DNA of 64,000 nt. It comes from Planctomycetales bacterium. Lineage in GTDB: Bacteria; Planctomycetota; JAKEIC01. A program made the translations under genes and the position numbers. This document shows positions 1-64,000 of this stretch, one piece after another; position 1 is the stretch's first letter; the number at the start of each line of letters is the position of its first letter. The notes under the pieces are model-generated. The model saw nothing but the letters and a program-made list of their open reading frames with translations, made no database searches and had not been told where the DNA came from. The stretch covers positions 4,012 through 68,011 of the forward strand of contig JAKEIC010000342.1 in NCBI GenBank assembly GCA_022614695.1, written 5' to 3'.

Positions 1-1836
1 GCCCGCGGCCGGGGCCTGGACCTCGGCCACCCGCGGGAGCTCACCGCGGGCAAGGACTTCGTCCCGCTCTCGTTCTCGCCCAAGCGCGAGGTGACGGGCC
101 GGCTGGTCTTCGCGGGGTACGGCGCGCGTGACGAGGAGTCGGGGTGGGACGACTACGCGGGGCTCGACGTGAAGGGGGCGATCGTGGTGCTGCTCCGCGC
201 GGGGCCGAAGGCGCGGCCTCCCGGGGTGAAGCGGCCGCCCGGCGTCATGGCGATGGTCGGCCGGAACCCCGAGGTGCGCGGCCAGGTCCGGAACGCCTTC
301 CGCGAGGGCGCCGCGGGGGTCCTCCTCGTCGAGAGCCCGCGCGTCGAGGGGGACCGGCTCCCGCCGCTGGCCGGGCGGGCCGAGCCGGGCGAAATCCCGT
401 GCGCCGTGGTCCGGCGCGCGGTGCTCGCCCCGGTCCTCGAGGCGGCCGGGCTCGACCTCGCCGCGTGGCAGGACGCCTCCGACGGGAAGAAGTCGCCCGC
501 GTCCCACCCCGACCTCCACGCCGAGGCGACCCTCGCGACCGAGGTGCGGCGCGTCGAGGTGATCGGCCGGAACGTGGTCGGGATCCTCGAGGGGTCGGAC
601 CCCGCGAAGCGCCGGGAGTTCGTCGTGATCGGCGCCCACGCCGACCACGTGGGCCGGAACGAGGCGGGAGGCGCCGCCGACGGGAACGACGAGATCCACA
701 ACGGGGCCGACGACAACGGCTCGGGGACGGCGGGGCTCCTCGAGATCGCGGAGGCCTTCGCGACCTGCGCGGTCCGCCCCGCGCGCTCCGTCGCGTTCCT
801 CTCGTTCACGGGCGAGGAGCTGGGGCTCCTCGGGAGCTACCACTGGGTCCGGAACCCACTGATCCCGCTCGCCGACACGGTCGCGATGGTCAACCTCGAC
901 ATGATCGGCCGCTCGCGGGAGGGGAAGTGCTCGGTGGAAGGGAACGTGACCGCCGAGGCGTTCCCGGACCTCGTCCGGGGCCGGAACGCCGGGATCGGGC
1001 TCACGCTCTCGTTCCCGAAGTCGGTCCGCCCCGACTCGGACCACTGGCCCTTCATCGAGAAGGGGATCCCGACCATCATGTTCTTCACGGGCCTCCACCC
1101 CGACTACCACAAGGCGACGGACGACTGGGACAAGATCAACGGCGAGGACGCGGCGCGGGTCGCCCGGCTCGCGTTCCTCTGCGCGGCGGACCTCGCCTCG
1201 CGGCCCGAGCGCCTCGCCTACGTGAAGCCGAAGGGGGGGATGTTCGCCCCGCAGGCTCCGCGCGGGGGGGTGCGGCTCGGGATCTTCAGCGACCAGGACT
1301 TCGAGGGGCCGGGGATCCGGGTGACCCAGCTCGTGCCCGGCGGCCCGGCCGAGAAGGCGGGCCTCAAGCCGGGCGACGTCGTCGTGAAGCTGGCGGGCCG
1401 GGAACTCAAGGAGATCGCCGACCTCCACGAGGCGCTCGGAAAGCTCAAGTCCGGCGACACGAGCGAGGTCGAGGTCCGGCGGGGGGCCGAGACACTCGCT
1501 CTCAAGATCGAGTTCGCGGCCGCCGCGGGGGCCGCGCCGGCGCCCGCCGACGAGCAGCCGAGGCCGCGCCTCGGGTTCATGCCCGACTACGGGTTCGACG
1601 GGCCGGGCGTGAAGGCGACCGAGGTGACGCCCGACATGCCCGGGTCGCGGGCCGGCCTCCAGGCAGGCGACATAGTCCTCAAGCTCGGGAACCTGGAGGT
1701 GAAGGGCCTCGAGGACTTGATGATGGCGCTCGGGGCCCAGAAGCCGGGCTCCACCGTCGAGGTCGTCGTCCGGCGCGGGGAGAAGACGGAGACCCTGAAG
1801 GTCACCTTCGACGGGACGCCCCCGAAGGACAAGTAG
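1..1836 (+). CDS. M28-family metallopeptidase with PA-like domain and two C-terminal PDZ domains (5' end outside window)
   Basis: The frame is open from nt 1, so the ORF-track GTG at 91 is internal. M28 blocks are present: GAHADHVG, DDNGSGTAGLLE, FTGEELGLLGS, NLDMIG. Two PDZ-like segments follow: GIRVTQLVPGGPAEKAGLKPGDVV and GVKATEVTPDMPGSRAGLQAGDIV. Confidence 0.85.
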   Translation, partial: ARGRGLDLGHPRELTAGKDFVPLSFSPKREVTGRLVFAGYGARDEESGWDDYAGLDVKGAIVVLLRAGPKARPPGVKRPPGVMAMVGRNPEVRGQVRNAFREGAAGVLLVESPRVEGDRLPPLAGRAEPGEIPCAVVRRAVLAPVLEAAGLDLAAWQDASDGKKSPASHPDLHAEATLATEVRRVEVIGRNVVGILEGSDPAKRREFVVIGAHADHVGRNEAGGAADGNDEIHNGADDNGSGTAGLLEIAEAFATCAVRPARSVAFLSFTGEELGLLGSYHWVRNPLIPLADTVAMVNLDMIGRSREGKCSVEGNVTAEAFPDLVRGRNAGIGLTLSFPKSVRPDSDHWPFIEKGIPTIMFFTGLHPDYHKATDDWDKINGEDAARVARLAFLCAADLASRPERLAYVKPKGGMFAPQAPRGGVRLGIFSDQDFEGPGIRVTQLVPGGPAEKAGLKPGDVVVKLAGRELKEIADLHEALGKLKSGDTSEVEVRRGAETLALKIEFAAAAGAAPAPADEQPRPRLGFMPDYGFDGPGVKATEVTPDMPGSRAGLQAGDIVLKLGNLEVKGLEDLMMALGAQKPGSTVEVVVRRGEKTETLKVTFDGTPPKDK

Positions 1837-1841
1837 TCCGG

Positions 1842-2933
1842 GTGGAGAAGGTCCGGATAGACCCGGACATCCGGCGGGCGGCGACGCTCCCGGCGCGGGT
1901 CTACCGGGACCCCGAGGCGTTCGCCCTCCAGCGCGAGAGGCTCTTCCCGCGGGCGTGGCACCTGGTGGGGGACGCGGCGCTCCTGCGCGAGCCGGGGGAC
2001 CGGATGCCGGTGACGCTCCTCCCCGGGGCGCTCGACGAGCCGCTCCTCCTCGCACGCGGGAAGGACGGACGGGTGCGGCTCCTCTCGAACGTCTGCACGC
2101 ACCGCGGGAACGTACTCGTGACGGAGCCCGGCCGGGGCCAGGACATCCGGTGCCGCTACCACGGGCGGCGATTCGGCCTGGACGGGAAGTTCCTCTCGAT
2201 GCCCGAGTTCGCGGAGGCGGTCGGGTTCCCGAGCCGCTCCGACGACCTCCCCGAGGTCCCGCTCGGCGAGTGGGGCCGGTTCCTCCTCGGATCGCTCGCG
2301 CCGGAGGTGGCGGCCGAGAAGCTCCTCGAGCCGATCCGGGCGCGGGCGGGCTTCGTTCCGCTCGAGAAGCTCGCCTTCGACCCGAAGGGCGCGCGCGATT
2401 ACGAGGTGGCGGCGAACTGGGCGCTCTACCTCGACAACTACCTCGAGGGGTTCCACATCCCCTACGTCCACGCCTCGCTGAACGAGGCCCTCGACTACGC
2501 GGCCTACGCGACCGAGCTCTCCGAGTGGGGCGTCGTCCAGGTGGGCGTCGCGGCCGCGGGCGAGCCGGCCTTCGACCTTCCGGCGGGGCACCCCGACGTG
2601 GGGAAGCGGATCGGCGCCTACTATTTCTGGCTGTTCCCGACGACGATGTTCAACGTCTACCCGTGGGGCATCTCGGTGAACGTGGTCCAGCCGCTCGCCC
2701 ACGACAGGACCCGGGTCTCGTTCCTCCCCTACGTGCTCGACCCCCTGAAGCGCGGCGTCGGCGCGGGCTCGGGCCTCGACCGCGTCGAGCGCGAGGACGA
2801 GCAGGTGGTCGAGTCCGTCCAGCGCGGGGTGCGCTCGAGGCTCTACGACCGCGGCCGCTACTCGCCGACCCGGGAGACGGGCGTGCACCACTTCCACCGG
2901 CTGCTCGTGCGGGGGATGGGGATGGAAGGGTAG
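1842..2933 (+). CDS. Rieske [2Fe-2S] non-haem-iron oxygenase, alpha-subunit-like
   Basis: Rieske motif CTHRG...CRYHG plus a catalytic-domain-like C-terminal part (NYLEGFHIPYVH). The GTG at 1842 lies just after the upstream stop. The Arg/Pro-rich 5' part of ORF 144..2933 is an overlap artefact. Confidence 0.8.
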   Translation: MEKVRIDPDIRRAATLPARVYRDPEAFALQRERLFPRAWHLVGDAALLREPGDRMPVTLLPGALDEPLLLARGKDGRVRLLSNVCTHRGNVLVTEPGRGQDIRCRYHGRRFGLDGKFLSMPEFAEAVGFPSRSDDLPEVPLGEWGRFLLGSLAPEVAAEKLLEPIRARAGFVPLEKLAFDPKGARDYEVAANWALYLDNYLEGFHIPYVHASLNEALDYAAYATELSEWGVVQVGVAAAGEPAFDLPAGHPDVGKRIGAYYFWLFPTTMFNVYPWGISVNVVQPLAHDRTRVSFLPYVLDPLKRGVGAGSGLDRVEREDEQVVESVQRGVRSRLYDRGRYSPTRETGVHHFHRLLVRGMGMEG

Positions 2934-2935
2934 CC

Positions 2936-3904
2936 TCAGCGGACGCGGTTTTTCGGCTCCTCCCCCCTCAGAACCCGCACGAGGTCCTCGGCGGCCATCA
3001 CCGCCATCATCGAGCGCGTCTCCTCCGTGGCGCTTGCCACGTGGGGGAGGAGGACCACGTTCTCGAGCTTCGCGAGGCCCGGGGCGAGCTTCGGTTCCCG
3101 CTCGTAGACGTCGAGGGCGGCCGCGCGGAGCTGCCCGGCGCGAAGGGCCGCGACGAGCGCCTTCTCGTCCACCACCGGGCCGCGCGAGGTGTTCACGAGG
3201 ATCGCCGTGCGCTTCATGAGCGCGAGGCGGCGGGCGTCGAGGAGGTGGCGGGTCTCGTCCGAGAGGGGGACGTGCACGGTGACGAAGTCGGAAGCGCGGA
3301 GGAGGTCGTCCAAGTCGGCGCGCTGCGCGCCGACCTCCCGCTCGAACTCGGGCTTCGCGTTCCGCGACCAGTAGAGGACCTCCATCCCGAGCCCGTCCGC
3401 GCGCCGTCCCACGGCCTGGCCGATGCGGCCGGCGCCCACGATCCCCAGGGTCTTCCCCGCGACGGCGACTCCGAGCAGGAGCGTCGGCCCCCAGGCGCGG
3501 AACTTCCCCGCCCGCACCATCCGGTCCCCCTCGGGGATCCGGCGGGCGGCAGCCAGCAGGAGCGCGATCGCGCACTCGGCCGTCGCCTCGGTCAGCACCC
3601 CGGGCGTGTTCGTGACGGCGATCCCACGCCGCGCGCAGGCCTCGAGCGCGACGTGGTCGGTCCCGACCGACATCGTGGCAACGACGCGCAGCCGGTCCGC
3701 AGCGGCGATCACGCGCGCGTCCATCGGGTCGGTGAGCTGGCAGAGGACCCCCTCCCGCCCGGGGACGAGCCGGAGGAGTTCCGGGCGTCCGGGAGGGTCC
3801 TGCGACTTCCGGACCTCGAACGGGATCCCGGAGTCCCGCAGAACCCGCAGCCCCGCCTCCGGGATCGCCCGGGTGGAGAGGATCGGCGAGGCCGGCCGGC
3901 TCAT
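2936..3904 (-). CDS. D-isomer-specific 2-hydroxyacid dehydrogenase (glyoxylate/hydroxypyruvate reductase-like)
   Basis: NAD-binding GxGxxG (GIVGAGRIGQAV) and family-typical blocks (VTNTPGVLTEATAE, LVNTSRGPVVDE, LDVYEREP). The start overlaps the upstream stop (ATGA at 3901-3904). Confidence 0.9.
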   Translation of the reverse strand: MSRPASPILSTRAIPEAGLRVLRDSGIPFEVRKSQDPPGRPELLRLVPGREGVLCQLTDPMDARVIAAADRLRVVATMSVGTDHVALEACARRGIAVTNTPGVLTEATAECAIALLLAAARRIPEGDRMVRAGKFRAWGPTLLLGVAVAGKTLGIVGAGRIGQAVGRRADGLGMEVLYWSRNAKPEFEREVGAQRADLDDLLRASDFVTVHVPLSDETRHLLDARRLALMKRTAILVNTSRGPVVDEKALVAALRAGQLRAAALDVYEREPKLAPGLAKLENVVLLPHVASATEETRSMMAVMAAEDLVRVLRGEEPKNRVR

Positions 3905-5082
3905 GGCCGGAGCTTTTTCATCGCCCGCCCGATCGCCGCCATCCCGCCCGCGATCGTCTCGTCGGAGACGGCGAACGAGAGGCGGAAGTGGCCCGGGCAG
4001 CCGAAGCCCCTCCCCGGGACGACGAGGACCATCTCGTCAACCAGCCGCTCGATGAACTTCGTCTCGTCGGGGAGGGGAGACTTCGGGAAGACGTAGAAGC
4101 CGGCCTCCGGCGTGACGAACTCGATCCCCGCCTCGCGGAGCCCGCGCCCGACCGCCTCGGCCTTCGCCCGGTACTCGGCCCGGCCGACCGACTTCCCGAG
4201 GAGAGGGAGGAGCGCCCGCTGCATCGTGGCGGGGGCGTTCACGAACCCGAGCGTCCGCGTCGTGAACGTGATCGCGTCGGCGAGCCTCGGCTCGTCCACG
4301 CCCGGGTGGATCGCCACGACGCCGATCCGGTCCCCGGGGATCGAGAGGGCCTTGGACCAGGAGTAGACGAAGAAGGAGTTCTCGTAGTACGAGGCCGGCG
4401 ACGGCACGGGACGGTCCCCGAACGCGAGGTCGCGGTACGGCTCGTCGGAGAGGAGGTAGACGGCGCGTCCGAGCCCCTGCGAGGCCGCTCGCAGCAGCTC
4501 CCCGAGCGCCCGGCACTCCCTCTCGGTGTAGACCCGCCCGCAGGGGTTGTTCGGCGTGTTCACGAGGACGGCCGCGGTCCGGGGGCCGACCGCCTTCTCG
4601 ATCCCCTCGAGAGGGATCCCGAACCCCGGGACCGCCGGGACCGTCACCGAGACGCCGCCGTGGTTCGCGATGTAGAACGGGTACTCGACGAAGAACGGGG
4701 CGAGCATGAGGACCTCGTCCCCGGGGGCCAGGATCGCCTTGAGCGTCGCGTTGAGAGCCCCGCCCGCGCCGACGCTCATGACCACGTCGCGGGCCCGCGC
4801 CGCGAAGACCCCCGCCTTCTTCACCCAGGCCGCGACCGCCTCGCGGACGTCGGGGAACCCCGCGTTCGGCATGTAGCGGTGGTGGCCGGTGCCCCGCTCG
4901 CGCGCGAGGTCGCCGAGGGCCTGGAAGAACTCCTCGGGCGGGTCGAGGACCGGGTTCCCGAGCGAGAAGTCGTAGACCTTGTCGGCCCCGTGTTTTTGGC
5001 GCAGCTCCTGCCCCCGCTCGAACATCCGGCGGATCCAGGAGGCCCCCTCCATGGCCGCGGAGATCTGCGGGGAGAGGGGCAC
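3901..5082 (-). CDS. PLP-dependent class I/II aminotransferase
   Basis: Aminotransferase blocks are present: NPCGRVY, and YSWSKALSIPGDRIG with the Schiff-base Lys. The full-length ORF has normal composition. Confidence 0.9.
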   Translation of the reverse strand: MPLSPQISAAMEGASWIRRMFERGQELRQKHGADKVYDFSLGNPVLDPPEEFFQALGDLARERGTGHHRYMPNAGFPDVREAVAAWVKKAGVFAARARDVVMSVGAGGALNATLKAILAPGDEVLMLAPFFVEYPFYIANHGGVSVTVPAVPGFGIPLEGIEKAVGPRTAAVLVNTPNNPCGRVYTERECRALGELLRAASQGLGRAVYLLSDEPYRDLAFGDRPVPSPASYYENSFFVYSWSKALSIPGDRIGVVAIHPGVDEPRLADAITFTTRTLGFVNAPATMQRALLPLLGKSVGRAEYRAKAEAVGRGLREAGIEFVTPEAGFYVFPKSPLPDETKFIERLVDEMVLVVPGRGFGCPGHFRLSFAVSDETIAGGMAAIGRAMKKLRP

Positions 5083-5148
5083 GGGGCGGAGAAGTCTACC
5101 CGGCGGAGGCTCGACGCGGCGACGCGGCGGAAGGGCCGCCGTTGGTTG

Positions 5149-5499
5149 CTACTTCTTGTCTCCCTTACCCTTGGCCGGCGCCGCCGCGGCGCCCTTCCCG
5201 GCCGGAGCCGCGCCCTTCCCCGGAGCGGCGCCCTTGCCCGCCGGCGCCGCCGCGGCCGGGGCGGCCGCGCCCGGGGCCGCCACCGCGCCCTCGGCGCCCG
5301 GAACGGCCTCGACCTCCTTCGCCGCCTTCTTCTTCGCCTTCACCTTGAGCCGGGCCTTGACCTTGGGGAGCCCGAAGATGGATCGCCCGTCCTTCCAGAG
5401 CCCGTCCGTCATCAACTTGGCGATGCGCTCGGACCGGCTGAGGACGTTCCGCGACCGCTTGAGGGCGGTGGTGACCTGGAGGCTCTTGTGGATGGACAT
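5149..5499 (-). CDS. small basic protein with Ala/Lys/Gly-rich tail
   Basis: The N-terminus MSIHKSLQVTTALKRSRNVLSRSERIAKL resembles the 'small basic protein' family I recall from Planctomycetota/Verrucomicrobiota. The C-terminus is an AKG-rich, histone-H1-like low-complexity tail. TATAGT lies 12 nt upstream of the ATG. Confidence 0.55.
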   Translation of the reverse strand: MSIHKSLQVTTALKRSRNVLSRSERIAKLMTDGLWKDGRSIFGLPKVKARLKVKAKKKAAKEVEAVPGAEGAVAAPGAAAPAAAAPAGKGAAPGKGAAPAGKGAAAAPAKGKGDKK

Positions 5500-5566
5500 G
5501 GAGGGGGCGGAACTATAGGAGCCCCGTCCGCCGCCGTCAACGCCCCGCCAGGCGAGGGCGCGTCAT

Positions 5567-5593
5567 TCGCGCGCGCCTCTCTGTTGCGCGCGA
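5567..5593 (-). terminator. GC hairpin downstream of the 5611..6441 gene (8-bp stem tcgcgcgc/gcgcgcga, 11-nt loop)
   Basis: The inverted repeat was read directly from the sequence. There is no U-tract, so this is weak. Confidence 0.2.
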
Positions 5594-5610
5594 GCGATGC
5601 GGCCTTGCGA

Positions 5611-6441
5611 CTACTGCGTCCGCTTGAGGACGAACGAGTCGGAGAAGGTGTCGTAGTCGCAGCGGGCCTTCTTGATGTCCCCGAGGACGCCCTTGATGTC
5701 CTGGCCGTTGGCGGAGTCGTAGGCTCCGACCTCCACCACGTAGCTCTTGCCGGACGCGCGGGCGACCGCCGGCTTAAACCCGAGCCCCTCCACATGGGCG
5801 CGGATCTGCTGGGCGCGGGCCTTCCCGGCGGCGTCGCCGGGGAGCGAGATGATCCGGATGACGAACTTGCCGATCGGCGACCTCTCGGCCGCCTCCTCGA
5901 CCTTGGGCGCGGGGGGAGGGGTGGGCGGGAGCGGGCCCGGGCCCACGAGCGAGAGCGGGATCGGCTCGGTCGTGACCGGCGCGGCCGGTCCGGCGGGGGC
6001 GGCGGCCGCGGGCGGAACGGCCGCCTTCGCGATCTCCGCGGGCTTCCCCATCTGCTCGAGGTACACGGTGTCCGGCGCCGCGGCGCCGGGGGACGCGGCC
6101 ACGGCGGGCGTGGCCGGGGCGCCGGCGTTGCGGCCGGCCCGGGCTCCGAGCGTGAACGACACGAGATTGGTCACGAGCAGGCCCAGGAGTCCGGCCACGG
6201 CGAGGTCCATCCGGAACCGCCCCCTCGCCGCGTCGGCCTCTTCCCCCGCGAACAGCCGCGCGCGCTCGGGCTTGGCGACGGTCGTGGGGATCGGCTTCGT
6301 CGAGCCGAGCCCGACGAGCCCGGGGAAGTCGGGGACCGCCCCGGAGAGCCGGATCGGGGCCTGCGGGCTCCCGAGGAGGCCCTTGCCCCTCTTCGGATCG
6401 AGCAGGATGTCGAGGAACTCGCCGGCCTTCTTTCGGGACAT
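5611..6441 (-). CDS. membrane-anchored protein with C-terminal SPOR-like domain
   Basis: ATG at 6441 follows gaagggggg. It has one TM helix (MDLAVAGLLGLLVTNLVSFTLGA), a Pro/Ala linker and a C-terminal alpha/beta segment (KFVIRIISLPG...GKSYVVEVGAYDS) that resembles SPOR. The 5' 900 nt of ORF 5611..7347 is an artefact. Confidence 0.55.
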   Translation of the reverse strand: MSRKKAGEFLDILLDPKRGKGLLGSPQAPIRLSGAVPDFPGLVGLGSTKPIPTTVAKPERARLFAGEEADAARGRFRMDLAVAGLLGLLVTNLVSFTLGARAGRNAGAPATPAVAASPGAAAPDTVYLEQMGKPAEIAKAAVPPAAAAPAGPAAPVTTEPIPLSLVGPGPLPPTPPPAPKVEEAAERSPIGKFVIRIISLPGDAAGKARAQQIRAHVEGLGFKPAVARASGKSYVVEVGAYDSANGQDIKGVLGDIKKARCDYDTFSDSFVLKRTQ

Positions 6442-6523
6442 CGGCACCCCCCCTTCGGGTACGGACACAACGGGGCCATTCCGGTACGGACCCCGGGGGG
6501 TATCGGCTGCGGGGGACGTCTCC

Positions 6524-6877
6524 TTGAGTACACTCCTGCCCGTGCCCCTCCCCCGGTCCGACATCGTGGTCCAGTTCCTCCGCGGCTCCGGCCCCGGGGG
6601 GTCGAACCGGAACAAGGTCGTGACCGGGGTCCGGGTCCGCCACGTCCCGACGGGGCTCGTCGCGATGGCGACCGAGCGGCGCTCACAGGCGCGGAACCTC
6701 GCGATCGCGCTCGACCGGCTCGAGGAGCGGGTGGGGGAGCACGCGCGGCCCAAGGTCCCCCGGGTCGCGACGGCCCCCACGGCCGGCGCGCGCCGGCGAC
6801 GGATCGAGGCGAAGCGTCGGCGGGGGGCCCGGAAGGCGGCCCGGAGGCCGGCGGGCCCCTTGGATGCCGGGGAGTAG
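6524..6877 (+). CDS. RF-1-domain / ArfB-like peptidyl-tRNA hydrolase homologue carrying GGS instead of GGQ
   Basis: The sequence SGPGGSNRNKV(V)TGVRVRH aligns by eye to the GGQ loop (GAGGQHVNK) of ArfB/RF-1 domains. It has a basic C-terminal tail. TTG at 6524 lies 8 nt after ggggga (alternative GTG at 6542). Confidence 0.65.
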   Translation: MSTLLPVPLPRSDIVVQFLRGSGPGGSNRNKVVTGVRVRHVPTGLVAMATERRSQARNLAIALDRLEERVGEHARPKVPRVATAPTAGARRRRIEAKRRRGARKAARRPAGPLDAGE

Positions 6878-6880
6878 AAT
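6875..6880 (+). promoter_or_regulatory. TAGAAT -10-like hexamer built on the upstream TAG stop, 15 nt before the GDPD ATG
   Basis: Read directly: gagTAGAATcctcccgggtccttcATG. Confidence 0.35.
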
Positions 6881-6895
6881 CCTCCCGGGTCCTTC

Positions 6896-7651
6896 ATGTC
6901 CCCTCCCCTCATCCTCGGCCATCGCGGCGCGAGCCGGGACGCTCCCGAGAACACCCTCTCGGCGTTCCGGCTGGCGCTTTCGCAGGGGGCCCACGGGGTC
7001 GAGCTGGACGTCCGGCGCTCGGGGGACGGGGAGCTCCTCTGCCTCCACGACGCCGACCTCGGACGGACGGTGCCGGGGGAAGGCGAGGTCGAGTACACCC
7101 CGGCCGCGACGATCCGGGCCGCCGACGCGGGCGGGTGGTTCTCGCCGACCTTCCGGGGCGAGAGGGTGCCGACCCTCGTGGAGGCGTGCGATGCGCTCCG
7201 GACCGCCCGCCTCGTCATGGTCGAGGTGAAGGCCCCGAAGGACGACCGGGACCTCCTCCTGCCCGGCATCTCCGAGGCGATGGCGGCGTTCCTCCGGGCG
7301 CCGCGCCCCGGGCCCGCGCTCCTCGTCGCGTCGTTCACGGTCCCCATCCTCCGCGAGATCCACGAGGCGGTGCCCGAGGCTCCCCTCGCGGCGATCGTGG
7401 GGCGCGCGATGGGCCCGTCCGAGTGGCGCTGGCTCCTCGGGCTCCCCCTGCGCGCCGTCTCCCTCGGCGACGAGTGGGCGACTCCTGACCGGATCCGGCA
7501 GATCCGGGAGACGGGCCGGGACGTCTACGTCTGGACCGTGGACGACGTCGGGAAGGCCGGGGACCTTCTGGAACTCGGCGTCTCCGGGATCGTCACGAAC
7601 ACGCCGACCCGACTCGTCCGGGGGCTCGCGGGGCGAGATGGGACCGACTAG
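6896..7651 (+). CDS. glycerophosphodiester phosphodiesterase
   Basis: GDPD signature: LILGHRGASRDAPENTLSAF...GVELDVRRSGDGELLCLHD. Confidence 0.9.
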   Translation: MSPPLILGHRGASRDAPENTLSAFRLALSQGAHGVELDVRRSGDGELLCLHDADLGRTVPGEGEVEYTPAATIRAADAGGWFSPTFRGERVPTLVEACDALRTARLVMVEVKAPKDDRDLLLPGISEAMAAFLRAPRPGPALLVASFTVPILREIHEAVPEAPLAAIVGRAMGPSEWRWLLGLPLRAVSLGDEWATPDRIRQIRETGRDVYVWTVDDVGKAGDLLELGVSGIVTNTPTRLVRGLAGRDGTD

Positions 7652-9206
7652 CAGGCTCGGACTCGTCCTCCTCGCGGCTGGCTGCGGGCGGGCAGCCCCC
7701 CCTCCCCTTCCCCCGCCGTCGCCGCCGGCAACCGCGGCCGTCCCCGCCGACGACGGGCTCGTGCAGCCTCCGCCTCCCGGCCCCGTCCTCCCGATGGGGA
7801 TGGCCGGGGACTGGTACCCGGGCTCGGCCGCCGCGTGCGCCGCCGAGGTGGACCGGCTGCTCTCCGAGGCCCCCGACCCGCCGCCGCTCCCCGGACCGCT
7901 CATCGCGCTCGTCCTCCCGCACGCGGGCTGGCGCTTCAGCGGCCGGATCTGCGCGACGGGCGTCAAGGCCGCGCGCGGGCAGGGGATCGAGACCGTGGTG
8001 CTCCTCGGGGTCTGCCATGCCGGGGCGAAGATCGGCCTCCGGGGCGCCGCGATCCACGCCGAGGGCTCGATCGAGACCCCCCTCGGCTACGCCGAGGTGG
8101 ACCGGGAGCTCGCGGGCGAGATCGTCCGCTGGCTCCCGGGAGCCGGCCCCCGGCCCGAGGCCTTCGCGGGGGAGCACTCGGTGGAGGTGATCGTCCCGTT
8201 CCTGCAACGGGCGCTCGGCCCGTCGGTCCGGGTCGTCCCGATGCTCGTCCGGACGGAGTCCCAGGAGGAGACCCACGCCGTCGCCGCGGCGCTCGAGATG
8301 GCCGTGAACGGGTTCCCGCGCCGGGTCCTCCTCGTGGCGAGCACCGACCTCGCGCACGGGGCCCCGAAGGGGCCGAGCGAGGTCTCCGACGCCGAGACGG
8401 TGGCCTCGTGGGGGACGCTCGACCCGCGGGTGATCCACTGGAAGCAGTCCGAGATCCGCGCCCGGACCCCGGACCTCCTCTGCACGATGTGCGGGAACGA
8501 CCCGGTGCTCGCCACCCTCTGGGCCGCGCGGCTCCTCGGCGGGACCCGGGTGACCGTCCTCGAGCGCGGGACCTCGGCCGACGCCCCCGCGGGGAGCCCG
8601 GACCGTGTCGTGGGCTACGCTGCCGCGGCCGTCACCGGGGGCGGCCTCGACCCCGAGGCGCAGAGGGAGCTCCTGCACCTGGCCCGGGAGACGGTCCTGG
8701 CGTCCGTCCTCGGCGAGCCCCGTCCGGAGGCGGACCTCGCCTCGCTCCCGGCCGTCCTCTCCGGGAAGGGTCCCGGCGTCTTCGTGACGCTCCGGCAGGG
8801 GGACCGGGTCCGCGCCTGCGTCGGGGTGCTCGCCTCGGAGCGGCCCCTCGCGAGGCTGGTGGCCGCCCAGGCGGCCTCGGCCGCCACGAAGGACCACCGC
8901 ATCGTCGAGGAGCCCCTCGCGAAGGCCGACCTCAGGCCGGTCGGGGGCGTGAAGATCGAGATCTCGGTGCTCGGCCCGATCGAGCCCGTCCGCTCCCCCG
9001 ACGAGATCATCGCCGGGGTCCACGGGGTCTCGCTCGACCGGGGCGACTCCCACGCCGTGCTCCTCCCGCAGGTCGCGATGGAGTCGCGCTACTCGCGGGA
9101 GAAGTTCCTCGCCTCGCTCTGCCGGAAGGCGAAGATCCCGGACGAGGCGTGGAAGGACCCCGGCACGAGGCTCCGGAAGTTCACCGCGTTCGTGTTCTCG
9201 GAGTGA
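7638..9206 (+). CDS. Memo-like (AmmeMemoRadiSam protein B-like) fused to AMMECR1 domain, with lipoprotein-type signal peptide
   Basis: The N-terminus MGPTSRLGLVLLAAGC carries a lipobox. The Memo-like half contains LVLPHAGWRFSG and VVLLGVCH. The AMMECR1 half contains GVFVTLRQG..RACVGV and GVHGVSLD...AVLLPQVA. Confidence 0.85.
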   Translation: MGPTSRLGLVLLAAGCGRAAPPPLPPPSPPATAAVPADDGLVQPPPPGPVLPMGMAGDWYPGSAAACAAEVDRLLSEAPDPPPLPGPLIALVLPHAGWRFSGRICATGVKAARGQGIETVVLLGVCHAGAKIGLRGAAIHAEGSIETPLGYAEVDRELAGEIVRWLPGAGPRPEAFAGEHSVEVIVPFLQRALGPSVRVVPMLVRTESQEETHAVAAALEMAVNGFPRRVLLVASTDLAHGAPKGPSEVSDAETVASWGTLDPRVIHWKQSEIRARTPDLLCTMCGNDPVLATLWAARLLGGTRVTVLERGTSADAPAGSPDRVVGYAAAAVTGGGLDPEAQRELLHLARETVLASVLGEPRPEADLASLPAVLSGKGPGVFVTLRQGDRVRACVGVLASERPLARLVAAQAASAATKDHRIVEEPLAKADLRPVGGVKIEISVLGPIEPVRSPDEIIAGVHGVSLDRGDSHAVLLPQVAMESRYSREKFLASLCRKAKIPDEAWKDPGTRLRKFTAFVFSE

Positions 9207-9260
9207 CCGTCCGGCAAGGTGCCGTCGGAGCCGGACGATCACTCCGAGATAGTGGGGGCG

Positions 9261-10112
9261 TCAGCGGCCGCCGGGAAGCGAGACTCGGTCCTTCATCCGG
9301 GCCCACCAATCCTGCCAGACCCGGCGATGAGGCGGGAGGTTCATGCGGCCCAGCGGAGTCTCCTGCAACCAGGCTTCGATCAGTCCGGTAATCGCTACGG
9401 ACAGGTAGTCGTCGTCGGCCTCCGGGGGGTCAAGGAGCATCTCGATCAACTCAGGGAGGGCAGCCTTGCGCGGATGCCCGCGCAGGCCTTGGCAGATCGC
9501 GTCGACGAGCCGAACCCGAGCTTCCGCGGAACGGCGGGATGCGCTATTCACACCGGCAAGGGGTCGTCGCCCTTCCTTCCGGAGGCGTTCGAGCAGGGCG
9601 GGATAGATCGTCTCTTCGTTCCACACGGGGGGGGCACAGAGGACCCTCACGATCGTCCACCTCTCGTCGAGACCCTCCTGAGCGAGCAGGACCAGGCACG
9701 CATCGAGGTACTTGAGGTCCACACGCTCGCGAGACGGCAAGGCCGCGTTGGCTGGCGGTGGGACCCCGAGCTCTCGGAGTTTCTCGACGATCTCGCTCGG
9801 AAGCGTCGGGGGCGGCGACGCGGTGAGCGGGGTGTCCGTCCCGGCGACGACCTCGGACGAGCTCGCTCGTTGCATCGACGGCGCGCGCTCGATCCTCTCG
9901 ATCCTCCGCTCCAGCTCCGTGAGCTTCTCGGAGATCGTCTGAAGCGCGAGGAGCGCGCCCGAGTCGCGCGGGACGGCGGCTTCGAGGGCGGAGGAGCGCC
10001 GCGCCGGCGCCCAGGGAGCGAAGGCGAGCATCGCCGCGAGGACAACGCCCGCGCCGAGGAAGGCCGCGAGGGCGGGGAGCCAGAGGCGCCACGCCGGTCC
10101 CGGGGAGTCCAT
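9261..10112 (-). CDS. hypothetical N-terminally membrane-anchored protein
   Basis: The ATG at 10112 overlaps the upstream stop (TGATG). It has a TM helix (WLPALAAFLGAGVVLAAMLAF), a coiled-coil-like segment and normal composition. I recognised no family. The 3' part looks less GC-rich by eye. Confidence 0.5.
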   Translation of the reverse strand: MDSPGPAWRLWLPALAAFLGAGVVLAAMLAFAPWAPARRSSALEAAVPRDSGALLALQTISEKLTELERRIERIERAPSMQRASSSEVVAGTDTPLTASPPPTLPSEIVEKLRELGVPPPANAALPSRERVDLKYLDACLVLLAQEGLDERWTIVRVLCAPPVWNEETIYPALLERLRKEGRRPLAGVNSASRRSAEARVRLVDAICQGLRGHPRKAALPELIEMLLDPPEADDDYLSVAITGLIEAWLQETPLGRMNLPPHRRVWQDWWARMKDRVSLPGGR

Positions 10113-10639
10113 CAGCCGGGGATCGTAGCAGACCTCGCGAGCAGGAGGTCCGAGTACGACACCGGCACCAGGTCCGCTTCGGCCACTCCGAGCAATCCCC
10201 GCCAGCGCTCGGCCTCGGCCGCGAGCGGGGCAAGGTCGGCGCCCTCCGGCCCCTCGACTTCCACCTCGACGAAGCTCCCGAGCCCTTCCACCTCGTCCAC
10301 GTGGACCTTCACCGCGCCCGCCCGGAAGAGCTCGCGCCGCTTCCCGACGACGACGCGCACCCCGCAGGCGGCCCCGAGGAGGGGTCCCAGCTCCGCCGGC
10401 GGGTCGTGGACGAGGAGCACCCGGCTCTCCCGGGTCCGCGCCCCGTCCGCGCGCTCGTAGAAGACGATCTCCCGGCCGAGGTCCCCCTCGCGGAGCTTGA
10501 GCCGCCCCCGCGGGACGTCGTAGTAGGTGTCCACCTGCCGGCCGGCGTTCGCGAGGCGGGCCCCGGCGGCGACTGCCGCCCGCCGCGCCGCCTCCGGGTG
10601 CCGGCAGCGCGCCTTCCACTCGGCGTTCACGAGGCGCAC
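10112..10639 (-). CDS. CYTH-domain protein (class IV adenylate cyclase / triphosphate tunnel enzyme-like)
   Basis: CyaB/CYTH-like pattern: EWKAR...QVDTYYDVPRGRLKLRE...FYER...KRRELF..GAVKVHVDEVEGLGSFVEVEV. GTG at 10639 (alternative 10630). Confidence 0.7.
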   Translation of the reverse strand: MRLVNAEWKARCRHPEAARRAAVAAGARLANAGRQVDTYYDVPRGRLKLREGDLGREIVFYERADGARTRESRVLLVHDPPAELGPLLGAACGVRVVVGKRRELFRAGAVKVHVDEVEGLGSFVEVEVEGPEGADLAPLAAEAERWRGLLGVAEADLVPVSYSDLLLARSATIPG

Positions 10640-10656
10640 GGAAGCTGCGATGGGTC

Positions 10657-10664
10657 CATAATAG
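10657..10664. promoter_or_regulatory. shared divergent AT-rich -10 region (CATAATAG; TATTAT on the other strand)
   Basis: On the plus strand, TAATAG lies 8 nt before the kinase GTG at 10673. On the minus strand, TATTAT lies 18 nt before the CYTH GTG at 10639. Confidence 0.3.
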
Positions 10665-10672
10665 CCGCCGCC

Positions 10673-13045
10673 GTGAACATCGGGCCCTACGAGGTGATCG
10701 GAGAGCTCGGCCGCGGCGGGATGGGCACCGTCTACCGCGCCCGGGACCCGGAGCTCCGGCGCGAGATCGCGCTCAAGGTGCTCGAGCGCGGCGCCGCCTC
10801 GGACGAGCGCGCCCGGTTCCTCCGCGAGGGACGGACCGGCGCGCGTCTGCGCCACCCGAACATCGTGACGGTCCACGCGGCGGGGGAGGCCGACGGCGCC
10901 GCCTTCATCGCGCAGGAGCTGATCGAGGGCGAGAGCCTCGCCCACGCCCTCGCCCGCGAGCCCTTCCCGCCGGAGCGGGCGGCGCGGCTCGTCGCGACGG
11001 TGGCGCGCGCCCTCGGCCACGCCCACCGCGAGGGCGTGGTCCACCGCGACGTGAAGCCGGGGAACATCCTCCTCGACCGGGCGGGCGAGCCCCACCTCGC
11101 CGACTTCGGTCTCGCGCGGACCGTCGAGGCCTCGGCCGCGCTCTCGCGCTCGGGCCAGGCGATCGGGACCCCGCACTACATGTCGCCCGAGCAGGCGAGC
11201 GGCCGGGTGGGCGTCGTGGACGCCCGCACGGACGTCTGGGGCTGCGGGATGGTCCTCTACGAGTGCCTCGCGGCCGCCCGGCCCTTCGAGGCCGAGGGGC
11301 CCATGGCCGTGATGACGGCGATCGTGCACGAGGAGCCCGTGCCGCTCCGGCGCCGGGTCCCCTCCGTGCCCGCAGCGCTCGACGTGGTCGTCGCACGCTG
11401 CCTCGAGAAGGAGCCGGACCGGCGCTACAGCTCGGCCGACGCCCTGGCCGAGGACCTGGAGAGGTACCTCGGGGGGCGTCCGGTCCTGGCTCGGGCCCCG
11501 GGGCTCGCGGAGAGGTGTCGCCGGCGCGTCCGCCGGAACCCGGCTGCCTACGGTGTCGGCGCGGCGCTCGGCGCCGTGGCGCTCCTCCTCGCCGGGGCGC
11601 TGGCCGTGCGCACGCTCCGCGAACGGGCCGGCCGCGCCGAGGAGGCGCGGCGCGCGGAGGAGCGCGTGCGGGCCCAGGCGGAGGGGTTCCTCGCCGAGGC
11701 GCGGGCGGCGCGGGAGGAGATCCGGCGCCTCGACGAGGCGCTCGCGAAGGTCCCCCGCGTGGAGGATCCCGCCGCCGAGGGGGGGGAGGGCGAGTCCGAA
11801 CGCGCCCGGCTCTGGCAGGAGCGCGAGGAGCAGACCGTGCTCGTCCGGAGCCACTACCTCGCCGTGCGTAGGATCCTCCGGGAGGAGCCCGGGCGGCCCG
11901 AGGCCCGGGAGGCGTCCGAGTCGCTCGGGGCCATCGCCTGGGCGCGACTCGTCGAGGCCGAGGCGGAAGGGAACCGCGAGGCGGCCGCGCGGTTCGAGGC
12001 GCTGCTGCGAGAGGCTGCCCCCGAGCGCTACGCGCAGGAGCTTCGCGGGGACGGCACGCTCACGCTCCGGACCGATCCTCCGGGGGCGGAGGTCGAGGCG
12101 CTCCAGTACGGGGAGGAGGACGGGAAGCTCGTCGCGAGGCCCTGGCGCCCCCTCGGGACGACTCCCATCGAGAAGGCGCCCTTGCCCATGGGCTCGTACC
12201 TCCTCGTCCTCCGGAAGGAGGGCTGCCGCGACGTCCGCTACCCGGTCCTCGTCGAGCGCGGGGAGGACGACGTCTCCCGCGACCCGGTCCCCCTCCTCAC
12301 GGACCGTCAGATCGGCAAGGGCTACGTCTGGGTCCCGCCGGGCGAGGCGATCCTCGGCGGCGACCCGAAGGCGCCCTACGCCTGGTCGCGGCGTAAGCGC
12401 TGGGTCGCGGGGTTCTGCCTCGCGGAGCGTGAGGTCACGTTCCGGGAGTACCGGGAGTTCCTCGGGGCGCTCCTCGCGAGGGGCGCCCCGGCGGCCGAGG
12501 TCGAGGCGCGCTGCCCGCGCCGGAGCGGGGTGGGTGGGGGCTACTGGGGCGTGCGCGATGGCCAGGTCGTCGAGCGCGGGCGCATCCCGGAGGAGTTCCC
12601 CGTCTTCGGCATCTCCTGGGGCGACGCCGACGCCTACGCCCGATGGCGGGGCGAGGTCGAGGGGCGCGGGGCGCGGCTCCCGACCGAGGAGGAGTGGGAG
12701 CGGGCCGCCCGCGGGGCCGACGGCCGGCTCTTCCCGTGGGGGAACGTCTTCCGCTGGGAGCGCGTCGTGGGCGGCCGGAGCCCGGTCCACGGCGAGCGGC
12801 CGCGCCCGAGACCCCCGGGGACCGCGGCCGACGACGTCTCGCCGTTCGGGGTGCGCGACCTCGCCGGGAGCGTCTACGAGTGGTGCGACGACCTGATCTC
12901 CGGCCGCAACCGCGCCGCGCGCGGCGGCGCCTGGGGCCACCTGAACACGAGCTACTTCCGCGCCGCATACCGGAACGGATACGACGAGACGCTCCTCGGG
13001 GACATGCACGGATTCCGGGTGCGGGCGGAGCCGAAGGCCCGATGA
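10673..13045 (+). CDS. full-length Ser/Thr protein kinase - TM - PEGA-like - FGE-sulfatase (SUMF1-like) domain protein (K1)
   Basis: All Hanks motifs are present: GRGGMGTVY, IALKVL, HRDVKPGNILL, DFGLAR, SPEQ. A TM helix follows (AAYGVGAALGAVALLLAGALAV). A PEGA-like segment is LTLRTDPPGAEVE. The FGE-sulfatase-like C-terminus contains GISWGDADAYARW, PTEEEWERAARG and RGGAWG. Confidence 0.9.
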   Translation: MNIGPYEVIGELGRGGMGTVYRARDPELRREIALKVLERGAASDERARFLREGRTGARLRHPNIVTVHAAGEADGAAFIAQELIEGESLAHALAREPFPPERAARLVATVARALGHAHREGVVHRDVKPGNILLDRAGEPHLADFGLARTVEASAALSRSGQAIGTPHYMSPEQASGRVGVVDARTDVWGCGMVLYECLAAARPFEAEGPMAVMTAIVHEEPVPLRRRVPSVPAALDVVVARCLEKEPDRRYSSADALAEDLERYLGGRPVLARAPGLAERCRRRVRRNPAAYGVGAALGAVALLLAGALAVRTLRERAGRAEEARRAEERVRAQAEGFLAEARAAREEIRRLDEALAKVPRVEDPAAEGGEGESERARLWQEREEQTVLVRSHYLAVRRILREEPGRPEAREASESLGAIAWARLVEAEAEGNREAAARFEALLREAAPERYAQELRGDGTLTLRTDPPGAEVEALQYGEEDGKLVARPWRPLGTTPIEKAPLPMGSYLLVLRKEGCRDVRYPVLVERGEDDVSRDPVPLLTDRQIGKGYVWVPPGEAILGGDPKAPYAWSRRKRWVAGFCLAEREVTFREYREFLGALLARGAPAAEVEARCPRRSGVGGGYWGVRDGQVVERGRIPEEFPVFGISWGDADAYARWRGEVEGRGARLPTEEEWERAARGADGRLFPWGNVFRWERVVGGRSPVHGERPRPRPPGTAADDVSPFGVRDLAGSVYEWCDDLISGRNRAARGGAWGHLNTSYFRAAYRNGYDETLLGDMHGFRVRAEPKAR

Positions 13046-15000
13046 ATTCCGCTCCCGCTCCCGGCCCCCCCCGCGCGTACCTCACCGACTTCGGCCTCGC
13101 GAAGTCCGTCGCGACCGGCTCGAAGCTCACGCGCACCGGCCAGGCGCTCGGGACGCCGGCCTACATGAGCCCGGAGCAGGCCCGGGGCGAGGTCTCCTCC
13201 CTCACGCCGGCGACGGACGTCTGGGGCCTGGGCTGCGTGCTCTACGAGATGCTGGCGGGAAGGCAGCCCTTCGAGGCCGAGACAAGCGAGGGGGTGGTGG
13301 TGGGGCGGATCCTCCTGACCGAGCCGCCGCGGCTCCGGACCCGGCGTGGGGACGTCCCGGCAGGGCTCGAACGAGTGGTCCGGGTGACCCTCGCGAAACG
13401 GGGTCAGGACCGCTACCGGGGCTCGGACGCCCTGAGAGACGACCTGGGCCGCGTGCTCGTCGGGAGCCGGCCGCGCGCGCGGCTGCCCGGGTGGCGGCTC
13501 CGCACCGGGGCCGGGCTTGCCGTGGCTGTCGCGGCGGGGCTCGGTATCGCGGCCGCGTGGCCTCGGGAGTTGCCGCCCGCTCCCGCAGTCCGCGCGGGCC
13601 CTGCCTCATCGGAGGCCGATCTCCTCGCGGCTCGGGCCCGAGGGCTCCGGCAGGCGGATCCCCGGGAGGCGGCCAGGCTCCTGGGGCAGGCGCTGTCTGC
13701 AGCGCCCGAGCGGCACGACTGGAGGCTCGAGAGAGGGCTCCTCCTCTGGGCCGTGGGCCAGTGGAAAGCCGCGCGCGAGGAGTGGGGCTCGATCCCCGAG
13801 AGCGCGACCGTCGGGAGCCGCGCGAGGCTCTATCGGGGGCTCGAGGCGCTCTTCCGGCTGGAGGGCGGCGTCTTCCACGCGGAAGAGGGGCGACCCGACC
13901 TCGAAGCGGCGGCGGCGGGGAGGGGTGAGGTGGCCCAGATCGCTAGGGGAGCGCTGGCAACCCTGTCGCACGACTGGTCCGAGGCCCGCAGGAGGCTCCG
14001 GGACGCTCCGGGCTGGGAGGCGGCGCTCCTTCGTGGATACGTGGAAGCGGGAGCCGAGAAGGGGGACGAGGCCGCCGCCGTCCGCGAGTACGGTCGCGCC
14101 CTCGAGGAGGGGATCCCGTTCGCGTGGGTCCTGGCCAGTCGTGGGGCCGTGCGTCACGGCCTCGGAGACCTCCGCGGCGCGCTGGAGGATTACGACGCGT
14201 CGCTCAGGCTCCAGCCCGGCACCCAGGCGGCGCTCTGCAATCGGGGGCTCGCGAAGCGAGACCTCCGAGACCCCCGCGGGGCGCTCGCCGACTACGACGC
14301 CGCGCTCCGGATCTGGCCGGACGACCCGGTCGCCCTCAACGGCCGGGGCGCCGCCCGGGCGCTCCTCGGAGACCTCGTCGGGGCGATCGAGGACCACGGC
14401 GCCGCACTGAGGCTCCGGCCGGACTTCCACGACGCCCGTTCCTACCGCGGCGCCGCGCGGCAGACCCTCGGGGACTACCGCGGGGCCATCGAGGACTACG
14501 ACGCCGCCCTCGCCCTGCTCCCGGACTTCCCCGAGGTGCACCTGAATCGGGGGGGCGTCCGGTGGGTCCTCGGGGACGTCCCTGGGGCGCTCGCTGACTA
14601 CGACGCCGCGCTCAGGCTCCGGCCCGGCTACGACCAGGCCCTCGTGGCTCGGGCGAACGCCCGCCTCGATCTCGGGGAGGATGGCCCGGCACTCGAGGAC
14701 TTCACGGCCGCCGTCGCCGCCGCCCCCACGCCGCGTCTCCACGGGTCGAGGGCCCTGGCGCTCGCGCGGCTCGGCCGGCTCGACGAGGCGCTCGCCGCCG
14801 CGGCGACGGCGCTCTCGATGGACCCGAAGGGACCCCACTACGCGTACGCGGCGCGAGGGCTCGTGAGGCTGCGGCAGGGCCGGCGAGCCGAGGCGCTCGC
14901 CGAGTTCGAGACATTCGACTCGCTCGCGCCTCGGACGGACCCGCTCCGGACGCAGGTCGCCGGTTGGAGGGCGGAGGCGGCAGGCGACGTCCCGAAGTAG
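13042..15000 (+). CDS. N-lobe-less kinase C-lobe - TM - TPR protein, array copy P1
   Basis: The ATG overlaps the K1 stop (ATGA, 13042-13045). The protein starts MNSAPAPGPPRAYLTDFGLAK, that is at kinase subdomain VII. It then has GTPAYMSPEQ, DVWGLGCVLYEML and DRY, followed by a TM helix and 34-aa TPR units (..GALEDYDAALRL.P). Confidence 0.8.
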   Translation: MNSAPAPGPPRAYLTDFGLAKSVATGSKLTRTGQALGTPAYMSPEQARGEVSSLTPATDVWGLGCVLYEMLAGRQPFEAETSEGVVVGRILLTEPPRLRTRRGDVPAGLERVVRVTLAKRGQDRYRGSDALRDDLGRVLVGSRPRARLPGWRLRTGAGLAVAVAAGLGIAAAWPRELPPAPAVRAGPASSEADLLAARARGLRQADPREAARLLGQALSAAPERHDWRLERGLLLWAVGQWKAAREEWGSIPESATVGSRARLYRGLEALFRLEGGVFHAEEGRPDLEAAAAGRGEVAQIARGALATLSHDWSEARRRLRDAPGWEAALLRGYVEAGAEKGDEAAAVREYGRALEEGIPFAWVLASRGAVRHGLGDLRGALEDYDASLRLQPGTQAALCNRGLAKRDLRDPRGALADYDAALRIWPDDPVALNGRGAARALLGDLVGAIEDHGAALRLRPDFHDARSYRGAARQTLGDYRGAIEDYDAALALLPDFPEVHLNRGGVRWVLGDVPGALADYDAALRLRPGYDQALVARANARLDLGEDGPALEDFTAAVAAAPTPRLHGSRALALARLGRLDEALAAAATALSMDPKGPHYAYAARGLVRLRQGRRAEALAEFETFDSLAPRTDPLRTQVAGWRAEAAGDVPK

Positions 15001-15003
15001 GAT
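14998..15003 (+). promoter_or_regulatory. TAGGAT junction hexamer (P1 stop embedded)
   Basis: TAGGATCGCGCC is conserved with the four other junctions. Here it is followed by a copy-specific insert containing a cccgggag direct repeat, TTGACG and GAGAAT. Confidence 0.3.
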
Positions 15004-15016
15004 CGCGCCCCGGGAG

Positions 15017-17215
15017 TTGACGCCCGGGAGAATCCTCGTGGGAACCAAGCCCGACACGGCGATGTCGGCACCCCGCCTCGAGCCCCGCGCCTTCCTCACC
15101 GACTTCGGCCTCGCGAAGTCCGTCGCGACTGGCTCGAAGCTCACGCGCACCGGCCAGGCCCTCGGGACGCCGGCCTACATGAGCCCGGAACAGGCCCGGG
15201 GCGAGGTCTCGTCGCTCACCACGGCGACGGACGTCTGGAGCCTCGGCAGCGTCCTCTTCGAGCTGCTCGCGGGGCGGCCGGCCTTCGAGGGGGAGACCTC
15301 CGCCGCGATCGTCGGGAGGATCCTCCTGGCGGAGCCGACGCGCCTCCGGAGGGTCCGGCCCGACGCCCCGCGTGGGCTCGATCGGGTGGTGCGGGTCGCC
15401 CTCGCCAAGCGGGCGCGGGATCGCTACCGCGACGCCGGCGCCCTGCGGGACGACCTCGCCCGGGTGCTCCGCGGCGAGTCGCCGCGGGCGCGCCCCGCGG
15501 GGACCTGGCGCCGGGTCGCGGTCCCCGTCGCGATCGCCTCGGGGGTGGTCCTCGCCCTCGCGGCCTTCCGCGGGCCGCGCGTCGCCGCACCGGCCGAGCT
15601 GCCCTCCTCCGGGGACTCCGAGGCCGAGAAGCTCGTGGTGGCGAGCCGCGCCCTCCGGCACTCCGACCCGCGGGGGGCCGCCGGGCTCCTCGGGCAGGCC
15701 CTCGCGCTCGATCCGTCGCGACCGGGGCTGCGTCTCGAGCGGGGACTCCTCCTCTGGGCGGTGGGAGAGGGCCCGGCGGCGCGGGAGGAGTGGGGACGCA
15801 TCGCGGCCGGGGTCCCCGAGGCCGCGGCCGCGAGGCTCTACCTCGGCCTCGAGGCCCTCTTCCACGCCGGGGGCGCCGACCCGCGGTTGGCGGAGGCCGA
15901 GGACCACCTGCGGAGGACCGCGGCCGGGGACGGCCCGGAGGCGCTCCTCGCCCGCGCCGCGCTCGCGGCCCTCGATTCCGAGTGGGGCTCGGCCCGCGCG
16001 CTGCTCCGCGACGCGAGGGGATGGGTCGCGGACGCCCTCCGCGGGTACGTGGAGGGGGTGGACCCGGCCGGGGATCCGCAGGCCGCGGCGCGCGCCGACA
16101 CGGCGGCGCTCGAGCAAGGCATCCCGTTCGCGTGGATCTACTGCAACCGGTCCGCCGCGCGGACACTGCTGGGCGACCCGCGCGGGGGACTCGAGGACGC
16201 CGAGCGGAGCCTCGCGCTCAGCGCCGGCATCGTCGAGGCGTACGCGAATCGCGGGGAGGCCCGGTCGCGCCTGGGGGACCGCGCCGGGGCGGTCGAGGAC
16301 TTCGGGAAGGTCCTCGACCATCGGCCGCGATCCTGGGAGGCCTGGACGAGGCGAGGCACCCTCCGGTACGAACTGCGGGACCTCCGCGGCGCCCTCGAGG
16401 ACTTCTCGGCGGCCCTCCGCCTGCGGCCGGACGACCCGGAGCGCCTCAACGACCGCGCCGGCGTCCTGCACGATCTCGGGGAGTACGACCGGGCCCTGGC
16501 CGACTGCGAGGCCGCGCTTCGGCTCCGACCCGAGTACCCCGACGCCCTGGCCAACCGGGGCGCGGTCCGCCTGGGGCTCAGCGACCCCCGGGGCGCGGTC
16601 GCGGACTTCGCGGCCGCCCTGCGGCTGCGTCCGGACATCCCCGAGATCCTGGTCAACCGGGGCATTGCCCGGCATGCGATGAGCGACCTCCGCGGGGCGG
16701 CCGAGGACTTCGACTCGGCCCTCCGGCTCCGGCCGGAGTATGACCAGGCCCACGCGGCGCGTGGGATCGTCCGGCGAGACCTCGGCGACCCGTCGGGGTC
16801 CGTCGAGGACCTCACCGCCGCCCTCGCCGTCCGCGCCGACGACCCGGAGTTCCTCGGCGCCCGGGGCCTCGCGCGGCGGGACCTCGGGGATCTCCCCGGG
16901 GCCCTCTCGGACCTGGATCGCGCGGTCGCCCGGGACGAGCGGAACCCGACGTACCGGAGCAACCGCGCCCTCACGCTCGCGCAGCTCGGCCGGCACGACG
17001 AGGCGCTCGCCGAGGCCGCGCGGGCCCTCGCGGCGGATCCGCAGGGCCCCTACTATGCCCATGCCGCCCGGGGGCTGGTGTTCCTTCGCCAAGCCGAACT
17101 CGCGAAAGCCCTCGCCGAATTCGAGCGCTTCGAGGCGCTCGCGGCGCCAGGGGACATGCTGCGGAAGGAGGTCGCCGCCTGGAGAAGAGAAGCGGCCGGA
17201 GGCCCCCAGAAGTAG
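15017..17215 (+). CDS. N-lobe-less kinase C-lobe - TM - TPR protein, array copy P2
   Basis: Same architecture as P1. Possible starts are TTG 15017, GTG 15038 and ATG 15062. The ATG at 15062 aligns with the internal ATG of P3-P5. Confidence 0.8.
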   Translation: MTPGRILVGTKPDTAMSAPRLEPRAFLTDFGLAKSVATGSKLTRTGQALGTPAYMSPEQARGEVSSLTTATDVWSLGSVLFELLAGRPAFEGETSAAIVGRILLAEPTRLRRVRPDAPRGLDRVVRVALAKRARDRYRDAGALRDDLARVLRGESPRARPAGTWRRVAVPVAIASGVVLALAAFRGPRVAAPAELPSSGDSEAEKLVVASRALRHSDPRGAAGLLGQALALDPSRPGLRLERGLLLWAVGEGPAAREEWGRIAAGVPEAAAARLYLGLEALFHAGGADPRLAEAEDHLRRTAAGDGPEALLARAALAALDSEWGSARALLRDARGWVADALRGYVEGVDPAGDPQAAARADTAALEQGIPFAWIYCNRSAARTLLGDPRGGLEDAERSLALSAGIVEAYANRGEARSRLGDRAGAVEDFGKVLDHRPRSWEAWTRRGTLRYELRDLRGALEDFSAALRLRPDDPERLNDRAGVLHDLGEYDRALADCEAALRLRPEYPDALANRGAVRLGLSDPRGAVADFAAALRLRPDIPEILVNRGIARHAMSDLRGAAEDFDSALRLRPEYDQAHAARGIVRRDLGDPSGSVEDLTAALAVRADDPEFLGARGLARRDLGDLPGALSDLDRAVARDERNPTYRSNRALTLAQLGRHDEALAEAARALAADPQGPYYAHAARGLVFLRQAELAKALAEFERFEALAAPGDMLRKEVAAWRREAAGGPQK

Positions 17216-17218
17216 GAT
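17213..17218 (+). promoter_or_regulatory. TAGGAT -10-like hexamer on the P2 stop, 6 nt before GTG 17225 (leaderless geometry)
   Basis: Read directly: aagTAGGATcgcgccGTGcgg. Confidence 0.4.
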
Positions 17219-17224
17219 CGCGCC

Positions 17225-19204
17225 GTGCGGGGCGCCGCGGCACCGATGACGTCCGGCCGCCCCGTCGAGCCCCGCGCCTTCCTCACCGACTTCGGCCTCG
17301 CGAAGGCCGTCGCGACGGGCTCGAGATTCACGAGGTCCGGCGACGCCCTGGGGACCCCGGCCTACATGTCCCCCGAGCAGGCGCGCGGAGAGGCGTCGTC
17401 GCTCACGCCCGCGACGGACGTCTGGTCGCTCGGAGGGACGCTCTACGAGATGCTGGCCGCTCGGCCGCCGTTCCCGGGGGAATCGGCGGCCGCGATCGTG
17501 GGCGCGCTCCTCACGCGGGAACCCCGGCGGATCCAACGGGACCGGCCGGACGTCCCGCGCGCCCTGGATCGGGTCCTCCGGTGCTCGCTCGCGAAGGCGG
17601 CGCGCGCGCGGTACGCCGACGCCGGGGCTGTCCGCGACGACCTCGACCGGGTCCTCCGGGGCGAGCCGCCCCGGGCGAGGCTCCCGGGCTCGGGGCGCCT
17701 CCAGGCCGCCGCGGCCGTCCTCGCCGCCGGGCTCGCCGCCTGGGTCGCGCTCCTCGTCCTCCCACGCGGGGAGGGCGACTCCCCTTCGCCCGTCTCTCGG
17801 CCCGCCTCCTCGGCGGCCGAGGCTCTCGCGGCGCGGGCCTCCGGCCTCCGGGAGGGCGACCCGGCCGCCGCGGCGCGGCGCCTCGCGGAGGCCCTTGCCC
17901 TGGAGCCGGCGCGTCCGGCGTGGCGCCTCGAACTCGGGCTGCTCCTCTGGGCGCTCGGCGATGGCGAGGCGGCCCGGGCGGAGTGGGGCGGGGTCCCGCG
18001 AGAGGCGCCCGAGGGCCGGCGCGCGAGGCTCTACCGGGCTCTGGAGCCGCTCTTCCAGCTGCGGGAGCCCGGTTCCGCCTCGGGCGCGGACGCGGCCGCG
18101 CTCGGGGAGCTCGCCACCGGGGGCGACGCGGAGGCGCGCCTGGCCCGCGCGGCGCTCGCGTGCTCCTCGAGCCGCTGGCCCGAGACCCGGGCGGCTCTCG
18201 GGGCGCTGGAGGGCTGGGAGCCCGCCCTCCTGCGAGGCTACGTCGAGGCGATGGACCCTCGCGGCGACCCGACGGCGGCCGTCCGTGAGCTGTCCGCCGC
18301 GCTCACCGCCGGGATCCCGTTCGCTTGGGTCTACAGCCTCCGCGGGATGGCCCGCGAGGCCGCGGGCGATCTCCGTGGCGCGGAGGAGGACCAGACGGCG
18401 GCGCTCCGGCTGCTGCCGGCGTTCCCGGATGCGCTCACGAATCGGGGAACCGCCCGCTTGGGGCAGGGCCGGATCGCCGACGCGATCGCGGATCACACCG
18501 AGGCGCTGCGATACCGTCCCCGGGACGCCGCCGCGCTCAACAACCGCGCGAACGCCCGGCGGGCCGCGGGGGACTTGCGAGGGGCGGTCGCGGACTACTC
18601 CGCCGCGCTGGCGATCGAGCCCCACAACCCCGAGATGCTGAACAACCGGGGCCTCGCCCGGGCGATGCTGGGCGAATCGCGGGAGGCCTTCGCCGACGCC
18701 GACGCGGCCGTCCGTCTCCGGCCGGGGATGGCGGGAGCGTGGAACACGCGGGGCCTCGCGCGCTGGGGGCTCGGCGACTCCGCCGGGGCGATCGAGGACT
18801 ATTCGGCGGCCCTGCGCCTGGAGCCGCGGCGGCCGACGACCCTCCTGAGCCGCGCGCTGGCGAGGCGCGACCGCGGCGACCGCGAGAGCGCCCTCCGCGA
18901 CGTGGAGGAGGCGCTCGCCCTCGACCCCTCGCGGGCGACCGCCCACAGCAATCGGGCGCTCCTCCTGGCGGAGGTCGGCCGCGTGGGGGAAGCCCTCGCC
19001 AGCGCCGATCGGGCCCTCGCGATGGACCCGACGGGTGCGTACTACGCCCACGCCGCGCGCGGGCTGGTGCTGCTCCGCGAGGGAAGGAACGCCCAAGCCC
19101 TCGACGAGTTCGGGAAGTTCGATTCGCTCGCGGCGCCGGGGGACCCGCTCCGGAGGGACGTCGCCGTCTGGAAGGCGGAGGCGGCCGGGGGCGTCCCGAA
19201 GTAG
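17225..19204 (+). CDS. N-lobe-less kinase C-lobe - TM - TPR protein, array copy P3
   Basis: MRGAAAPMTSGRPVEPRAFLTDFGLAK..GTPAYMSPEQARGE..DVWSLG.., then a TM helix and TPRs. An alternative ATG lies at 17246. Confidence 0.8.
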   Translation: MRGAAAPMTSGRPVEPRAFLTDFGLAKAVATGSRFTRSGDALGTPAYMSPEQARGEASSLTPATDVWSLGGTLYEMLAARPPFPGESAAAIVGALLTREPRRIQRDRPDVPRALDRVLRCSLAKAARARYADAGAVRDDLDRVLRGEPPRARLPGSGRLQAAAAVLAAGLAAWVALLVLPRGEGDSPSPVSRPASSAAEALAARASGLREGDPAAAARRLAEALALEPARPAWRLELGLLLWALGDGEAARAEWGGVPREAPEGRRARLYRALEPLFQLREPGSASGADAAALGELATGGDAEARLARAALACSSSRWPETRAALGALEGWEPALLRGYVEAMDPRGDPTAAVRELSAALTAGIPFAWVYSLRGMAREAAGDLRGAEEDQTAALRLLPAFPDALTNRGTARLGQGRIADAIADHTEALRYRPRDAAALNNRANARRAAGDLRGAVADYSAALAIEPHNPEMLNNRGLARAMLGESREAFADADAAVRLRPGMAGAWNTRGLARWGLGDSAGAIEDYSAALRLEPRRPTTLLSRALARRDRGDRESALRDVEEALALDPSRATAHSNRALLLAEVGRVGEALASADRALAMDPTGAYYAHAARGLVLLREGRNAQALDEFGKFDSLAAPGDPLRRDVAVWKAEAAGGVPK

Positions 19205-19207
19205 GAT
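19202..19207 (+). promoter_or_regulatory. TAGGAT -10-like hexamer on the P3 stop, 6 nt before GTG 19214
   Basis: Read directly: aagTAGGATcgcgccGTGcgg. Confidence 0.4.
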
Positions 19208-19213
19208 CGCGCC

Positions 19214-21412
19214 GTGCGGGGCGACGCGGCGCCAATGACGTCTGGTCCCCCCCTCGAGCCTCGCGCCTTCCTCACCGACTTCGGCCTGGCGAAAGCCGTC
19301 GCGACCGGCTCGAAGCTGACTCGGACTGGCGAGGCGCTCGGCACGCCGGCCTACATGTCCCCCGAGCAGGCGCGTGGGGAGATCTCCTCGCTCAGCCCTG
19401 CGACGGACGTCTGGAGCCTCGGCTGCGTCCTGTACGAGCTGCTCGCCTCCCGGCCCCCGTGGCAGGGGGGAACGACGGCAGCCGTCATCGCGGGGGTGCT
19501 CGCTCGCGAGCCCGTCCCGATCCGCAGGGTCCGATCTGACGTTCCGCCGGGCGCGGAGTCGGTCCTGATTCAGACCTTGGCGAAGGCGCAGAGAGACCGC
19601 TATCGCGATGCGGGCCCGCTGCGCGACGACCTCGAGCGGTTGCTCCGCGACGAGCGGCCCCTGGCGCGTCGGCCCGGTCGTCGCCGGCGCCTCGTGCTGG
19701 GACTCGGCGCCGCGACCGGCGCGGCGGCGTGCGTCGTGGCCGCCGCCCTGCCCGGGCCGCCGGCGCTCCCGGCATCGTTGGCCCCTCCGCCGACGGCGGG
19801 GCGCGCGGAGAGCATCGTCCAGGCGGCCCTGCGGGTCCGTCCCGCGGACCCGGCGAAGGCCGCCGGACTCCTCGCGGAGGCGCTGGCACTCGAGCCCGCC
19901 TCAGCGGTCTGGCGGCGGGATCGAGCCGACTGTCTCCGCGAGTGCGGGGAGTGGAGGGAGGCGGTGGCCGAATACGACCGGGTCCTGGCGACCCTCCCCG
20001 GCGACCTCGCGGCCCGGTTCGGCCGAGGGCTCGCGAGGTGGCTCGGAGTCTCGACGGGGGACCGCACGCTCGGGAACCCCAAGCCCGACCTCGGGGACGT
20101 CGGCGCCCGCGACCCGGGCTGGCAAGGAGCCCTCTCCCGGGCCATCCTGGCGCACGACGCGGGACGCTGGGAGGACGCTGAGCGCGAGATCGCCTCCGCG
20201 CGCGATCGCACGGCGGCGCTGGGGATCAGCGCGCTGCTCCGCCACCACGGGGGGACCGGAGACCTGGAGGCACAGCGGCGCGCCATCCAGGAGTTCACCC
20301 AGGCGATCGAGCAGGGACCGCCCCAGCGGTGGCTCTACTACGAGCGAGGACACGCCAAGGAGATCGCGGCCGACCTGCGCGGGGCCCTCGAGGACTATAC
20401 GGCCTCGATCGAGCTGTCCGCGGAGTACAGCTCTGCCCGCATCCGACGCGCCCTCCTGCGGGCAAAGCTCGGGGACGCGCCCGGATCGGAGGAGGACTTC
20501 CAGGTCGCCTTCCGGAACACGACTCCCGATGCCGGACTCCACATCGAGAGGGCCTTCGCTCGCGTGACCTTGGGGCGCCTCGCCGAGGCGCTGGGGGACT
20601 ATGACGCCGCCCTCCGCCTGGATCCGGACAACGCCGAGGCCTATCACGGCCGCTCGAGCGTCCGCAAGGACCTGGGGGATCTCCGGGGCGCCGTCGAAGA
20701 TTGCTCCGCGGCGATCCGTCTCCGTCCCGCCTTTCCTGCAGCCTTGAGCAACCGCGGGGCGTGGAGGATGGCTCTCGACGAACCCCGCTCCGCGCTCGAG
20801 GACTTCGAGGCCTCGCTCCGCCTCCGGCCGAACGATCCGATCGCTCGGTTCAACCGGGGAAACGCGCGGTACGCCCTCGGGGAGCTGGCGGGTGCGGTCG
20901 ACGACTACACGGCCGTGATCCCCATGCGTCCGGACTCCCCGGAGCCGCTGAACAATCGTGGCAATGCCCGCCGCTGGCTCGGTGACCTGGCGGGCGCGAT
21001 CGAGGACTACGGCGCCGCGCTCCGCGTCCAGCCCGGGTTCATGCCGGCGCTCCGCAATCGGGCGGAGGCGCGGGAGAGGCTCGGAGACCTCTCCGGGGCA
21101 CTCGCCGACGCGGAGGCCGTGCTGGCGTCGCGTCCGGGATTCCCTCCGTGCCTCGCGACGCGGGCGCTCGTCCTCGCCCGCTCGGGGCGGCTGGACGAGG
21201 CGCTCACGGAGGCGGCCCGGGCCGTGGCGGCGGGCCCGGCGGCTGCGCCCCATGCCCACGCCGCCCGCGGCTTGGCCCTGCTCCGTCAGGGGAGGCTCGC
21301 GGACGCCGTGGCCGAGTTCGAGGAGTTCGAGTCGCACGCAGGCCGCTACGACCCTGTCCGCCCGGACGCCGCGACTTGGAAGGCGGAGGCCCTCCAGGGC
21401 GCCTCGAAGTAG
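19214..21412 (+). CDS. N-lobe-less kinase C-lobe - TM - TPR protein, array copy P4
   Basis: Same N-terminal block as the other copies. The ectodomain has diverged most from the others. An alternative ATG lies at 19235. Confidence 0.8.
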   Translation: MRGDAAPMTSGPPLEPRAFLTDFGLAKAVATGSKLTRTGEALGTPAYMSPEQARGEISSLSPATDVWSLGCVLYELLASRPPWQGGTTAAVIAGVLAREPVPIRRVRSDVPPGAESVLIQTLAKAQRDRYRDAGPLRDDLERLLRDERPLARRPGRRRRLVLGLGAATGAAACVVAAALPGPPALPASLAPPPTAGRAESIVQAALRVRPADPAKAAGLLAEALALEPASAVWRRDRADCLRECGEWREAVAEYDRVLATLPGDLAARFGRGLARWLGVSTGDRTLGNPKPDLGDVGARDPGWQGALSRAILAHDAGRWEDAEREIASARDRTAALGISALLRHHGGTGDLEAQRRAIQEFTQAIEQGPPQRWLYYERGHAKEIAADLRGALEDYTASIELSAEYSSARIRRALLRAKLGDAPGSEEDFQVAFRNTTPDAGLHIERAFARVTLGRLAEALGDYDAALRLDPDNAEAYHGRSSVRKDLGDLRGAVEDCSAAIRLRPAFPAALSNRGAWRMALDEPRSALEDFEASLRLRPNDPIARFNRGNARYALGELAGAVDDYTAVIPMRPDSPEPLNNRGNARRWLGDLAGAIEDYGAALRVQPGFMPALRNRAEARERLGDLSGALADAEAVLASRPGFPPCLATRALVLARSGRLDEALTEAARAVAAGPAAAPHAHAARGLALLRQGRLADAVAEFEEFESHAGRYDPVRPDAATWKAEALQGASK

Positions 21413-21415
21413 GAT
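21410..21415 (+). promoter_or_regulatory. TAGGAT -10-like hexamer on the P4 stop, 6 nt before GTG 21422
   Basis: Read directly: aagTAGGATcgcgtcGTGcgc. Confidence 0.4.
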
Positions 21416-21421
21416 CGCGTC

Positions 21422-23896
21422 GTGCGCGGCGACGCGGCACCGATGACATCCGGCCCCACAGTCGAGCCTCGCGCCTTCCTCGCCGACTTCGGCCTCGCGA
21501 AAGCCGTCGCGACCGGCTCGAAGCTGACCCGCACTGGCCAGGCCCTCGGCACCCCGGCGTACATGTCACCCGAGCAGGCGCGGGGGGAGGTCTCCGCGCT
21601 CACCCCCGCGACGGACCTGTGGAGTCTCGGGTGCGTCCTCTACGAGATGCTCGCCAGCCGCCCACCGTTCGAGGGCGACACGGACGCCGCTGTGGTGGGC
21701 AACGTCATATTCGCGGAATCGCCGAGGCTGCGGACCCTCCGGGCAGACGTCTCGCAGGGCCTCGAGTGCGTCGTGCGGGTATGCCTTGGGAAACGCGTCC
21801 AGGACCGGCACACGGAGGCGGGGGCGCTGAGGGACGACCTCGACCGCGTGCTCCGAGGCGAGAGGCCGACGGCGCGTCCCGACGGGTCATGGGTGCGGAA
21901 GGCCGCGGTGGCCGCCCTCTGCGTGGCCTCGGTCTCGTGGGCCGCTGCCTACACCTTGCGGGGGCGGGGGCCGGAGGGACTCCCCGCGACAGCCTCCTCC
22001 TCGCCTTCGGCCGCGGAGGCGCTCGCGACCAGGGCCCGGGCCCTGCGGCAGTCGGACCCCCGCCGGGCGGCCGAGGTCCTCCGGGCGGCGCTCGAACGGG
22101 AGCCCTCGCGGGACGACCTGCGGCTAGAGAGGGGCCTCCTCCTCTGGGCGGTCGGAGAGAACGCGGAGGCCCGCGAGGAGTGGGGCCGGATCGGGTACGG
22201 GTCCTCCGAAGGGACGCAGGCGAAGCTCTTCCTCGCCCTCGAAGTGTTCTTCCGGATGGCGGGAGCCGAATCGCGGCCGCACCTCGTGGCCCTGAGGGAG
22301 GCCCCGGGCCGGGTGGGAAGTCTCGCTCGCGGGGCCGTCCGGGTGCTCGACAGTGAGTGGTCGCGGGCCCGGGAGGACCTCAGGGGAGTCGAGGGCTGGG
22401 AGGCGCACCTGCTCCGGGGCTACATCGAGAGTTGGGACCCCGCGGGCGACCGCGCGGCGGCGGTGCGGGCGTACGGGTCCGCACTCGACTCCTGGATACC
22501 CTTCGCCTGGGCCTGGAACAACCGCGGCGTCGCGAGGCGGGCGATCGGGGAGGACGCGGGGGCGGTGGCGGACTACAGCCGTGCCCTCCAGCTGGACCCC
22601 CGCTACGCGGAGGCCTGGAACAACCGCGGCAACGCGAAGGGGCGCCTCGGGGACCACGCCGCGGCTGTGGCGGACCTGGACCGCGCCCTCGAGCTCAACC
22701 CGCGGTACGCGGATGCCTGGAACAACCGCGGCGCTGCGAAGCGGGCCCTCGGGGACTACGCGGGGGCTGTGGCCGATCTCGACCGCGCCCTCGAGCTCGA
22801 CCCGCGGTACGCGACGACTTGGCACAACCGCGCTGTCGCGAAGCAGGCCCTCGGCGACCTCGCGGGAGCGATCGCGGACTACGGACGAGGCATCGAGCTG
22901 GACCCGCGGCTCCCGGCGGCCTGGAGCAACCGCGCTGCCGCCAAGGCCGCCCTCGGCGACCTGGCGGGGGCGATGGCAGACTGGGACCAAACCCTCGGGA
23001 TCGACCCGCAGTTCGCGGAGGCGTGGAACAACCGCGGCGGAGCGAAGCGGCTCCTCGGCGACCCCGCCGGGGCCCTGGCGGACCTGGACCATGCCCTCGG
23101 GCTCGACCCGCGGTCCGCGTGGACTTGGCACCACCGTGGACTCGCGAAGCGCGACCTCGGGGACCTCGCGGGGGCGGTGGCGGACCTGGACCGCGCCCTC
23201 GAGCTCGACCCGCGGAACGCGGGGGTCTGGAACAACCGCGGCCTCGCGAAGCGGGACCTCGGGGACCTCGCAGGGGCGGTCGCGGACCTGGACCGCGCCC
23301 TCGAGCTCGACCCGCGGCTCGCGGTATCCTGGTCGAACCGCGGCGCGGCGAAGCGGCGACTCGCGGACCACGCGGGAGCCGTCGCGGATCTCGATCGCGC
23401 CCTCGAGCTCGATCCGCGGAACGCGGCAGGCTGGGCGGACCGCAGCCTCGCGAAGCGGGACCTCGGGGACCCCGCAGGGGCGGTCACGGATGGCAACCGC
23501 TCCCTCGAGCTCGACCCGCGGAACGCGGCGGCCTGGAACATTCGCGGAGTCGCGAAGAGGGACCTCGGAGACCTCGCGGGCGCCCTCGAGGACCTCTCGA
23601 CCGCGATCCGCCTGGCGCCGGAGGGCCCATTCGGCTACAGCAACCGCGGTCTCGTGTTCGCGGGTCTCGGCCGCCTCGACGAGGCCCTCGCCGACGCCGA
23701 GAAGGCCCTCTCGATGGACCCGAAGGGGCCCTACTACGCCTACGCGGCCCGGGGGCTCGTGTTCATCCGGCAGGGGAAGCACGCGGCGGCCCTTGCCGAT
23801 CTCGAGCGCTTCGAGTCGCTCGCGATACCGGCCGACCCGCTCCGGAAGGACGTCGCCGCCTGGAAGGCGGAGGCGGCGCGGGGAGCGCCGAAGTAG
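21422..23896 (+). CDS. N-lobe-less kinase C-lobe - TM - long TPR array protein, array copy P5
   Basis: Same N-terminal block, here with AFLADFG. The ectodomain contains about 12 consecutive 34-aa TPRs. An alternative ATG lies at 21443. Confidence 0.8.
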   Translation: MRGDAAPMTSGPTVEPRAFLADFGLAKAVATGSKLTRTGQALGTPAYMSPEQARGEVSALTPATDLWSLGCVLYEMLASRPPFEGDTDAAVVGNVIFAESPRLRTLRADVSQGLECVVRVCLGKRVQDRHTEAGALRDDLDRVLRGERPTARPDGSWVRKAAVAALCVASVSWAAAYTLRGRGPEGLPATASSSPSAAEALATRARALRQSDPRRAAEVLRAALEREPSRDDLRLERGLLLWAVGENAEAREEWGRIGYGSSEGTQAKLFLALEVFFRMAGAESRPHLVALREAPGRVGSLARGAVRVLDSEWSRAREDLRGVEGWEAHLLRGYIESWDPAGDRAAAVRAYGSALDSWIPFAWAWNNRGVARRAIGEDAGAVADYSRALQLDPRYAEAWNNRGNAKGRLGDHAAAVADLDRALELNPRYADAWNNRGAAKRALGDYAGAVADLDRALELDPRYATTWHNRAVAKQALGDLAGAIADYGRGIELDPRLPAAWSNRAAAKAALGDLAGAMADWDQTLGIDPQFAEAWNNRGGAKRLLGDPAGALADLDHALGLDPRSAWTWHHRGLAKRDLGDLAGAVADLDRALELDPRNAGVWNNRGLAKRDLGDLAGAVADLDRALELDPRLAVSWSNRGAAKRRLADHAGAVADLDRALELDPRNAAGWADRSLAKRDLGDPAGAVTDGNRSLELDPRNAAAWNIRGVAKRDLGDLAGALEDLSTAIRLAPEGPFGYSNRGLVFAGLGRLDEALADAEKALSMDPKGPYYAYAARGLVFIRQGKHAAALADLERFESLAIPADPLRKDVAAWKAEAARGAPK
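22511..23734 (+). repeat. in-frame 102-bp tandem repeat (about 12 units) encoding TPRs inside P5
   Basis: The unit start (g/a)c(c/t)tgg(a/c)acaaccgcgg recurs at 22511, 22613, 22715, 22817, 22919, 23021, 23123, 23225, 23327, 23429, 23531 and 23633. Several neighbouring units are near-identical (..GDLAGAVADLDRALELDPRNA..WNNRGLAKRDL). Confidence 0.8.
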
Positions 23897-23899
23897 GAT
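23894..23899 (+). promoter_or_regulatory. TAGGAT -10-like hexamer on the P5 stop, 6 nt before the ggt GTG 23906
   Basis: Read directly: aagTAGGATcgcgccGTGcgcggc. It matches the intra-array junctions for about 27 nt. Confidence 0.4.
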
Positions 23900-23905
23900 C
23901 GCGCC

Positions 23906-25648
23906 GTGCGCGGCCACGCCACGCTCGCGCTCCTCGCGGCCCTCGCCTGCTCGCGACCCGAGCCGGCAGCCGTCCCCGCGGCCGCGGCTGTCTCCGCGCC
24001 CGCCCCCCTCCGCACCGACGCCGCCGTCGCGACGGCCGAGCCGTTCGCCACGCACGCCGCCGCCGACGTGCTCGCCGACGGCGGGAACGCCGTGGATGCG
24101 GCCGTCTGCGCGGCGCTCACGCTCGCCGTCACCTACCCCTCTGCCGGGAACCTCGGGGGCGGGGGGTTCCTCGTCACGTGGGACCCCGGCACCCGCGAGG
24201 CGCACGCGCTCGACTTCCGCGAGACGGCGCCGGCGGCCGCGACTCGGGACATGTACCTCGGGCCGGACGGCAATCCCGACCCGGAGAAGAGCCTCGAAGG
24301 TCACCTCGCGGTCGGGGTCCCGGGCTCGGTCCGCGGGCTCTCCGCGGCGCACCGGAAGTTCGGTCGGCTCCCGTGGAAGAGCCTCGTCCTCCCCGCGATC
24401 CACCTCGCGGAGGAGGGGATCCCCGTCTCGGCCGGGCTCGCGGGCGAGTTCAAGCGCCACGCCGAGAAGCTCGCGAGGTATCCGGCGAGTGCGGCGGCGT
24501 TCCTCAAGGCCGACGGCTCGCCCCACGGGAAGGGCGACTCGTGGAAGCAGCCCGACCTCGCGAGGACCCTCCGCCGGATCGCCGAGGGCCCCTCGGACTT
24601 CTACACGGGCGAGACCGCCCGCCTCATCGTCGAGGAGATGAAGCGCGGGGGGGGGATCCTCGACGTCCACGACCTCTCGTGCTACTCGGCTGCCTGGCGC
24701 GACCCGATCCGGGTGCCGTACCGCGGGCGCGAGGTGGTCTCGATGCCGCCGCCGAGCAGCGGAGGCGTCTGCGTCGGGATGATCCTGCGGGTCCTCGAGG
24801 GCTGGACGCCCGCCGAGATCCGGCTCGACGACCCGGCCGGCGCGCACCGGTACGTCGAGGCGGCGCGGCGCGTCTACGCGGACCGGTCGCAGCACCTCGG
24901 GGACCCGGACCAGTGGCGGGTGCCGCTGGCGTGGCTCCTCTCGCCCGCGTACGCCGCCGAGCGGCGGGCGACGATCCGGATGGACGGGGCGACGGGGTCG
25001 CGTAACGTCGCGCCGGGCGCCGAGCCGAGGCGCGAGGGGGTCCACACCACCCACCTCTCTGTCCTCGACTTCGACGGCCGGGCCGCCTCGCTCACGACCA
25101 CGATCAACTCGGGCTACGGATCGCACGTGACCGTCGGCGGGGCCGGGTTCCTCCTCAACAACGAAATGGACGACTTCTCGGCGAAGCCCGGCGCCCCGAA
25201 CCTCTACGGGCTCGTGGGCGGCGAGGCGAACGCGGTCGCCCCGGGGAAGCGCATGCTCTCGTCCATGGCGCCGACCGTGGTCCTCGAGGACGGCCGCGCG
25301 CGGCTCGTCGTCGGGACCCCCGGCGGCTCGACGATCATCACGAGCGTCTTCCAGGTAGTGACTCGCGTCGTGGATCAGGGCGAGTCCCTGGAGGCGGCCG
25401 TCGCAGCCCCCCGGCTCCACCACCAGTGGCTCCCGGACAAGCTCTTCCACGAGAAGGGCCGGGCGCCCCCCCCGGCCCTCCTCGAGGCGCTCGCGAAGCT
25501 CGGCCACACGCTCGAGCCCCGCCCCGAGATCGGGGACGTCTGCGCGATCGCGGTGGACGGGGCCGGCCGCGCCACCGCCGTCGCCGACCCGCGGGGACGG
25601 GGGCTCGCGAGGACGCTCCCGGCCTGGTCTCGCCCCGAGACCAAGTGA
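23906..25648 (+). CDS. ggt: gamma-glutamyltransferase
   Basis: It has a signal peptide. GGT blocks are present: GNLGGGGF, the autoprocessing-site region TTHLSVLD, NNEMDDFS and SSMAPT. Confidence 0.9.
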   Translation: MRGHATLALLAALACSRPEPAAVPAAAAVSAPAPLRTDAAVATAEPFATHAAADVLADGGNAVDAAVCAALTLAVTYPSAGNLGGGGFLVTWDPGTREAHALDFRETAPAAATRDMYLGPDGNPDPEKSLEGHLAVGVPGSVRGLSAAHRKFGRLPWKSLVLPAIHLAEEGIPVSAGLAGEFKRHAEKLARYPASAAAFLKADGSPHGKGDSWKQPDLARTLRRIAEGPSDFYTGETARLIVEEMKRGGGILDVHDLSCYSAAWRDPIRVPYRGREVVSMPPPSSGGVCVGMILRVLEGWTPAEIRLDDPAGAHRYVEAARRVYADRSQHLGDPDQWRVPLAWLLSPAYAAERRATIRMDGATGSRNVAPGAEPRREGVHTTHLSVLDFDGRAASLTTTINSGYGSHVTVGGAGFLLNNEMDDFSAKPGAPNLYGLVGGEANAVAPGKRMLSSMAPTVVLEDGRARLVVGTPGGSTIITSVFQVVTRVVDQGESLEAAVAAPRLHHQWLPDKLFHEKGRAPPPALLEALAKLGHTLEPRPEIGDVCAIAVDGAGRATAVADPRGRGLARTLPAWSRPETK

Positions 25649-26883
25649 GCCCGTCCGAGCCCCCGCGCTCGCCGCTCGCGCGCCTCGCCGCCTCCCTCGC
25701 CCTCACGCGCGAGACGGTCGCCGTGCTCGTGGCCGTCTTCTGCCTCGAGCTCGGGGAGGAGCTCTGGAAGGAGTTCTTCCCCGACTACCTCCGGAATTCG
25801 CTCGGCGCGTCGGTCCTCGGAGTCGCGGTCTACTCCGCCGCGCGGAACCTGATGGAGGGGCTGCTCTTCCTGGGCGGCGCCTCGTTCACGCAGAGGCTCG
25901 GCGTCCGTGGGAGCATGGCCGTCGCGACTCTCGTCCCGCTCGCGGGCTACTTCCTGCTGCTCGGGTACGGGGTCCCGGGCCTCGCCGTCGCCGGGGCGCT
26001 CGCCGTCTCCTCGTTCGAGGCGCTCTCGGTCCCCTCGACGTTCGTGGTCGTGGGAGCGAGCGTCCCGAAGGGGAAGCGGACCCTCGCGTTCGCGATCCAG
26101 AGCATCCAGAAGCGGCTGCCGAAGATCGTCGGCCCCGCGCTCGCCGGCCTCGTCGTCGCCGCCTCGGTCCGCCTCGGGGGCGAGAGGGCGGGGCTCCGGC
26201 GCGGGATGCTCGGGCTGGTCGGGGCCGGGATGGCGCTCGCGTGCGTCTCGCTCGCTGTCCAGTGGTGGCTCCTCGCCCGGGCGACCCCGCCCCGCCCGCC
26301 CGCCCCGTGGCGGGCGGCCTGGCGCGCGATGGACCCCTTCCTCCGGAGGCTCCTCCTCTCCGAGTGCCTCGTCCGCTGGTGCGACTGGATGGTGCGGGAC
26401 TTCGCCGTCCTCTACGTCGTCTCGGAGCTCGCCCGGGACCGGGCGGAGTACGGGGGCCTCGTCGCGCTCCAGATGACGGTCGCGCTCGCGACCTACATCC
26501 CGGTCGCGTTCCTCGCGGACCGCGGGCGGGAGCGGCCGCTCATCGGCACGACGTTCGTCTTCTTCGCGCTCTTCCCGCTCGTCCTCTGGGGAGGCTGGAT
26601 CGTCGCCGGTCCGGCCGGTCTCGTCCTCGCCTACGTCGTGAACGGCCTCCGCGAGATCGGGGAGCCGGCCCGGAAGGCGATCATCACGACGCGCTTCCCC
26701 GAGGAGGTGCGGGCGGCGGGCGTGGGACTCTACTGGGGGATCCGCGCGTTCGTCCTCTGCCCCGCCCCGCTCGTCGCCGCCGCGATCTGGACGGCGGCCT
26801 CGCCCGGGGCGGTCCTCGTCGCGGCGTTCGGGTTCGGGGTGGCGGGGACGGCGATCTACGCGGTGACGGCGAGGAGATCCTAA
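25645..26883 (+). CDS. MFS-type transporter
   Basis: The GTG overlaps the ggt stop (GTGA). It has roughly 12 hydrophobic helices with an MFS-like loop arrangement. Confidence 0.75.
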   Translation: MSPSEPPRSPLARLAASLALTRETVAVLVAVFCLELGEELWKEFFPDYLRNSLGASVLGVAVYSAARNLMEGLLFLGGASFTQRLGVRGSMAVATLVPLAGYFLLLGYGVPGLAVAGALAVSSFEALSVPSTFVVVGASVPKGKRTLAFAIQSIQKRLPKIVGPALAGLVVAASVRLGGERAGLRRGMLGLVGAGMALACVSLAVQWWLLARATPPRPPAPWRAAWRAMDPFLRRLLLSECLVRWCDWMVRDFAVLYVVSELARDRAEYGGLVALQMTVALATYIPVAFLADRGRERPLIGTTFVFFALFPLVLWGGWIVAGPAGLVLAYVVNGLREIGEPARKAIITTRFPEEVRAAGVGLYWGIRAFVLCPAPLVAAAIWTAASPGAVLVAAFGFGVAGTAIYAVTARRS

Positions 26884-27206
26884 CCGGCGACCGGCTGCTC
26901 CGACACGAGCACGTCCTCCCCCTCGACACGCACCTCGTGGCGCGAGACCTTGCCGCCGGGCCGCGTGAGGCAGTCGCCGGTCGTCGCGTCGTAGGTCCAG
27001 CCGTGCCAGGGGCAGGTGACGACCTTGCCCTCGAGCATCCCCTCCCCGAGGGGCCCCCCGCGGTGGAGGCAGGTGTTGTCGAGCGCGTGGAACGTCCCGT
27101 CCACGTTGAAGAGGGCGAGCGGGCGCCCGGCGACCGTGACGGTCCGGGCGTCTCCCGGTAGGAGGTCCTTCGTCGTGGCGACCTTCACGAAGCCGGGGAT
27201 CTCCAC
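26880..27206 (-). CDS. small Rieske [2Fe-2S] ferredoxin-like protein
   Basis: Motif CLHRGGPL...CPWHGW. AGGAGG lies 5 nt before the GTG at 27206. The rest of ORF 26880..29204 is an artefact. Confidence 0.85.
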   Translation of the reverse strand: MEIPGFVKVATTKDLLPGDARTVTVAGRPLALFNVDGTFHALDNTCLHRGGPLGEGMLEGKVVTCPWHGWTYDATTGDCLTRPGGKVSRHEVRVEGEDVLVSEQPVAG

Positions 27207-27208
27207 AG

Positions 27209-29059
27209 TCACCTCCTTGCGCGGACCGACTCCAGGAGCTGCGCCACGAGCGCGTAGTTCCCGAACGGCGTGGGGACGTAGATCCCGGGGAACCTCCGCA
27301 GAACCTCCGCCGCGACGTCGGAGGCGATCGCGAGGCCTTCGTCGGCCGCGTGGTCGGGGTCCGCGGCCGCCATCCGCTTCCGGACCGCCTCCGGGACGTG
27401 GATGCCGGGGACCTCGTTGTGGAGGAACTCGGCGTGGCGGGCGGAGACGAGCGGGAGGACCCCCGGGAGGACCGGGACCCCGAGCGAGGCCGTCGCCGCC
27501 GCGAAGGGCGCGACCCGCTCGGGCTCGAAGATCGGCTGGGTGAGGACGAACTTCGCGCCCGCGGCGATCTTCCGCCCGAGACGCCGGAGCGTCCCGTCGA
27601 GGGGCTCGGCGAGCGGGTCGAGCCCCACCCCGACGACGAACCGGCCCCTCGCCCCGAGCGGCACGCTCGCCGGGGAGAGGCCGCGGTTCATCGCGCCGGC
27701 CATCTCGACGATCCCGGCCGCCGTCAGGTCGTAGACGAGCGTCGCCGGCGCCATCGCCCCCGCGCCGGGAGGGTCGCCGGTCGTCACGAAGAGGTATCGG
27801 ACCGCGAGCGCATGGAGGCCGAGCAGCTCCGACTCGATCGCGAGGTGGTTCCGGTCGCGGCCCGTCACGTGGACGAGGGGCTCGGGACCGCTCTCGCGCC
27901 GGAGGATCGCGGCGATCGCCAGCGGGGAGACGCGCGGCGCGCCGAGCGGGTTGTCGGGGATCCTCGCGAGCTGGACGCCGGCCGACGAGAGGAGCCTCGC
28001 CCCCTCGAGGACCCGCGCGGTGTCGAGCCCCCGAGGCGGCACGAGGTCGGCGACCACCACGGGGCCGCGCCCGTCGAACACCGTCGGCTCGGGCCTCTCG
28101 CGGACGGGAGCGACGTTCGTCACGTCCTCCGTCCGGGCGACCGCCGCCGCGCGGCGCGTCCCGGGCGCGAGCCCCCGCACGGCCTCCGCGATGGCCCGGA
28201 CGTCGCGGGGCGTCGTCCCGCAGCAGCCGCCGACGAGGCTCGCCCCCGCCCGGACGAGTTCCACGGCCGACGCGGCGAGGTACTCCGGCGTCGTGTCGTA
28301 GACGTAGCGCCCTCCGACGAGCCGCGGGAGGCCCGCGTTCGGATAGGCGCTGAGCGGACCGGGGAGCGCGGCCCCCAGCTCGCGGAGGACGAGCAGAGTC
28401 TCGCGGGGTCCCTTCCCGCAGTTGGCCCCGACCACCGAGGCGCCCGCGCGGGAGAGGGTCTCGAGCGCATGGACAGCCTCCGCGCCCCGGAGGGTGCGCC
28501 CGCCCTCGAAGAACGCCATCTGCGCGACGACCGGGAGCCCCGTCCCGCGGGCCGTCCGGAGCGCCAGCAGGGCCTCGTCCAGGTCGGAGAATGTCTCGAG
28601 GATGAGGAGGTCCGCGCCCCCTTCGGCGAGGGCCTGCGCCTGCTCGCGGAAGATCTCCTCGCGCTGCGCATCGGGGAGGGGCGACTCTCCGGGCCGCGGG
28701 GGGGTGAGGGGTCCCATCGCGCCGGCCACGAAGACGCCCGTGCCGGCCGCCTCCCGGGCGAGCCGGGCCGCCGCGAGGTTCACGTCCCGCGGGGCCGCCG
28801 AGGAGCCCCGCCGGGCGAGGCGGTCCCGGTTCGCGCCGAAGGAGTTCGTCTCGATCACGTGGGCGCCGGCCGCCACGTAGTCCAGGTGCACGGCCCGCAC
28901 CGCCTCCGGGTGGGCGAGGCTGAGCTCCTCGAAGCAGACCGTGAACGGGAATCCCCGCTCGTGAAGGAGGGTCCCCATGGCGCCGTCCCCGACGAGGATC
29001 CCCCGCCTCAACCGCTCGAGGAATTCCGCGCCGCGCGCCATCGGGCCGGAGTGTATCAC
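27209..29059 (-). CDS. bifunctional homocysteine S-methyltransferase / methylenetetrahydrofolate reductase
   Basis: The N-terminal half is an Hcy-binding domain (GDGAMGT, ETNSFGAN, GGCCGTTP). The C-terminal half is MetF-like (GRDRN...LFVTTGDPP, LTQPIF). Confidence 0.85.
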   Translation of the reverse strand: MIHSGPMARGAEFLERLRRGILVGDGAMGTLLHERGFPFTVCFEELSLAHPEAVRAVHLDYVAAGAHVIETNSFGANRDRLARRGSSAAPRDVNLAAARLAREAAGTGVFVAGAMGPLTPPRPGESPLPDAQREEIFREQAQALAEGGADLLILETFSDLDEALLALRTARGTGLPVVAQMAFFEGGRTLRGAEAVHALETLSRAGASVVGANCGKGPRETLLVLRELGAALPGPLSAYPNAGLPRLVGGRYVYDTTPEYLAASAVELVRAGASLVGGCCGTTPRDVRAIAEAVRGLAPGTRRAAAVARTEDVTNVAPVRERPEPTVFDGRGPVVVADLVPPRGLDTARVLEGARLLSSAGVQLARIPDNPLGAPRVSPLAIAAILRRESGPEPLVHVTGRDRNHLAIESELLGLHALAVRYLFVTTGDPPGAGAMAPATLVYDLTAAGIVEMAGAMNRGLSPASVPLGARGRFVVGVGLDPLAEPLDGTLRRLGRKIAAGAKFVLTQPIFEPERVAPFAAATASLGVPVLPGVLPLVSARHAEFLHNEVPGIHVPEAVRKRMAAADPDHAADEGLAIASDVAAEVLRRFPGIYVPTPFGNYALVAQLLESVRARR

Positions 29060-29117
29060 GCCTCCCCTCCCACCCCGGGGCGGGTTCCCGGCCCTGGCGC
29101 GACGGCGCGAGCGCGGT

Positions 29118-29123
29118 TAGGAT
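29118..29123 (+). promoter_or_regulatory. TAGGAT -10-like hexamer upstream of the rhodanese gene
   Basis: Read directly: gcggtTAGGATtccgaaa. It is followed by a hairpin and a GGAGGAGG Shine-Dalgarno sequence before the ATG at 29167. Confidence 0.35.
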
Positions 29124-29130
29124 TCCGAAA

Positions 29131-29149
29131 CCGGACCGGGTCGGTCCGG
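29131..29149 (+). promoter_or_regulatory. perfect 8-bp hairpin (CCGGACCG ggt CGGTCCGG) in the presumed 5' UTR
   Basis: Read directly. It lies between the -10-like hexamer and the SD sequence of the 29167 gene. Confidence 0.3.
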
Positions 29150-29166
29150 GATCCGGAGGAGGCCCC

Positions 29167-29709
29167 ATGACCACGCGAACACGGGAGATCACGCCGAAGT
29201 CCACGATGGGCGAGGTGCTGGAGACCTATCCGAGCGCCAAGCGCGCGCTCTTCCAGGCCTACCACATCGGAGGCTGCCATAGCTGCGGCTACGAGCTCGG
29301 CGAGGCGCTCGAGAACGTCTGCGCGAGCCACGGGCTCGAGGACGTCTCCGAGGTGATCGAGTTCATCAAGAAGAGCCAGGAGCAGGACGACAAGGTCCAG
29401 GTCTCGGCGCGCGAGGTGGCCGAGATGGTGCGGAGCCGGGTGCCGTTCAAGTTCCTGGACGTGCGGAGCGAGGAGGAATGGCAGGTCGCCAAGATCTCGG
29501 GCGCGCAACTCGTCACCGAGCAGCTCGTGCAGGAGATCATGACGAGCTGGCCCAAGGACACGACGATCGTCGTCCACTGCCACCACGGGATGAGGAGCCT
29601 CGACGCAGCGAGCTACCTGATCGGGCACGGCTTCCAGAACGTCCGGAGCCTCGCGGGGGGGATTGATGCCTGGTCCCGCGAGGTGGATCCCACCGTCCCC
29701 ACTTATTAG
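29167..29709 (+). CDS. DUF1858-like redox-disulfide domain fused to rhodanese sulfurtransferase domain
   Basis: The N-terminus has GGCHSCG. The rhodanese half has FLDVRSEEEW and an active-site loop CHHGMRS. Confidence 0.85.
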   Translation: MTTRTREITPKSTMGEVLETYPSAKRALFQAYHIGGCHSCGYELGEALENVCASHGLEDVSEVIEFIKKSQEQDDKVQVSAREVAEMVRSRVPFKFLDVRSEEEWQVAKISGAQLVTEQLVQEIMTSWPKDTTIVVHCHHGMRSLDAASYLIGHGFQNVRSLAGGIDAWSREVDPTVPTY

Positions 29710-29821
29710 GTCCTGTAACGTTTCGTGACGCCGGTAGGCCGGGCCCGAGCCGCGGGTGCATATTCCCGTTGCGCGCCCCTTGCCACTTGCCTGGGGAGCT
29801 CTCCGGCCCGGGGCGTGCTAC

Positions 29822-29850
29822 TTGGCAGGAAGAACACGTGGTCCTAGAAT
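29822..29850 (+). promoter_or_regulatory. sigma70-like promoter TTGGCA-N17-TAGAAT
   Basis: Read directly: cTTGGCAggaagaacacgtggtccTAGAAT. It lies about 41 nt upstream of the ATG at 29892, which has a GGAGGA SD sequence. Confidence 0.5.
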
Positions 29851-29891
29851 GGCCACTCCCCCGGATGCGCCGGGGGCCCAGGAGGAATGCC

Positions 29892-31403
29892 ATGAGGAAT
29901 TCTCGAAGCGAGCGCGGGGCGATCCTGATCATCGTCATGATCATGATCATGGTCGTCGCGGGCATGTCCGCCGCTCTCCTGCACGTGGCGATGGCGCAGG
30001 CGAAGACCGCCGAGAGCGCCTGGTACCAGGCCAAGTCGCTCGAGCTGGCGGAGACGGGGATTGACCGCGCCCGCTCCCTCCTCCAGGGCACCCCGCCCTC
30101 CGGGGTCACCTCGGCGAACGGGACGGCGTGGTCGTCGCTCCTCTCGACGACGGGCGGGACCGGCGCCTGGAACCCGACGAACGACGACGTGGGGCTCGAC
30201 GGGCAGTCCGCCACCAACGACTACGGCGAGAATGACGGCTACCCGACCCCGCCCTACCCGGCGCGCGGGACCGCGGCCCCGGGCGAGCCGAACATCACGC
30301 CGGTCCCGCTCGGCACCGTGAACTCGGTCGGCGCCGCGGACGACCACAACTGGACCCTCCACGCCCGGTGGTGGGGCGGCGACGGCGTGGACAACAACAA
30401 CGATGGCCAGGTGGACACCGACATCAACGAGACTCGTACCTACACGATCCGGGCGGCGGGGCTCTTCCAGGGCCAGTACGCCGAGCTCGAGTCGGTCGTG
30501 ACGCGCGACCCGCCCCAGCCCCCGATCAACCCCAGCAGCCCGCCGGCCGGGATGCTCTCGGCGATCTCGATCCAGGTCGCGGCGGGCGGCTACACGGGGG
30601 GGGCCAACAACGTGAACATCTTCAACCCCTCGGCCGCCAACAGCGTCTCGGGGTTCGACAACCCGACGAGCATCACGGGCGCGCAGGCTCCGAGCGCCAC
30701 GAACAACACGACCGGGGTCCAGCTCGCCGCGAACGGCGCCTCCCTCTCCCTCACGTCCAACAACACCTCGGGCGTGACCGGGACCGGCGGGACCCCCTCG
30801 TTCAACAACAGCGGCACGTACATCGGGAACATCGTGGACACGATCGCCGACGGCGTGAAGCTCGCGGCCCGCGACACGAGCGGGAACCCGAGCAGCGACG
30901 CCAACAACCAGAGCCTCGGCTCCCCGAGCAACCTGCGCCTCGTCTACCACGACGCGGACGCGAACGGCTCGCTGACGATCGGCGGCGCCTCCGGCCCGGG
31001 CTACGGGATCCTGGTCGTGGACGTGACCAACGCGAGCAGCCCTCCTCTCCAGTTCTCCGGCAGCAACAGCACCTGGGAGGGGGTCGTGATCGTGCGGATC
31101 AAGGGGACCGCCACCACGAACACGAACGGCTTCGTGAAGGCGGTCGGGGCGGGCTCGACTCCGGGGCAGATCGGGTCGGTCATCGTCTACGCGAAGGGGG
31201 CCGTGAACTACGGTGGCGGGTCGGACGACTTCTACAAGAACAACGGCAACCGGACGACGCAGTTCTCGATGGGCGCCGTGAGGGCGGCCCTGACGGCCTT
31301 CAACAACCAGGTGCCGCCCCCGCCCGCCCAGGCTCTCGTCACCCCGCTCACGTGGCGGCCGATCCGGGTGCCCGGCGCGCGGTGGGTGCAGGCGGGAGAG
31401 TAG
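29892..31403 (+). CDS. PilX-N-like (pseudopilin-type N-terminus) Asn/Thr/Ser/Gly-rich secreted protein
   Basis: GGAGGA lies 5 nt before the ATG. The N-terminus RSERGAILIIVMIMIMVVAGMSAALL resembles PilX_N or minor-pseudopilin anchors. The remainder is N/T/S/G-rich. Confidence 0.55.
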   Translation: MRNSRSERGAILIIVMIMIMVVAGMSAALLHVAMAQAKTAESAWYQAKSLELAETGIDRARSLLQGTPPSGVTSANGTAWSSLLSTTGGTGAWNPTNDDVGLDGQSATNDYGENDGYPTPPYPARGTAAPGEPNITPVPLGTVNSVGAADDHNWTLHARWWGGDGVDNNNDGQVDTDINETRTYTIRAAGLFQGQYAELESVVTRDPPQPPINPSSPPAGMLSAISIQVAAGGYTGGANNVNIFNPSAANSVSGFDNPTSITGAQAPSATNNTTGVQLAANGASLSLTSNNTSGVTGTGGTPSFNNSGTYIGNIVDTIADGVKLAARDTSGNPSSDANNQSLGSPSNLRLVYHDADANGSLTIGGASGPGYGILVVDVTNASSPPLQFSGSNSTWEGVVIVRIKGTATTNTNGFVKAVGAGSTPGQIGSVIVYAKGAVNYGGGSDDFYKNNGNRTTQFSMGAVRAALTAFNNQVPPPPAQALVTPLTWRPIRVPGARWVQAGE

Positions 31404-31744
31404 GGACGACGCTCGCGGACCAGGACTGCGTCCCCTGCAAGGGCGGGGTGCCGCCGCTCACGCCCGAGCAGATCGCGCCGCTCCTCGCGGAGCTCCCGGG
31501 CTGGAAGGTGGTCGAGAGCCGACACCTCCTCCGCGCCTTCCCCCTCAAGAACTTCGCGCAAGCCCTCGACCTCACGGTGAAGATCGGCGCCGTGGCCGAG
31601 CAGCAGAAGCACCACCCGGAACTCCGTCTCGGCTGGGGGATGGTCGAGGTGAAGATCTGGACTCACAAGATAAACGGCCTCACCGAGAGCGACTTCGTCC
31701 TCGCCGCCAAGTGCGACCGGGCCAGGGCGGCCCTCCCCTTCTAG
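31382..31744 (+). CDS. phhB: pterin-4-alpha-carbinolamine dehydratase
   Basis: PCD/DCoH pattern: CVPC..G..PLT..E...LL..LPGW........L.R.F.FKNF..AL....KIG..AE...HHPEL...WG.V.V...TH. The only in-frame start is the GTG at 31382, which overlaps the upstream gene by 22 nt. Confidence 0.75.
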   Translation: MGAGGRVGTTLADQDCVPCKGGVPPLTPEQIAPLLAELPGWKVVESRHLLRAFPLKNFAQALDLTVKIGAVAEQQKHHPELRLGWGMVEVKIWTHKINGLTESDFVLAAKCDRARAALPF

Positions 31745-32014
31745 GGGGACAGCGCCGGGCGCTCTCCCGGGGGACACAGCCGGGCACTGTCCCCAAAGCG
31801 GACGGACGCCCACGCGGTATCCGGTGCTGGCTACTTGATATGCCCCAAGGCCCCTCCCCCGGCGCACGGCTCACCTCGATACGTCCCAAGACGCTATCCG
31901 CCTTGAGGTTGGAGGGGTCACGGCCCGGGCTCTGAACGCCGGTCCTGGTACGGGGGTTGCGGAGCCACTCCATCAGAGATAGTGTCCCCTGACCCGGGGC
32001 AACGGGAGGTATCC

Positions 32015-33166
32015 GTGAATCGCGCCAAGTCCCGATGTGCCACTCTCCTGGCGAGCGCCCTCGTGCTCGGTCCGCTCGCCACGGGCGCGGCTGCCGACGA
32101 GACCCTCGTCCTGCGCAGCGGGAAGACCTTCACCGGCGAGGTCGCCGAAGTCGGCGGGGCGGTGGTGAAGTTCCGGACCGAGGGGGCGCTCCTCACGGTC
32201 GAGTTCGCCCAGGTCGAGCCGGGGAGCCTCTACAAGCTCCTCGCGCCGCGGACCGACGCGAAGAACGCCGAGGCTCGGTTCCAGCTCGGCGAGACCTGCG
32301 CCCGCTACGGCGCCTACGAGGAGGCCCGCGGCGAGTTCGAGGCCGCGCGCTCCCTCGACGCCTCGTTCCGGGACCGGGTCGAGGCGCGGCTCCGCGAGGT
32401 CTACCACCTGCAGGCCCAGGGGGTCTACAACCAGGGCCTCGAGGCGATGCTCGCGGCGGACTGGACCAAGGCGGTGGACGCCTTCCGCTTCGTCGCCGAC
32501 AAGTTCGCCGAGAGCGAGTGGGCCGAGAAGGCGAAGGAGCTGCAGGCCCGGGCGCTCGCCGAGCTGGAGAAGGCCGAGGCCCAGAAGAAGGCGGCGCCGG
32601 CGGCCCCCGCGCCCGCGGCGGGGAGCGGGCCGACGGCCCCCGCGACGGCGTCCGGGGCGCCGGAAGTGAAGAGGCGCCTCACGCGGGAGGAGGCCCAGAA
32701 GCTCCGGATCGAGACCCTCGTCAAGACGCTGCGCAAGAAGGCCGAGGACTGGTCGGCCGACGCCGACAAGAAGAACCGCGAGGGGCTCGAGTGGGACGCC
32801 AAGGGGAACGTCACCCGCGCCTCCCGCGGCTACGAGGAGGCCGTGGACCTCTCGCTCCGCGCCAAGAACGCGCTCGGCAAGACCGCCGGCGTCCAGTACT
32901 ACGCGACCGACCTCGCCGTCCTCGAGGAGGCCCAGAAGAAGACCGAGGCCATCAACGCCTACCTCGTCCTCGTCTACCTGAACCTCGCGAACCTGCACAC
33001 GGTCCAGCGCAACTTCGAGCGCGGCTGGGAGTACGTGAACCTCGCTCTCCAGCTCGACCCCACCAACAAGCGGGCGCTCGACCTGAAGCAGAAGATCACC
33101 GAGCAGAGGATCGTGCGGAAGGCTTCGGACATGACGAACGCCAGGCCGAAGGTGTCCGGCGGGTAG
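32015..33166 (+). CDS. secreted hypothetical protein with TPR-like/coiled-coil regions
   Basis: GGGAGG lies 6 nt before the GTG at 32015. It has a signal peptide (CATLLASALVLGPLATGAAAD). TAGTGT lies at 31980-31985 upstream. Confidence 0.55.
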   Translation: MNRAKSRCATLLASALVLGPLATGAAADETLVLRSGKTFTGEVAEVGGAVVKFRTEGALLTVEFAQVEPGSLYKLLAPRTDAKNAEARFQLGETCARYGAYEEARGEFEAARSLDASFRDRVEARLREVYHLQAQGVYNQGLEAMLAADWTKAVDAFRFVADKFAESEWAEKAKELQARALAELEKAEAQKKAAPAAPAPAAGSGPTAPATASGAPEVKRRLTREEAQKLRIETLVKTLRKKAEDWSADADKKNREGLEWDAKGNVTRASRGYEEAVDLSLRAKNALGKTAGVQYYATDLAVLEEAQKKTEAINAYLVLVYLNLANLHTVQRNFERGWEYVNLALQLDPTNKRALDLKQKITEQRIVRKASDMTNARPKVSGG

Positions 33167-33299
33167 CCCTTCCGTCGCGGCGGGCGTCTGCCTCGTTGCG
33201 GCCGGTTGCGCCGCGGCCGCTCCGGCCGGCGAGGACCGCCCCCGCGCCCTCCTCGAGCGGGGACTCGCGGCGCAAGGGGGACGCGAGGCGCTCGGCGCC

Positions 33300-33866
33300 G
33301 TGAGGACCCTCGTCGAGGAAGCCCGCGTCACGTGGCGGGGCCGGGACCTCTCCGTGACCACCTACCTCCGGTTCCCGGACTCCCTCCGCCAGGAGGTCCG
33401 CGGCGAGGGCTACGAGGGGACCTCGGTCCTGGTGGGCGACCGGGCGGTCTTCCGCCAAGGCCCTCTCGCGGGACCGCTCGCGCCCGAGGACGCCGCGCTC
33501 CTGCGCGAGCTGCGAAAGAACTGGGTCCCGCTCCTCGGGGCGGAGGGGGACGCCCTGGAAGCCCTCCCGCGCGAGACCCGGGGGGGACGCTCTTGCGACG
33601 CGATCCTTGCGCGCGATGCCCGCGGCCGCGCGCGGCGCTTCCTCCTCGACGCGGAGACCGGCCTCCTCGCCGCGGTCGTCGCACGGCCCGAGGCGCCCGG
33701 GACGCCCGAGGTCGAGTACTCCTACGGCGACTGGAGGCGGGTCGGGAGCCTCCTCTGGCCCCACGAGGTCCGGATCTCGACCGGAGGCGTCGTCACGAAG
33801 GAGATCCGGACCGTGAAGGTCGTTGCGAACGAGGACCTCCCCGGGGCGCTCTTCGAGATGCCGTAG
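33300..33866 (+). CDS. hypothetical protein (LolA-like / lipoprotein-sorting-fold guess); true start probably upstream
   Basis: The first canonical start is the GTG at 33300. However, the same frame is open from 33135 and encodes a lipoprotein-like signal (see findings). Confidence 0.45.
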   Translation: MRTLVEEARVTWRGRDLSVTTYLRFPDSLRQEVRGEGYEGTSVLVGDRAVFRQGPLAGPLAPEDAALLRELRKNWVPLLGAEGDALEALPRETRGGRSCDAILARDARGRARRFLLDAETGLLAAVVARPEAPGTPEVEYSYGDWRRVGSLLWPHEVRISTGGVVTKEIRTVKVVANEDLPGALFEMP

Positions 33867-33878
33867 CGGCCGGTCAAC

Positions 33879-33907
33879 TTGTCGAGCCCTCCCCAGTCCG
33901 CTACCCT
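33879..33907 (+). promoter_or_regulatory. TTGTCG-N17-TACCCT promoter-like element, 8 nt before GTG 33916
   Basis: Read directly. The geometry would give a leaderless or near-leaderless K2 transcript. Confidence 0.3.
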
Positions 33908-33915
33908 CGACTCCG

Positions 33916-36612
33916 GTGCCCTCCGCCGAAGACCTCGTCCTCGGACGGCTCGCGGTCGAGAAGGGGCTCGTCCCTGCGGAGACCGTCGAGAGGTGCCTCG
34001 CGGCGCGCGAGGAGGGGGCCGCTGAACCGCCCTTCTCCGAGGCGCTCGCCGCCGAGGCGAGACTCGACGGGGAGCAGCGAGCCGAGCTCGACGCCCTCGC
34101 CGTCCAGGCGAAGAAGGTCGCCACCCGGCGGATCCTGCGCGAGGACCAGAAGTTCGGGGAGCTGGCCGTGGCGCGCGGCCTGCTCAAGCGCGAGGCGCTC
34201 GAGGAGGCGCTCGCCTCCCAGCGGTCGCTCCTCGAGCGGGGCCTGAAGAAGCGCCTCGGGGCGCTCCTCGTCGGCCGCGGCGACTTGACGCCGGCGCAGG
34301 TGCGCGACGTGCTCGCGGCCAAGGAGGAGGCGATCCTCGCCTGTCCCGAGTGCCACGCCCGGTGGAACGTCTTCGGATTCGCCCCGGGCCGCAAGGTGGA
34401 CTGCCCCCGCTGCCACCGTACGCTCGCGACGACCGACGCCGGGGCCCCGGTGGACGTCGAGGACACCCTCATGCTCCCCTCGATCGAGGCGCTGGAGGAG
34501 GCCCGGCCGAAGGGTCGGCCGCCGCCCGGGCGGACGAGGCTCGAGGAGAAACGGGCGTTCGGCGACTACGAGATCGTGCGGGAGCTGGCCCGGGGGGGGA
34601 TGGGGATCATCTACGTGGCGCGCCAGAGGCGGCTCGGGCGGACGGTGGCGCTGAAGGTGCTCCTCGCGGGCGAGGGGGCGACCGAGGAGATGGTCGCGCG
34701 CCTGCACCACGAGGCGCAGGCGGCCGCCAAGCTCCGCCACCCCCGCATCGTCGCCGTCCACGACGTCGGGGTCCACGAGGGGTCGCACTACATCTCGATG
34801 GACCTGATCGAGGGGGAGACCCTCGAGAAGGTCCTGAAGGAGCAGGGCCACGTGTCGCCGAGGCGCGCCGCCGAGCTCGCCCGCGACCTCGCCGAGGCCC
34901 TCTCCTACGCGCACGGCGAGGGGATCGTGCACCGGGACTTGAAGCCGGCGAACGTCCTCCTCGACAAGGACGGCAACCCGTTCCTCACCGACTTCGGTCT
35001 CGCGAAGGACCTCACCTCCGAGAAGGGCCTCACGGGAGCCGGCGCGATCCTCGGGACGCCGGACTACATGTCCCCGGAGCAGGCCCGCGGGCAGGCCCGC
35101 AAGGTGGACGCGCGCAGCGACGTCTTCTCGCTCGGCGCGGTCCTCTACCACGCGCTCGCCGGGCGGCCGCCGTTCTTGGCGAAGACCTCCATGAAGACCA
35201 TGGCGAACGTCGTCTCGCGGGACCCGGAGCCCCCGAGCCGCGTGAACCCGGCGGTCCCCCGGGATCTGGACGCGATCGCGCGCCGGGCGCTCGAGAAGCG
35301 TCCGGGGGACCGCTACGCGACCGCGGGCGAGATGGCGGAGGACCTGGAGCGGTACCTCGCCGGCGAGCCGGTGGAGGCCGCGGCGCCGAGCCCGCTCCGG
35401 GACCTCCTGCGGAGGCTCCGGCGGGACCGGACGCTCCAGGTGACGCTCGGCGTCGGCGTGGCGGCGTGCGCGGCGGGCTCGATCGCCACCGGGCTCCTCC
35501 TCGGCGGCGGCGGGGGCGGGGCCGGCCCCGGCGGGAAGGCGGGGAGGCCGGCCTCGGCGGGGGGCTCCTCCGCGGCGGAGAGGGTCCCCGAGGCCCCGGC
35601 CCTGGACCTGGCCGGCGTCTTCCGGACCCGCCACGCCGCGGCGGAGGCCGCCACGGCCCGGGCCCTCGCGGCGCCCGCGGCCGACTTCGAGGCGCGCGAG
35701 AGCGCGCTCAAGGCCGCGTACCTCCAGTACGCCGACCTGCTCGAGCTCGCGAGGCGCGACCCCGACACGCGCAAGAGGATCGCGTCCGACGAGGGGCTCC
35801 GGAAGCTCGCCGACGTCGAGGGGAAGCTCTCCGACGTGCGCCGGCGCCTCTCCGACGTGCACGTGGACCGAGCCGCGTCGCGCGGGGCCGAGGCCGAATG
35901 GGCGGAGGCCGAGTACAGCGCCGCGCTCGCCGACCTCGCCCGCGCCGTCGAGGTGGACTCTCGGAACGGGAGGGCCTTCGCGCTTCGCGGCAAGCTCCGC
36001 GCGCTCCGGGGCTGGTCGGTGAAGTCGCGCCCGTGGCCGGGGGCCGACGAGACCCTCTGGGACCTCCGCAAGGCGATCGAGCACGAGCCGCGCGACGGGG
36101 CCTCCCACGCCTGGTACGCCGTCGCCCTCGCCGACGTCGGGAAGATCGCCGAGGCCCTCGCCGCCTGCGACGAGGCGGCACGCCTCGCCCCCCCGGGGGA
36201 GCCGGCGGTGCCGTACGCGCGGGGATGGGCGCAATTCCTCGTGGGCTCCGAAGGAGGCGAGGGCGCCGGGAAGTGCCTCGAGAGGGCGGAGGCCGAATTC
36301 CGGGCCGCCTGGGAACTCGCGCGGAAGTCGGTGGACCGCCTGCAGGCTGCCCGCGCGGCGGTGAACCTCGCGATGGTGCTCGACCAGAGGAAGCGCGCCG
36401 TCGAGGGGATCGCGGTCCTCGACGAGTTCCTCCGGGGGGTCGCCGACGACGACCGGGGGCGGTGGGCCGTCGAGGGGAGGGTCGTCCGGGGCTGGCTCCA
36501 CGAGAGCTCCGGGGCGCCGGCGAAGGCGCTCGCCGACTACGAGCGCGTGGTCGCCCTCGTCCCGAACCACCGGTTCGCGACGGAGAGGCTCCAGGCGCTC
36601 CGGGGGAAGTAG
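33916..36612 (+). CDS. Ser/Thr protein kinase with MshEN-like N-terminal repeats, Zn-ribbon, TM and TPR ectodomain (K2)
   Basis: MshEN-like 24-aa motifs at 34150-34323: KFGELAVARGLLKREALEEALASQ, a 10-aa spacer, then RLGALLVGRGDLTPAQVRDVLAAK. Zn-ribbon CPEC..CPRC. The kinase motifs are complete: GRGGMGIIY, VALKVL, HRDLKPANVLL, DFGLAK, SPEQ. A TM helix and TPR-like C-terminus follow. Confidence 0.9.
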   Translation: MPSAEDLVLGRLAVEKGLVPAETVERCLAAREEGAAEPPFSEALAAEARLDGEQRAELDALAVQAKKVATRRILREDQKFGELAVARGLLKREALEEALASQRSLLERGLKKRLGALLVGRGDLTPAQVRDVLAAKEEAILACPECHARWNVFGFAPGRKVDCPRCHRTLATTDAGAPVDVEDTLMLPSIEALEEARPKGRPPPGRTRLEEKRAFGDYEIVRELARGGMGIIYVARQRRLGRTVALKVLLAGEGATEEMVARLHHEAQAAAKLRHPRIVAVHDVGVHEGSHYISMDLIEGETLEKVLKEQGHVSPRRAAELARDLAEALSYAHGEGIVHRDLKPANVLLDKDGNPFLTDFGLAKDLTSEKGLTGAGAILGTPDYMSPEQARGQARKVDARSDVFSLGAVLYHALAGRPPFLAKTSMKTMANVVSRDPEPPSRVNPAVPRDLDAIARRALEKRPGDRYATAGEMAEDLERYLAGEPVEAAAPSPLRDLLRRLRRDRTLQVTLGVGVAACAAGSIATGLLLGGGGGGAGPGGKAGRPASAGGSSAAERVPEAPALDLAGVFRTRHAAAEAATARALAAPAADFEARESALKAAYLQYADLLELARRDPDTRKRIASDEGLRKLADVEGKLSDVRRRLSDVHVDRAASRGAEAEWAEAEYSAALADLARAVEVDSRNGRAFALRGKLRALRGWSVKSRPWPGADETLWDLRKAIEHEPRDGASHAWYAVALADVGKIAEALAACDEAARLAPPGEPAVPYARGWAQFLVGSEGGEGAGKCLERAEAEFRAAWELARKSVDRLQAARAAVNLAMVLDQRKRAVEGIAVLDEFLRGVADDDRGRWAVEGRVVRGWLHESSGAPAKALADYERVVALVPNHRFATERLQALRGK

Positions 36613-36617
36613 GCCCC

Positions 36618-38141
36618 TTGGGCCGACGCGGCGACCGCGTGGCCGGGCCGGCGCTCGCCCTCCTGCTCGTGGGCTCGGCCTCGCGCGCGGAGGATCCGGG
36701 CGGCGTCCCCGCCCGCATCGTCCTCGCGGGCGGCGAGACCCTCGCCGTCCGGTTCCACGGGGCCACGGGGGACGGGGGGCTCCGGTACTCAAGGCCGGAC
36801 GATCGGGGCGGCGGGGGGGAGACCTTCTGGGAGGAGGTGGCCTGGCTGCGGCTGGGGGACTCGCCGCCGGTCGCCGACCCTCTCGTCGCCGTGGCCGCCC
36901 TCCGCGTCCTCCTGCGGGACGGGACGGTCCTCGCGGCGCTCCGGGTCGAGGGCGAGGGGGAGGGCGGGGCGCTGCGCCTCGATGAGCCGGACCTCGGGCC
37001 GATCCGGCTCCCCGCCGAGTCCGTCGTGTGGATCCGGCTCGGGGAGGGGCCTCTGCCCCCTCGGCCGAAGGGCTTGGGACGGGTCGCCGCGCCGATCCTG
37101 CCCGCGAGCGGAGTGAAGCTCGCCGTGGGCGCCGCGATCTTCTACCCCCCCTCCCCCCCCGTCCCTCGGGCCCGCGCGACCGCCTTCTGGGCGAAGCTTC
37201 GGGGAGGCTCGGCGCTCCGGACCGCCGCGCCGCGGGACGCGAGGCCGGGCGTCGCGGAGATGCGTACGCCGCTCCTCGGTCTGCGTCAGGTCCCCTGGTC
37301 CCGGGTGAGCGAGGTCCGGGCCGTCCCGCCGCGGGCGACCGACCGGGTGCTCGCGGTGGAGTTCGGCCGCGGGCTCGCGAGGGAATTCGGCCCGACGCGT
37401 GAGCCCGAGTGGAGCGCGGGCGTGCAGGGCCTCCTCCTCGACGCCGAGGTCCTGCCCGAGGGAGGGCTTCTTCTCACCGACCGCGCGGGGGGCCGGGTGA
37501 TCGAGGTCTCGGCGTTGGGCGACGAGGTCTGGGCGATCGAGGCGGAGGACCCCGTCTCCGCGACGAGGTTCCCCGGGGGAAACACTGCGGTCACCCGGTT
37601 CCGCCTCGGGGGGGAGCAGAACCCGGTCCCGCTCAGCGGGGCCGTGACCGAGGTCACGCCGGCCGGGGAGTCGGTCTGGTCGCTCGAACGGCTGGATTGC
37701 CCCACCGAGGCCGACCTCCTTCCCGGCGGGGAGATGCTGGTCTGCGAGACGGCCTGGGACTCGGGAGATCCGGCGCGGAAGCGGGTCACGATCCGGGCCC
37801 GGGACGGCTCGATCCTCTCCCGGTGGGGAGGGTTCCGGTATCCCGCCGACGCCGAGGCGCTGCCCGATGGCGGGGTGGTCGTCGCGGACAGGGACGACCC
37901 GCGGGTCGTGTTCCTCGACCGCGACGGGACCGTCCGCCGCACGATCGGGGGGCCCGGTGCGAGGGTCCCGCTCTCGCTTCCCTTCGACGTGGACCTCCTC
38001 GCCGACGGCTCCGTCCTGATCGCGGACTCGGCCCGCGGGCCCGGAGGCGGGACCGGGCGGGTGCTGCGGGTGAGTCCGGACGACCGGGTGCTCTGGTCCC
38101 TATCCGGCCTTGCCGACCCTATCGAGGTGGAGGCGCGATAG
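36618..38141 (+). CDS. secreted beta-propeller-like (NHL/PQQ-like repeat) protein
   Basis: TTG at 36618 (alternative GTG at 36639). The signal peptide is GRRGDRVAGPALALLLVGSASRAED. The C-terminal half has repeated ..DG.VLV.D......V..... strand patterns. Confidence 0.55.
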   Translation: MGRRGDRVAGPALALLLVGSASRAEDPGGVPARIVLAGGETLAVRFHGATGDGGLRYSRPDDRGGGGETFWEEVAWLRLGDSPPVADPLVAVAALRVLLRDGTVLAALRVEGEGEGGALRLDEPDLGPIRLPAESVVWIRLGEGPLPPRPKGLGRVAAPILPASGVKLAVGAAIFYPPSPPVPRARATAFWAKLRGGSALRTAAPRDARPGVAEMRTPLLGLRQVPWSRVSEVRAVPPRATDRVLAVEFGRGLAREFGPTREPEWSAGVQGLLLDAEVLPEGGLLLTDRAGGRVIEVSALGDEVWAIEAEDPVSATRFPGGNTAVTRFRLGGEQNPVPLSGAVTEVTPAGESVWSLERLDCPTEADLLPGGEMLVCETAWDSGDPARKRVTIRARDGSILSRWGGFRYPADAEALPDGGVVVADRDDPRVVFLDRDGTVRRTIGGPGARVPLSLPFDVDLLADGSVLIADSARGPGGGTGRVLRVSPDDRVLWSLSGLADPIEVEAR

Positions 38142-38159
38142 GAAATCACATGTGCGCAA

Positions 38160-38187
38160 TTGACCCTCCCGGCGCCGCTACGATAAT
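38160..38187 (+). promoter_or_regulatory. sigma70-like promoter TTGACC-N16-GATAAT
   Basis: Read directly: aTTGACCctcccggcgccgctacGATAAT. GGGAGG lies in the short leader before the ATG at 38214. Confidence 0.5.
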
Positions 38188-38213
38188 AGCCTCGGGAGGT
38201 TAGCGCCCGAACC

Positions 38214-41200
38214 ATGCCGCTCCGCGGCGATCTCGCCAGCTTCAGCCTCGCCGAGATATTCCAGTCCCTATCCATGAACCAGTCCTCCGGCACCCTCATG
38301 GTGAGCGACGGGGAGAACCGGCGGCTGCTGGTCTTCCGCAACGGCGTCCTCTCCCTCGTCGGCCACGGGCGCGCCTACGTCCCGAAGCTCGGGGAGTTCC
38401 TCCTGCGCAAGAACGTGATCGGGGAGGAGGCCCTCGCGAAGGCCCTCGCCCTCCAGAAGGAGAGCGGGGGGCTCCTCGGCGAGGTGCTGGTCCGCGAGAA
38501 GATCGTCACCGAGAAGCAGATCCGCGAGGCGGTCCGCGAGAAGCTCGAGGAGGAGATCTACGACCTCTTCCTCTGGAAGAACGCCTTCTTCGAGTTCAAG
38601 AAGGACCAGTTCCCGGAGGGCACGGAGGCGGCGGGGGCGGCCCCGGCGGCCGGGGCGGCCGCGCCCGAACGGTCGGAGACCGGCACCGCGCTCACGTTCA
38701 ACACGAGCACGATCCTCATGGAGGCGGTCCGCCGCGTGGACGAGTGGGGGCGGATCACCGAGAGCGTGCCGACCCTCCGGATGATCTTCGTCCCGCGGGC
38801 CGAGGCCGCGCCGGAGCGCCCCGTCGGGGAGTGCCCGATCCCGCCCGCCCGCCTCTGGCCTCTGCTCAAGCGCGAGAACGCCGTCCGGGACCTGATCGAG
38901 GCCTGCGCGGTCTCGAAGTTCGACGTCTGCAAGAGCCTCGACGCCCTGGTCCGCGTGGAGGAGGTCTCGCCGCTCCCCGCGGGGGACCTGGACCTCGCGT
39001 TCCAGGACGCGCTCCGCGGCTCCCGCTACGACCTCGGGGCGCGCTACATCGAGTACGCGATGGACCTGGGGGGCCAGGCGAGGGACGTCCGCGAACGGAT
39101 GGTGAAGGCATACCTCGGCGAGCGGGGCGTCGGGGCCGCGCCCGACCCGTGCCGGCTGACCGGGACGGTCGAGCGCTTCGACCTCCCGGGCTTCCTCCAC
39201 GCCGTGCTCCTGAGACGCCTCACGGGGACGCTCCGGGTGCGCGACATCGAGAGCGAGAGGATCCTCTACGTCTCCCCGGAGGAGGTCATGCTCCTCTCCC
39301 GAGGCCCGCGCGAGACCCCCAAGCTCGGGCAGGTGCTCCTGCGCGCGGAGAAGCTCACGCCCACCGACCTGGACCGGGCGCTGACGGTGCAGCGCGAGGA
39401 CCCCCGTCGGCTCGGCGAGATCCTCGTGGACCGCGGGGTCCTCCGGACCGAGGAGGTCGAGGAGGCCGTCCTCACGAAGGCGGTCCAGGAGCTCTTCGAC
39501 CTGTTCCTCTGGCGGAACGCCTACTTCGAGTTCACCACCCGGACCCGGGCCGAGGAGCTCACGGCGCCCGGGGCGAGGCCCGTCCGGCTCGCCCTCTCGG
39601 GGGGGACGCTCAAGGAGCTGGTCGCCCGGATCGTGAGGGCGGGGGACATCCTCGCCAAGGTCTCCTCCTCGCGGGCGATCCTGACGCCCGTCCGCAAGGA
39701 GGGCCGCCACTCCCGGGGCCGCACGACCGAGGAGGACGTGCTCGCGCTCGTGAACGGCGTCCGGACCGTCGGCGACATCTTCCGGCTCACGCCCCGCTCC
39801 TCGGCCGAGGTCTGCGAGGTGCTCTACGCCCTCATGAACCAAGGGGCGGTCCGGCCGCTCACGCTCGCGGAGGCCCGTGAGGCGGCCGAGGCGGCGCTCG
39901 CCGAGGGCCAGGTGGAGATCGGCCTCAAGATGTGCGCCCACGGGCAGGAGCTCGCGCCCGACGACCCGGGGCTCAAGACGATCTTCGAGGAGGCGCAGGC
40001 CCGCCGCCCCGACGCGGGGGAGGCCACGCGCGAGTACCGGCTCGAGGGGGACCTTGAGAGCTTCAGCCTGGCCGAGCTCGTGCAGTCCCTCTACCTGAAC
40101 AAGCACTCGGGCACGTTGCGCGTGAAGGACGGCCGGCGCGAGAAGATCGTCTACTTCGCGCAGGGCACGATCTCGCTCCTCACGCGCGGCCACCAGGAAG
40201 TCTCGCGCCTCGGCGAGATCCTGGTGGACGCCGGGAAGGTCTCCGAGTACGACGTCGAGCGCGCCCTCGAGGAGCAGCAGGGGACGGGCAAGCGCCTCGG
40301 CGAGCTGCTGGTGGAGCGCGGGCTCGCGACCGAGGAGGACATCCAGGAGGCGGTCGAGGAGAAGGTCCGGGACGAGCTGTTCGACGTGTTCCTCTGGCGA
40401 AACGCCACGTTCGAGTTCCTGAAGAACTACTTCCCGGACGAGTTCACGAACCCAGACGCCCCGGTGACGCGCCTCGCGCTCGACACGACGCGCACCCTCA
40501 TGGCGGCCATCTCGCGCATTGAGAAGTGGGAGGAGCTCACGCGGGAGCTCTCGAGCGTGAAGGCGGTCTACCGCCGCACGGGCGTCGCGCCGGGACCCGA
40601 GCTCTCCCGCCGGGCGCGGGTCCTCCTCGAGCCTGTGGACGGGCGGCGGACCGTCGAGGAGCTGCTCGAGGAGTCGCCGGCGGGCCGCTTCGCCGCCGCC
40701 CAGGCTCTCGCGGAGCTCAAGCGCGCGAACCTCGTCCGGCCGCTCGTCCTCGACGAGGTGAACGCCGAGGCCGAGCGGGCGTTCGAGGAGCGCGACTTCG
40801 AACGGTGCGTGAAGTACTACGAGTACGCGCTGCAGCTCGACGAGGGGAACGAGTTCCTCAAGCGCTACATCGCCGAGGCCAAGGGCAACCTCTCGCAGTT
40901 CGACGCGATGCGGGTGCGGATGAAGCCCTTCGACCTCGTGAACCTCTTCCGGACGATCGTCCGGGGGAGCGCCACGGGGACACTCTCGGTGCGGGACGGG
41001 GCGAGCAGCCGGCTCGTCTACCTCGGGCAGGGCGAGGTGGCGTGGCTCGACGAGGGACCGCGGGAGGGGCCGTCGCTCGCCGACGTGCTCCGGCAGGGCG
41101 GGCGCGTGCCGGAGAAGGCGCTGACCCGGGCGGTCGAGTTCCAGAAGCGGACCGGCCGCGACCTCCTCGAGGTGCTCGAGAAGCAGGGGGCGCTCACCCC

Positions 41201-42704
41201 GGAGGCGGGCCAGGAGGCGCGGTCCGAGGCCGCCCGCGCCATGCTCTGGGACCTCTTCTCCTGGCGCGAGGCCTCGATCGAGTTCGAGCGCTCGAGCTAC
41301 CCGCTCCGGCTCGACGAGGCCTCGCTCCCGGTCTCGCGGGCGGCCCTCCCCGTGGCCGACCTCCTCTCCGGGCTCGCCGAGCGGCGCGAGGAGTGGGACC
41401 GCTACCGGAATGCCCTCCCCTCCGAGAGGCTCATCCTCGTCGCCGCCGAGCGCGAGAGGGGGGCGCCGCTGCTCCGCCGCCACAAGGAGAACCCGACGCT
41501 GCCCCTCGTGGACGGCCGGCGGACGGTCGCGCAAGTGGTCCGCGAGTCGGGCCTCTCCGAGTTCGACGCCTTCCGCTCCCTCCACGACCTGGTGACGGGC
41601 CGGGTCGTCCGGGCCCTCACGGCGGAAGAGTCGGTGAAGGCCGCCGAGAACGCCTGGGTCTTCAAGGACCTCCCCGCCTGCGAGGCCTTCTACGAGCACG
41701 CCCTCGAGGTGGACCGCGGCAACGCCGAGGTGCTGCGGAGGCTCGAGCTGCTGCGGCGCGGCCAGGAGACGCAGGTGCGGCGGCGCCTCACCGAGGAGTT
41801 CGGCCGCAACAAGGACCTCTCGGCGATCCTCGAGGCGGTCCGGCGCGACGCGCGATGGGGGACGCTCGAGGCGACCGTGCAGGACTCGGTGCGCTGGGTC
41901 CACTTCGCGGAGGACCGGGTGACTCTACTCTCGCGCGGGAGCCGGCCCGGTCGCCGCCTCGGCGAGATTCTCGTCGAGGCCCTGCGGGCCACCCCCGCCC
42001 AGATCGAGAAGGCGCTGGCCGCGCAGCCCCGGCTCAAGAAGCGCCTCGGGGAGATCCTCGTGCTCCAGGGGGTCCTCGGCGAGCGCGACCTGGTGGCGAT
42101 GGTCCGCGAGAAGATCCTGGAGGACCTCCACGAGCTCTATTCCTGGGAGGACGCCGTCGTGCGCTTCGCCGCGGGGGACCCGCCCGCGGAGATGACGGCG
42201 GCCGGGGCGCCGGTCGCGGCCTGGGAGGGGGACGCGGCGGCCCTGATCGCCGAGGCCCTCGAGCGGGAGAGGACCTGGCCCGACATCGCGACGACCATCC
42301 CCTCGGGGAACGCGATCTTCGGGCGCAAGGACCGGCCGGCGGGCGGCGGGGAGGCGCGCCGAGGGGAGGCCGGAGGGACGGGCGGGGCGAAGAACCCCGT
42401 CCTCGCGCACATCACCGGGCGCCGGTCGGTCGCCGAGGTCTGCGCCCGGGCGGGGGTCCCCCGCTACGAGGCCCTCGCGGCGTTCCTCCGGCTGATCCGG
42501 AACGACGTGATCCGCCCGCTCGAGCCGGAGGAGTGCCGCCGGCGGGGCGAGGAGGCCTACCTCGCGAACGACCTCCCGGCCGCGGCGACGTTCCTCAGGT
42601 TCGCGGTGGAGCTGGACGGTGCCGACGAGCGGGCCCGCAAGCGCCTCGAGCGGATCGAGGCCACCCTCGGCCGGGCGAGGGTCGGTGGGGGAGGGCGGGA
42701 ATGA
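38214..42704 (+). CDS. 1496-aa protein of five tandem PATAN/DUF4388 modules, each with an inserted MshEN-type (T2SSE_N-like) motif pair
   Basis: Modules start at about 38214, 39150, 40036, 40911 and 41811. The DUF4388-like openings are GDL.SFSLAE..QSL.....SGTL.V. The 24+5+24 motif pairs lie at 38385-38543, 39321-39479, 40206-40364, 41073-41231 (degenerate) and 41955-42113. Each is followed by DLFLWRNA.FEF. Confidence 0.85.
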   Translation: MPLRGDLASFSLAEIFQSLSMNQSSGTLMVSDGENRRLLVFRNGVLSLVGHGRAYVPKLGEFLLRKNVIGEEALAKALALQKESGGLLGEVLVREKIVTEKQIREAVREKLEEEIYDLFLWKNAFFEFKKDQFPEGTEAAGAAPAAGAAAPERSETGTALTFNTSTILMEAVRRVDEWGRITESVPTLRMIFVPRAEAAPERPVGECPIPPARLWPLLKRENAVRDLIEACAVSKFDVCKSLDALVRVEEVSPLPAGDLDLAFQDALRGSRYDLGARYIEYAMDLGGQARDVRERMVKAYLGERGVGAAPDPCRLTGTVERFDLPGFLHAVLLRRLTGTLRVRDIESERILYVSPEEVMLLSRGPRETPKLGQVLLRAEKLTPTDLDRALTVQREDPRRLGEILVDRGVLRTEEVEEAVLTKAVQELFDLFLWRNAYFEFTTRTRAEELTAPGARPVRLALSGGTLKELVARIVRAGDILAKVSSSRAILTPVRKEGRHSRGRTTEEDVLALVNGVRTVGDIFRLTPRSSAEVCEVLYALMNQGAVRPLTLAEAREAAEAALAEGQVEIGLKMCAHGQELAPDDPGLKTIFEEAQARRPDAGEATREYRLEGDLESFSLAELVQSLYLNKHSGTLRVKDGRREKIVYFAQGTISLLTRGHQEVSRLGEILVDAGKVSEYDVERALEEQQGTGKRLGELLVERGLATEEDIQEAVEEKVRDELFDVFLWRNATFEFLKNYFPDEFTNPDAPVTRLALDTTRTLMAAISRIEKWEELTRELSSVKAVYRRTGVAPGPELSRRARVLLEPVDGRRTVEELLEESPAGRFAAAQALAELKRANLVRPLVLDEVNAEAERAFEERDFERCVKYYEYALQLDEGNEFLKRYIAEAKGNLSQFDAMRVRMKPFDLVNLFRTIVRGSATGTLSVRDGASSRLVYLGQGEVAWLDEGPREGPSLADVLRQGGRVPEKALTRAVEFQKRTGRDLLEVLEKQGALTPEAGQEARSEAARAMLWDLFSWREASIEFERSSYPLRLDEASLPVSRAALPVADLLSGLAERREEWDRYRNALPSERLILVAAERERGAPLLRRHKENPTLPLVDGRRTVAQVVRESGLSEFDAFRSLHDLVTGRVVRALTAEESVKAAENAWVFKDLPACEAFYEHALEVDRGNAEVLRRLELLRRGQETQVRRRLTEEFGRNKDLSAILEAVRRDARWGTLEATVQDSVRWVHFAEDRVTLLSRGSRPGRRLGEILVEALRATPAQIEKALAAQPRLKKRLGEILVLQGVLGERDLVAMVREKILEDLHELYSWEDAVVRFAAGDPPAEMTAAGAPVAAWEGDAAALIAEALERERTWPDIATTIPSGNAIFGRKDRPAGGGEARRGEAGGTGGAKNPVLAHITGRRSVAEVCARAGVPRYEALAAFLRLIRNDVIRPLEPEECRRRGEEAYLANDLPAAATFLRFAVELDGADERARKRLERIEATLGRARVGGGGRE

Positions 42705-42913
42705 GGGTGCGCGTGCCGAGCGTGTGGAGAGCCCCCGGGTCCGGTGGTAGACTCCCGCCCCCCCGCGGGGCGAGTGCGGGGAGGTGACGCATCGCCGATC
42801 GCGAGACATTCTCCCGGCGCGCGACGGACCGGCTGCGGGCGCTCGCCCGCTCCATCCAGCAGAAGGAGGAGGTCGAGCACTCCTTCGCGGCCACCCGGCG
42901 CAAGCAGTTCAAG

Positions 42914-43609
42914 ATGCTCCCGGACCCGCCGCAGGTCCCGGGCTACGACTTCGCCTGCTACTATAACCCGGCCGCGACGCTCTCCGGCGACTTCTTCGAT
43001 TTCATCCCGGTCTCCGAGCACGAGCTCGGGATCGTCGTGGGGGACGTGACGGGTCACGGGCTCGAAGCGGCGTTCATCATGGCGGCCGCGAAGAAGGCCA
43101 TCAGCATCCTCGGCCAGGGGAAGTCCTCCCCGCGCGAGGTGCTGGCCGCGGCGAACGAGAACCTCCACGCGGACTTGGATGAGATGACGTTCGTCTCGGT
43201 CTTCTACGGGATCCTCGACCGGAGGACGAAGGTCCTCTCGCACGTCCGCGCGGGCCACAACCCGACGATCCTCCTCAACCCGGACCGGCCGAAGCCGGTG
43301 GAGGAGCTGCGGCCCCGCGGGATCGTGGTCGGGATGCAAAGGGGGGAGTCGTTCCTGAAGTGCACCGAGGAGGTGAAGACGCCTCTACAGGTGGGCGACA
43401 CCGTCGTCCTGTACACCGACGGGATCATCGAGGCCAAGAACGCCGCCGGCGTCGAGTACGGCAAGGAGCGGATGATCCGCCTCCTGCAGGAGCACGGCCG
43501 CAAGAGGATGGCCGAGACCTTCGGCGCCTCGATCGAGGACTTCGCCTCCTTCCTCGACGGGGCCGAGCAGGAGGACGACATCACGCTGGTCGGGTTCCGG
43601 GTCCTGTGA
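42914..43609 (+). CDS. PP2C/SpoIIE-family protein serine/threonine phosphatase (conservative start; probably begins at 42791)
   Basis: SpoIIE-type blocks are present: SGDFFDF, VVGDVTGHGLEAA, FVSVFYGILD, RAGHNP, LYTDGIIEA and DDITLVGFRV. Confidence 0.85.
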   Translation: MLPDPPQVPGYDFACYYNPAATLSGDFFDFIPVSEHELGIVVGDVTGHGLEAAFIMAAAKKAISILGQGKSSPREVLAAANENLHADLDEMTFVSVFYGILDRRTKVLSHVRAGHNPTILLNPDRPKPVEELRPRGIVVGMQRGESFLKCTEEVKTPLQVGDTVVLYTDGIIEAKNAAGVEYGKERMIRLLQEHGRKRMAETFGASIEDFASFLDGAEQEDDITLVGFRVL

Positions 43610-44313
43610 TCCCGCCTGCCGCGGCCTCTCCTCCGATGGACCGGGGCCCCGAGCCTGCGCCGCGCCCCCGCTCGCCGACCGGCGCCGCCCGCGAGGGAGT
43701 GATCGGGGAGCTGGGACACCACCTCCCCTACTCGGTCTTCGGCGTCCTCCTCGCGCTCGTACTCGTCGGGGCGCTCGACGGGCTGGGGCTGCTCACGGCG
43801 GCCCGCAACGAGGCGCTCTTCCACCTCCTGCACCCCGCCCACCTCCTGCTCTCGGCCACGGCCACCACGGCCATGGTCGGACTCTACGGGGGCCGGCCCG
43901 CGTGGGCGGTGCTCTGGGGACTCCTCGGGAGCGCCCCGGTCTGCACCATGAGCGACATCCTGATCCCCTACGTCGGGGGGCTCGCCATCGGCCAGGACAT
44001 GCACATCCACGTCTGCCTCCTCGAGGAGCCGGTGCTCATCACTCCCTTCGTCGCCCTCGGCGTCGCGACGGGCCTCGTGGCCCCGAGGTTCGTGGACCGG
44101 ACGACCCGCTACTCGCACGGGGCCCACGTCTTCGTCTCGGCGCTCGCGAGCCTCCTCTACCTCGTCTCGTTCGGCTTCACGCTCTCGGCCCTGACCGTGG
44201 GACCGGTGCTCCTGCTCCTCGTGGTCGCGGTGATGGGCCCGTGTTGCGTCTCCGACATCGTGATCCCCGTGGCCGTGGTCCACGCCCCGGCCGAAGAACG
44301 CCACCGGCACTGA
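43606..44313 (+). CDS. integral membrane protein, His/Cys-rich (family not recognised)
   Basis: The GTG overlaps the PP2C stop (GTGA); an alternative ATG lies at 43636. It has about 6 TM helices. It has conserved-looking His/Cys positions (HHLPY, HLLHPAH, SHGAHVF, CCVSD, HAPAEERHRH). Confidence 0.55.
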   Translation: MIPPAAASPPMDRGPEPAPRPRSPTGAAREGVIGELGHHLPYSVFGVLLALVLVGALDGLGLLTAARNEALFHLLHPAHLLLSATATTAMVGLYGGRPAWAVLWGLLGSAPVCTMSDILIPYVGGLAIGQDMHIHVCLLEEPVLITPFVALGVATGLVAPRFVDRTTRYSHGAHVFVSALASLLYLVSFGFTLSALTVGPVLLLLVVAVMGPCCVSDIVIPVAVVHAPAEERHRH

Positions 44314-44323
44314 GTCGGCGAGG

Positions 44324-44329
44324 TAGAAT
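44324..44329 (+). promoter_or_regulatory. TAGAAT -10-like hexamer, 10 nt before ATG 44340
   Basis: Read directly: aggTAGAATcgcgccgtccATG. It shares the CGCGCCGT discriminator with the array junctions. Confidence 0.4.
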
Positions 44330-44339
44330 CGCGCCGTCC

Positions 44340-45551
44340 ATGACCCGATCCCGTTGGGCGGCGGCGCTCTCTCTCGTCCTCGCGGCGACGTGGGCTCCCG
44401 CGCAGGACCCGAACCCCTCCGCGGACTCCGGGGGCGGCGAGACGCCGGAGGCCTACGTCGCCCGGCGGGAGAAGGAGCTCAAGGCCGACGATCTCTGGGG
44501 CCACCTCGAGCTCGCCGACCTGGCGCGCTCGACGGGGCAGGCCGAGGCGGGCGCCCGGCACGCGAAGGTCGTCCTCGAGCTCTCCGGGGGCAAGAACGCG
44601 CTCGCGCACGAGATCCTCGGCGAGGTGTTCCACCAGGGGAAGTGGATCACCCCGGAGGGGGCCAAGGCCGCCGGGCTCGTCGAGTACCACGGCGAGTGGC
44701 TCACGAAGGAGGACTACGCCGAGCACGTCCGTCGCAGCGACTGGGGCAAGGCCTGGAGGATCGAGCGGGCGGGGGTGGACCTCGACACCAACACCTCGCG
44801 CTCGAAGTCCGAGAAGTACTTCAAGGTCTTCATGGACTTCAAGCGCGAGATGGAGGCGACGTTTCACGTGGAGCTCACCTCCAAGTACCACGTGAACGTC
44901 TACGCGACGAAGTCCGAGTACCACACGATCTCGGGCGGCCCCCCGGGGACGGGCGGCTTCTACAGCCCCGGGGGACGAGACTTCCACTTCTTCGACGACC
45001 CCGACTTCTTCCAGGCCCGCCGGATCTTCTTCCACGAGGGGACGCATATGTTCGTGAACCTCACGAACAACAACAAGGCGTTCCACTACCCGAACTGGCT
45101 GAACGAGGGGATGGCCGAGTACTTCGGAGGGAGCAAGCTCGACTACAAGACCGGCCGCTACAGCTTCGGCCACGTGCTGAACGACCGGCTCGAGAAGATC
45201 CAGAAGATGGTGACCGCGGGCTCGCACTCGCCGCTCCCGAAGTTCCTGGCGCAGGAGGGGCTCGCGGGCGCCTACGACCAGGGCTGGTCCATCGTCCTCT
45301 TCCTCCAGAAGCGCGACGGGGGGAAGTGGGGCCTCCAGTTCGGGGCGTTCCTCAAGGCGCTCCGCGACTCGCGCCAGGCCATGAACCCGCTCAAGCGGGG
45401 CCCGGAGACGGTCGCCACGTTCAAGAAATTCTTCCTGCGCCCCGGGCAAGACCTCGCCGACTTCGAGAAGGAGTGGATCGAGTTCGTGAAGGGGCTCAAG
45501 CCGGAGCCGGGGGCGCCGGACTTCCGCAAGATGAAGTCCATGCACGGGTGA
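44340..45551 (+). CDS. secreted DUF1570-like putative zinc metallopeptidase (HExxH)
   Basis: The signal peptide is MTRSRWAAALSLVLAATWAPAQD. An FHEGTHM (HExxH) motif is followed by NEGMAEYF, which I recall as the DUF1570 pattern. Confidence 0.7.
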   Translation: MTRSRWAAALSLVLAATWAPAQDPNPSADSGGGETPEAYVARREKELKADDLWGHLELADLARSTGQAEAGARHAKVVLELSGGKNALAHEILGEVFHQGKWITPEGAKAAGLVEYHGEWLTKEDYAEHVRRSDWGKAWRIERAGVDLDTNTSRSKSEKYFKVFMDFKREMEATFHVELTSKYHVNVYATKSEYHTISGGPPGTGGFYSPGGRDFHFFDDPDFFQARRIFFHEGTHMFVNLTNNNKAFHYPNWLNEGMAEYFGGSKLDYKTGRYSFGHVLNDRLEKIQKMVTAGSHSPLPKFLAQEGLAGAYDQGWSIVLFLQKRDGGKWGLQFGAFLKALRDSRQAMNPLKRGPETVATFKKFFLRPGQDLADFEKEWIEFVKGLKPEPGAPDFRKMKSMHG

Positions 45552-45808
45552 GGATCCACCTCTCCTCGCACCTCCGGGACTACACCGGCGGCAAGGCGAC
45601 GGTCGAGGCCGGCGGGAAGACCCTCTCGGACGTCGTGGACGCGCTCGAGGCGCGGTTCCCCGGGCTCCGGTTCCGGATCGTGGACGAGCAGGGCGGGATC
45701 CGGCCGCACATCCGCTTCTTCGTCGGGGAGGAGGCCGCGCCCGACCTCTCGGTCCCCGTCCCGCCTGGGGCGGAGGTCCACATCCTGGGGGCGTTGTCGG
45801 GGGGGTGA
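45548..45808 (+). CDS. MoaD/ThiS-family ubiquitin-like small protein ending in Gly-Gly
   Basis: The GTG overlaps the upstream stop (GTGA). It is 86 aa, has a beta-grasp-like pattern and ends ...HILGALSGG. Confidence 0.75.
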   Translation: MRIHLSSHLRDYTGGKATVEAGGKTLSDVVDALEARFPGLRFRIVDEQGGIRPHIRFFVGEEAAPDLSVPVPPGAEVHILGALSGG

Positions 45809-45840
45809 CCCCGGAAGGCCCTCGGCGGGGAGGGGGTCCG

Positions 45841-45859
45841 GGGGAGGCGAAGCCTCCCC
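45841..45859. terminator. GC hairpin (GGGGAGGC gaa GCCTCCCC) between convergent genes
   Basis: A perfect 8-bp stem with a triloop, read directly. Confidence 0.4.
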
Positions 45860-45860
45860 T

Positions 45861-45876
45861 GGCGTTCGGGAACGCC
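45861..45876. terminator. second hairpin (GGCGTT cggg AACGCC) followed by ttgt
   Basis: Read directly. It is adjacent to the first hairpin in the 72-nt convergent gap. Confidence 0.35.
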
Positions 45877-45880
45877 TTGT

Positions 45881-46180
45881 CTACCCCTGCGGCGGCGGGC
45901 CCCCCACGACGTCGTAGTGCTCCCGGAACCAGGACTCGGCGGTCCGGAACGCCTCGTCCTCGGAGGGGCCGATCCAGAACATCTCGGTCCGGGCGGGGGA
46001 GCCGAGCCCCGGCCAGCGCGCCGCGTCCTTCACGTCCGGGGGGAACCGGACCGAGACGACCCAGCGGGTCGTCCGCTCGTGCGCGGAGAGGATGACCGTC
46101 GTCTCGAGCGCGGGCTTCACCCCGCGGACCCGGATCGTGACGCGCCTTTCGCCCACGACGGCAGTGTACCTCGAGGTCAC
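45881..46180 (-). CDS. hypothetical 99-aa protein translationally coupled to P6
   Basis: The GTG at 46180 overlaps the P6 stop (GTGA). It has non-repetitive composition (..TVILSAHERTTRWVVSVRFPPDVKD..MFWIGPSEDEAFRTAESWFREHYD). I recognised no family. Confidence 0.4.
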   Translation of the reverse strand: MTSRYTAVVGERRVTIRVRGVKPALETTVILSAHERTTRWVVSVRFPPDVKDAARWPGLGSPARTEMFWIGPSEDEAFRTAESWFREHYDVVGGPPPQG

Positions 46181-47916
46181 CGCCGCGGGGCGGCCGATTC
46201 TCCCTCGCACTCCGCGAGGAGGGCGCGGATCTCGTCGGACCGTGGGTGCTCCGGGGCGAGGCGCAGGAAGGACCGGAGGAGCCCGCTCGCGCGTTCCCGG
46301 TCGCCCGGGCCGCCCCGCTCGGCCAGGGCGCGCCCCAGGTTCGCGAGCACCGGCGGCGCCTCGGGAAGCGCGCGCAGCGCCCCCTCCCAGTCGGCGATCG
46401 CGCCCTCGGGATCCCCGGCGTTCGCTCGGGCGATGCCCCGGTGAGTCAGGGCGACCCCGTGGCCCGGGGCCATCCGGAGGGAAGCCTCGATGTCGGCGAG
46501 GCCCGCCTCCGGGTCGCCCAGTTCCCCTCGCGTGATCCCCCGGTTCACCAGGGCCTCGACGAGCCGGGGGTCGCGCCGCACCGCCGCGTCGAAGTCCTCG
46601 AGCGCGCCCGGAAGGTCGCCCCGGGCCTTCCGCACGTTCCCCCGGACGTAGCGGGCGAACGGGAAGCCTGAGATCCGCGCGAGGGCGGCCTCCGCGTCCG
46701 CCAGGGCGCCCTCCATGTCGCCCGCCCGGAACCGGAGCGCGCCGCGGTTCGCGAGGGCGTCGGCCCAGTCGGGCGACCGCCGGATGGCGGCGTCCATGTC
46801 GGCGAGAGCTCCGGCCCGGTCGCCGAGGGCCTCGAGAGCGATCGCGCGCGCGAGCAGCGCCTCGGGAGCCCCGGGGGCGAGCCGAAGGGCGGCGTCCGCC
46901 TCGCGCAGGCCCCCCGCCGGGTCCCCGAGGCTGTTCCGCGCCTCCGCACAAGCGACGTAGGCCCAGGAGAAGGGAATCCCGATCGCCAGGGCCCGCTCGA
47001 ACTCCCGCAACTCGCCCGTGCGGTCCTCCCGGTCCTGCAGCCGCAGGAGCCACCCCCGGAGCGCCGCCGCTTCCCAGCCCTCCTCCGCCGCGAGGAGGCG
47101 AAGGCCCTCGTCCGATCGTCCGGAGTCGCCCAGGACGAGGGCGCGAGCGAGCCGTCCCCAACGTCCCTCGCCCTTCGCCGCCGCCGCGAGGTCGGGGTCC
47201 TCGATCCCGCCCGCCCACCGCGTGAAGCGCTCGAACGCGCGCCAGAAGCGCGCCTCGGTAGCCTCCGGGGCGTCGTCCGAGACCCGGCCCCACGCGTCCT
47301 GGGCCTCCGCCGACCGTCCCGCGGCCCAGAGGAGGCGGCCCCGCTCGACGAGCCAAGCGTTCCGCCCGGCGTGGGCGGGCTCGAGGGTGAGGGCGCGGCC
47401 CAGGCACTCGGCGCCGGCCGACGGGTCGCTCGCCCGGAGGGCCCCGGCGCGCTCGACAAGGGCCTCGGCCTCGGTAGGACGCCGATCGGGGCCCCGGTCC
47501 GCCGGAGGAGCGACCGGCGTCGGTCGAAGGGCGGCCGCGGCCGACACCGCGACCGTGAGAAGCACCGCCGCCCCGAGGATCCGGCGGCCCGCCCCCGGCG
47601 GCCGCGCGCGCGGGCGCTCTCCGCGGAGCAAGCGTTCGAGGTCGTCGCGGAGGGCTCCCGCGTCTGGGAACCGCGAACGAACGCCCCTCGCAAGGGCCAC
47701 GCGCAGCAGCCGGTCGAGGGCGGCGGGGACGTCCGGGCGGGTCCTCCGGATCGGGGCCGGCTCCCTCGTCAGGATCCCGCCGATCACGGCCGCCGTCGTC
47801 TCCCCGCCCCACGGCGGCCGACCGGCGAGCGACTCGTAGAGGACGACCCCGAGACTCCAGACGTCCGTCCCGGGGCCGAGGCTCGAGACATCGCCGCGAG
47901 CCTGCTCGGGAGACAT
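46177..47916 (-). CDS. N-lobe-less kinase C-lobe - TM - TPR protein, dispersed copy P6 (canonical-start version)
   Basis: The first canonical start gives MSPEQARGDVSSL. The conserved AFLTDFGLAKSVATGSRFTRSGQALGTPSY block continues in frame upstream (47917-48006) with no ATG, GTG or TTG back to the stop at 48157-48159. Confidence 0.65.
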   Translation of the reverse strand: MSPEQARGDVSSLGPGTDVWSLGVVLYESLAGRPPWGGETTAAVIGGILTREPAPIRRTRPDVPAALDRLLRVALARGVRSRFPDAGALRDDLERLLRGERPRARPPGAGRRILGAAVLLTVAVSAAAALRPTPVAPPADRGPDRRPTEAEALVERAGALRASDPSAGAECLGRALTLEPAHAGRNAWLVERGRLLWAAGRSAEAQDAWGRVSDDAPEATEARFWRAFERFTRWAGGIEDPDLAAAAKGEGRWGRLARALVLGDSGRSDEGLRLLAAEEGWEAAALRGWLLRLQDREDRTGELREFERALAIGIPFSWAYVACAEARNSLGDPAGGLREADAALRLAPGAPEALLARAIALEALGDRAGALADMDAAIRRSPDWADALANRGALRFRAGDMEGALADAEAALARISGFPFARYVRGNVRKARGDLPGALEDFDAAVRRDPRLVEALVNRGITRGELGDPEAGLADIEASLRMAPGHGVALTHRGIARANAGDPEGAIADWEGALRALPEAPPVLANLGRALAERGGPGDRERASGLLRSFLRLAPEHPRSDEIRALLAECEGESAAPRR

Positions 47917-48100
47917 GTAGCTCGGGGTCCCGAGCGCCTGGCCGCTCCGGGTGAATCTCGAGCCGGTCGCGACGGACTTCGCGAGGCCGAAGTCGGTGAG
48001 GAAGGCGCAAGGCTCGATGCGAGGAGCCCCTTCGAGGGGCTCAGGGCAAGCCGGCGACGCGGCCAGGGCGTTGGCGACGTCGCGCGCGCGCTCGATGGCG

Positions 48101-48391
48101 CTACTCCGCGAGCTGCTCTCCGGCCTTCTCGACGTCCCCGCGGCGGCCGATGAGTGTCACGCGATCGCCCTCCGCCAGGACGGTCGCCCCGTCCGGGATG
48201 AGCAGGTCCCGCCCGCGTCGGATCGAGATGATCAGGGCGTCCTTCGGAAGCCGCATCTCCCGGAGGTGCTTCCCGACGAGGCCCGACTCGGCCGACACGT
48301 CCACGTGGCGCAGCTCCGAGTCGTGTTCCACGAGGTCGCGGAGAAGCTCCTCGAGATCCGTGCGGATGGTGGCGAGATCACGCTTGGGCAC
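48101..48391 (-). CDS. TrkA-C (RCK C-terminal) domain protein
   Basis: TrkA_C pattern: ..V...S.L.GK.L.E..LP....II.I.R......P.G.T.L..GD...LIG. Confidence 0.75.
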   Translation of the reverse strand: MPKRDLATIRTDLEELLRDLVEHDSELRHVDVSAESGLVGKHLREMRLPKDALIISIRRGRDLLIPDGATVLAEGDRVTLIGRRGDVEKAGEQLAE

Positions 48392-48408
48392 GGGCGCCTC
48401 CTTCGGGT

Positions 48409-48501
48409 TGGCGGAGAGGCGGGGATTCGAACCCCGGAGGCAGGTATAACCCGCCTAACGGCTTAGCAAGCCGCCGCATTCGACCACTCTGCCACCTCTC
48501 C
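48409..48501 (-). tRNA. tRNA-Ser (anticodon GCU)
   Basis: Cloverleaf read by hand. The acceptor is GGAGAGG/CCTCTCC plus an encoded GCCA end. The anticodon stem-loop is GCGGC-TTGCTAA-GCCGT. It has a long variable arm (class II) and a T-arm GGGG-TTCGAAT-CCCC. Confidence 0.9.
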
Positions 48502-48533
48502 GGGCAGTGAGGACGGGGGAGTATACCAGGGGA

Positions 48534-49103
48534 TCAGAGGGCCGGTTGGCCCAGGACGTAGCCCACCTTCCGCGCCCACTGGGACTCGGGCCAGCGGTCC
48601 ATGATCCGACGCCACGGCTCTTTCGCCGCGTCCAGCTCCTTCTTCTGCCGCACGCGGCTGATCCCCCACCAGTAGCAGGCCTCGGGGGCCCGCTCGGCGC
48701 CGGGGGCGTCGGCCACCTGCCGGAACAGCTCGTGCGCCTCGTCGTAGCGCTTCTCGCCCATCGCGAGGATCGCGCGGCCGAACGTGAGCTCCGGCAGGAG
48801 GTCGCGCGGGGGGAGGTACCCGACCACGAGGTGCGCCGGCCTCTCGTCGGCATCCGTCACGACGAGCCCGGGGAGCCAGCGCACGTTCAGCTTCTTGGAC
48901 AGCTCGATGTGCTTCCCGCTCTCGAGCCTCGCGGGGACGAACCTCTCCGAGATCTCCTTCTCGACGGCCGGGTCTGGATACGTCACGGCATCCATCGTCT
49001 TGCAGCCGAGTCACGTCGGGCTGTGCAGGAAGAGGAAGATCGGCTTCCCGGTCTCCTTCGCCCTCTTGCGGGCCTGGTCCCAGCTCTCGGTCCAGGGGAT
49101 CAT
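48534..49103 (-). CDS. thioredoxin-fold protein with in-frame TGA at the first redox Cys (predicted selenoprotein, UxxC)
   Basis: GAAGGAGG lies 5 nt before the ATG at 49103. There are 30 sense codons, then TGA (49011-49013), then LGCKTMDAV... in the same frame to the stop at 48534. The joined protein reads ..GKPIFLFLHSPT-U-LGC-KTMDAVTYPDPAVEKEISERFVP.., matching the W-C-x-x-C position of thioredoxin-like proteins. Confidence 0.7.
48976..48993 (-). promoter_or_regulatory. SECIS-like hairpin (GGAUGC CGUGAC GUAUCC) starting 17 nt after the UGA
   Basis: A 6-bp stem (one G.U pair) with a GU-containing apical loop 24-29 nt downstream of the UGA, read directly. Confidence 0.4.
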
Positions 49104-49120
49104 CTCGGCCTCCTTCGCTG

Positions 49121-49152
49121 CCGGCGCACCGGGGTCCAGTATAGTGCGCCGG
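49121..49152. promoter_or_regulatory. 9-bp perfect inverted repeat (CCGGCGCAC N14 GTGCGCCGG) spanning overlapping divergent -10 hexamers
   Basis: It encloses TATAGT (49140-49145, plus strand) and TATACT (49138-49143, minus strand). It lies in the 54-bp gap between the selenoprotein gene and the M16-like gene. Confidence 0.35.
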
Positions 49153-49157
49153 TTTCC

Positions 49158-51851
49158 ATGCGCACGGCCCGCCCGCTCGCGTTCCTCGCGGCCGCCTTCG
49201 GGGCCGCCCCGGGCTCCGCCGCGCCCCCGCAAGCGGCCGGAAGGCTCCTCCGCGAGGTCCTCCCGAACGGGGCGACCGTCCTCGTCCAGGAGGTCCGCGG
49301 GGGCGGCGCCGTCGCCGTGATCGCGCTCCTCCGGGGCGGGGTCGCCGCCGAGGACCCGACGAGGCCGGGGGCGGCGCGCCTGATGGTCCACTCGATGATC
49401 CGGGGGTCCGAGAGGTATCCCGGGGGCGGGGCGGCCGCGGCCCTCGTCCGCGTCGGTGGCGAGCTCCAGGCCGGGGCCGAGGCGGACGCCTGCTGGATCT
49501 CCGCGACCGCGCGGGCCGCGCACGCACGGATCGCCCTCGACGTCGTGGGGGACGCCCTCCGCCGGCCCGCCTTCGCCGAGGCCGAGGTGGCCGCCGCGCG
49601 CGGGCTCCTCTCGGCGGAGGCGGCGCGCCGGGCCGCCGATCCCTCGGAGCGGGCCGCCGGCGACCTCCGTGCCCTCGCGTTCGCGGACCACCCCTACGCC
49701 CGCCCGCTCGCCGGGTCTCCCGAGGGGCTCCGTGCGACCGACCGCGCGTCGCTCGTCTCGGCGGCCGCCCGCGCGACGGCGGGCGGGGCCGTCGTGCTGG
49801 TGGTCTCGGGGGACATCCCCGCCGCCGAGGCGCTCGCGGCGGCGAAGGCGGCCGTCGGCCCGCTCGCGGCCGCGCCGGCGCCCGCGCCCCCCCCGCTCCC
49901 CCGCGGGTTCCCCGGCGCCCGCGCGAAGGCTCTCGTGGGGCCCGCGCCCGCGCTCCGGTTCGGCCTCCTCGTCCCGGGCCGTCGTCACCCCGACGCGCCG
50001 GCGTGCGAGATCCTGGCGCGCCTCTGGAACGCCCGGGTCTACAGCTACGGCGTCGCTCGCGACCGGCTCGCGTCGAGCGCCTGGGCCGGGTACGAGCCCC
50101 ACGCGGACCTCGGGCTCCTCTCCGCGGCGGCCGTGCCGCCCTTGCCGCCCGTGCCCGGGGGCCTCACCCGACTCGAGATCCTCCTGACCGAGGCTCTCGG
50201 CGAGGTCCGACGGTGCGAGATCAAGCCGGAGGAGTTCGAGCGCGTGCGGCTCCGCCTCGAGCGGGAGGATCTTCACGGATCGGAGTCCGCGCTCGGTCGC
50301 GCCTACCGCCTCGCCCGCGCCGAACTCTGCGGGGGGCTCCGCCATGCCGTCACCTGGCGGCAGAGGGTCCGCCAGACGACTCTCGCCGAGGTCCGCAAGG
50401 CGGCGGAGCGCTACCTCCAGCTCCCGAACCTCGCCGTCGTGCGCGTGGTCCCTCCGGGCGAAGGCGAGCCGGATCCGGACCTGCGCATCCGGCTCGTGAA
50501 CGCCCGGGGGCGCCTCGGGGAGGAGGCGACCCCGGCCGGGCTCGATCTCGGGCGGGCGACGTTCTCCCCCACCGCCGCCGGCGAGGCGCCGCCGGTCCCT
50601 GCGGGCGAAGGACCGACCGAGTCGGCGACGCCTGCCCCAGCGACCCTCGCGAACGGCCTCCGGGTGGTCGTCCGGACGGACCGCTCCCTCCCGGTCGTGG
50701 CGTGCGGGCTCTTCTTCCCGGGAGGGACCGAGGCGGAGCCCCCGCAGGCTTCCGGGACGGCCGCCCTCGTCCTCCGGACCCTCTTCCGGGGCTCACGGGA
50801 GCTCTCCCGGGCGGCGATCGAGGCGGCGGTGGAGAGGTTCGGGGCGCCGCTCGAGGTCCGCGTCCTCCCCGACTACGCCTCGGCGATCGCCGCCGCGCCC
50901 GCGGAGGAGCTGGAGGGCCTCCTCGGGCTCCTCGCCTCGTGCGTCACCGATCCGGTCCTCTACGACGCCGAGTGGGAGACGGCGCGGGCGGGTCTCCTCG
51001 CGGAGGCGCGGGAGGCGCCGCCGCGGGAGGCGGCGTGCCACCTCGCCCGGGCCCGCGTGTACGGCGGCCACGCCTGCGGCCTCCCGGCGAACGGGACTCC
51101 CGGGGGACTGGCCACCTCGACGCGCTTCGGGGACGGCGTCCCCTTCCTCTGGCGCGCGCTGCGGCCCGACCGGTCGGTGCTGGCGGTCGTCGGGGACGTG
51201 TCGCCTGCCGAGGCGCTCGCGGCGGCCGCGCGGGCCTTCGGCTCGTGGCGGGCTCCCCCCGGGCTCCCCGAGGCGCGCCCGCCCGCGCCGGGAGCCGCCC
51301 TCCCCGGCGAGGTCGCGGGGGTGAGCGACCGGCCGGAGGGCGCCGTGGCGCTCGCCCTCCCGTGGCCGCGCTTCGGGTCCCCGGAGTACGCGGCGGGCTC
51401 GCTCCTCGCCTCCGCGCTCGCGTGGAGGCTCCGCCGCGACCTCGTCGAGGGAGCGGGGACGGCGGCGGAGGCCTCGGTCGAGCGCGAGGGGCTCCCCGAC
51501 GGCGGCGCGATGTTCGTGCTGCTCCGCGCCGGGCCGGGGCGGCTGGCGGAGGTCCGGGCCGCGGCCGAGCGCCACCTCGCGCGGCTCCGGGAGGCCGGGC
51601 TGCCCCTCCCGGAGATCGAGGAGACCCGGTCTTGGATGGCCGGCGCGAGCGTGCTGGGGCTCGAACTGCGCGCCGCGCGCGTCGCCGCCCTCGGCCGCTC
51701 GGTGATGCGGGCGGGGCGGCCCGACGCGGACGAGGCCTACTTCTATCGCCTCGAGAGGGTGACGCCCGAGTCGGCCGCCGCACTCGCGAAGACGCTCCTC
51801 GACCCGTCGCGCCTGGTCGTGGCGACGGTGGCCCCTCGGGGCACGAAGTGA
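49158..51851 (+). CDS. two-module M16 (pitrilysin)-family-like protein lacking the HxxEH zinc motif
   Basis: It has a signal peptide. Two M16-like halves are present (LPNGATVLVQE.. and LANGLRVVVRTD..). At the expected HxxEH position the halves read HSMIR and LRTLF. Confidence 0.7.
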   Translation: MRTARPLAFLAAAFGAAPGSAAPPQAAGRLLREVLPNGATVLVQEVRGGGAVAVIALLRGGVAAEDPTRPGAARLMVHSMIRGSERYPGGGAAAALVRVGGELQAGAEADACWISATARAAHARIALDVVGDALRRPAFAEAEVAAARGLLSAEAARRAADPSERAAGDLRALAFADHPYARPLAGSPEGLRATDRASLVSAAARATAGGAVVLVVSGDIPAAEALAAAKAAVGPLAAAPAPAPPPLPRGFPGARAKALVGPAPALRFGLLVPGRRHPDAPACEILARLWNARVYSYGVARDRLASSAWAGYEPHADLGLLSAAAVPPLPPVPGGLTRLEILLTEALGEVRRCEIKPEEFERVRLRLEREDLHGSESALGRAYRLARAELCGGLRHAVTWRQRVRQTTLAEVRKAAERYLQLPNLAVVRVVPPGEGEPDPDLRIRLVNARGRLGEEATPAGLDLGRATFSPTAAGEAPPVPAGEGPTESATPAPATLANGLRVVVRTDRSLPVVACGLFFPGGTEAEPPQASGTAALVLRTLFRGSRELSRAAIEAAVERFGAPLEVRVLPDYASAIAAAPAEELEGLLGLLASCVTDPVLYDAEWETARAGLLAEAREAPPREAACHLARARVYGGHACGLPANGTPGGLATSTRFGDGVPFLWRALRPDRSVLAVVGDVSPAEALAAAARAFGSWRAPPGLPEARPPAPGAALPGEVAGVSDRPEGAVALALPWPRFGSPEYAAGSLLASALAWRLRRDLVEGAGTAAEASVEREGLPDGGAMFVLLRAGPGRLAEVRAAAERHLARLREAGLPLPEIEETRSWMAGASVLGLELRAARVAALGRSVMRAGRPDADEAYFYRLERVTPESAAALAKTLLDPSRLVVATVAPRGTK

Positions 51852-54232
51852 GCCACGGGCGTCGGGCCCTCCTCGGGGTGGCGGCCGCGGGGGTCCTTCC
51901 CGTCGTGGTCCTCTTCTGGGGGACCCTCGGGGAGGACACGATGGTGCACGGCCACGACGTGGCCCTGCAGCTCCACCCGCTCGGCCGGCTCGGGCGCGAG
52001 TGCTGGTCGCGCGGCGAGCCGCCCTTCTGGAATCCCTCGGTCTGGTGCGGGACCCCCTACCTCGCCCCGGCGAACCTCGGGGCGCTGGCTCCGCTCTCGC
52101 TCCTCACGGTGCCGCTCCCGCTCGAGACCGCCATCACGCTCCAGGTCGTCCTGGCCCTCTGGCTCGCCTTCTCGGGCGCGGCGCTCCTCGCCTGGTGGCG
52201 GACACGGGACCCCGTGGCCGCGGCGGTGGCCGGCTCGGTCTTCGCCTTCGGGGGCTCCGTCGTCACGCGGGTCCTTGCCGGCCACGTGACGGTCCTCGGG
52301 ACCCTCGCGGCCCTCCCGTTCCTGCTCCTCGGGGCGGAGATGCTCCTTTCAGGGGGCGGGGCCGGCGCGGCGGCGCTCGTCGCCCTCTCGACCGCCCTCC
52401 TGGTCGTAGGTGGCACTCCCCAGCTCGCGTACCTCGGGGCGCTCGTCCTCGGGGCGCGGCTCCTCGCCGGCGCCCTCGCCGCCCGCCGGCAGGGCGCCCC
52501 GTGGCCCGCGAGCGCGCGGCCGGTCGCCTGGGCCGTGCTCGGCGGCGTGCTCGGGGTCCTCCTCTCCTCCCCGCAGCTCCTCCCCGGGTTCGAGTACGCC
52601 CGCGAGTCGGTGCGCCATGAGGGTCTCGACGTCGCGAACGCCCTCTACGGCTCGGTGGGTCCGGCGCACCTCGCCTACTACCTGTTCCCGTTCGCGTCCG
52701 GGGATCCGAGCGGACTCCACGGGAATCCCATGGTCCGCGGGGCGCCGGGAGACGCGGTGAACGAGGGCCTCGTGCCCTACTGGGAGCTCTCCGGATTCGT
52801 CGGGGTGACCGCGCTCGCCCTCGCGGGGGTCGCGGTCGCGTCGCGTCGCGGGAGGTTCTGGGCGGCCCTCGCCGCGGCCGCGGTCGTGGGGAGCCTCGCC
52901 TACACGCTCCCGTTCTACCGCTGGGCCTACGAGCTCCTCCCGGGGTTCCGGCTCTTCCGGGTCCCGGGCCGGCTCCTGATCCTCGCGGGGTTCGCGCTCG
53001 CGATGGCCGCGGCGGAGGGGCTGGCGGCGCTCCGGGCCGAAGGGACGGCCGGGGACCTGGCGCGGCGACGGGCGTGGCCCGTCGCGATCGGTCTCGGAAT
53101 CGTGCTCCTCGTCGTCACCGCCCTGCTCCCCGGCGTGACCCGGGCGACGATTGGCTCGCCGCCCATCGAGGGCGAGGGGCAAGAAGACTCGCTCGCCATG
53201 GCGTGGGTCCCCGCGCTCCTCTTCGCCGCGCTGGCGCTCGGGCTCCGCAAGGCCCCCGCCGGTGCGCGCGCGGCGGTGCCGGCCCTCGCGGGGCTCCTCG
53301 TCCTCGAGCTCTTCTTCTTCGCACGACCGTTCGTCGGCCCCATCGCCCCCTCCGACACTCTCTGGGCGCCCGGCGCGCGGCAGTTCCTCGAGCGCGAGAC
53401 GGGCGGCTGGCGCGTGGACGTGGCGATGGGCCCGGCCGACTACCGCGTGCGCCCGAACGAGCCGGTCCGGAACGGCTTCCGCTCCTGCGGGGGCTACGAC
53501 CCGGCCGTGCTCCGCCGAACGATGGAGGTCTACAACCTGGCGAACGGCGAGCCGGCCGAGCGGCCGCGGTTCGTCTCCGTGATCGAGAGGATCACGCACC
53601 TGACGCCGCTCCTCTCGTGCCGGTACGTCTTCGCCCGGGCGCCGCTCTCGTCGGCGTGGCGGGAAGTCTGCTCGGCCGAGGGGCTCCGGGTGTACGAGAT
53701 GCCGGTGGCGCCGCTCCCGCGGGCGTATCTCGTCCGGCGGGCCCGGGTCGCCGAGGGGCGCGACGCGGTGCTCGCGCGGCTCTCCGACTCGTCGTTCCGG
53801 CCGGGTCTCGAGGCGGTCGTCGAGGAGGCCGGGGCCGCGCTCGACGGGCTGCCGGCCGCCGCCCCGGGGCCCGCCCGGATCGTGGAGGACCTGCCGCACC
53901 GGGTCGTGGTGGAGGCGGAGGCGGCCGTCCCGTCGCTCCTCGTCCTGCTCGATTCCTGGTACCCGGGCTGGGAGGCGACCGTGGACGGCGAGCCGGCGCC
54001 GATCCACCGCGCCGACCACGCCTTCCGGGGAGTCCGGCTCTCACCGGGGACTCACCGCGTCGAGTTCGTCTACCGATGCGCTCCGTTCCGGAGGGGGCTC
54101 GGGCTGGCGGGGCTTGGCGGCGCGGGAGTCCTCGCCCTTCTGGCGATCGCCTGGCGCGGCCGGCGGCGCTCCGGGCCACCGGGGGTCGCGGGCGCGCCCG
54201 CCCTCACGCCCGCCGCGCCACCACCTCGATGA
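51848..54232 (+). CDS. YfhO-like polytopic membrane protein
   Basis: The GTG overlaps the upstream stop (GTGA). It has many TM helices, a large C-terminal extracytoplasmic domain and a terminal TM, as in YfhO-type proteins. Confidence 0.6.
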   Translation: MSHGRRALLGVAAAGVLPVVVLFWGTLGEDTMVHGHDVALQLHPLGRLGRECWSRGEPPFWNPSVWCGTPYLAPANLGALAPLSLLTVPLPLETAITLQVVLALWLAFSGAALLAWWRTRDPVAAAVAGSVFAFGGSVVTRVLAGHVTVLGTLAALPFLLLGAEMLLSGGGAGAAALVALSTALLVVGGTPQLAYLGALVLGARLLAGALAARRQGAPWPASARPVAWAVLGGVLGVLLSSPQLLPGFEYARESVRHEGLDVANALYGSVGPAHLAYYLFPFASGDPSGLHGNPMVRGAPGDAVNEGLVPYWELSGFVGVTALALAGVAVASRRGRFWAALAAAAVVGSLAYTLPFYRWAYELLPGFRLFRVPGRLLILAGFALAMAAAEGLAALRAEGTAGDLARRRAWPVAIGLGIVLLVVTALLPGVTRATIGSPPIEGEGQEDSLAMAWVPALLFAALALGLRKAPAGARAAVPALAGLLVLELFFFARPFVGPIAPSDTLWAPGARQFLERETGGWRVDVAMGPADYRVRPNEPVRNGFRSCGGYDPAVLRRTMEVYNLANGEPAERPRFVSVIERITHLTPLLSCRYVFARAPLSSAWREVCSAEGLRVYEMPVAPLPRAYLVRRARVAEGRDAVLARLSDSSFRPGLEAVVEEAGAALDGLPAAAPGPARIVEDLPHRVVVEAEAAVPSLLVLLDSWYPGWEATVDGEPAPIHRADHAFRGVRLSPGTHRVEFVYRCAPFRRGLGLAGLGGAGVLALLAIAWRGRRRSGPPGVAGAPALTPAAPPPR

Positions 54233-55085
54233 TGTCGTAGGGGTTCACGTAGACCCGCCCGGGGAGCCCGAGGAGCCGGCCCGCCGACGCGAACGCCCGG
54301 GCGAGGCCGGGCAGGTAGAGCCGGATCCGGCGCACGAAGAGGTCGCCCGTCACGAACTTCCCGACGTAGCGCTCGCGGATCGGCCGGAGCCCGGAGCGGC
54401 GCAGCAGCCCGCGGAGGGTCCGGCGCGAGAAGTAGCTCAAGTGTTCGCCGGGGCTCTTCCACCCCATCCAGGAGGCGCCGGTCGCCCGGGCCGTGGGGGC
54501 CTCGACGTCCGGGGTCGTGAGGACGCACAGCCCCCCAGGCCGGAGCGCCGAGGCGACGCGCACGAGGGCGGCCGCCGGGTCGGCGAAGTGCTCCACCACG
54601 TCGTAGAGGACCGCCCAGTCGAACGAGGCCGGCGGGAGGGAGGCGTCCTCCAGCGGCCCCGTCCGGACGTCGAGCCCGAGCCCCTCCCGCGCGTGGCGGG
54701 CGGCGGTGTCGGAGAGCTCGATCCCCGTCCCGACGAACCCGAGTCGCCGCGCCTCGTCGAGGAAGAAGCCGTGGGCCTCGCCGACGGAGAGCACCCGGCC
54801 GGGCGGGGCGAGCCGCACGAGGTCCCGGAGACGCCTCCGGAACGTCGCGCGGATGTTCCCCTCGTCGGCGAGGTAGTCGGTGTAGCCCACCTCGCGGGAG
54901 TCGGCGCTTCGGAAGTACGCCTCGCCGTAGAAGGCGAGGAGCCCGTCGCGCGTCGGCGCCTCGGGGACGTAGAGCAGCCCGCACGCGGCGCAGCGGACGA
55001 GGGCGAGGGTCGGAAGCCGGGGGCCGGGGAGGCTCGCGGCTCCCCCGCAGGCGGGGCAGGGGCGGGCGGGGGGGGCGGCGGCCAC
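54204..55085 (-). CDS. class I SAM-dependent methyltransferase with N-terminal Cys4 ribbon
   Basis: Cys4 ribbon CPACG..CAACG. SAM motif I-like VLSVGEAHGFF. Post-I and II-like blocks are also present (DWAVLYDVVEHFADP, LRPGG). Confidence 0.8.
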   Translation of the reverse strand: MAAAPPARPCPACGGAASLPGPRLPTLALVRCAACGLLYVPEAPTRDGLLAFYGEAYFRSADSREVGYTDYLADEGNIRATFRRRLRDLVRLAPPGRVLSVGEAHGFFLDEARRLGFVGTGIELSDTAARHAREGLGLDVRTGPLEDASLPPASFDWAVLYDVVEHFADPAAALVRVASALRPGGLCVLTTPDVEAPTARATGASWMGWKSPGEHLSYFSRRTLRGLLRRSGLRPIRERYVGKFVTGDLFVRRIRLYLPGLARAFASAGRLLGLPGRVYVNPYDIIEVVARRA

Positions 55086-55095
55086 GCGGAGATTC

Positions 55096-55101
55096 TAGGA
55101 T
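55096..55101 (+). promoter_or_regulatory. TAGGAT -10-like hexamer, 6 nt before GTG 55108 (14-codon mini-ORF preceding NUDIX)
   Basis: Read directly: ttcTAGGATcgtccgGTGttg. Confidence 0.35.
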
Positions 55102-55148
55102 CGTCCGGTGTTGAACCGACCGCGAGGACGTGCGACAAGGCCCGGCCG

Positions 55149-55622
55149 GTGAGCGGGTTCCGCCTCACGACGCTCGGCTACGTCCTGCGCGGGGACTCCG
55201 TCCTGCTCATGCGCCGGACGAAGCAACCGAACCTCGGCCTCTGGACCGCGCCCGGGGGGAAGATCGCCCCGGGCGAGTCGCCCGAGGAGTGCGTGGCGCG
55301 AGAGATCGCCGAGGAGGCGGGGCTGACCGTGCGGGCGCCCCGGCTCCGGGCGGTGATCACGCAGACCGCCGACGACCCCGAGGAGCGCTGGATGCTCTTC
55401 GGCTTCCTCGCCCGCGAGTTCTCGGGGGAGCCGCCCGCGCGCTGCCGGGAGGGCGAGTTCCGCTGGGTGCCGGTCGCGGAGCTGCTCTCGGGAGCCCTCC
55501 CGATCCCGGACGCCGATCGGGTCTTCACCCCCTGGCTCTTCGAGCCGGGCGACGGCGTCGTCTCGGCGAAGTTCTGGCACCGGGCCGACCTCTCGGTCGA
55601 GAGGTGGGAGAGGTACGCGTAG
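55149..55622 (+). CDS. NUDIX hydrolase
   Basis: Nudix box: GGKIAPGESPEECVAREIAEEAGL. Confidence 0.85.
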   Translation: MSGFRLTTLGYVLRGDSVLLMRRTKQPNLGLWTAPGGKIAPGESPEECVAREIAEEAGLTVRAPRLRAVITQTADDPEERWMLFGFLAREFSGEPPARCREGEFRWVPVAELLSGALPIPDADRVFTPWLFEPGDGVVSAKFWHRADLSVERWERYA

Positions 55623-55693
55623 CCCTGGCGGCGGCCGGAGATCGCCGTGAACCATCGGGTCCCTCCACCCGTTGATCCGAATAGGGAGGAGGG

Positions 55694-57454
55694 ATGCACC
55701 GGCGGGGATTGATCGTGGTTGTGGTCGCCACCCTCGGCGCGCCGCCGATCGCCGCGGCGCCGCAAGAGACGAGTCCGAATGCGCGCGCGACACTGCGGCT
55801 CGGCGAACGGCGTTTCCTGATCGGGCAGAGCATCCCGGTCCAATACGTCCTCGAGAACACGGGCCGCCAACCATTCCAGGTCACCTTCAGCAGCGATCGG
55901 GCGTTCCGCGGGCTCCAGTTCAGCGTGAGGGCGCGCGACAGAGACGAGGTCGCGGTCCCGGACCCCGTCCGGAGTCCCGAGAGGGGCTGCACTGGTGGAC
56001 TGGAGATCACAGAGACGCTCGAACCCGGTGACCTCAGGAGCCAGTGGTTCGAGTTGAACGAATACTGCCGATTCGTGCGGGCCGGGAGGTACTCGATCAC
56101 CGTGTCGCACAACCTCGGATGGCCGCCGGGTGGCTCCTCGATCCCTCCGGCCGCCACGACGAGCGTGGAGATCGCGGTGCCGACGCCGGAGGAGGCACAG
56201 GGCATCGTCGCCGCCTGCGCGGAGTGGGACCGGGCCAATCCGGGCAGGGCAGCCGATGACTGGGAATTGTCCAGCCCGTTCTGGCGCTTGCGACACCCGG
56301 TCTACGTACCGGCTCTCGTAGGACTGTTGCGAGACCAGTTCAAGTCCGCCACCCTGGGCCTCTCAGAGATCGCGACGCCGCAAGTGACGGAGAGGCTCAC
56401 CGCCCTGCTCGAGGGCCGCGCGGGCATACCCGAGGGCACTCTCGCGGGCCGAGCGCTCGTCTTGCGACTGCCGCCCCCCCCCGAAGATCGGCGGCGGTGG
56501 CGCGCCATCCTGTCGACCTACGGACGAAACGAAGACTACCTCCGGGAGCAGGCGTGGGAGCCGCGCCTGGCGCCTGCGGTGCGCCGGCAAGCTCGCGCCT
56601 ACGTGGCGTCTGATCATCCGCTCTCTGTGGAGCTTGGCGCGTACATGTTGAGCTGTGTCGGCACGGCCGACGACCTTTGCGTAGTCCTCCGCGCGCTCGA
56701 CGCGGCCATGGCCAGACCCATGAAGCGGCGCTGCGTACCCGGATTCCTGCCCGAAACGCCGGAGGAGATTCTCGAGTTGGAGGCCGCGGCTCACGCCTTG
56801 CTTTACCGCGGAGCCCCCGTGCCCGCGGGGACGGAGACTGGCGCCGGGCTCGTCGTCCTGCTGGATCGCTGGGGACGCGACTCGGCCCGCTCAGCGGACT
56901 CGGTCACCCGGTGGTGCGCCGCCCTCCGCCACCCCCAGGCACATGTCCGGGAGCGGGCGCTGGACGCGATCCACTTCCCCGCGCCTGAGCCGCTGCTCTC
57001 GCGGGTCGCGGAGAGCGTCGGTGATCCCGACTTGCGCGTGCAGGTCGCCGCCTGCGGGGCCGTCGCCCGCCTTCGTTGGCCGGGGGCCCGCAAGGAGCTT
57101 CTCACGGCCATGCGTGCAACTTCGAACGATGCCGTCGTCAACGCGGCCGCTGGGGCGCTGGCGAACATCGACGCAGACTACGAGCCGGTGGTCGTGTGGG
57201 CGGAGCGCATCGGGGCGGCCGAGTCCAGTCACCAGGGACTCTCGCAGGTCATCAGCTTCGTCCACGGGGGTTGGCCGCGGGGCCAAGCGGTCTGGTTCGT
57301 TGTTCCCCCCGAGTTGCGCTCCACGCTCAGCCAGGGCTGGCTGCAATTCCTCACCGCCAAGGAACTCGTGCTCCGTGGTGGACGGAAGCTCCCGCTCTCA
57401 CAGATCCCCGCCGATCTGCTCCCGGGCCCCTTCGCCGCACCGTCGGCGAAGTAA
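55694..57454 (+). CDS. secreted protein with HEAT/ARM-like repeats
   Basis: GGGAGGAGGG precedes the ATG. It has a signal peptide (LIVVVVATLGAPPIAAA). The C-terminal half has HEAT-like repeats (HPQAHVRERALDAI.., DPDLRVQVAACGAVARL.., NDAVVNAAAGALANI). Confidence 0.6.
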   Translation: MHRRGLIVVVVATLGAPPIAAAPQETSPNARATLRLGERRFLIGQSIPVQYVLENTGRQPFQVTFSSDRAFRGLQFSVRARDRDEVAVPDPVRSPERGCTGGLEITETLEPGDLRSQWFELNEYCRFVRAGRYSITVSHNLGWPPGGSSIPPAATTSVEIAVPTPEEAQGIVAACAEWDRANPGRAADDWELSSPFWRLRHPVYVPALVGLLRDQFKSATLGLSEIATPQVTERLTALLEGRAGIPEGTLAGRALVLRLPPPPEDRRRWRAILSTYGRNEDYLREQAWEPRLAPAVRRQARAYVASDHPLSVELGAYMLSCVGTADDLCVVLRALDAAMARPMKRRCVPGFLPETPEEILELEAAAHALLYRGAPVPAGTETGAGLVVLLDRWGRDSARSADSVTRWCAALRHPQAHVRERALDAIHFPAPEPLLSRVAESVGDPDLRVQVAACGAVARLRWPGARKELLTAMRATSNDAVVNAAAGALANIDADYEPVVVWAERIGAAESSHQGLSQVISFVHGGWPRGQAVWFVVPPELRSTLSQGWLQFLTAKELVLRGGRKLPLSQIPADLLPGPFAAPSAK

Positions 57455-57471
57455 CCCCTCCTCGCGGCGGC

Positions 57472-57477
57472 TATCAT
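57472..57477 (+). promoter_or_regulatory. TATCAT -10-like hexamer, 7 nt before GTG 57485
   Basis: Read directly: ggcTATCATcgagcccGTG. Confidence 0.3.
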
Positions 57478-57484
57478 CGAGCCC

Positions 57485-58084
57485 GTGAGAGTCCTTGCGG
57501 CCGCGCTCGCAACGATCGTCTCCTCCCCCGGCTGCATCGCGTGGCGGTCGCACGTGGACCCTGGGGTCGCCGAGTGGCCCGAGTCGGCGCGGGCGGCCGG
57601 GAGGTCCCCCGCCCGGGCGCGGGTCTCGCTCGTGCTCCGGCGCCAGGCCCGCGGCGAGGAGGTCCCCGCGCTCGACCCCGAGCGCACGACGGCCGCAACG
57701 GAGACTCTCTCGCGGCTCCTCCTCGAGGCGAACCTCGTCTCCGAGGCGGGTCCAGGGGTCGGGTTCGCTGACCTGGTGCTGCGCGTGGTCGTGACGGAGC
57801 GCGAGAAGGGGTCCCGGACGATGGCCACCATCACCTTCGCGAGCCTCGGGCTCGTGCCCTTCTTCGGCGGCGTCGAGGTCGAGGCGGAGTGCGAGGCGAT
57901 CGGCCCGGACGGGAAGACGCTCGCCACCTACCAGGGCCGGGCCGAGGTGACGCAGGTCGCTCACCTCCTCCTGCTCGCGGCCTGGAACGCGGGCGCGCTC
58001 GCCTCCTGCTCGACGGACGCTCTCAAGAGCGTCGTCGTGCAGGTCTCCCGGGACCGGGAGAGGCTCCTCGGTCCCCCCCGCTAG
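57485..58084 (+). CDS. putative lipoprotein, hypothetical
   Basis: The N-terminus MRVLAAALATIVSSPGC is a signal peptide with a Cys. I recognised no family. Confidence 0.5.
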   Translation: MRVLAAALATIVSSPGCIAWRSHVDPGVAEWPESARAAGRSPARARVSLVLRRQARGEEVPALDPERTTAATETLSRLLLEANLVSEAGPGVGFADLVLRVVVTEREKGSRTMATITFASLGLVPFFGGVEVEAECEAIGPDGKTLATYQGRAEVTQVAHLLLLAAWNAGALASCSTDALKSVVVQVSRDRERLLGPPR

Positions 58085-61041
58085 TTCCCGCCCGCCGCCG
58101 GCTCCTCGACGAGCTTCCGGAACTTCTCCTCGCCCCGCAGCGCTTGGAGGTCTTCGTCATTCCGCATGTGGTCGCGGTCCTTGTAGCCGAGCCCCACCGC
58201 CTTCTCGAGGTTCTCCAGAGCCTCGGATCGCAGCGCCGCCGCCCGGTCGGCCGCGCAGTCCTTCTCGCAGCACTGCTTCGAGAGCGCGCAGGCGAGGTTG
58301 TAGCGCGCCCTCTGGAGCGCCTCGGTGCGGAACTCCTTCGCCCAGGGGGCGGAGGCCTTCTTCAGGTTGTCGAGGAGCCGGCCCTTTTCCCCCAGCTTGC
58401 GGAGGACTTCGCGGGCCTGGGCGGGGCCCTTCCCGCGGTCCGGCGCGGCGGCTCCCGGCTCCGCCACGACCTGCTCGATCACGATCCCGCCAGCCGGCTC
58501 GCCGGACTCGAGGTCCGCGAGGGCCTGCCGGTAGAGGGCCTCGCAATGGCCCAGGTCCCCGTCCTGGTCCAGCATCCGGTCGGCTTCTGTCAGTTGGCTC
58601 CACCCGCGCCAGAAGCGCAGCGTCCCCGGGGCCAGCGCCTCGGCCTTCGCGGCCGCGGCGCCGACCTCCATCCCCGAGAGCCACGCCTGCGCCTTCCGGC
58701 GGAAGCCCGAGTCCTCGGGGATCTCCTTCAGGAACGCGCGCAGGTCGTCGGCCACCCCCGTGAAGTTCGCCTCGTGCTGGTTCACGAGGGCCCGGTAGAA
58801 GTGCGCGACCGGCTGGTCCTTGGCGTTCTGCACCAGCCAGTCGAGCTGCTCGCGCGCGGCGGCGAGGTCCTCCGGCGTCGGCGCGCTCGGTCCCCGCGCG
58901 CCCGGGATCACGTCCGTCATGTGGACCGCGGCCGCGCCGAGCCGGATCTCGGGGGAGTCGCCCCCGAGCCGGCGCGCCTCCTCGAGGTCGCGGCGGGCCG
59001 ACTCGCGGTTCCCCCGGGCCTGGTGGACCCGCGCGCGGTGCAGAAGCCGCGCCGGGTCGCCCGGATCGAGCGCGACGAGCCGCTCCGCGTCCGCGAGCGC
59101 CTCGCGGCCGTGCCCGAGCAGCAGGTTCGCCTCGGACCGCCCCGCGAGGATCGAGTCGGGATCGGCGCCGTACTCCACCGCCCGGCCGTAGTCGGCGAGC
59201 GCCTCTTTGAAGCGCGAGCGTCCTCCGCGGACGTTCCCCTCGCCGGACTCCATGTGCCCGCGGCCGATGCGCGCGGCGGCGCGGAGCGCGTAGGCGTCGG
59301 CGAAGTAGCGGTCGGCGGCGAGGGCGCGGTCCAGCGCCTCGAGCGCGCCGTCGAAGTCCCACGCGAGGAGGAGCAGCATCGCCCGCGCGGCGAGCGCGCG
59401 CTCCTCGCGGGTGCCGAGCGCGGAGAGCCGCTCGAGGTCGGCGTGGATCGCGGCGACCTCCGGCCCCCCCTGGATCCCGCTCCCGGTCTGGCGCGTGAAC
59501 GCCCGGTCGAACCGGAGCCGCGCCCGCTCGTAGTAGGCGTCGGCGAGGTCCCGATCCTCGCGGACCGCCGCGTCGTAGTCCGAGAGCGCCCCGGTCGGGT
59601 CCCCTACCAGCGCGCGGGCCCGGGCGCGCGTCAGGAGGCACTCCGGGTACCCCGGGGCCTTCCCGAGAGCCTCGTCGGCGGCGGCGATCGCCTCGGCGAG
59701 CGCCGCGCGGGCCGCGGCGGCGTCCCCCGAGCGGCGCGCCTTCTCGGCGAAGGAGAGCCGGGCGCAGGCCCGCTCGTAGGCCGGTCGCGCCTCGCGGCGC
59801 GCTTCGGCCGAGCGCCCGGCCGCCGCGGCGTGCGCGACCTCCTCGGCGCTGGCGCTCCGGACGCGCGCCATCTCCTTCTTCGCCTTCCCCGCGGTCGTGA
59901 GCCCGGCGGCGAGCGCCAGGGAGCCGAGGAGGAGCGCGACGCCTCCTGCCACGGCGACCGGGTGACGGCGCGCGCCGCGCCACGCCCGGCCGAGGGTCCC
60001 GAGGGGCCGCGCCGAGATCGGGGCTCCCTCCAGGACCCGGTCGAGGTCGCCCGCGAGATCCTCGGCCGAGGGGTAGCGCTCGCGGAAGTCCTTCCGGAGC
60101 GCCTTCTCCACCACGGTCCCGAGGTCCGCCGGCACGTCGTTCCGGTAGTGGCGGACGGACGGCGGCTCGTCCACCTGCACCGACTTGAGGATCTCGAGCA
60201 CGGTCTCCCCCACGGCGGGGGGGCGCCCCGTGAGGCACTCGTAGAGCACGGCGCCGAGCGCGTAGACGTCGGTTGCCGGGCCGACCGCGCGGTGGTCCCC
60301 GGCCGCCTGCTCGGGGGCCATGTACTGGGGCGTCCCGATCGCGGTCCCCTCGCGGGTGAGCCCGGAGGCGCCCTCGAGGCGCGCGAGCCCGAAGTCCGTG
60401 ACCCGCGGCCGGAGCCCGGCCCCCTCGGGCTGCAGCAGGATGTTCGCCGGCTTCAGGTCCCGGTGGATGATCCCCTGGCCGTGCGCGTAGTGGATCGCCC
60501 GCGCGACGTCGCGGACGATCGCCGTCGCCCGGCGCCAGTCGAGAGTCTCCTCCCGGATCGCCTGGTCGAGCCCCCGTCCGGGGACGAACTCCATGGCGAA
60601 GTACCTGAGCCCCCCCGACTCGCCCACCTCGTGCACGGGCACGATGTTCGGGTGCGAGAGCTTCGCAGCCGCCCGCGCCTCGCGGAGGAACCTCTCCACC
60701 CGGTCGCGCGCCGGCGCGCCCCCCTCGGGTCCCTCGTGGAGCACCTTGAGCGCCACGTCGCGTTCCAGCCCGGCCTGGCGGGCCCGGTAGACGACCGCCA
60801 TCCCGCCCCGGCCGATCTCCCCCACGACCGTGTAGGCGCCTACGCGGGTCCCCACGATCAGCCCGCCGCGCGCGTGGGTCGGCCGCGGCTCGGCGGCGGC
60901 GGGGACGGGCGTCGCGGGCGTCTCCACCGTCGGCGCCTCGGCGAACGAGCAGCGGGGGCAGAGGCCCGTCCCGGAGGCGGGCGCCCCGGCTCCCCCGTCG
61001 GGGAGCGCGGCTCCGCACCGGCTGCACGTGGACGCGGCCAC
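58081..61041 (-). CDS. Ser/Thr protein kinase with N-terminal Zn-ribbon, TM and long TPR ectodomain (K3)
   Basis: GGAGGAG lies 6 nt before the GTG at 61041. Zn-ribbon CSRCG..CPRC. The kinase motifs are complete: GRGGMAVVY, VALKVL, HRDLKPANILL, DFGLAR, APEQ. A TM helix and TPRs follow. TAGACT lies at 61071-61076 on the minus strand. Confidence 0.9.
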   Translation of the reverse strand: MAASTCSRCGAALPDGGAGAPASGTGLCPRCSFAEAPTVETPATPVPAAAEPRPTHARGGLIVGTRVGAYTVVGEIGRGGMAVVYRARQAGLERDVALKVLHEGPEGGAPARDRVERFLREARAAAKLSHPNIVPVHEVGESGGLRYFAMEFVPGRGLDQAIREETLDWRRATAIVRDVARAIHYAHGQGIIHRDLKPANILLQPEGAGLRPRVTDFGLARLEGASGLTREGTAIGTPQYMAPEQAAGDHRAVGPATDVYALGAVLYECLTGRPPAVGETVLEILKSVQVDEPPSVRHYRNDVPADLGTVVEKALRKDFRERYPSAEDLAGDLDRVLEGAPISARPLGTLGRAWRGARRHPVAVAGGVALLLGSLALAAGLTTAGKAKKEMARVRSASAEEVAHAAAAGRSAEARREARPAYERACARLSFAEKARRSGDAAAARAALAEAIAAADEALGKAPGYPECLLTRARARALVGDPTGALSDYDAAVREDRDLADAYYERARLRFDRAFTRQTGSGIQGGPEVAAIHADLERLSALGTREERALAARAMLLLLAWDFDGALEALDRALAADRYFADAYALRAAARIGRGHMESGEGNVRGGRSRFKEALADYGRAVEYGADPDSILAGRSEANLLLGHGREALADAERLVALDPGDPARLLHRARVHQARGNRESARRDLEEARRLGGDSPEIRLGAAAVHMTDVIPGARGPSAPTPEDLAAAREQLDWLVQNAKDQPVAHFYRALVNQHEANFTGVADDLRAFLKEIPEDSGFRRKAQAWLSGMEVGAAAAKAEALAPGTLRFWRGWSQLTEADRMLDQDGDLGHCEALYRQALADLESGEPAGGIVIEQVVAEPGAAAPDRGKGPAQAREVLRKLGEKGRLLDNLKKASAPWAKEFRTEALQRARYNLACALSKQCCEKDCAADRAAALRSEALENLEKAVGLGYKDRDHMRNDEDLQALRGEEKFRKLVEEPAAGGN

Positions 61042-61201
61042 CCCTCACTCCTCCTCTGAATTCGCGGGGAAGTCTACCCGGGCCCAGGGTTACTGACGAC
61101 CGGACCGGGCCCTCACTCCCTGGGACGGGGCTCCTTCCGCTCCGGTTCCCCTGCCTCTTCTCGTTCCGCGGGAATGGTTTGCGTGGGGATCCGGGATTCG
61201 G

Positions 61202-61207
61202 TAGCGT
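61202..61207 (+). promoter_or_regulatory. TAGCGT -10-like hexamer, 7 nt before GTG 61215
   Basis: Read directly: cggTAGCGTccggcccGTGgcc. Confidence 0.3.
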
Positions 61208-61214
61208 CCGGCCC

Positions 61215-62240
61215 GTGGCCCGACTCCTTCGCGTCGCCGCGATCCAGGCCGAGCCGGAGGTCCTCCGCCTTGCGGCCTCGGTCGAGAAGGCCGTGGGCCT
61301 CCTCGACGAGGCGGCGGCCCGCGGGGCGCGACTCGCGGTCTTCCCGGAGACGTTCCTCTGCGCCTATCCGGCGTGGGCCCACGCGAGCCCCTTCGACGAC
61401 CCGGCCGCGAAGCGGGCGCATCGGAGGCTCCTCGAGGAGTCGCCCCGCGTCCCGGGACCCGAGACGGAGCGGCTCGGCGCGGCCGCGCGGGAGCGGGGTC
61501 TGGCGGTCGCGATCGGCGTGAACGAGCGGGCGGGTCACGGGACGGTCCTCTACAACAGCCTCGTCTACATCGGGAACGACGGGAGACTCGCCGGGTTGCA
61601 CCGGAAGCTTGTCCCGACCCACCACGAGAGGACCGTCTGGAGCCCCGGCGACGGGAGCACTCTCGCGCCGGTGACGCTCGCGGGCGCCCGCGTCGGCGGG
61701 CTTCTCTGCTTCGAGAACTACATGCCTCTCGCCCGGTTCTCCCTCTACGCCCAGGGAGTGGAGGTCTACCTCGCCCCGACCGCCGACGACCGCGAGGCGT
61801 GGCAGCACTCCCTCAGCCACCTCGCGCAGGAGGCGCGGGCCTACGTGATCTCGCCCTGCATCCTGCAAAGGAAGTCCTCGTTCCCCGCGGACTTCCCCCT
61901 CCGGAACGACCCCGCCTGGGCGCGCGAGCCCGAGGCGCAGGTGCGCGGCGGGACCGCGATCGTGGCGCCGGACGGGACGGTCCTGGCAGGTCCGGTCTAC
62001 GACCGGGAGGAGGTCCTCGTCGCGGACCTGGACCTCGACCGGATCCCCGAGGAGCGCCAGATCCTCGACGTGGCCGGCCACTACGCGCGCCCGGACGTCT
62101 TCTCGCTCCGAGTGGACCGGACGGCCCGCGACGCCGTCCGCTTCGTCGGCGGCGACGGCCGCGAGCCGGGCCCGCGAGCGCGGAGGCGCGCCGGGAGCCC
62201 CGAGCGCCGGACGCCTCGGCGCCGGCGGGGCGAGTCCTAG
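61215..62240 (+). CDS. nitrilase / carbon-nitrogen hydrolase family protein
   Basis: The Glu-Lys-Cys triad contexts are present: VFPETF, HRKLVPT, LLCFENYMP. Starting at 61215 gives the family-typical M..LRVAAIQ N-terminus. The ORF-track start at 61179 is also possible. Confidence 0.8.
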   Translation: MARLLRVAAIQAEPEVLRLAASVEKAVGLLDEAAARGARLAVFPETFLCAYPAWAHASPFDDPAAKRAHRRLLEESPRVPGPETERLGAAARERGLAVAIGVNERAGHGTVLYNSLVYIGNDGRLAGLHRKLVPTHHERTVWSPGDGSTLAPVTLAGARVGGLLCFENYMPLARFSLYAQGVEVYLAPTADDREAWQHSLSHLAQEARAYVISPCILQRKSSFPADFPLRNDPAWAREPEAQVRGGTAIVAPDGTVLAGPVYDREEVLVADLDLDRIPEERQILDVAGHYARPDVFSLRVDRTARDAVRFVGGDGREPGPRARRRAGSPERRTPRRRRGES

Positions 62241-62247
62241 GACCCGA

Positions 62248-63528
62248 TCACTCCACCACCGGCAGCCGGATCTTCTCCCTCTTCCCGCCGCGCAGCACCT
62301 CGATCTCGCAGGTCTTGCCCGCCTGCTGCGTCAGCCGGAACCAGGCCTGGAAATGCAGTTCGCTCTCGAAGTCGGCCTTCGCGGCGGCCGAGAGGACCAG
62401 GTCGCCCTTCTTGATGCCGGCTTTCGCGGCGTTCCGGCCCGTGTGGGCCTCGTCCCCCCAGTCCACGATGTACTGGACCCGGAACGCGAACGCGCCGGCG
62501 GGGAGGCCGGCCTTGGCGACGTCCTCGGGGGAGAGTCTCGGTCCCCCGAACCCGGGCTTCGGGGAGAGCCCCCACATCGAGGCCCGCCAGGAGAGGTCGA
62601 GGGGGGACCCGACTCGCCAGCCGGGGCGCAGCGCGACCTTCCCCTCCTTCGCCTCGCCGCCGCGCTCCCAGGCGAGGGGGAGCGTCCCCCCCGCGAACGG
62701 GGTCTCCTCCAGGACCCACTGCACGTCGGCGATCGTCCGCACGCGTCGCCCCCCAACGCGCGCGAGACGGTCCCCGGCGCGGAGCCCGGCGGCCGCAGCC
62801 GGCGACCGGGCGGCAATCTCCTTCACGAGAGTCTGGTCGGCGGGGTCCAGCGCGAGCCCCACGCGGGCGGGATCGGGCCAGAGCCAGATCGAGTCGCGGG
62901 ACCAGCGCTTCGCGTCCTGCGCCGTCCGCCGCTCCGACTCGTTCACCATGTGGCAGTGGAAGCACTTGGGAGCCTTCCCGGCCTTGATCTGCCTCGCCAT
63001 CGCGGGGATCTGTTCGATGGCGCGGACGGGGGCGGGCTTCGGAGGCCGCGGGCTCTTCCCGTACTCCTCGTGGTCGGCGAGCGTCTCCTTCATCGCGCGC
63101 ACGAGCGACGCGATCGAGAGCCGCGCCTCGGCGGGACCCCCGTCGCGGCCGCCGTACTGGCGGTAGATGGTCCCGTCGCCGTTCATGAGGAGCGCGGCGA
63201 ACGTGAGGTCGTAGTCGAAGCGGAAGACGCCGAGGTCCACCCCGGCCATGTCGAGGACGCGGACGCAGACGTAGTCCTTTGCCGCCTCGACGAACTCCGC
63301 GGGGGGACGGACCAACCGCCCGTCCCAGGACTGGCAGTCCTTTCAGGGCTCTCAGCGGAAGACGGCAAGGAGAGGCTTCCCGGACTGGGCGGCCTCGGCG
63401 CGCGCGAGAGTCAGGTCGGCGCGCCAGGAGAATGCCCCTGGCGCGCCCCCGTCCTGGGCGAGGGCTGGGAGAAGAGCCCCGGCCGCGAGGGCGGCGGGGA
63501 GGAACGCGAGGCGAGAGACGAGCGACAT
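62248..63528 (-). CDS. exported thioredoxin-like / CxxCH / double-PDZ protein with two in-frame TGA codons forming a U-E-P-U-K-D-C motif (predicted double-selenocysteine protein)
   Basis: GGAGGAGG lies 5 nt before the ATG at 63528. The signal peptide is MSLVSRLAFLPAALAAGALLPALA-QD. The protein then reads ..SGKPLLAVFR-TGA-GAG-CCC-TGA-AAG-GAC-TGC.. I checked codon by codon that this is contiguous in frame with ORF 62248..63315. PDZ-like segments include AAGLRAGDRLARVGG and AAKAGIKKGDLVL. Confidence 0.7.
63304..63326 (-). promoter_or_regulatory. SECIS-like hairpin 2 (GGGACGG gcgguuggu CCGUCCC)
   Basis: A 7-bp perfect stem. Its GU-rich 9-nt loop lies 25-33 nt after the second UGA (63343-63345). 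Confidence 0.4.
63327..63341 (-). promoter_or_regulatory. SECIS-like hairpin 1 (AGGACU gcc AGUCCU)
   Basis: A 6-bp perfect stem. Its apical loop lies 17-19 nt after the first UGA (63352-63354). Confidence 0.35.
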
Positions 63529-63544
63529 GGAGACCTCCTCCAGG

Positions 63545-63550
63545 ATCCTA
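63545..63550 (-). promoter_or_regulatory. TAGGAT -10-like hexamer built on the LpxL-like gene's TAG stop, 16 nt before ATG 63528
   Basis: Minus strand reads gtTAGGATcctggaggaggtctccATG. Confidence 0.35.
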
Positions 63551-64000
63551 ACCCGGCGCCTGCGCCCTCGGTTGGACGTCTCCCGGTCTCGTCCGCCACC
63601 GCCGGTGCATCCACATCCACTGCTCGGGCCGCTCCCGGACGTCGGCCTCGAGGACGCGCGTCCAGGCGAGCGTCGCGGCGCGGAGCCCCTCCTCGCCCGC
63701 CTCGCGCGGGGGGACCGGGATCCTCTCGTGGATCAGGGCCCGGTACCGGCTCCCCTCGCGGACGAGGAAGATCGGCCGGAGCGCCGCCCCCGCCGCCCGC
63801 GCGACGGAAAGCGGGGCGACCGGAGTCCAGGCCTCCGTCCCGAAGTAGGGGACGAAGACCCCCGGCAGGTCCCGCACGTCCTGGTCGGGGAGGATCCCGA
63901 CGAACTGGCGTTCCCTGAGGACGCGGAGGAGTTCCCGCGGGGAGTCGTCCTGGTACACGACGCGGAACCCGAGCCGCGCGCGCAGGCTCTCGGCGATGGC
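63548..64000 (-). CDS. lipid A biosynthesis (LpxL/HtrB-like) lysophospholipid acyltransferase, 3' part (5' end outside window)
   Basis: The C-terminal pattern is ..GILPDQD......VF.PFFG....T......LA...GA.......R......Y...........PEQWMW.HRRW. The frame is open to the window edge. Confidence 0.7.
   Translation of the reverse strand, partial: AIAESLRARLGFRVVYQDDSPRELLRVLRERQFVGILPDQDVRDLPGVFVPYFGTEAWTPVAPLSVARAAGAALRPIFLVREGSRYRALIHERIPVPPREAGEEGLRAATLAWTRVLEADVRERPEQWMWMHRRWRTRPGDVQPRAQAPG

What the first reader, a model, noticed from the sequence alone, without database searches (positions are those of the whole stretch)
6875..63550. Recurrent TAGRAT-type -10 hexamers, often built on the upstream TAG stop, 6-10 nt before start codons (leaderless design)
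Seen in sequence, geometry -10, then N6-10, then start codon. TAGGAT-N6-GTG occurs at 17213, 19202, 21410 and 23894 (P3, P4, P5, ggt) and at 55096 (a mini-ORF). TAGCGT-N7-GTG is at 61202 (nitrilase). TATCAT-N7-GTG is at 57472. TAATAG-N8-GTG is at 10659 (K1). TACCCT-N8-GTG is at 33902 (K2, with TTGTCG 17 nt upstream). TAGAAT-N10-ATG is at 44324. TATAGT-N12-ATG is at 49140 and on the minus strand upstream of 5499. In seven cases the TAG of the hexamer is the stop codon of the preceding gene: 6875, 14998, 17213, 19202, 21410, 23894 and 63548-63550 (minus strand). The same hexamer class also appears in classical promoters with leaders: TTGGCA-N17-TAGAAT at 29822, TAGGAT at 29118, TAGACT at 42748 and at 61071-61076 (minus strand), and TAGTGT at 31980. 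Established knowledge: transcription starts about 6-8 nt after the -10, and a start codon at that position is the hallmark of leaderless mRNAs. Inference: a large share of genes here are transcribed as leaderless or very short-leader mRNAs from stop-codon-embedded promoters inside apparent operons.
Basis: partly seen in the sequence, partly recalled or inferred. Interest (0 to 1): 0.5.

Follow-up and report, generated by a model that had tools for sequence, protein, structure and literature searches.

The report
Start-adjacent -10 boxes: leaderless genes
About a quarter of the genes in this very GC-rich planctomycete DNA have a promoter -10 box (TANNNT) only 6-12 bases before the start codon. 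This is the known signature of leaderless mRNAs, seen here in a phylum where the papers I could search do not report it, so it is real but ordinary in kind.

Summary
With the paralogous copies counted once, 11 of 42 genes have TANNNT 6-12 nt before the start codon. Dinucleotide shuffles give 0.9 (maximum 5 in 2000). Composition-matched control patterns give 0-2. None of these genes has a GGAGG Shine-Dalgarno site, whereas nine other genes do, and those carry the same hexamer type 21-47 nt upstream. In a related MAG whose upstream regions are only about 50% identical, the hexamer and its spacing are kept at 8 of 10 testable sites. This fits the known start-adjacent -10 design of leaderless genes described in Actinobacteria, Deinococcus-Thermus and some Deltaproteobacteria. 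Here the organism is labelled Planctomycetales, and four more distant relatives lack the pattern.

The stop-codon part is weaker. Five of the seven cases are one junction copied in a tandem paralogue array, and that junction is ancestral to ggt. Only the P/ggt junction has leaderless spacing; the GDPD junction sits at 15 nt. TAG is the majority stop codon here, and TAGNNT after TAG stops occurs at the base rate. TAGGAT-N6-GTG could equally be a weak stop-overlapping SD (AGGA). The "mini-ORF" at 55096 is not a gene. No transcription start site data exist.

The parts
17213..17227 (+). TAGGAT-N6-GTG junction between P2 and P3. TAG is the stop of P2. Copies of the same junction lie at 19202-19216, 21410-21424 and 23894-23908 (the last before ggt).
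   Evidence: The block GAAGTAGGATCGCG(C/T)C is invariant in five copies while the flanking coding sequence varies. AGTAGGATC is also present at the K1/ggt junction of the relative L096.
14998..15040 (+). P1/P2 junction: TAGGAT (TAG is the stop of P1), then a 34-nt spacer containing GGGAG 7 nt before GTG 15038.
   Evidence: The external gene call of 725 aa agrees. This gene has a leader, not a leaderless start.
6875..6898 (+). TAGAAT (TAG is the stop of the RF-1 domain gene), N15, ATG of the GDPD gene.
   Evidence: Hexamer and spacing are identical in the relative L096. The spacer of 15 implies a leader of about 8 nt.
6529..6544 (+). TACACT-N7-GTG, RF-1 domain (ArfB-like) gene.
   Evidence: The relative has TAGACT-N6-GTG in an otherwise 29% identical upstream region.
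5497..5540 (-). TTGACG (5535-5540), N17, TATAGT (5512-5517), N12, ATG 5499 of a 116-aa gene.
   Evidence: The relative has TTGTCC-N17-TAGAGT-N12-ATG. The deeper relative L104 has TATAGT 45 nt upstream plus an SD.
5080..5098 (-). TAGACT-N10-GTG, aminotransferase. This is a weak case.
   Evidence: Homologues of 392-394 aa with full coverage support this start. In the relative the hexamer is TAGGCC, so it is not conserved.
10110..10127 (-). TACGAT-N9-ATG of a 283-aa gene. In the window the hexamer lies inside the 3' end of the CYTH gene, whose TGA overlaps the ATG.
   Evidence: It is conserved as TACGAT-N9-ATG in the relative, where the CYTH gene is deleted.
10637..10675 (.). 33-nt divergent region between CYTH (GTG 10639, minus) and kinase K1 (GTG 10673, plus). 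It holds one AT-rich block, CCATAATAGCC, read as CATAAT-N10-GTG on the plus strand and TATTAT-N18-GTG on the minus strand.
   Evidence: The relative keeps CATAAT-N8-GTG. The K1 start is supported by the Pfam kinase domain beginning 5 aa later and by the relative's 798-aa call.
33879..33918 (+). TTGTCG-N17-TACCCT-N8-GTG, kinase K2.
   Evidence: The external call of 898 aa agrees. Not testable in the relative.
44324..44342 (+). TAGAAT-N10-ATG, DUF1570 / peptidase MA-like gene.
   Evidence: TAGAAT-N10-ATG is kept in the relative L103 within diverged flanks.
49140..49160 (+). TATAGT-N12-ATG, M16 peptidase.
   Evidence: It is identical in the relative. NCBI's 897-aa protein agrees with this start.
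55083..55101 (.). Palindromic ATTCTAGGAT. On the minus strand it reads TAGAAT (55092-55097), N6, GTG 55085 (methyltransferase). On the plus strand it reads TAGGAT (55096-55101), 47 nt before the NUDIX GTG at 55149.
   Evidence: The relative has TCTAAT-N9-GTG on the minus strand and TAGAAC on the plus strand, so it is only partly conserved.
57472..57487 (+). TATCAT-N7-GTG, 199-aa gene.
   Evidence: The external call of 199 aa agrees. The relative has TATGAT-N8-TTG with diverged flanks.
61202..61217 (+). TAGCGT-N7-GTG, nitrilase (CN_hydrolase).
   Evidence: TAGCGT-N7-GTG is exactly conserved in the relative while the 25 nt upstream diverge.
61039..61076 (-). Promoter with a leader: TAGACT (61071-61076), N29 containing GAGGAGGAG, GTG 61041 of kinase K3.
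   Evidence: The relative has TAGACT-N27 with the same SD.
63526..63550 (-). TAGGAT (TAG is the stop of the lipid A acyltransferase gene), N16 containing GGAGGAGG, ATG 63528 of the Trx7/PDZ selenoprotein gene.
   Evidence: It is conserved in the relative, but a strong SD (-13.2 kcal/mol) makes an ordinary operon junction the simpler reading.
29822..29894 (+). TTGGCA-N17-TAGAAT (29845-29850), a 41-nt leader with AGGAGG, then ATG 29892.
29118..29169 (+). TAGGAT, 43 nt with GGAGGAGG, then ATG 29167 (rhodanese).
31980..32017 (+). TAGTGT, 29 nt with GGGAGG, then GTG 32015.
   Evidence: The external 383-aa call places the start at 32015.
42745..42793 (+). TGG-TAGACT (an extended -10 form), then a leader with GGGGAGGTGA and a probable ATC start at 42791 of the SpoIIE-type phosphatase.
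   Evidence: TGGTAGACT and the SD are conserved in the relative. The changes downstream of the ATC are synonymous.
38160..38216 (+). TTGACC-N16-GATAAT, with TAGCCT overlapping just downstream, then a leader with GGGAGG and ATG 38214 (DUF4388 protein).
   Evidence: The relative keeps TTGACC-N16-GACAAT and the SD.

Best explanation
These are sigma-70-type -10 elements with a loose TANNNT consensus: G is preferred at position 3, and a -35 box is usually absent. They sit so close to the start codon that transcription should begin at the start codon or a few bases before it. For spacers of 6-8 nt, all with GTG starts, the first base of the start codon falls where +1 is expected. For spacers of 9-12 nt, mostly with ATG starts, the leader would be about 2-6 nt. 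The resulting mRNAs have no room for a Shine-Dalgarno site, so they would be translated by the leaderless route, in which the ribosome binds a 5'-terminal AUG or GUG. About a quarter of the genes in this window use this design. Another fifth use the same -10 type 21-47 nt upstream together with a strong GGAGG site.

Shown here: the positions, the enrichment, the absence of strong SD sites in this class, and the conservation.
Inferred: that the hexamers bind RNA polymerase, where transcription starts, and how the mRNAs are translated.

Where the upstream gene ends 9-18 nt before such a start, the -10 must overlap the stop codon, and only TAG or TAA fit the TA of the hexamer. The four TAGGAT-N6-GTG sites are one such junction. 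It is ancestral to ggt and was copied each time a 5'-truncated kinase-TPR gene was duplicated in tandem.
For: Enrichment: 11 of 42 genes against 0.88 expected from shuffles. Fisher p = 2e-5 with gene calls made without looking upstream and paralogues counted once; control patterns give 0-2. Thirty-three of 69 TANNNT lie in the 4% non-coding DNA, and 24 of those point at a gene start within 47 nt.

No overlap with strong SD sites: 0 of 14 leaderless-type genes have GGAGG, against 9 of 30 others.

Conservation in MAG GCA_040961615.1, where upstream regions average 50% ungapped identity: 8 of 10 hexamers are kept at the same spacer within 1 nt. The changes fall in the NNN positions (TACACT to TAGACT, TATAGT to TAGAGT, TATCAT to TATGAT). 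The background rate for three positions being kept is 34%, which gives a binomial p of about 0.004 (my arithmetic).

Tight divergent gene pairs leave no room for leaders: K1/CYTH 33 nt, methyltransferase/NUDIX 63 nt, and LpxL/AP endonuclease 18 nt in L098.

Start codons are supported by external gene calls, by NCBI protein lengths, by homologue lengths and by N-termini that stay conserved next to diverged upstream DNA.

Precedent: a TANNNT signal about 12 nt before start codons (counted from its first T) marks leaderless genes (PMC3160421). This is backed by TSS mapping in Deinococcus deserti (PMC4007540) and M. tuberculosis (PMC3898074), and by mutagenesis in D. radiodurans (PMC12340547).
Against: There are no transcription start site or expression data for this organism. 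The sample is one 64-kb window plus about 45 kb from one close relative. Spacers of 10-15 nt (the aminotransferase, DUF1570, M16, the 116-aa gene and GDPD) imply leaders of 3-8 nt rather than strictly leaderless mRNAs. Two hexamers are not strictly conserved (the aminotransferase is lost; the methyltransferase is shifted to TCTAAT). The TAGGAT junctions contain AGGA at SD-like spacing and have no -35 box. Their invariance among copies could reflect recent duplication or gene conversion rather than promoter function.
Confidence: 0.72

Rival explanations
1. For the TAGGAT-N6-GTG junctions (P2-P5, ggt): the genes are co-transcribed as one operon. TAGGAT would then be the stop codon plus a weak Shine-Dalgarno site (AGGA) that overlaps it. 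The downstream gene would be translated by SD-assisted coupling or by re-initiation after termination, not from its own promoter.
For: AGGA lies where GGAGG would leave a 5-nt aligned spacing to GTG, within the 5-8 nt seen for true SD sites in the window. The duplex energy is -5.6 kcal/mol. Stop codons that overlap the next gene's SD, for example TAGGAGG at 10-nt spacers in B. subtilis, are documented (PMC2784483). No -35 box is present at any junction. The 9-nt in-frame spacers and the same orientation are typical of operons. Six other gene pairs in the window use 4-nt stop/start overlaps.
Against: True SD sites in this window are much stronger (-10 to -14 kcal/mol, GGAGG). The other start-adjacent hexamers (TAGAAT, TACACT, TATAGT, TAGCGT, TATCAT, TACCCT) have no SD-like core, so this reading cannot explain the class. 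TAGGAT also occurs as a likely -10 at 43 nt (29118), upstream of a strong SD. The two functions are not mutually exclusive.
Confidence: 0.3
2. The hexamers are not promoters. They would reflect a general need for A/T-rich, unstructured sequence just upstream of start codons in a 74% GC genome, for example for ribosomal protein S1 binding or to avoid secondary structure.
For: AT-rich bias upstream of non-SD genes has been given this interpretation (PMC5397173). The pattern lies in the most AT-tolerant part of a very GC-rich genome.
Against: Patterns of the same composition (AT...T, TT...A, AA...T, TA...A, T.A..T) are not enriched: 0-2 against 13-14. Conservation is specific to positions 1, 2 and 6. 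The same hexamers occur 21-47 nt upstream of SD-led genes, sometimes with a TTGACx box 16-17 nt further up.
Confidence: 0.05
3. The pattern is an artefact of start-codon choice. The true starts would lie elsewhere, and the apparent 6-12 nt spacing would come from picking the ATG or GTG nearest to a hexamer.
For: In 74% GC DNA many in-frame GTG codons exist. My caller and the external callers disagreed on a few starts: K1 (10301 or 10673), the 199-aa gene (57485 or 57554), and 32015 or 32063.
Against: My caller ignored upstream sequence and still gave 13 of 43. External calls and NCBI proteins agree for P3-P5, ggt, K2, the nitrilase, M16 and the 199-aa gene. Between the window and the relative, conservation starts at the proposed start codon and stops immediately upstream of it.
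Confidence: 0.05

Closest known systems
Leaderless genes of Actinobacteria (Mycobacterium, Streptomyces, Corynebacterium) with a TANNNT -10 immediately upstream of ATG/GTG
   Same: High GC content. A loose TANNNT -10 with little or no -35. A start codon placed where +1 is expected. Both ATG and GTG used. About 20-30% of genes affected, alongside SD-led genes (PMC3898074, PMC4895711, PMC3160421). A preference for G at position 3 (TAGRRT) is the classical Streptomyces consensus; this last point is from my own knowledge.
   Different: The organism is labelled Planctomycetales, not an actinobacterium. There is no TSS evidence here. The trait appears limited to a narrow lineage: 0 of about 34 genes in four more distant relatives.
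The '-10-motif adjacent to ORFs' of Deinococcus-Thermus
   Same: A TANNNT motif a few bp upstream of ORFs alongside a separate GGAG ribosome-binding-site class. It was shown by mutagenesis to be a true -10 that needs no -35, and it has a spacing requirement (PMC12340547, PMC4007540).
   Different: The reported share is higher there: about 30% of ORFs carry the -10-motif on average across the phylum (PMC12340547), and 47-60% of mRNAs are leaderless in D. deserti (PMC4007540). It is phylum-wide there and lineage-restricted here.
Predicted leaderless genes in Deltaproteobacteria and other phyla (TA-like signal surveys)
   Same: The same in-silico signature. Eight of 33 deltaproteobacterial genomes carry it, at 5.7-20.6% of genes (PMC3160421).
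   Different: The passages of that survey that I read (Table 2 and the Results text) name no Planctomycetes genome among those with the signal. A later study only hints at 'leaderless and/or RPS1' signals in one planctomycete genome (PMC5397173).
Stop codon overlapping the Shine-Dalgarno site in short co-directional spacers (for example TAGGAGG)
   Same: The TAG stop of the upstream gene forms part of the initiation signal of the next gene at a 9-10 nt spacer (PMC2784483).
   Different: Here only AGGA is available, and the hexamer fits a -10 (T-A-N3-T) at least as well. The same geometry with TAGAAT (6875) has no SD core.

Membership tests
Leaderless genes with a start-adjacent -10 (TANNNT) promoter | The TANNNT motif peaks a few nt upstream of start codons, above background. 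| tested here: met
   11 of 42 genes against 0.88 from shuffles. Fisher p = 2e-5 with paralogues counted once; control patterns give 0-2.
Leaderless genes with a start-adjacent -10 (TANNNT) promoter | These genes have no Shine-Dalgarno site. | tested here: met
   0 of 14 have GGAGG, against 9 of 30 others. Mean duplex energy is -3.9 against -6.3 kcal/mol. The TAGGAT subset has only AGGA.
Leaderless genes with a start-adjacent -10 (TANNNT) promoter | The transcription start site lies at the start codon or within about 5 nt of it. | not testable with these tools
   There are no RNA data. The geometry fits for spacers 6-8. Spacers 10-15 predict leaders of 3-8 nt.
Leaderless genes with a start-adjacent -10 (TANNNT) promoter | The start codon is ATG or GTG, suitable for 5'-terminal initiation. 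| tested here: met
   10 GTG and 4 ATG, no TTG in the window class. One TTG occurs in the relative.
Leaderless genes with a start-adjacent -10 (TANNNT) promoter | The motif and its spacing are under selection, that is, conserved in relatives. | tested here: met
   8 of 10 are kept in GCA_040961615.1, against a 34% background. Only one close relative was available.
Canonical sigma-70 promoter (-35 TTGACA, 17 +/- 1 nt, -10) | A -35 hexamer lies 16-19 nt upstream of the -10. | tested here: not met
   Only 2 of 16 start-adjacent hexamers have at least 4 of 6 matches (TTGACG at 5535-5540, TTGTCG at 33879), against 4.5% at random positions. Some promoters with leaders do have one (29822 TTGGCA; 38160 TTGACC).
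Stop/SD overlap or translational coupling at the P and ggt junctions | A sequence complementary to the anti-SD overlaps the stop codon at 5-10 nt from the next start. | tested here: inconclusive
   AGGA at -5.6 kcal/mol with an aligned spacing of 5 nt. This is much weaker than the window's true SD sites at -10 to -14.
Termination-reinitiation coupling (ATGA / TGATG overlaps) | The stop and start codons overlap. | tested here: not met
   The P and ggt junctions have a 9-nt gap. Overlaps do exist at six other gene pairs and at CYTH/283-aa.

The most novel reading that the evidence does not exclude
A narrow, very GC-rich planctomycete lineage may have recently moved about a quarter of its genes to leaderless expression. 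One ortholog still has the -10 45 nt upstream plus an SD in a deeper relative, but 12 nt upstream with no SD here. In such a genome a module of about 15 nt, TAGGAT-N6-GTG, would be a complete promoter plus start signal. It would have been co-opted from ggt and copied to express five tandem, 5'-truncated genes that encode a kinase C-lobe plus TPR repeats. A portable leaderless start cassette would then let gene fragments become expressed genes.
Probability: 0.3. Interest if true: 0.55.

Novelty: new member of a known kind. Interest (0 to 1): 0.3.

Why it matters
The practical value is for annotation. In this lineage start codons can be placed using the TANNNT box, and gene finders need a leaderless model. 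My own calls, and some external calls in the relative, missed several starts for lack of one.

Biologically, it extends the start-adjacent -10 design to a Planctomycetota lineage. The trait looks recent and restricted to that lineage, which would help in studying how leaders are lost. It adds no new mechanism. The stop-codon overlap follows from the geometry once TAG stops are common.

Tried and rejected
1. A genome-contig scan with ggt found only relatives at 55% identity or less.
2. A metagenome scan with the M16 peptidase found nothing closer than 37% over short stretches.
3. I first guessed Myxococcota from the domain content (DUF4388, many Ser/Thr kinases with TPR repeats). I dropped this when identical proteins turned out to be named Planctomycetales bacterium.
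4. I considered TAG read-through of the in-frame P2-P5-ggt series. I rejected it because TAG is the main stop codon here and ggt carries its own N-terminal signal-like sequence.
5. The DNA of the contig of aminotransferase homologue P0002 (66% identity) was not available.
6. Literature searches for leaderless transcription or TSS maps in Planctomycetes or Myxococcus found nothing relevant.
7. The -35 search was largely negative.
8. My first gene calls missed the CYTH gene and the NUDIX gene, and misplaced the starts of K1, 32015 and 31448. I corrected these from external calls and Pfam.


Full report
WHAT THE WINDOW IS

The window is 74% GC and about 96% coding. The same DNA occurs in MAG GCA_973348535.1. 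Proteins identical to those of the window are named 'MAG... [Planctomycetales bacterium]' by NCBI. Because ORF lists are uninformative at this GC content, I called genes with a codon log-odds model that ignores upstream sequence. I then corrected a few starts using external gene calls, Pfam and a close relative. The final list has 47 genes plus one tRNA-Ser.

CHECKING THE OBSERVATION

Every hexamer is at the stated coordinate with the stated spacer. With the gene calls made without looking upstream, TANNNT lies 6-12 nt before the start codon in 13 of 43 genes. Only 7 hexamers fall in the remaining 42 upstream positions (Fisher p = 2e-7; p = 2e-5 when the paralogous junctions count once). Patterns of the same base composition give 0-2 hits in the same positions. 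With the curated list and paralogues counted once, 11 of 42 genes carry the hexamer. Dinucleotide-preserving shuffles of the same upstream regions give 0.88, with a maximum of 5 in 2000 trials. For TAGNNT the figures are 5 against 0.30.

TANNNT is rare in the window overall: 69 copies on both strands, against about 270 expected from base composition. Thirty-three of the 69 lie in the 4% of non-coding DNA. Twenty-four of those point at a gene start within 47 nt.

TWO CLASSES OF GENES

Nine genes have a strong GGAGG site (-10 to -14 kcal/mol against the anti-SD). None of them has a start-adjacent hexamer. Several carry TAGGAT, TAGAAT, TAGACT or TAGTGT 21-47 nt upstream. The 14 genes with a start-adjacent hexamer have no GGAGG. 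Six further gene pairs use 4-nt stop/start overlaps. A -35 box is mostly absent from the start-adjacent class: 2 of 16 have at least 4 of 6 matches. This is also the case for actinobacterial and Deinococcus leaderless promoters.

Spacers of 6-8 nt all go with GTG starts. Spacers of 9-12 nt mostly go with ATG. The sample is small and I did not follow this up.

COMPARISON WITH RELATIVES

A related MAG, GCA_040961615.1, has 75-93% protein identity and is syntenic over about 45 kb (L096, L097, L103). Its upstream regions average only 50% ungapped identity to the window. The hexamers compare as follows.

Kept at the same spacer (within 1 nt):
- ggt: TAGGAT-N6.
- The 283/245-aa gene: TACGAT-N9.
- The RF-1 domain gene: TACACT-N7 in the window, TAGACT-N6 in the relative.
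- The 116/118-aa gene: TATAGT-N12 in the window, TAGAGT-N12 in the relative, with a -35 box 17 nt upstream in both.
- The nitrilase: TAGCGT-N7.
- The 199-aa gene: TATCAT-N7-GTG in the window, TATGAT-N8-TTG in the relative.
- DUF1570: TAGAAT-N10.
- M16: TATAGT-N12.

Not strictly kept:
- The aminotransferase: lost (TAGGCC in the relative).
- The methyltransferase: altered to TCTAAT-N9.

That is 8 of 10 sites, against a 34% background for the same three positions being kept. My binomial arithmetic gives p of about 0.004. The promoters with leaders at K3 and the DUF4388 gene are also conserved.

Four more distant relatives (55-62% identity in the query proteins, 67-74% GC) show no TANNNT at spacer 6-12 in about 34 genes. 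In one of them the ortholog of the 116-aa gene has TATAGT 45 nt upstream plus an SD. The design therefore seems restricted to a narrow lineage.

THE STOP-CODON CLAIM

P1-P5 (13042-23896) are tandem paralogues. Each starts about 15 residues before the kinase DFG motif, so each has only the kinase C-lobe, followed by TPR repeats. Their junctions share an invariant GAAGTAGGATCGCG(C/T)C block.

In the relative there is no array. K1 is followed directly by ggt through ...AGTAGGATccgcccGTG. P3-P5 and ggt share the first codons GTG CGC/CGG GGC. The simplest history is that ggt's start module was copied with each duplication.

This leaves few independent stop-embedded hexamers:
- the P/ggt junction (spacer 6);
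- GDPD (spacer 15, conserved);
- the selenoprotein junction (spacer 16, with a strong SD in between);
- P1/P2 (spacer 34, with an SD).

TAG is the majority stop codon (25 of 45). Among 21 independent TAG stops, 4 are followed by NNT, which is about the base rate. One of those four has no downstream gene at all (26880, minus). So the overlap of -10 and stop codon is a geometric consequence of short spacers plus frequent TAG, not a separate design.

For TAGGAT-N6-GTG a weak SD (AGGA, -5.6 kcal/mol, correct spacing) remains a live alternative. Stop/SD overlaps of the TAGGAGG kind are documented (PMC2784483).

OTHER CORRECTIONS

The 'mini-ORF' at 55108 is not a gene. ATTCTAGGAT is a two-faced element. 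It serves TAGAAT-N6-GTG of the minus-strand methyltransferase and lies 47 nt before the NUDIX gene.

K1 starts at 10673, only 33 nt from the divergent CYTH gene that I had first missed.

COMPARISON WITH WHAT IS KNOWN

A TANNNT signal about 12 nt upstream of start codons (counted from its first T) was described as the mark of bacterial leaderless genes. It was surveyed across 953 bacterial genomes, with these shares of genes: Actinobacteria 19%, Deinococcus-Thermus 39%, and 8 of 33 Deltaproteobacteria at 6-21% (PMC3160421; see also PMC2238952). TSS mapping confirmed it in M. tuberculosis (PMC3898074) and D. deserti (PMC4007540). Mutagenesis showed that the motif is a true -10 in D. radiodurans (PMC12340547).

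The held literature contains no report of this for Planctomycetes. One study hints at it for a single planctomycete genome (PMC5397173).

VERDICT

The pattern is real and very probably functional. It is a new taxonomic instance of a well-known design. The stop-codon emphasis is largely an effect of paralogy and stop-codon usage.

Confidence that these are start-adjacent -10 elements giving leaderless or near-leaderless mRNAs: about 0.7 for the class as a whole, and about 0.5 for the P-array junctions specifically.

Noticed in passing
window 62248-63528 (-); TGA codons at 63352-63354 and 63343-63345: This gene has two in-frame TGA codons spaced U-E-P-U where thioredoxin folds have CxxC. A small hairpin (GGACUgccAGUCC) follows the second TGA. 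With the two TGA codons read as Cys, the protein matches NCBIfam NF041199, 'Trx7/PDZ domain-containing (seleno)protein', at 410 bits against a cutoff of 300. Gene callers split it into a 58-aa piece and a 355-aa piece, here and in all relatives examined.
   Followed up: partly
window 13042-23896 (+) and 46177-47916 (-): Five tandem, in-frame paralogues encode only the C-lobe of a Ser/Thr kinase (from about 15 aa before DFG; no HRD or VAIK motif) fused to TPR repeats. A sixth copy has DFG in frame but no canonical start before an internal ATG. The related MAG has neither the array (there K1 is followed directly by ggt) nor the sixth copy. Whether these are functional scaffolds or decaying gene fragments is open.
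   Followed up: partly
whole window; L096, L097, L103: TAG is the most frequent stop codon: 25 TAG, 18 TGA and 2 TAA in the window, and 19 of 34 in the close relative. By my recollection this is unusual for a genome above 70% GC, where TGA normally dominates. More distant relatives show 1 of 11 and 5 of 14.
   Followed up: partly
window 42785-42916 (+): The SpoIIE-type phosphatase ORF seems to begin at a non-canonical ATC (42791), 6 nt after GGGGAGGTGA. The 120 nt before the annotated ATG (42914) have no canonical start. They are conserved in the relative with only synonymous changes.
   Followed up: partly
window 10115-10639 (-): A CYTH-domain gene (175 aa, Pfam E = 9e-14) was missed by my first gene calls. 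Its TGA overlaps the ATG of the next gene (TGATG). In the relative a deletion of about 480 nt removes it, leaving an 80-nt intergenic region.
   Followed up: yes
window 10656-10666 and 55092-55101; L098 6127-6144: Divergent gene pairs lie very close together (33, 63 and 18 nt between start codons). Each pair shares one AT-rich block that reads as a -10-like hexamer on both strands: CCATAATAGCC, ATTCTAGGAT, and TACGATTCTC (the last reads GAGAAT on the other strand, which does not fit TANNNT).
   Followed up: partly
whole window: TANNNT is about four times rarer than base composition predicts (69 against about 270 on both strands). Only 36 copies lie fully inside coding sequence. This could be selection against spurious -10 boxes or simply codon and dinucleotide bias; I did not separate the two.
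   Followed up: no
window start codons listed: Among genes with a start-adjacent hexamer, spacers of 6-8 nt always go with GTG (9 of 9; 6 of 6 with paralogues counted once). Spacers of 9-12 nt mostly go with ATG (4 of 5).
   Followed up: no
window 1842-2933 (+): A Rieske ring-hydroxylating oxygenase alpha-subunit gene lies between the M28 peptidase and the 2-hydroxyacid dehydrogenase genes. It is absent at that position in the related MAG, where those two genes are directly convergent.
   Followed up: no
window 48409-48501 (-): The only RNA gene found is tRNA-Ser(GCT), directly upstream of the TrkA_C gene.
   Followed up: yes

What the first reader, a model, noticed from the sequence alone, without database searches (positions are those of the whole stretch)
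13042..23896. Tandem array of five 'half-kinase' receptors that begin exactly at the DFG motif
Seen in sequence: five consecutive same-strand genes encode (M..)EPRAFLTDFGLAK-S/AVATGSKLTRTGQALGTPAYMSPEQARGE..DVWSLG..DRY. This is followed by one TM helix and a TPR ectodomain. That covers Hanks subdomains VII-XI only. The Gly-rich loop, VAIK Lys, alpha-C Glu and HRD catalytic loop are absent, and no N-lobe is encoded upstream in any frame. The first roughly 150 nt and last roughly 190 nt are highly similar between copies by eye, while the ectodomains have diverged. P1's ATG overlaps the stop of a complete kinase, K1 (ATGA at 13042-13045). The full-length kinases K2 and K3 in the window have the same kinase-TM-TPR plan. 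Established knowledge: such fragments cannot catalyse phosphotransfer alone, and bacterial STKs trans-phosphorylate activation loops through C-lobe (alpha-G) front-to-front contacts. Inference: these may be pseudokinase-like co-receptors or decoys. They could dock on a catalytic kinase such as K1 and present their Thr-rich activation loops, letting many TPR sensors feed one enzyme. I know of no described family with this architecture.
Basis: partly seen in the sequence, partly recalled or inferred. Interest (0 to 1): 0.85.

Follow-up and report, generated by a model that had tools for sequence, protein, structure and literature searches.

The report
Receptor family with half a kinase
An uncultured planctomycete carries dozens of membrane sensor genes, six of them in this window, whose cytoplasmic part is only the back half of a protein kinase; that half is kept almost letter-perfect by selection, so these proteins probably signal only together with a partner that supplies the missing catalytic half.

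Summary
Pfam matches start at Pkinase position 139 of 263. A six-frame N-half HMM finds only K1, K2 and K3.

They are not artefacts: a second assembly is 99.4% identical. Nor are they decaying copies. Synonymous sites are saturated, no frame is broken, and ω is about 0.07-0.35 in the activation segment.

They belong to a large undescribed family. Ninety of the 150 best 50%-identity clusters start at the DFG. About 40 appear to come from this one MAG, where NCBI calls them "tetratricopeptide repeat protein". DFG, both PknB-equivalent phospho-threonines and GTPxYMSPEQ are invariant in 86/86 or nearly so.

Full-length relatives exist (P0122, P0404). So does a stand-alone N-half gene in the same genome (P0139), with an intact Gly-loop, Lys, Glu and HRD.

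Best reading: these are non-autonomous co-receptors acting in trans with a catalytic partner. The strong rival is a natural split kinase. The mechanism is unproven.

The parts
10673..13045 (+). K1: a complete Hanks kinase with PEGA and FGE-sulfatase domains. Its stop overlaps the P1 start (ATGA). The ORF is open from 10301; the likely start is the GTG at 10673.
   Evidence: Pfam Pkinase 1-260/263, FGE-sulfatase and PEGA. P0139 residue 1 aligns at 10673. The ATGA is visible.
13042..15000 (+). P1: ΔN half-kinase receptor, 652 aa. Identical to NCBI MCI0343436.1, named 'tetratricopeptide repeat protein'. Half-kinase part 13078-13458; TM about 13504-13560.
15038..17215 (+). P2: ΔN half-kinase receptor, 725 aa from the GTG at 15038 (alternative ATG at 15062). 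Half-kinase part 15089-15469; TM about 15515-15571.
   Evidence: It is identical to P0269.
17225..19204 (+). P3: ΔN half-kinase receptor, 659 aa. Half-kinase part 17279-17656; TM about 17705-17761.
19214..21412 (+). P4: ΔN half-kinase receptor, 732 aa. Half-kinase part 19268-19645; TM about 19694-19750. Its first 170 residues were modelled.
21422..23896 (+). P5: ΔN half-kinase receptor, 824 aa, with at least 10 TPR units. Half-kinase part 21476-21853. It has one TPR unit (102 nt) more than in the second assembly.
17213..17238 (+). Junction repeat TAGGATCGCG(C/T)CGTGCG(G/C)GGC(G/C)ACGC. It recurs at 19202-19227, 21410-21435 and 23894-23919 (the P5/GGT junction), and in part at 14998-15009. It carries an AGGA SD-like motif and a GTG, the same GTG that begins the gamma-glutamyltranspeptidase gene.
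   Evidence: P2, P3, P4, P5 and GGT are all in one frame, separated by single TAG codons.
23906..25648 (+). Gamma-glutamyltranspeptidase gene. Its first ~16 nt and ribosome-binding region are part of the tandem-duplication unit of the array.
   Evidence: Pfam G_glu_transpept E=5.9e-168; junction comparison.
46177..48033 (-). Half-kinase part 47626-48003; TM about 47524-47580. There is no ATG, GTG or TTG in frame upstream of the DFG. The first canonical start is the ATG of YMSPEQ at 47916.

Best explanation
P1-P6 are functional members of a large, lineage-specific family of single-pass membrane sensors with a periplasmic TPR array. They descend from full-length kinase-TM-TPR receptor kinases that lost the N-half of the kinase domain (β1/β3 to β7, including the Gly loop, the β3 Lys, the αC Glu and the HRD loop).

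What remains in the cytoplasm is β8, the DFG, the activation loop, the P+1 loop and the αF-αI bundle. On its own this cannot transfer phosphate.

I propose that it works in trans as a non-catalytic co-receptor. Its ultra-conserved activation segment would be engaged by a catalytic partner of the same family, such as the full-length kinases P0122 and P0404 in the same lineage. The partner would phosphorylate the two conserved threonines (equivalent to PknB Thr171/Thr173). The occupancy of many different TPR ectodomains would then be read out by a few enzymes, with the phospho-loop acting as a docking site or as a competitor (decoy) for kinase trans-activation.

Shown: the architecture, the absence of an N-half, purifying selection, the family size, invariance of the activation segment, and the existence of full-length relatives.

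Inferred: the partner, the phosphorylation, and whether the effect on signalling is positive or negative.

The local array arose by tandem duplication of a unit that runs from the leader of a ΔN gene to about 16 nt into the downstream GGT gene. As a result P3-P5 carry the GGT ribosome-binding site and GTG in frame ahead of their older ATG.
For: - Architecture: the Pkinase match starts at profile position 139 in all five. The N-half HMM finds only K1-K3. Each has one TM helix.
- Real sequence: an independent assembly, GCA_973348535.1, is 99.4% identical over the array.
- Selection: no frameshift or stop in six copies that are 62-78% identical in the kinase half. NG86 ω is 0.07-0.35 in the activation segment with dS 0.14-0.64. 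ML gives saturated dS and ω of 0.01-0.13 for most pairs.
- Family: 90 of the best 150 clusters have a single DFGLAK within 60 residues of the N-terminus and no HRD; the ΔN-like set (95 by match position) has median length 634 aa. Nine of 19 sampled carry accessions of the source MAG.
- Conservation in 86 ΔN representatives: DFG 86/86; Thr14 86/86; Thr16 82 T plus 3 S; GTP and YMSPEQ 86/86; constant loop length. The alignment to PknB places these threonines on VTQT.
- Model: the αF-αI bundle is confident (pLDDT 84-97), while β8, the DFG and the loop score below 50, as expected for a segment that orders on a partner. The fold matches the PknB C-lobe (rmsd 1.3-2 Å over ~110 residues).
- Full-length relatives share the same loop, ectodomain and C-tail: P0122, P0275, P0404.
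- From established knowledge: PknB is activated by phosphorylation of Thr171/Thr173, and that phospho-loop recruits the FHA protein GarA.
Against: - There is no expression, proteomic or phosphorylation data.
- No partner is identified. K1, the only kinase physically coupled to the array, is not a family member.
- A pure substrate or scaffold role does not explain why the DFG Asp/Phe/Gly, the β8 residues, the P+1 Thr and the αF Asp are invariant. In intact kinases their known roles involve the missing N-half and catalytic loop.
- Some paralogues in the same genome carry in-frame TAG stops (L001, L002), so part of the family is decaying.
- P6 has no canonical start codon.
Confidence: 0.45

Rival explanations
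1. Natural split kinase. The ΔN receptors are the C-terminal halves of kinases whose N-half is supplied in trans. The donor would be a soluble stand-alone N-half protein (P0139 type), or, by domain swapping, a full-length relative whose two halves are joined by a long flexible β7-β8 linker. Association rebuilds a complete active site: HRD from one chain, DFG and activation loop from the other. One catalytic N-half could then be shared among dozens of sensor-linked C-halves.
For: - The same genome encodes a 167-aa N-half-only ORF, P0139 (MCI0340424.1). It sits just upstream of ΔN genes and has an intact Gly loop (GRGGFATVY), VALK Lys, αC Glu and HRDVKPGN, followed by a Pro/Ala-rich tail.
- Its orthologue P0140, in another assembly, gives dN/dS 0.16 at dS 0.34. 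There the C-half follows in frame after a single TAG.
- The closest full-length relatives carry 21-36 residue inserts exactly at the β7-β8 split point: P0349 and P0390.
- Some ΔN leaders are remnants of that insert: P0005 and P0290 compared with P0349.
- The residues that would only matter in an assembled active site are invariant: DFG 86/86, P+1 Thr 86/86, αF Asp 82/86, β8 Phe/Leu 71 and 84 of 86.
- β8, the DFG and the loop are modelled as disordered when alone.
Against: - Only one N-half-only gene was seen per genome, against roughly 40 ΔN genes.
- The N-half ORF could be a nonsense-truncated kinase.
- In the source genome it is separated from the next ΔN gene by a TfoX_N gene, and that ΔN gene has its own leader with a Gly-loop remnant.
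- No interaction was modelled or measured.
- I know of no natural precedent for a Hanks kinase split at this point.
Confidence: 0.3
2. Only the TM helix and TPR ectodomain are functional, for example as periplasmic scaffolds or binding proteins. The cytoplasmic kinase remnant is a passive membrane-anchor stub, kept because it helps insertion or stability and not because it signals.
For: - NCBI names most members simply 'tetratricopeptide repeat protein'.
- Leaders are variable and eroded.
- Ectodomains vary by whole TPR units, and between the two assemblies of the same species.
Against: - The most conserved part of the whole protein is the activation segment, not the ectodomain: 20 invariant columns all lie in residues 22-65, and positions are 86/86 across clusters that are ≤50% identical overall.
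- ω is lowest there, with clear synonymous divergence.
Confidence: 0.12
3. Decaying pseudogenes: leftovers of tandemly duplicated receptor kinases with internal deletions, kept open only because stop codons are rare in a 75% GC genome.
For: - Long spurious ORFs are common in this window, for example the 1464-aa antisense ORF at 14702-19096.
- Three paralogues elsewhere in the same genome are interrupted: P0001 and P0007 by an in-frame TAG, P0022 by a break whose nature was not determined.
- P6 lacks a canonical start.
Against: - Six copies with saturated synonymous sites keep frame and homology over 620-820 residues, and their indels are whole TPR units.
- ω is well below 1.
- There are 90 diverged clusters with an invariant motif set.
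- The ATG and SD-like sites are conserved.
Confidence: 0.05
4. Silent 3' cassettes for recombinational switching of the sensor domain of an expressed full-length kinase, in the manner of pilE/pilS. The conserved 5' and 3' ends would serve as homology arms.
For: - The copies are partial and tandem, with a more conserved 5' end (79-90% nt) and 3' end (66-73%) flanking a variable middle.
- dS is lower in the 5' block.
Against: - There are no long identical tracts. The 5' blocks differ at many synonymous sites (78-94% identity).
- The copies have their own start codons and SD-like sites.
- Selection acts at the protein level.
- The window has no expression locus with matching arms: K1-K3 are 34-67% identical in that block.
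- The Pfam scans of the window ORFs that were run turned up no recombinase.
Confidence: 0.03
5. Assembly artefact: a repeat collapse or chimera in a MAG.
For: - Many family members are 'partial' at contig ends.
- P5 differs by one TPR unit between the two assemblies.
Against: - The array is reproduced at 99.4% identity in a second assembly.
- The copies are far too divergent (about 55% nt in the ectodomain) to be mis-assembled repeats.
Confidence: 0.01

Closest known systems
PknB-type transmembrane Hanks Ser/Thr kinases (M. tuberculosis PknB, PknA; S. aureus Stk1)
   Same: These are the best sequence and fold matches: E = 7.6e-24, 35-38% identity, rmsd 1.3-2 Å over the C-lobe. They share the topology of a cytoplasmic kinase part, one TM helix and an extracytoplasmic repeat sensor. 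They have the same DFG...SPEQARG activation segment, with two threonines at the PknB VTQT position.
   Different: The ΔN proteins lack about 140 residues: β1 to β7, the Gly loop, the β3 Lys, the αC Glu and the HRD/catalytic loop. The match covers only about 40% of a kinase domain (TMt 0.38). The ectodomain is TPR, not PASTA.
Planctomycetota membrane STKs with periplasmic TPR or WD40 arrays (PMC11032199)
   Same: Same phylum, same kinase-TM-TPR plan, and the same mode of growth by lineage-specific and tandem duplication. The full-length relatives P0404, P0275 and P0122 are ordinary members of this kind.
   Different: That survey describes complete Pkinase domains. Its text has no mention of truncated or partial domains. 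Here N-half-less forms outnumber full-length ones about 8 to 1 among the closest clusters.
Bacterial pseudokinases (ActPs1-3, GLW, CP1, DYD, DLHK; MviN, EssB/YukC) as reviewed in PMC12599244
   Same: They are non-catalytic relatives of Hanks kinases, assumed to act as scaffolds or regulators. MviN is itself phosphorylated by PknB and then recruits an FHA protein.
   Different: The described families keep the bilobal fold and lose catalytic residues by substitution; the most extreme case reported is loss of the αG helix. Here the catalytic residues of the retained half, including the DFG Asp, are invariant, and the other half is physically absent.
Kinase-deficient truncated receptor isoforms and pseudokinase co-receptors of eukaryotes (e.g. 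TrkB.T1, ErbB3, plant BIR-type receptors). From my own knowledge, not tested here.
   Same: Sensor ectodomains paired with a non-catalytic cytoplasmic part that modulates catalytic family members in trans.
   Different: Those are either full pseudokinase domains or lack the kinase domain entirely. None retains just the DFG-to-αI half. They are separate evolutionary inventions.
Kinases with a large insert splitting the catalytic domain (Greatwall/MASTL non-conserved middle region; engineered split kinases). From my own knowledge; the title was seen.
   Same: They show that a kinase domain can tolerate a long unstructured break near the DFG/activation-segment region. This resembles the 21-36 residue β7-β8 inserts of P0349 and P0390 and the N-half/C-half arrangement in L085.
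   Different: In MASTL the two parts are one polypeptide. No natural system with separately encoded halves, or with many alternative C-halves, is known to me.

Membership tests
Hanks-type (eukaryote-like) Ser/Thr protein kinase, Pfam PF00069 | Gly-rich loop, β3 Lys (VAIK), αC Glu | tested here: not met
   The Pfam match starts at profile position 139 of 263 in P1-P5. An N-half HMM on six frames hits only K1-K3.
Hanks-type (eukaryote-like) Ser/Thr protein kinase, Pfam PF00069 | HRD catalytic loop with catalytic Asp and Asn | tested here: not met
   No HRD motif in the 90 ΔN representatives or in P1-P6.
Hanks-type (eukaryote-like) Ser/Thr protein kinase, Pfam PF00069 | DFG, activation loop, APE/SPE, αF Asp, αH-αI Arg (subdomains VII-XI) | tested here: met
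   Pkinase scores of 49.7-58.9 bits exceed the 31.7-bit cut-off. DFG and SPE are 86/86 and the αF Asp 82/86. The fold matches the PknB C-lobe.
Pseudokinase in the usual sense (bilobal kinase fold lacking one or more of β3 Lys, HRD Asp, DFG Asp) | Retains the bilobal kinase fold | tested here: not met
   Only about 110 residues align to solved kinases, with TMt about 0.38. The N-lobe, αD, αE and the catalytic loop are absent.
Pseudokinase in the usual sense (bilobal kinase fold lacking one or more of β3 Lys, HRD Asp, DFG Asp) | Lacks at least one of the three catalytic residues | tested here: met
   The β3 Lys and the HRD Asp are absent by deletion. The DFG Asp is retained.
Described bacterial pseudokinase families (ActPs1-3, GLW, CP1, DYD, DLHK) | Family-specific motifs and domain partners as described in PMC12599244 | not tested
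   No HMMs for these families were available. By description none lacks the N-lobe and none is reported from Planctomycetota.
Planctomycetal STK-TM-TPR receptor kinases | Single TM helix with a periplasmic TPR array C-terminal to the kinase part | tested here: met
   One Kyte-Doolittle peak at about residue 155-185, preceded by an Arg-rich stretch. TPR_1/TPR_2 E-values range from 1e-26 to 1e-85.
Planctomycetal STK-TM-TPR receptor kinases | Complete cytoplasmic Pkinase domain | tested here: not met
   The full-length relatives P0404, P0275 and P0122 do meet this feature.
Split (two-chain) kinase | A separately encoded N-half with intact catalytic residues in the same genome | tested here: met
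   P0139/MCI0340424.1 is 167 aa, with the Gly loop, VALK, the αC Glu and HRDVKPGN present. It is from the same MAG as P1.
Split (two-chain) kinase | Physical association of the halves and reconstituted activity | not testable with these tools
   No multimer prediction or assay was available.
Silent-cassette recombination system (pilE/pilS-like) | Near-identical homology arms shared with an expression locus; cassettes without their own translation signals | tested here: not met
   The 5' blocks are 78-94% identical with scattered synonymous differences, and K1-K3 are 34-67% identical. The cassettes have their own ATG/GTG and SD-like sites.

The most novel reading that the evidence does not exclude
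A naturally split Hanks kinase. A single soluble N-half protein (Gly loop, Lys, Glu, HRD; P0139 type), or the loosely tethered N-half of an insert-bearing full-length relative, is shared among about 40 membrane-anchored C-half receptors (β8, DFG, activation loop, αF-αI, TM, TPR). An active site would form only when a given sensor recruits the N-half. This would make a combinatorial 'one engine, many sensors' signalling system.
Probability: 0.28. Interest if true: 0.95.

Novelty: new variant of a known kind. Interest (0 to 1): 0.8.

Why it matters
Pseudokinase biology, in bacteria and in eukaryotes, is built on domains that keep the bilobal fold and lose catalytic residues. Here the opposite has happened. 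Half of the fold is gone, yet the catalytic and regulatory residues of the remaining half are frozen across about 90 diverged clusters. One genome appears to hold roughly 40 such genes, which public annotation files as plain TPR proteins.

That means a kinase half can be a selectable signalling module in its own right. It also gives a concrete and cheap test: mix the N-half protein or a full-length family kinase with the half-kinase domain, then look for complex formation, loop phosphorylation or reconstituted activity. This would show whether bacteria use trans-complemented or trans-phosphorylated kinase fragments to connect many sensors to few enzymes. If complementation holds, it would be a natural blueprint for split-kinase engineering.

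Tried and rejected
- Genome-collection scan with the family alignment. The patterns (LGTPxYMSP, WxLGxVxYE) were too generic.
- Metagenome scan with a DNA motif for DFGLAK[SAT]VATG. It gave one unrelated full-length kinase.
- Promoter and terminator scan of 9-27 kb. It found nothing, which is uninformative at 75% GC.
- Amber suppression or TAG recoding, considered as a reason for the in-frame TAGs. No suppressor tRNA is present in the window or loci. TAG is a normal, frequent stop in the window. One interrupting TAG replaces a Tyr codon position, which fits a simple nonsense change. Rejected for lack of support.
- Reading P2-P5-GGT as one read-through polyprotein. Rejected because the topology would be inconsistent, and because a shared frame follows simply from duplication of one unit whose indels are multiples of 3.
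- My first model, a 5' truncation that borrowed the GGT start, was revised. The GGT start explains only the extra MRG(D/A)A codons of P3-P5. The older ATG and leader go back to the native kinase N-terminus or to the β7-β8 insert.
- My first assumption that L001-L003 and L084 came from a different, diverged genome was wrong. They are other loci of the same species.
- YN00 dN/dS failed numerically. Two ML estimates (ω 0.86 and 0.90) are optimisation outliers that disagree with NG86.
- The search for homologous proteins returned only proteins up to about 1.7 times the query length. Its hit lists are therefore biased to short proteins. The census rests on the unbiased HMM search instead.
- Five look-ups of 'partial' proteins were attempted; three and one more returned nothing.


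Full report
**What is in the window**

The window is about 75% GC. Between 13042 and 23896 five same-strand ORFs follow one another. The first overlaps the stop of K1 by 4 nt; the later ones are separated by gaps of 9 to about 60 nt.

Each ORF encodes four parts in order: a short leader; the sequence (E)PRAFL(T/A)DFGLAK(S/A)VATGS(K/R)(L/F)TR(T/S)G.ALGTPAYMSPEQARGE...DVWSLG...DRY; one hydrophobic helix near residue 155-185; and 6 to more than 10 TPR units.

Pfam places the start of the Pkinase match at profile position 139 of 263 in all five. In K1, K2 and K3 the match starts at position 1.

Neither tblastn with a complete kinase domain nor a purpose-built profile of N-halves run without filters on all six frames finds any N-lobe other than those of K1 (10673-13045), K2 (33823-36612) and K3 (58081-61041, minus strand).

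P6 lies on the minus strand at 46177-48033, just downstream of a TrkA_C gene.

- The genes start with a 10-25 residue leader, not at the DFG itself.
- The 3' similarity is modest: 66-73%, against 79-90% for the first ~180 nt and 42-60% in the middle.
- K1-K3 are only 42-50% identical to the P proteins in the shared half, whereas the P proteins are 62-78% identical to each other.

**Not an artefact, not decay**

A contig of a second public assembly, GCA_973348535.1, carries the same array at 99.4% identity. It differs by one 102-nt TPR unit in P5.

The six copies are old. Codon-model dS is saturated for most pairs, and NG86 dS is 0.6-1.3 outside the 5' block. Even so, they align in frame over their whole length, and their indels are whole TPR units.

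NG86 ω is 0.19-0.55 for the kinase half. It is 0.07-0.35 for the DFG-to-APE segment, where dS is still 0.14-0.64. The amino-acid conservation there is therefore selection on protein, not recent gene conversion. ML ω is 0.01-0.13 for 13 of 15 pairs.

The nucleotide blocks differ at scattered synonymous sites and contain no long identical tract. Together with the copies' own start codons, this argues against a recombination-cassette role.

**How the array was built**

The sequence TAGGATCGCG(C/T)CGTGCG(G/C)GGC(G/C)ACGC occurs after P2, P3 and P4, partly after P1, and again at the P5/GGT junction. At that last junction its GTG is the start of the gamma-glutamyltranspeptidase gene.

The tandem-duplication unit therefore ran from a ΔN leader to about 16 nt into GGT. 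This gave P3-P5 an in-frame MRG(D/A)A extension with GGT's AGGA/GTG initiation region, ahead of an older ATG that all of P1-P5 share 11-13 codons before FLTDFG. It also explains why P2-P5 and GGT sit in one frame separated by single TAGs. I attach no recoding significance to that arrangement, for three reasons: TAG is a frequent ordinary stop here, no suppressor tRNA was found, and a fused product would have an impossible topology.

**A large, unrecognised family**

A profile of the cytoplasmic part was searched against 1.84 billion cluster representatives. It returned 90 clusters (at 50% identity) among the best 150 that have a single DFGLAK within the first 60 residues and no HRD motif. By the position of the match, 95 hits are ΔN-like, with a median length of 634 aa, so they are complete receptors. 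About 12 full-length relatives were also returned.

P1 and P2 are themselves in that library. P1 is MCI0343436.1, 'tetratricopeptide repeat protein [Planctomycetales bacterium]', on a 74-kb contig.

Nine of 19 sampled ΔN clusters carry accessions of that same MAG. By extrapolation the source genome holds on the order of 40 diverged ΔN paralogues. Several are adjacent pairs, for example MCI0342457 and MCI0342458. The rest come mainly from one other NCBI assembly (GCA_040961615.1) and a few ENA, JGI and Logan contigs.

Other loci of the source species show the same genes in unrelated contexts:
- L001 lies next to truD.
- L002 and L003 are further examples.
- L084 carries an N-half gene and more ΔN genes.

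None has an upstream N-lobe. Three of those copies are interrupted: two by an in-frame TAG, and the third (P0022, L003) broken in a way I did not resolve. All three are reproducible in both assemblies. The family therefore evolves by birth and death.

**What is conserved**

Across 86 ΔN representatives the counts are as follows.

| Feature | Conservation |
|---|---|
| DFG (D, F and G) | 86/86 each |
| Thr at +14 from the DFG Asp | 86/86 |
| Thr at +16 | 82 Thr plus 3 Ser |
| Gly at +17 | 86/86 |
| GTP | 86/86 |
| YMSPEQ | 86/86 |
| αF Asp | 82/86 |
| β8 Phe | 71/86 |
| β8 Leu | 84/86 |
| Activation loop length | identical in 87 of 90 |

In the 27-sequence alignment all 20 invariant columns lie between the DFG and the start of αF.

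phmmer aligns the segment to M. tuberculosis PknB at E = 7.6e-24, with KLTRTG placed on SVTQTA. By established knowledge those are the two activating phospho-threonines of PknB, Thr171 and Thr173.

An AlphaFold model of P4 residues 1-170 gives a confident αEF/αF-αI bundle (pLDDT 84-97). Residues 13-32, covering β8, the DFG and the first half of the loop, score below 50. Foldseek superposes the bundle on the PknB and PknA C-lobes at 1.3-2 Å over ~110 residues, covering only about 40% of those domains.

The best-conserved piece is thus one that is not expected to be ordered by itself.

**Origin**

Full-length relatives share the same activation loop, the same membrane-proximal ectodomain and, in P0404, the same C-terminal tail as P1-P5.

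The ΔN leaders are heterogeneous, and three kinds can be recognised.
- Some keep remnants of the native N-terminus and Gly-rich loop. L084-C1 reads MSAGPSESPAELGRGEPAG|AFLADFG and L001-C2 reads ...SEPGRGGSTTVYGGG|RPHVVDFG. Compare P0139, MNVGPYEVLSELGRGGFATVY, and K1, VNIGPYEVIGELGRGG.
- One keeps the tail of the catalytic loop: P0007 reads MNPPNILPDRESRPHVVDFG.
- Others keep the tail of a lineage-specific β7-β8 insert. P0005 and P0290 resemble the 36-residue insert of full-length P0349.

The ΔN genes with the PHVVDFG signature group with full-length PHVVDFG kinases in a rough NJ tree. The N-half therefore seems to have been lost more than once. This inference needs a proper phylogeny.

**The N-half**

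The length bias of the word-indexed protein search selects short proteins, and I used that deliberately. I queried it with the N-half of P0122 and found P0139 (167 aa, MCI0340424.1, the same genome as the window) and P0140 (163 aa, GCA_040961615.1). Both have an intact Gly loop, VALK, αC Glu and HRDVKPGN. Both then end in a Pro/Ala-rich tail and a TAG.

The two are orthologous: 89% nt identity, dN/dS 0.16, dS 0.34.

In the source genome P0139 is followed by a TfoX_N gene and then by two ΔN receptor genes. In the other assembly the C-half (PFLADFGLAKSVATGSRLTRTG...) follows in the same frame after the single TAG and has no start codon of its own.

The 'NILxGxK plus insert' subclade to which these belong also contains intact full-length genes, with 21- and 36-residue inserts exactly at this point.

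**Interpretation**

Shown: these are selected, non-autonomous half-kinase receptors forming a large family that public annotation does not recognise.

Inferred: they act with a partner that supplies catalysis.

I give 0.45 to the co-receptor model. In it the conserved loop is engaged and phosphorylated by a full-length family kinase, and then serves as a docking site or decoy.

I give 0.3 to true fragment complementation, a split kinase. That model accounts better for four things: the invariance of the DFG, β8, the P+1 Thr and the αF Asp; the N-half ORF; the β7-β8 inserts; and the disorder of the segment when alone. Against it, the model lacks any interaction evidence and faces a 1-to-about-40 stoichiometry.

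The remaining models are less likely:
- An inert-stub model (0.12) conflicts with where the conservation lies.
- Pseudogenes (0.05), recombination cassettes (0.03) and artefact (0.01) are each contradicted by specific tests above.

**Comparison with what is known**

The closest characterised relatives are PknB-type receptor kinases and the kinase-TM-TPR receptors described for Planctomycetota (PMC11032199). The ΔN proteins fail the defining N-half features of both.

They are pseudokinase-like in function, but they fail the 'bilobal fold retained' feature. The 2025 review of bacterial pseudokinase families lists seven families, none of which lacks the N-lobe (PMC12599244). Four full-text searches found no description of a bacterial half-kinase family.

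I therefore class the finding as a new variant of a known kind, namely non-catalytic kinase-derived receptors. A categorically new mechanism, a natural split kinase, is still open.

**Limits**

Everything rests on MAG sequence. There are no expression or phosphorylation data. The per-genome count is an extrapolation from 19 sampled clusters. The independent-loss inference rests on motif sharing and a crude tree. Neither P6 nor the L085 C-half has a canonical start codon, and this is unexplained.

Noticed in passing
window 46177-48033 (-), upstream region 48004-48100: P6 keeps the family motif (ω 0.21-0.35 against the other copies in the activation segment) but has no in-frame ATG, GTG or TTG before the DFG. 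An in-frame ATC lies 4 codons before AFLTDFG, after a GAAGGGG run. That run is part of a GAGCCCC-TCGAA-GGGGCTC hairpin just downstream of the TrkA_C gene.
   Followed up: partly
L085 2228-3115 (GCA_040961615.1) and L084 10001-10504: The N-half kinase ORF ends at a TAG that appears to be conserved between two genomes. In L085 the C-half continues in the same frame after that TAG and has no start codon of its own. This could be stop read-through, non-canonical initiation or a recent nonsense mutation.
   Followed up: partly
L001 5345-7312, L002 438-2234, L003 10001-11689 (other loci of the source species): Three ΔN paralogues are interrupted. Two carry an in-frame TAG in the ectodomain; the nature of the break in the third was not determined. 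The truncated products P0001, P0007 and P0022 occur on contigs of both assemblies, so the stops are probably real. The family evolves by birth and death.
   Followed up: partly
window 22600-23500 vs L088 8986-9954: P5 has one TPR unit (34 aa, 102 nt) more in the window than in the second assembly of the same species. This is either a copy-number polymorphism or a repeat collapse.
   Followed up: partly
L084 10618-10953; L089 2179-2787; L086 7636-8154: Small TfoX_N or DUF1801/OmdA-type genes sit inside or beside ΔN arrays in two genomes. No role is known.
   Followed up: no
window 38214-43609 (+): A 1496-aa protein with five DUF4388 domains is followed directly by a SpoIIE/PP2C-type Ser/Thr phosphatase (42788-43609). 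It is a possible phospho-signalling neighbour of K2 and P6.
   Followed up: no
window 14702-19096 (-) and many others: Very long antisense ORFs occur, for example 1464 aa opposite P1-P3. They are by-products of 75% GC content, not genes. The real frames have GC3 of about 0.88-0.98.
   Followed up: yes
window 10301-10672: The K1 ORF is open from 10301, but homology to P0139 (MNVGPYEV...) begins at the GTG at 10673 (VNIGPYEV). The annotated start is probably about 124 codons too early.
   Followed up: partly
public annotation (MCI0343436.1, MCI0339702.1, MCI0342457.1 and others): NCBI names most ΔN receptors 'tetratricopeptide repeat protein', and names the truncated ones 'protein kinase'. The half-kinase architecture is invisible in current annotation.
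   Followed up: yes
tool behaviour: the search for homologous proteins listed only hits shorter than about 1.7 times the query length. This biases its lists towards fragments and short ORFs. The bias was useful for finding N-half-only proteins but is misleading for a census.
   Followed up: yes
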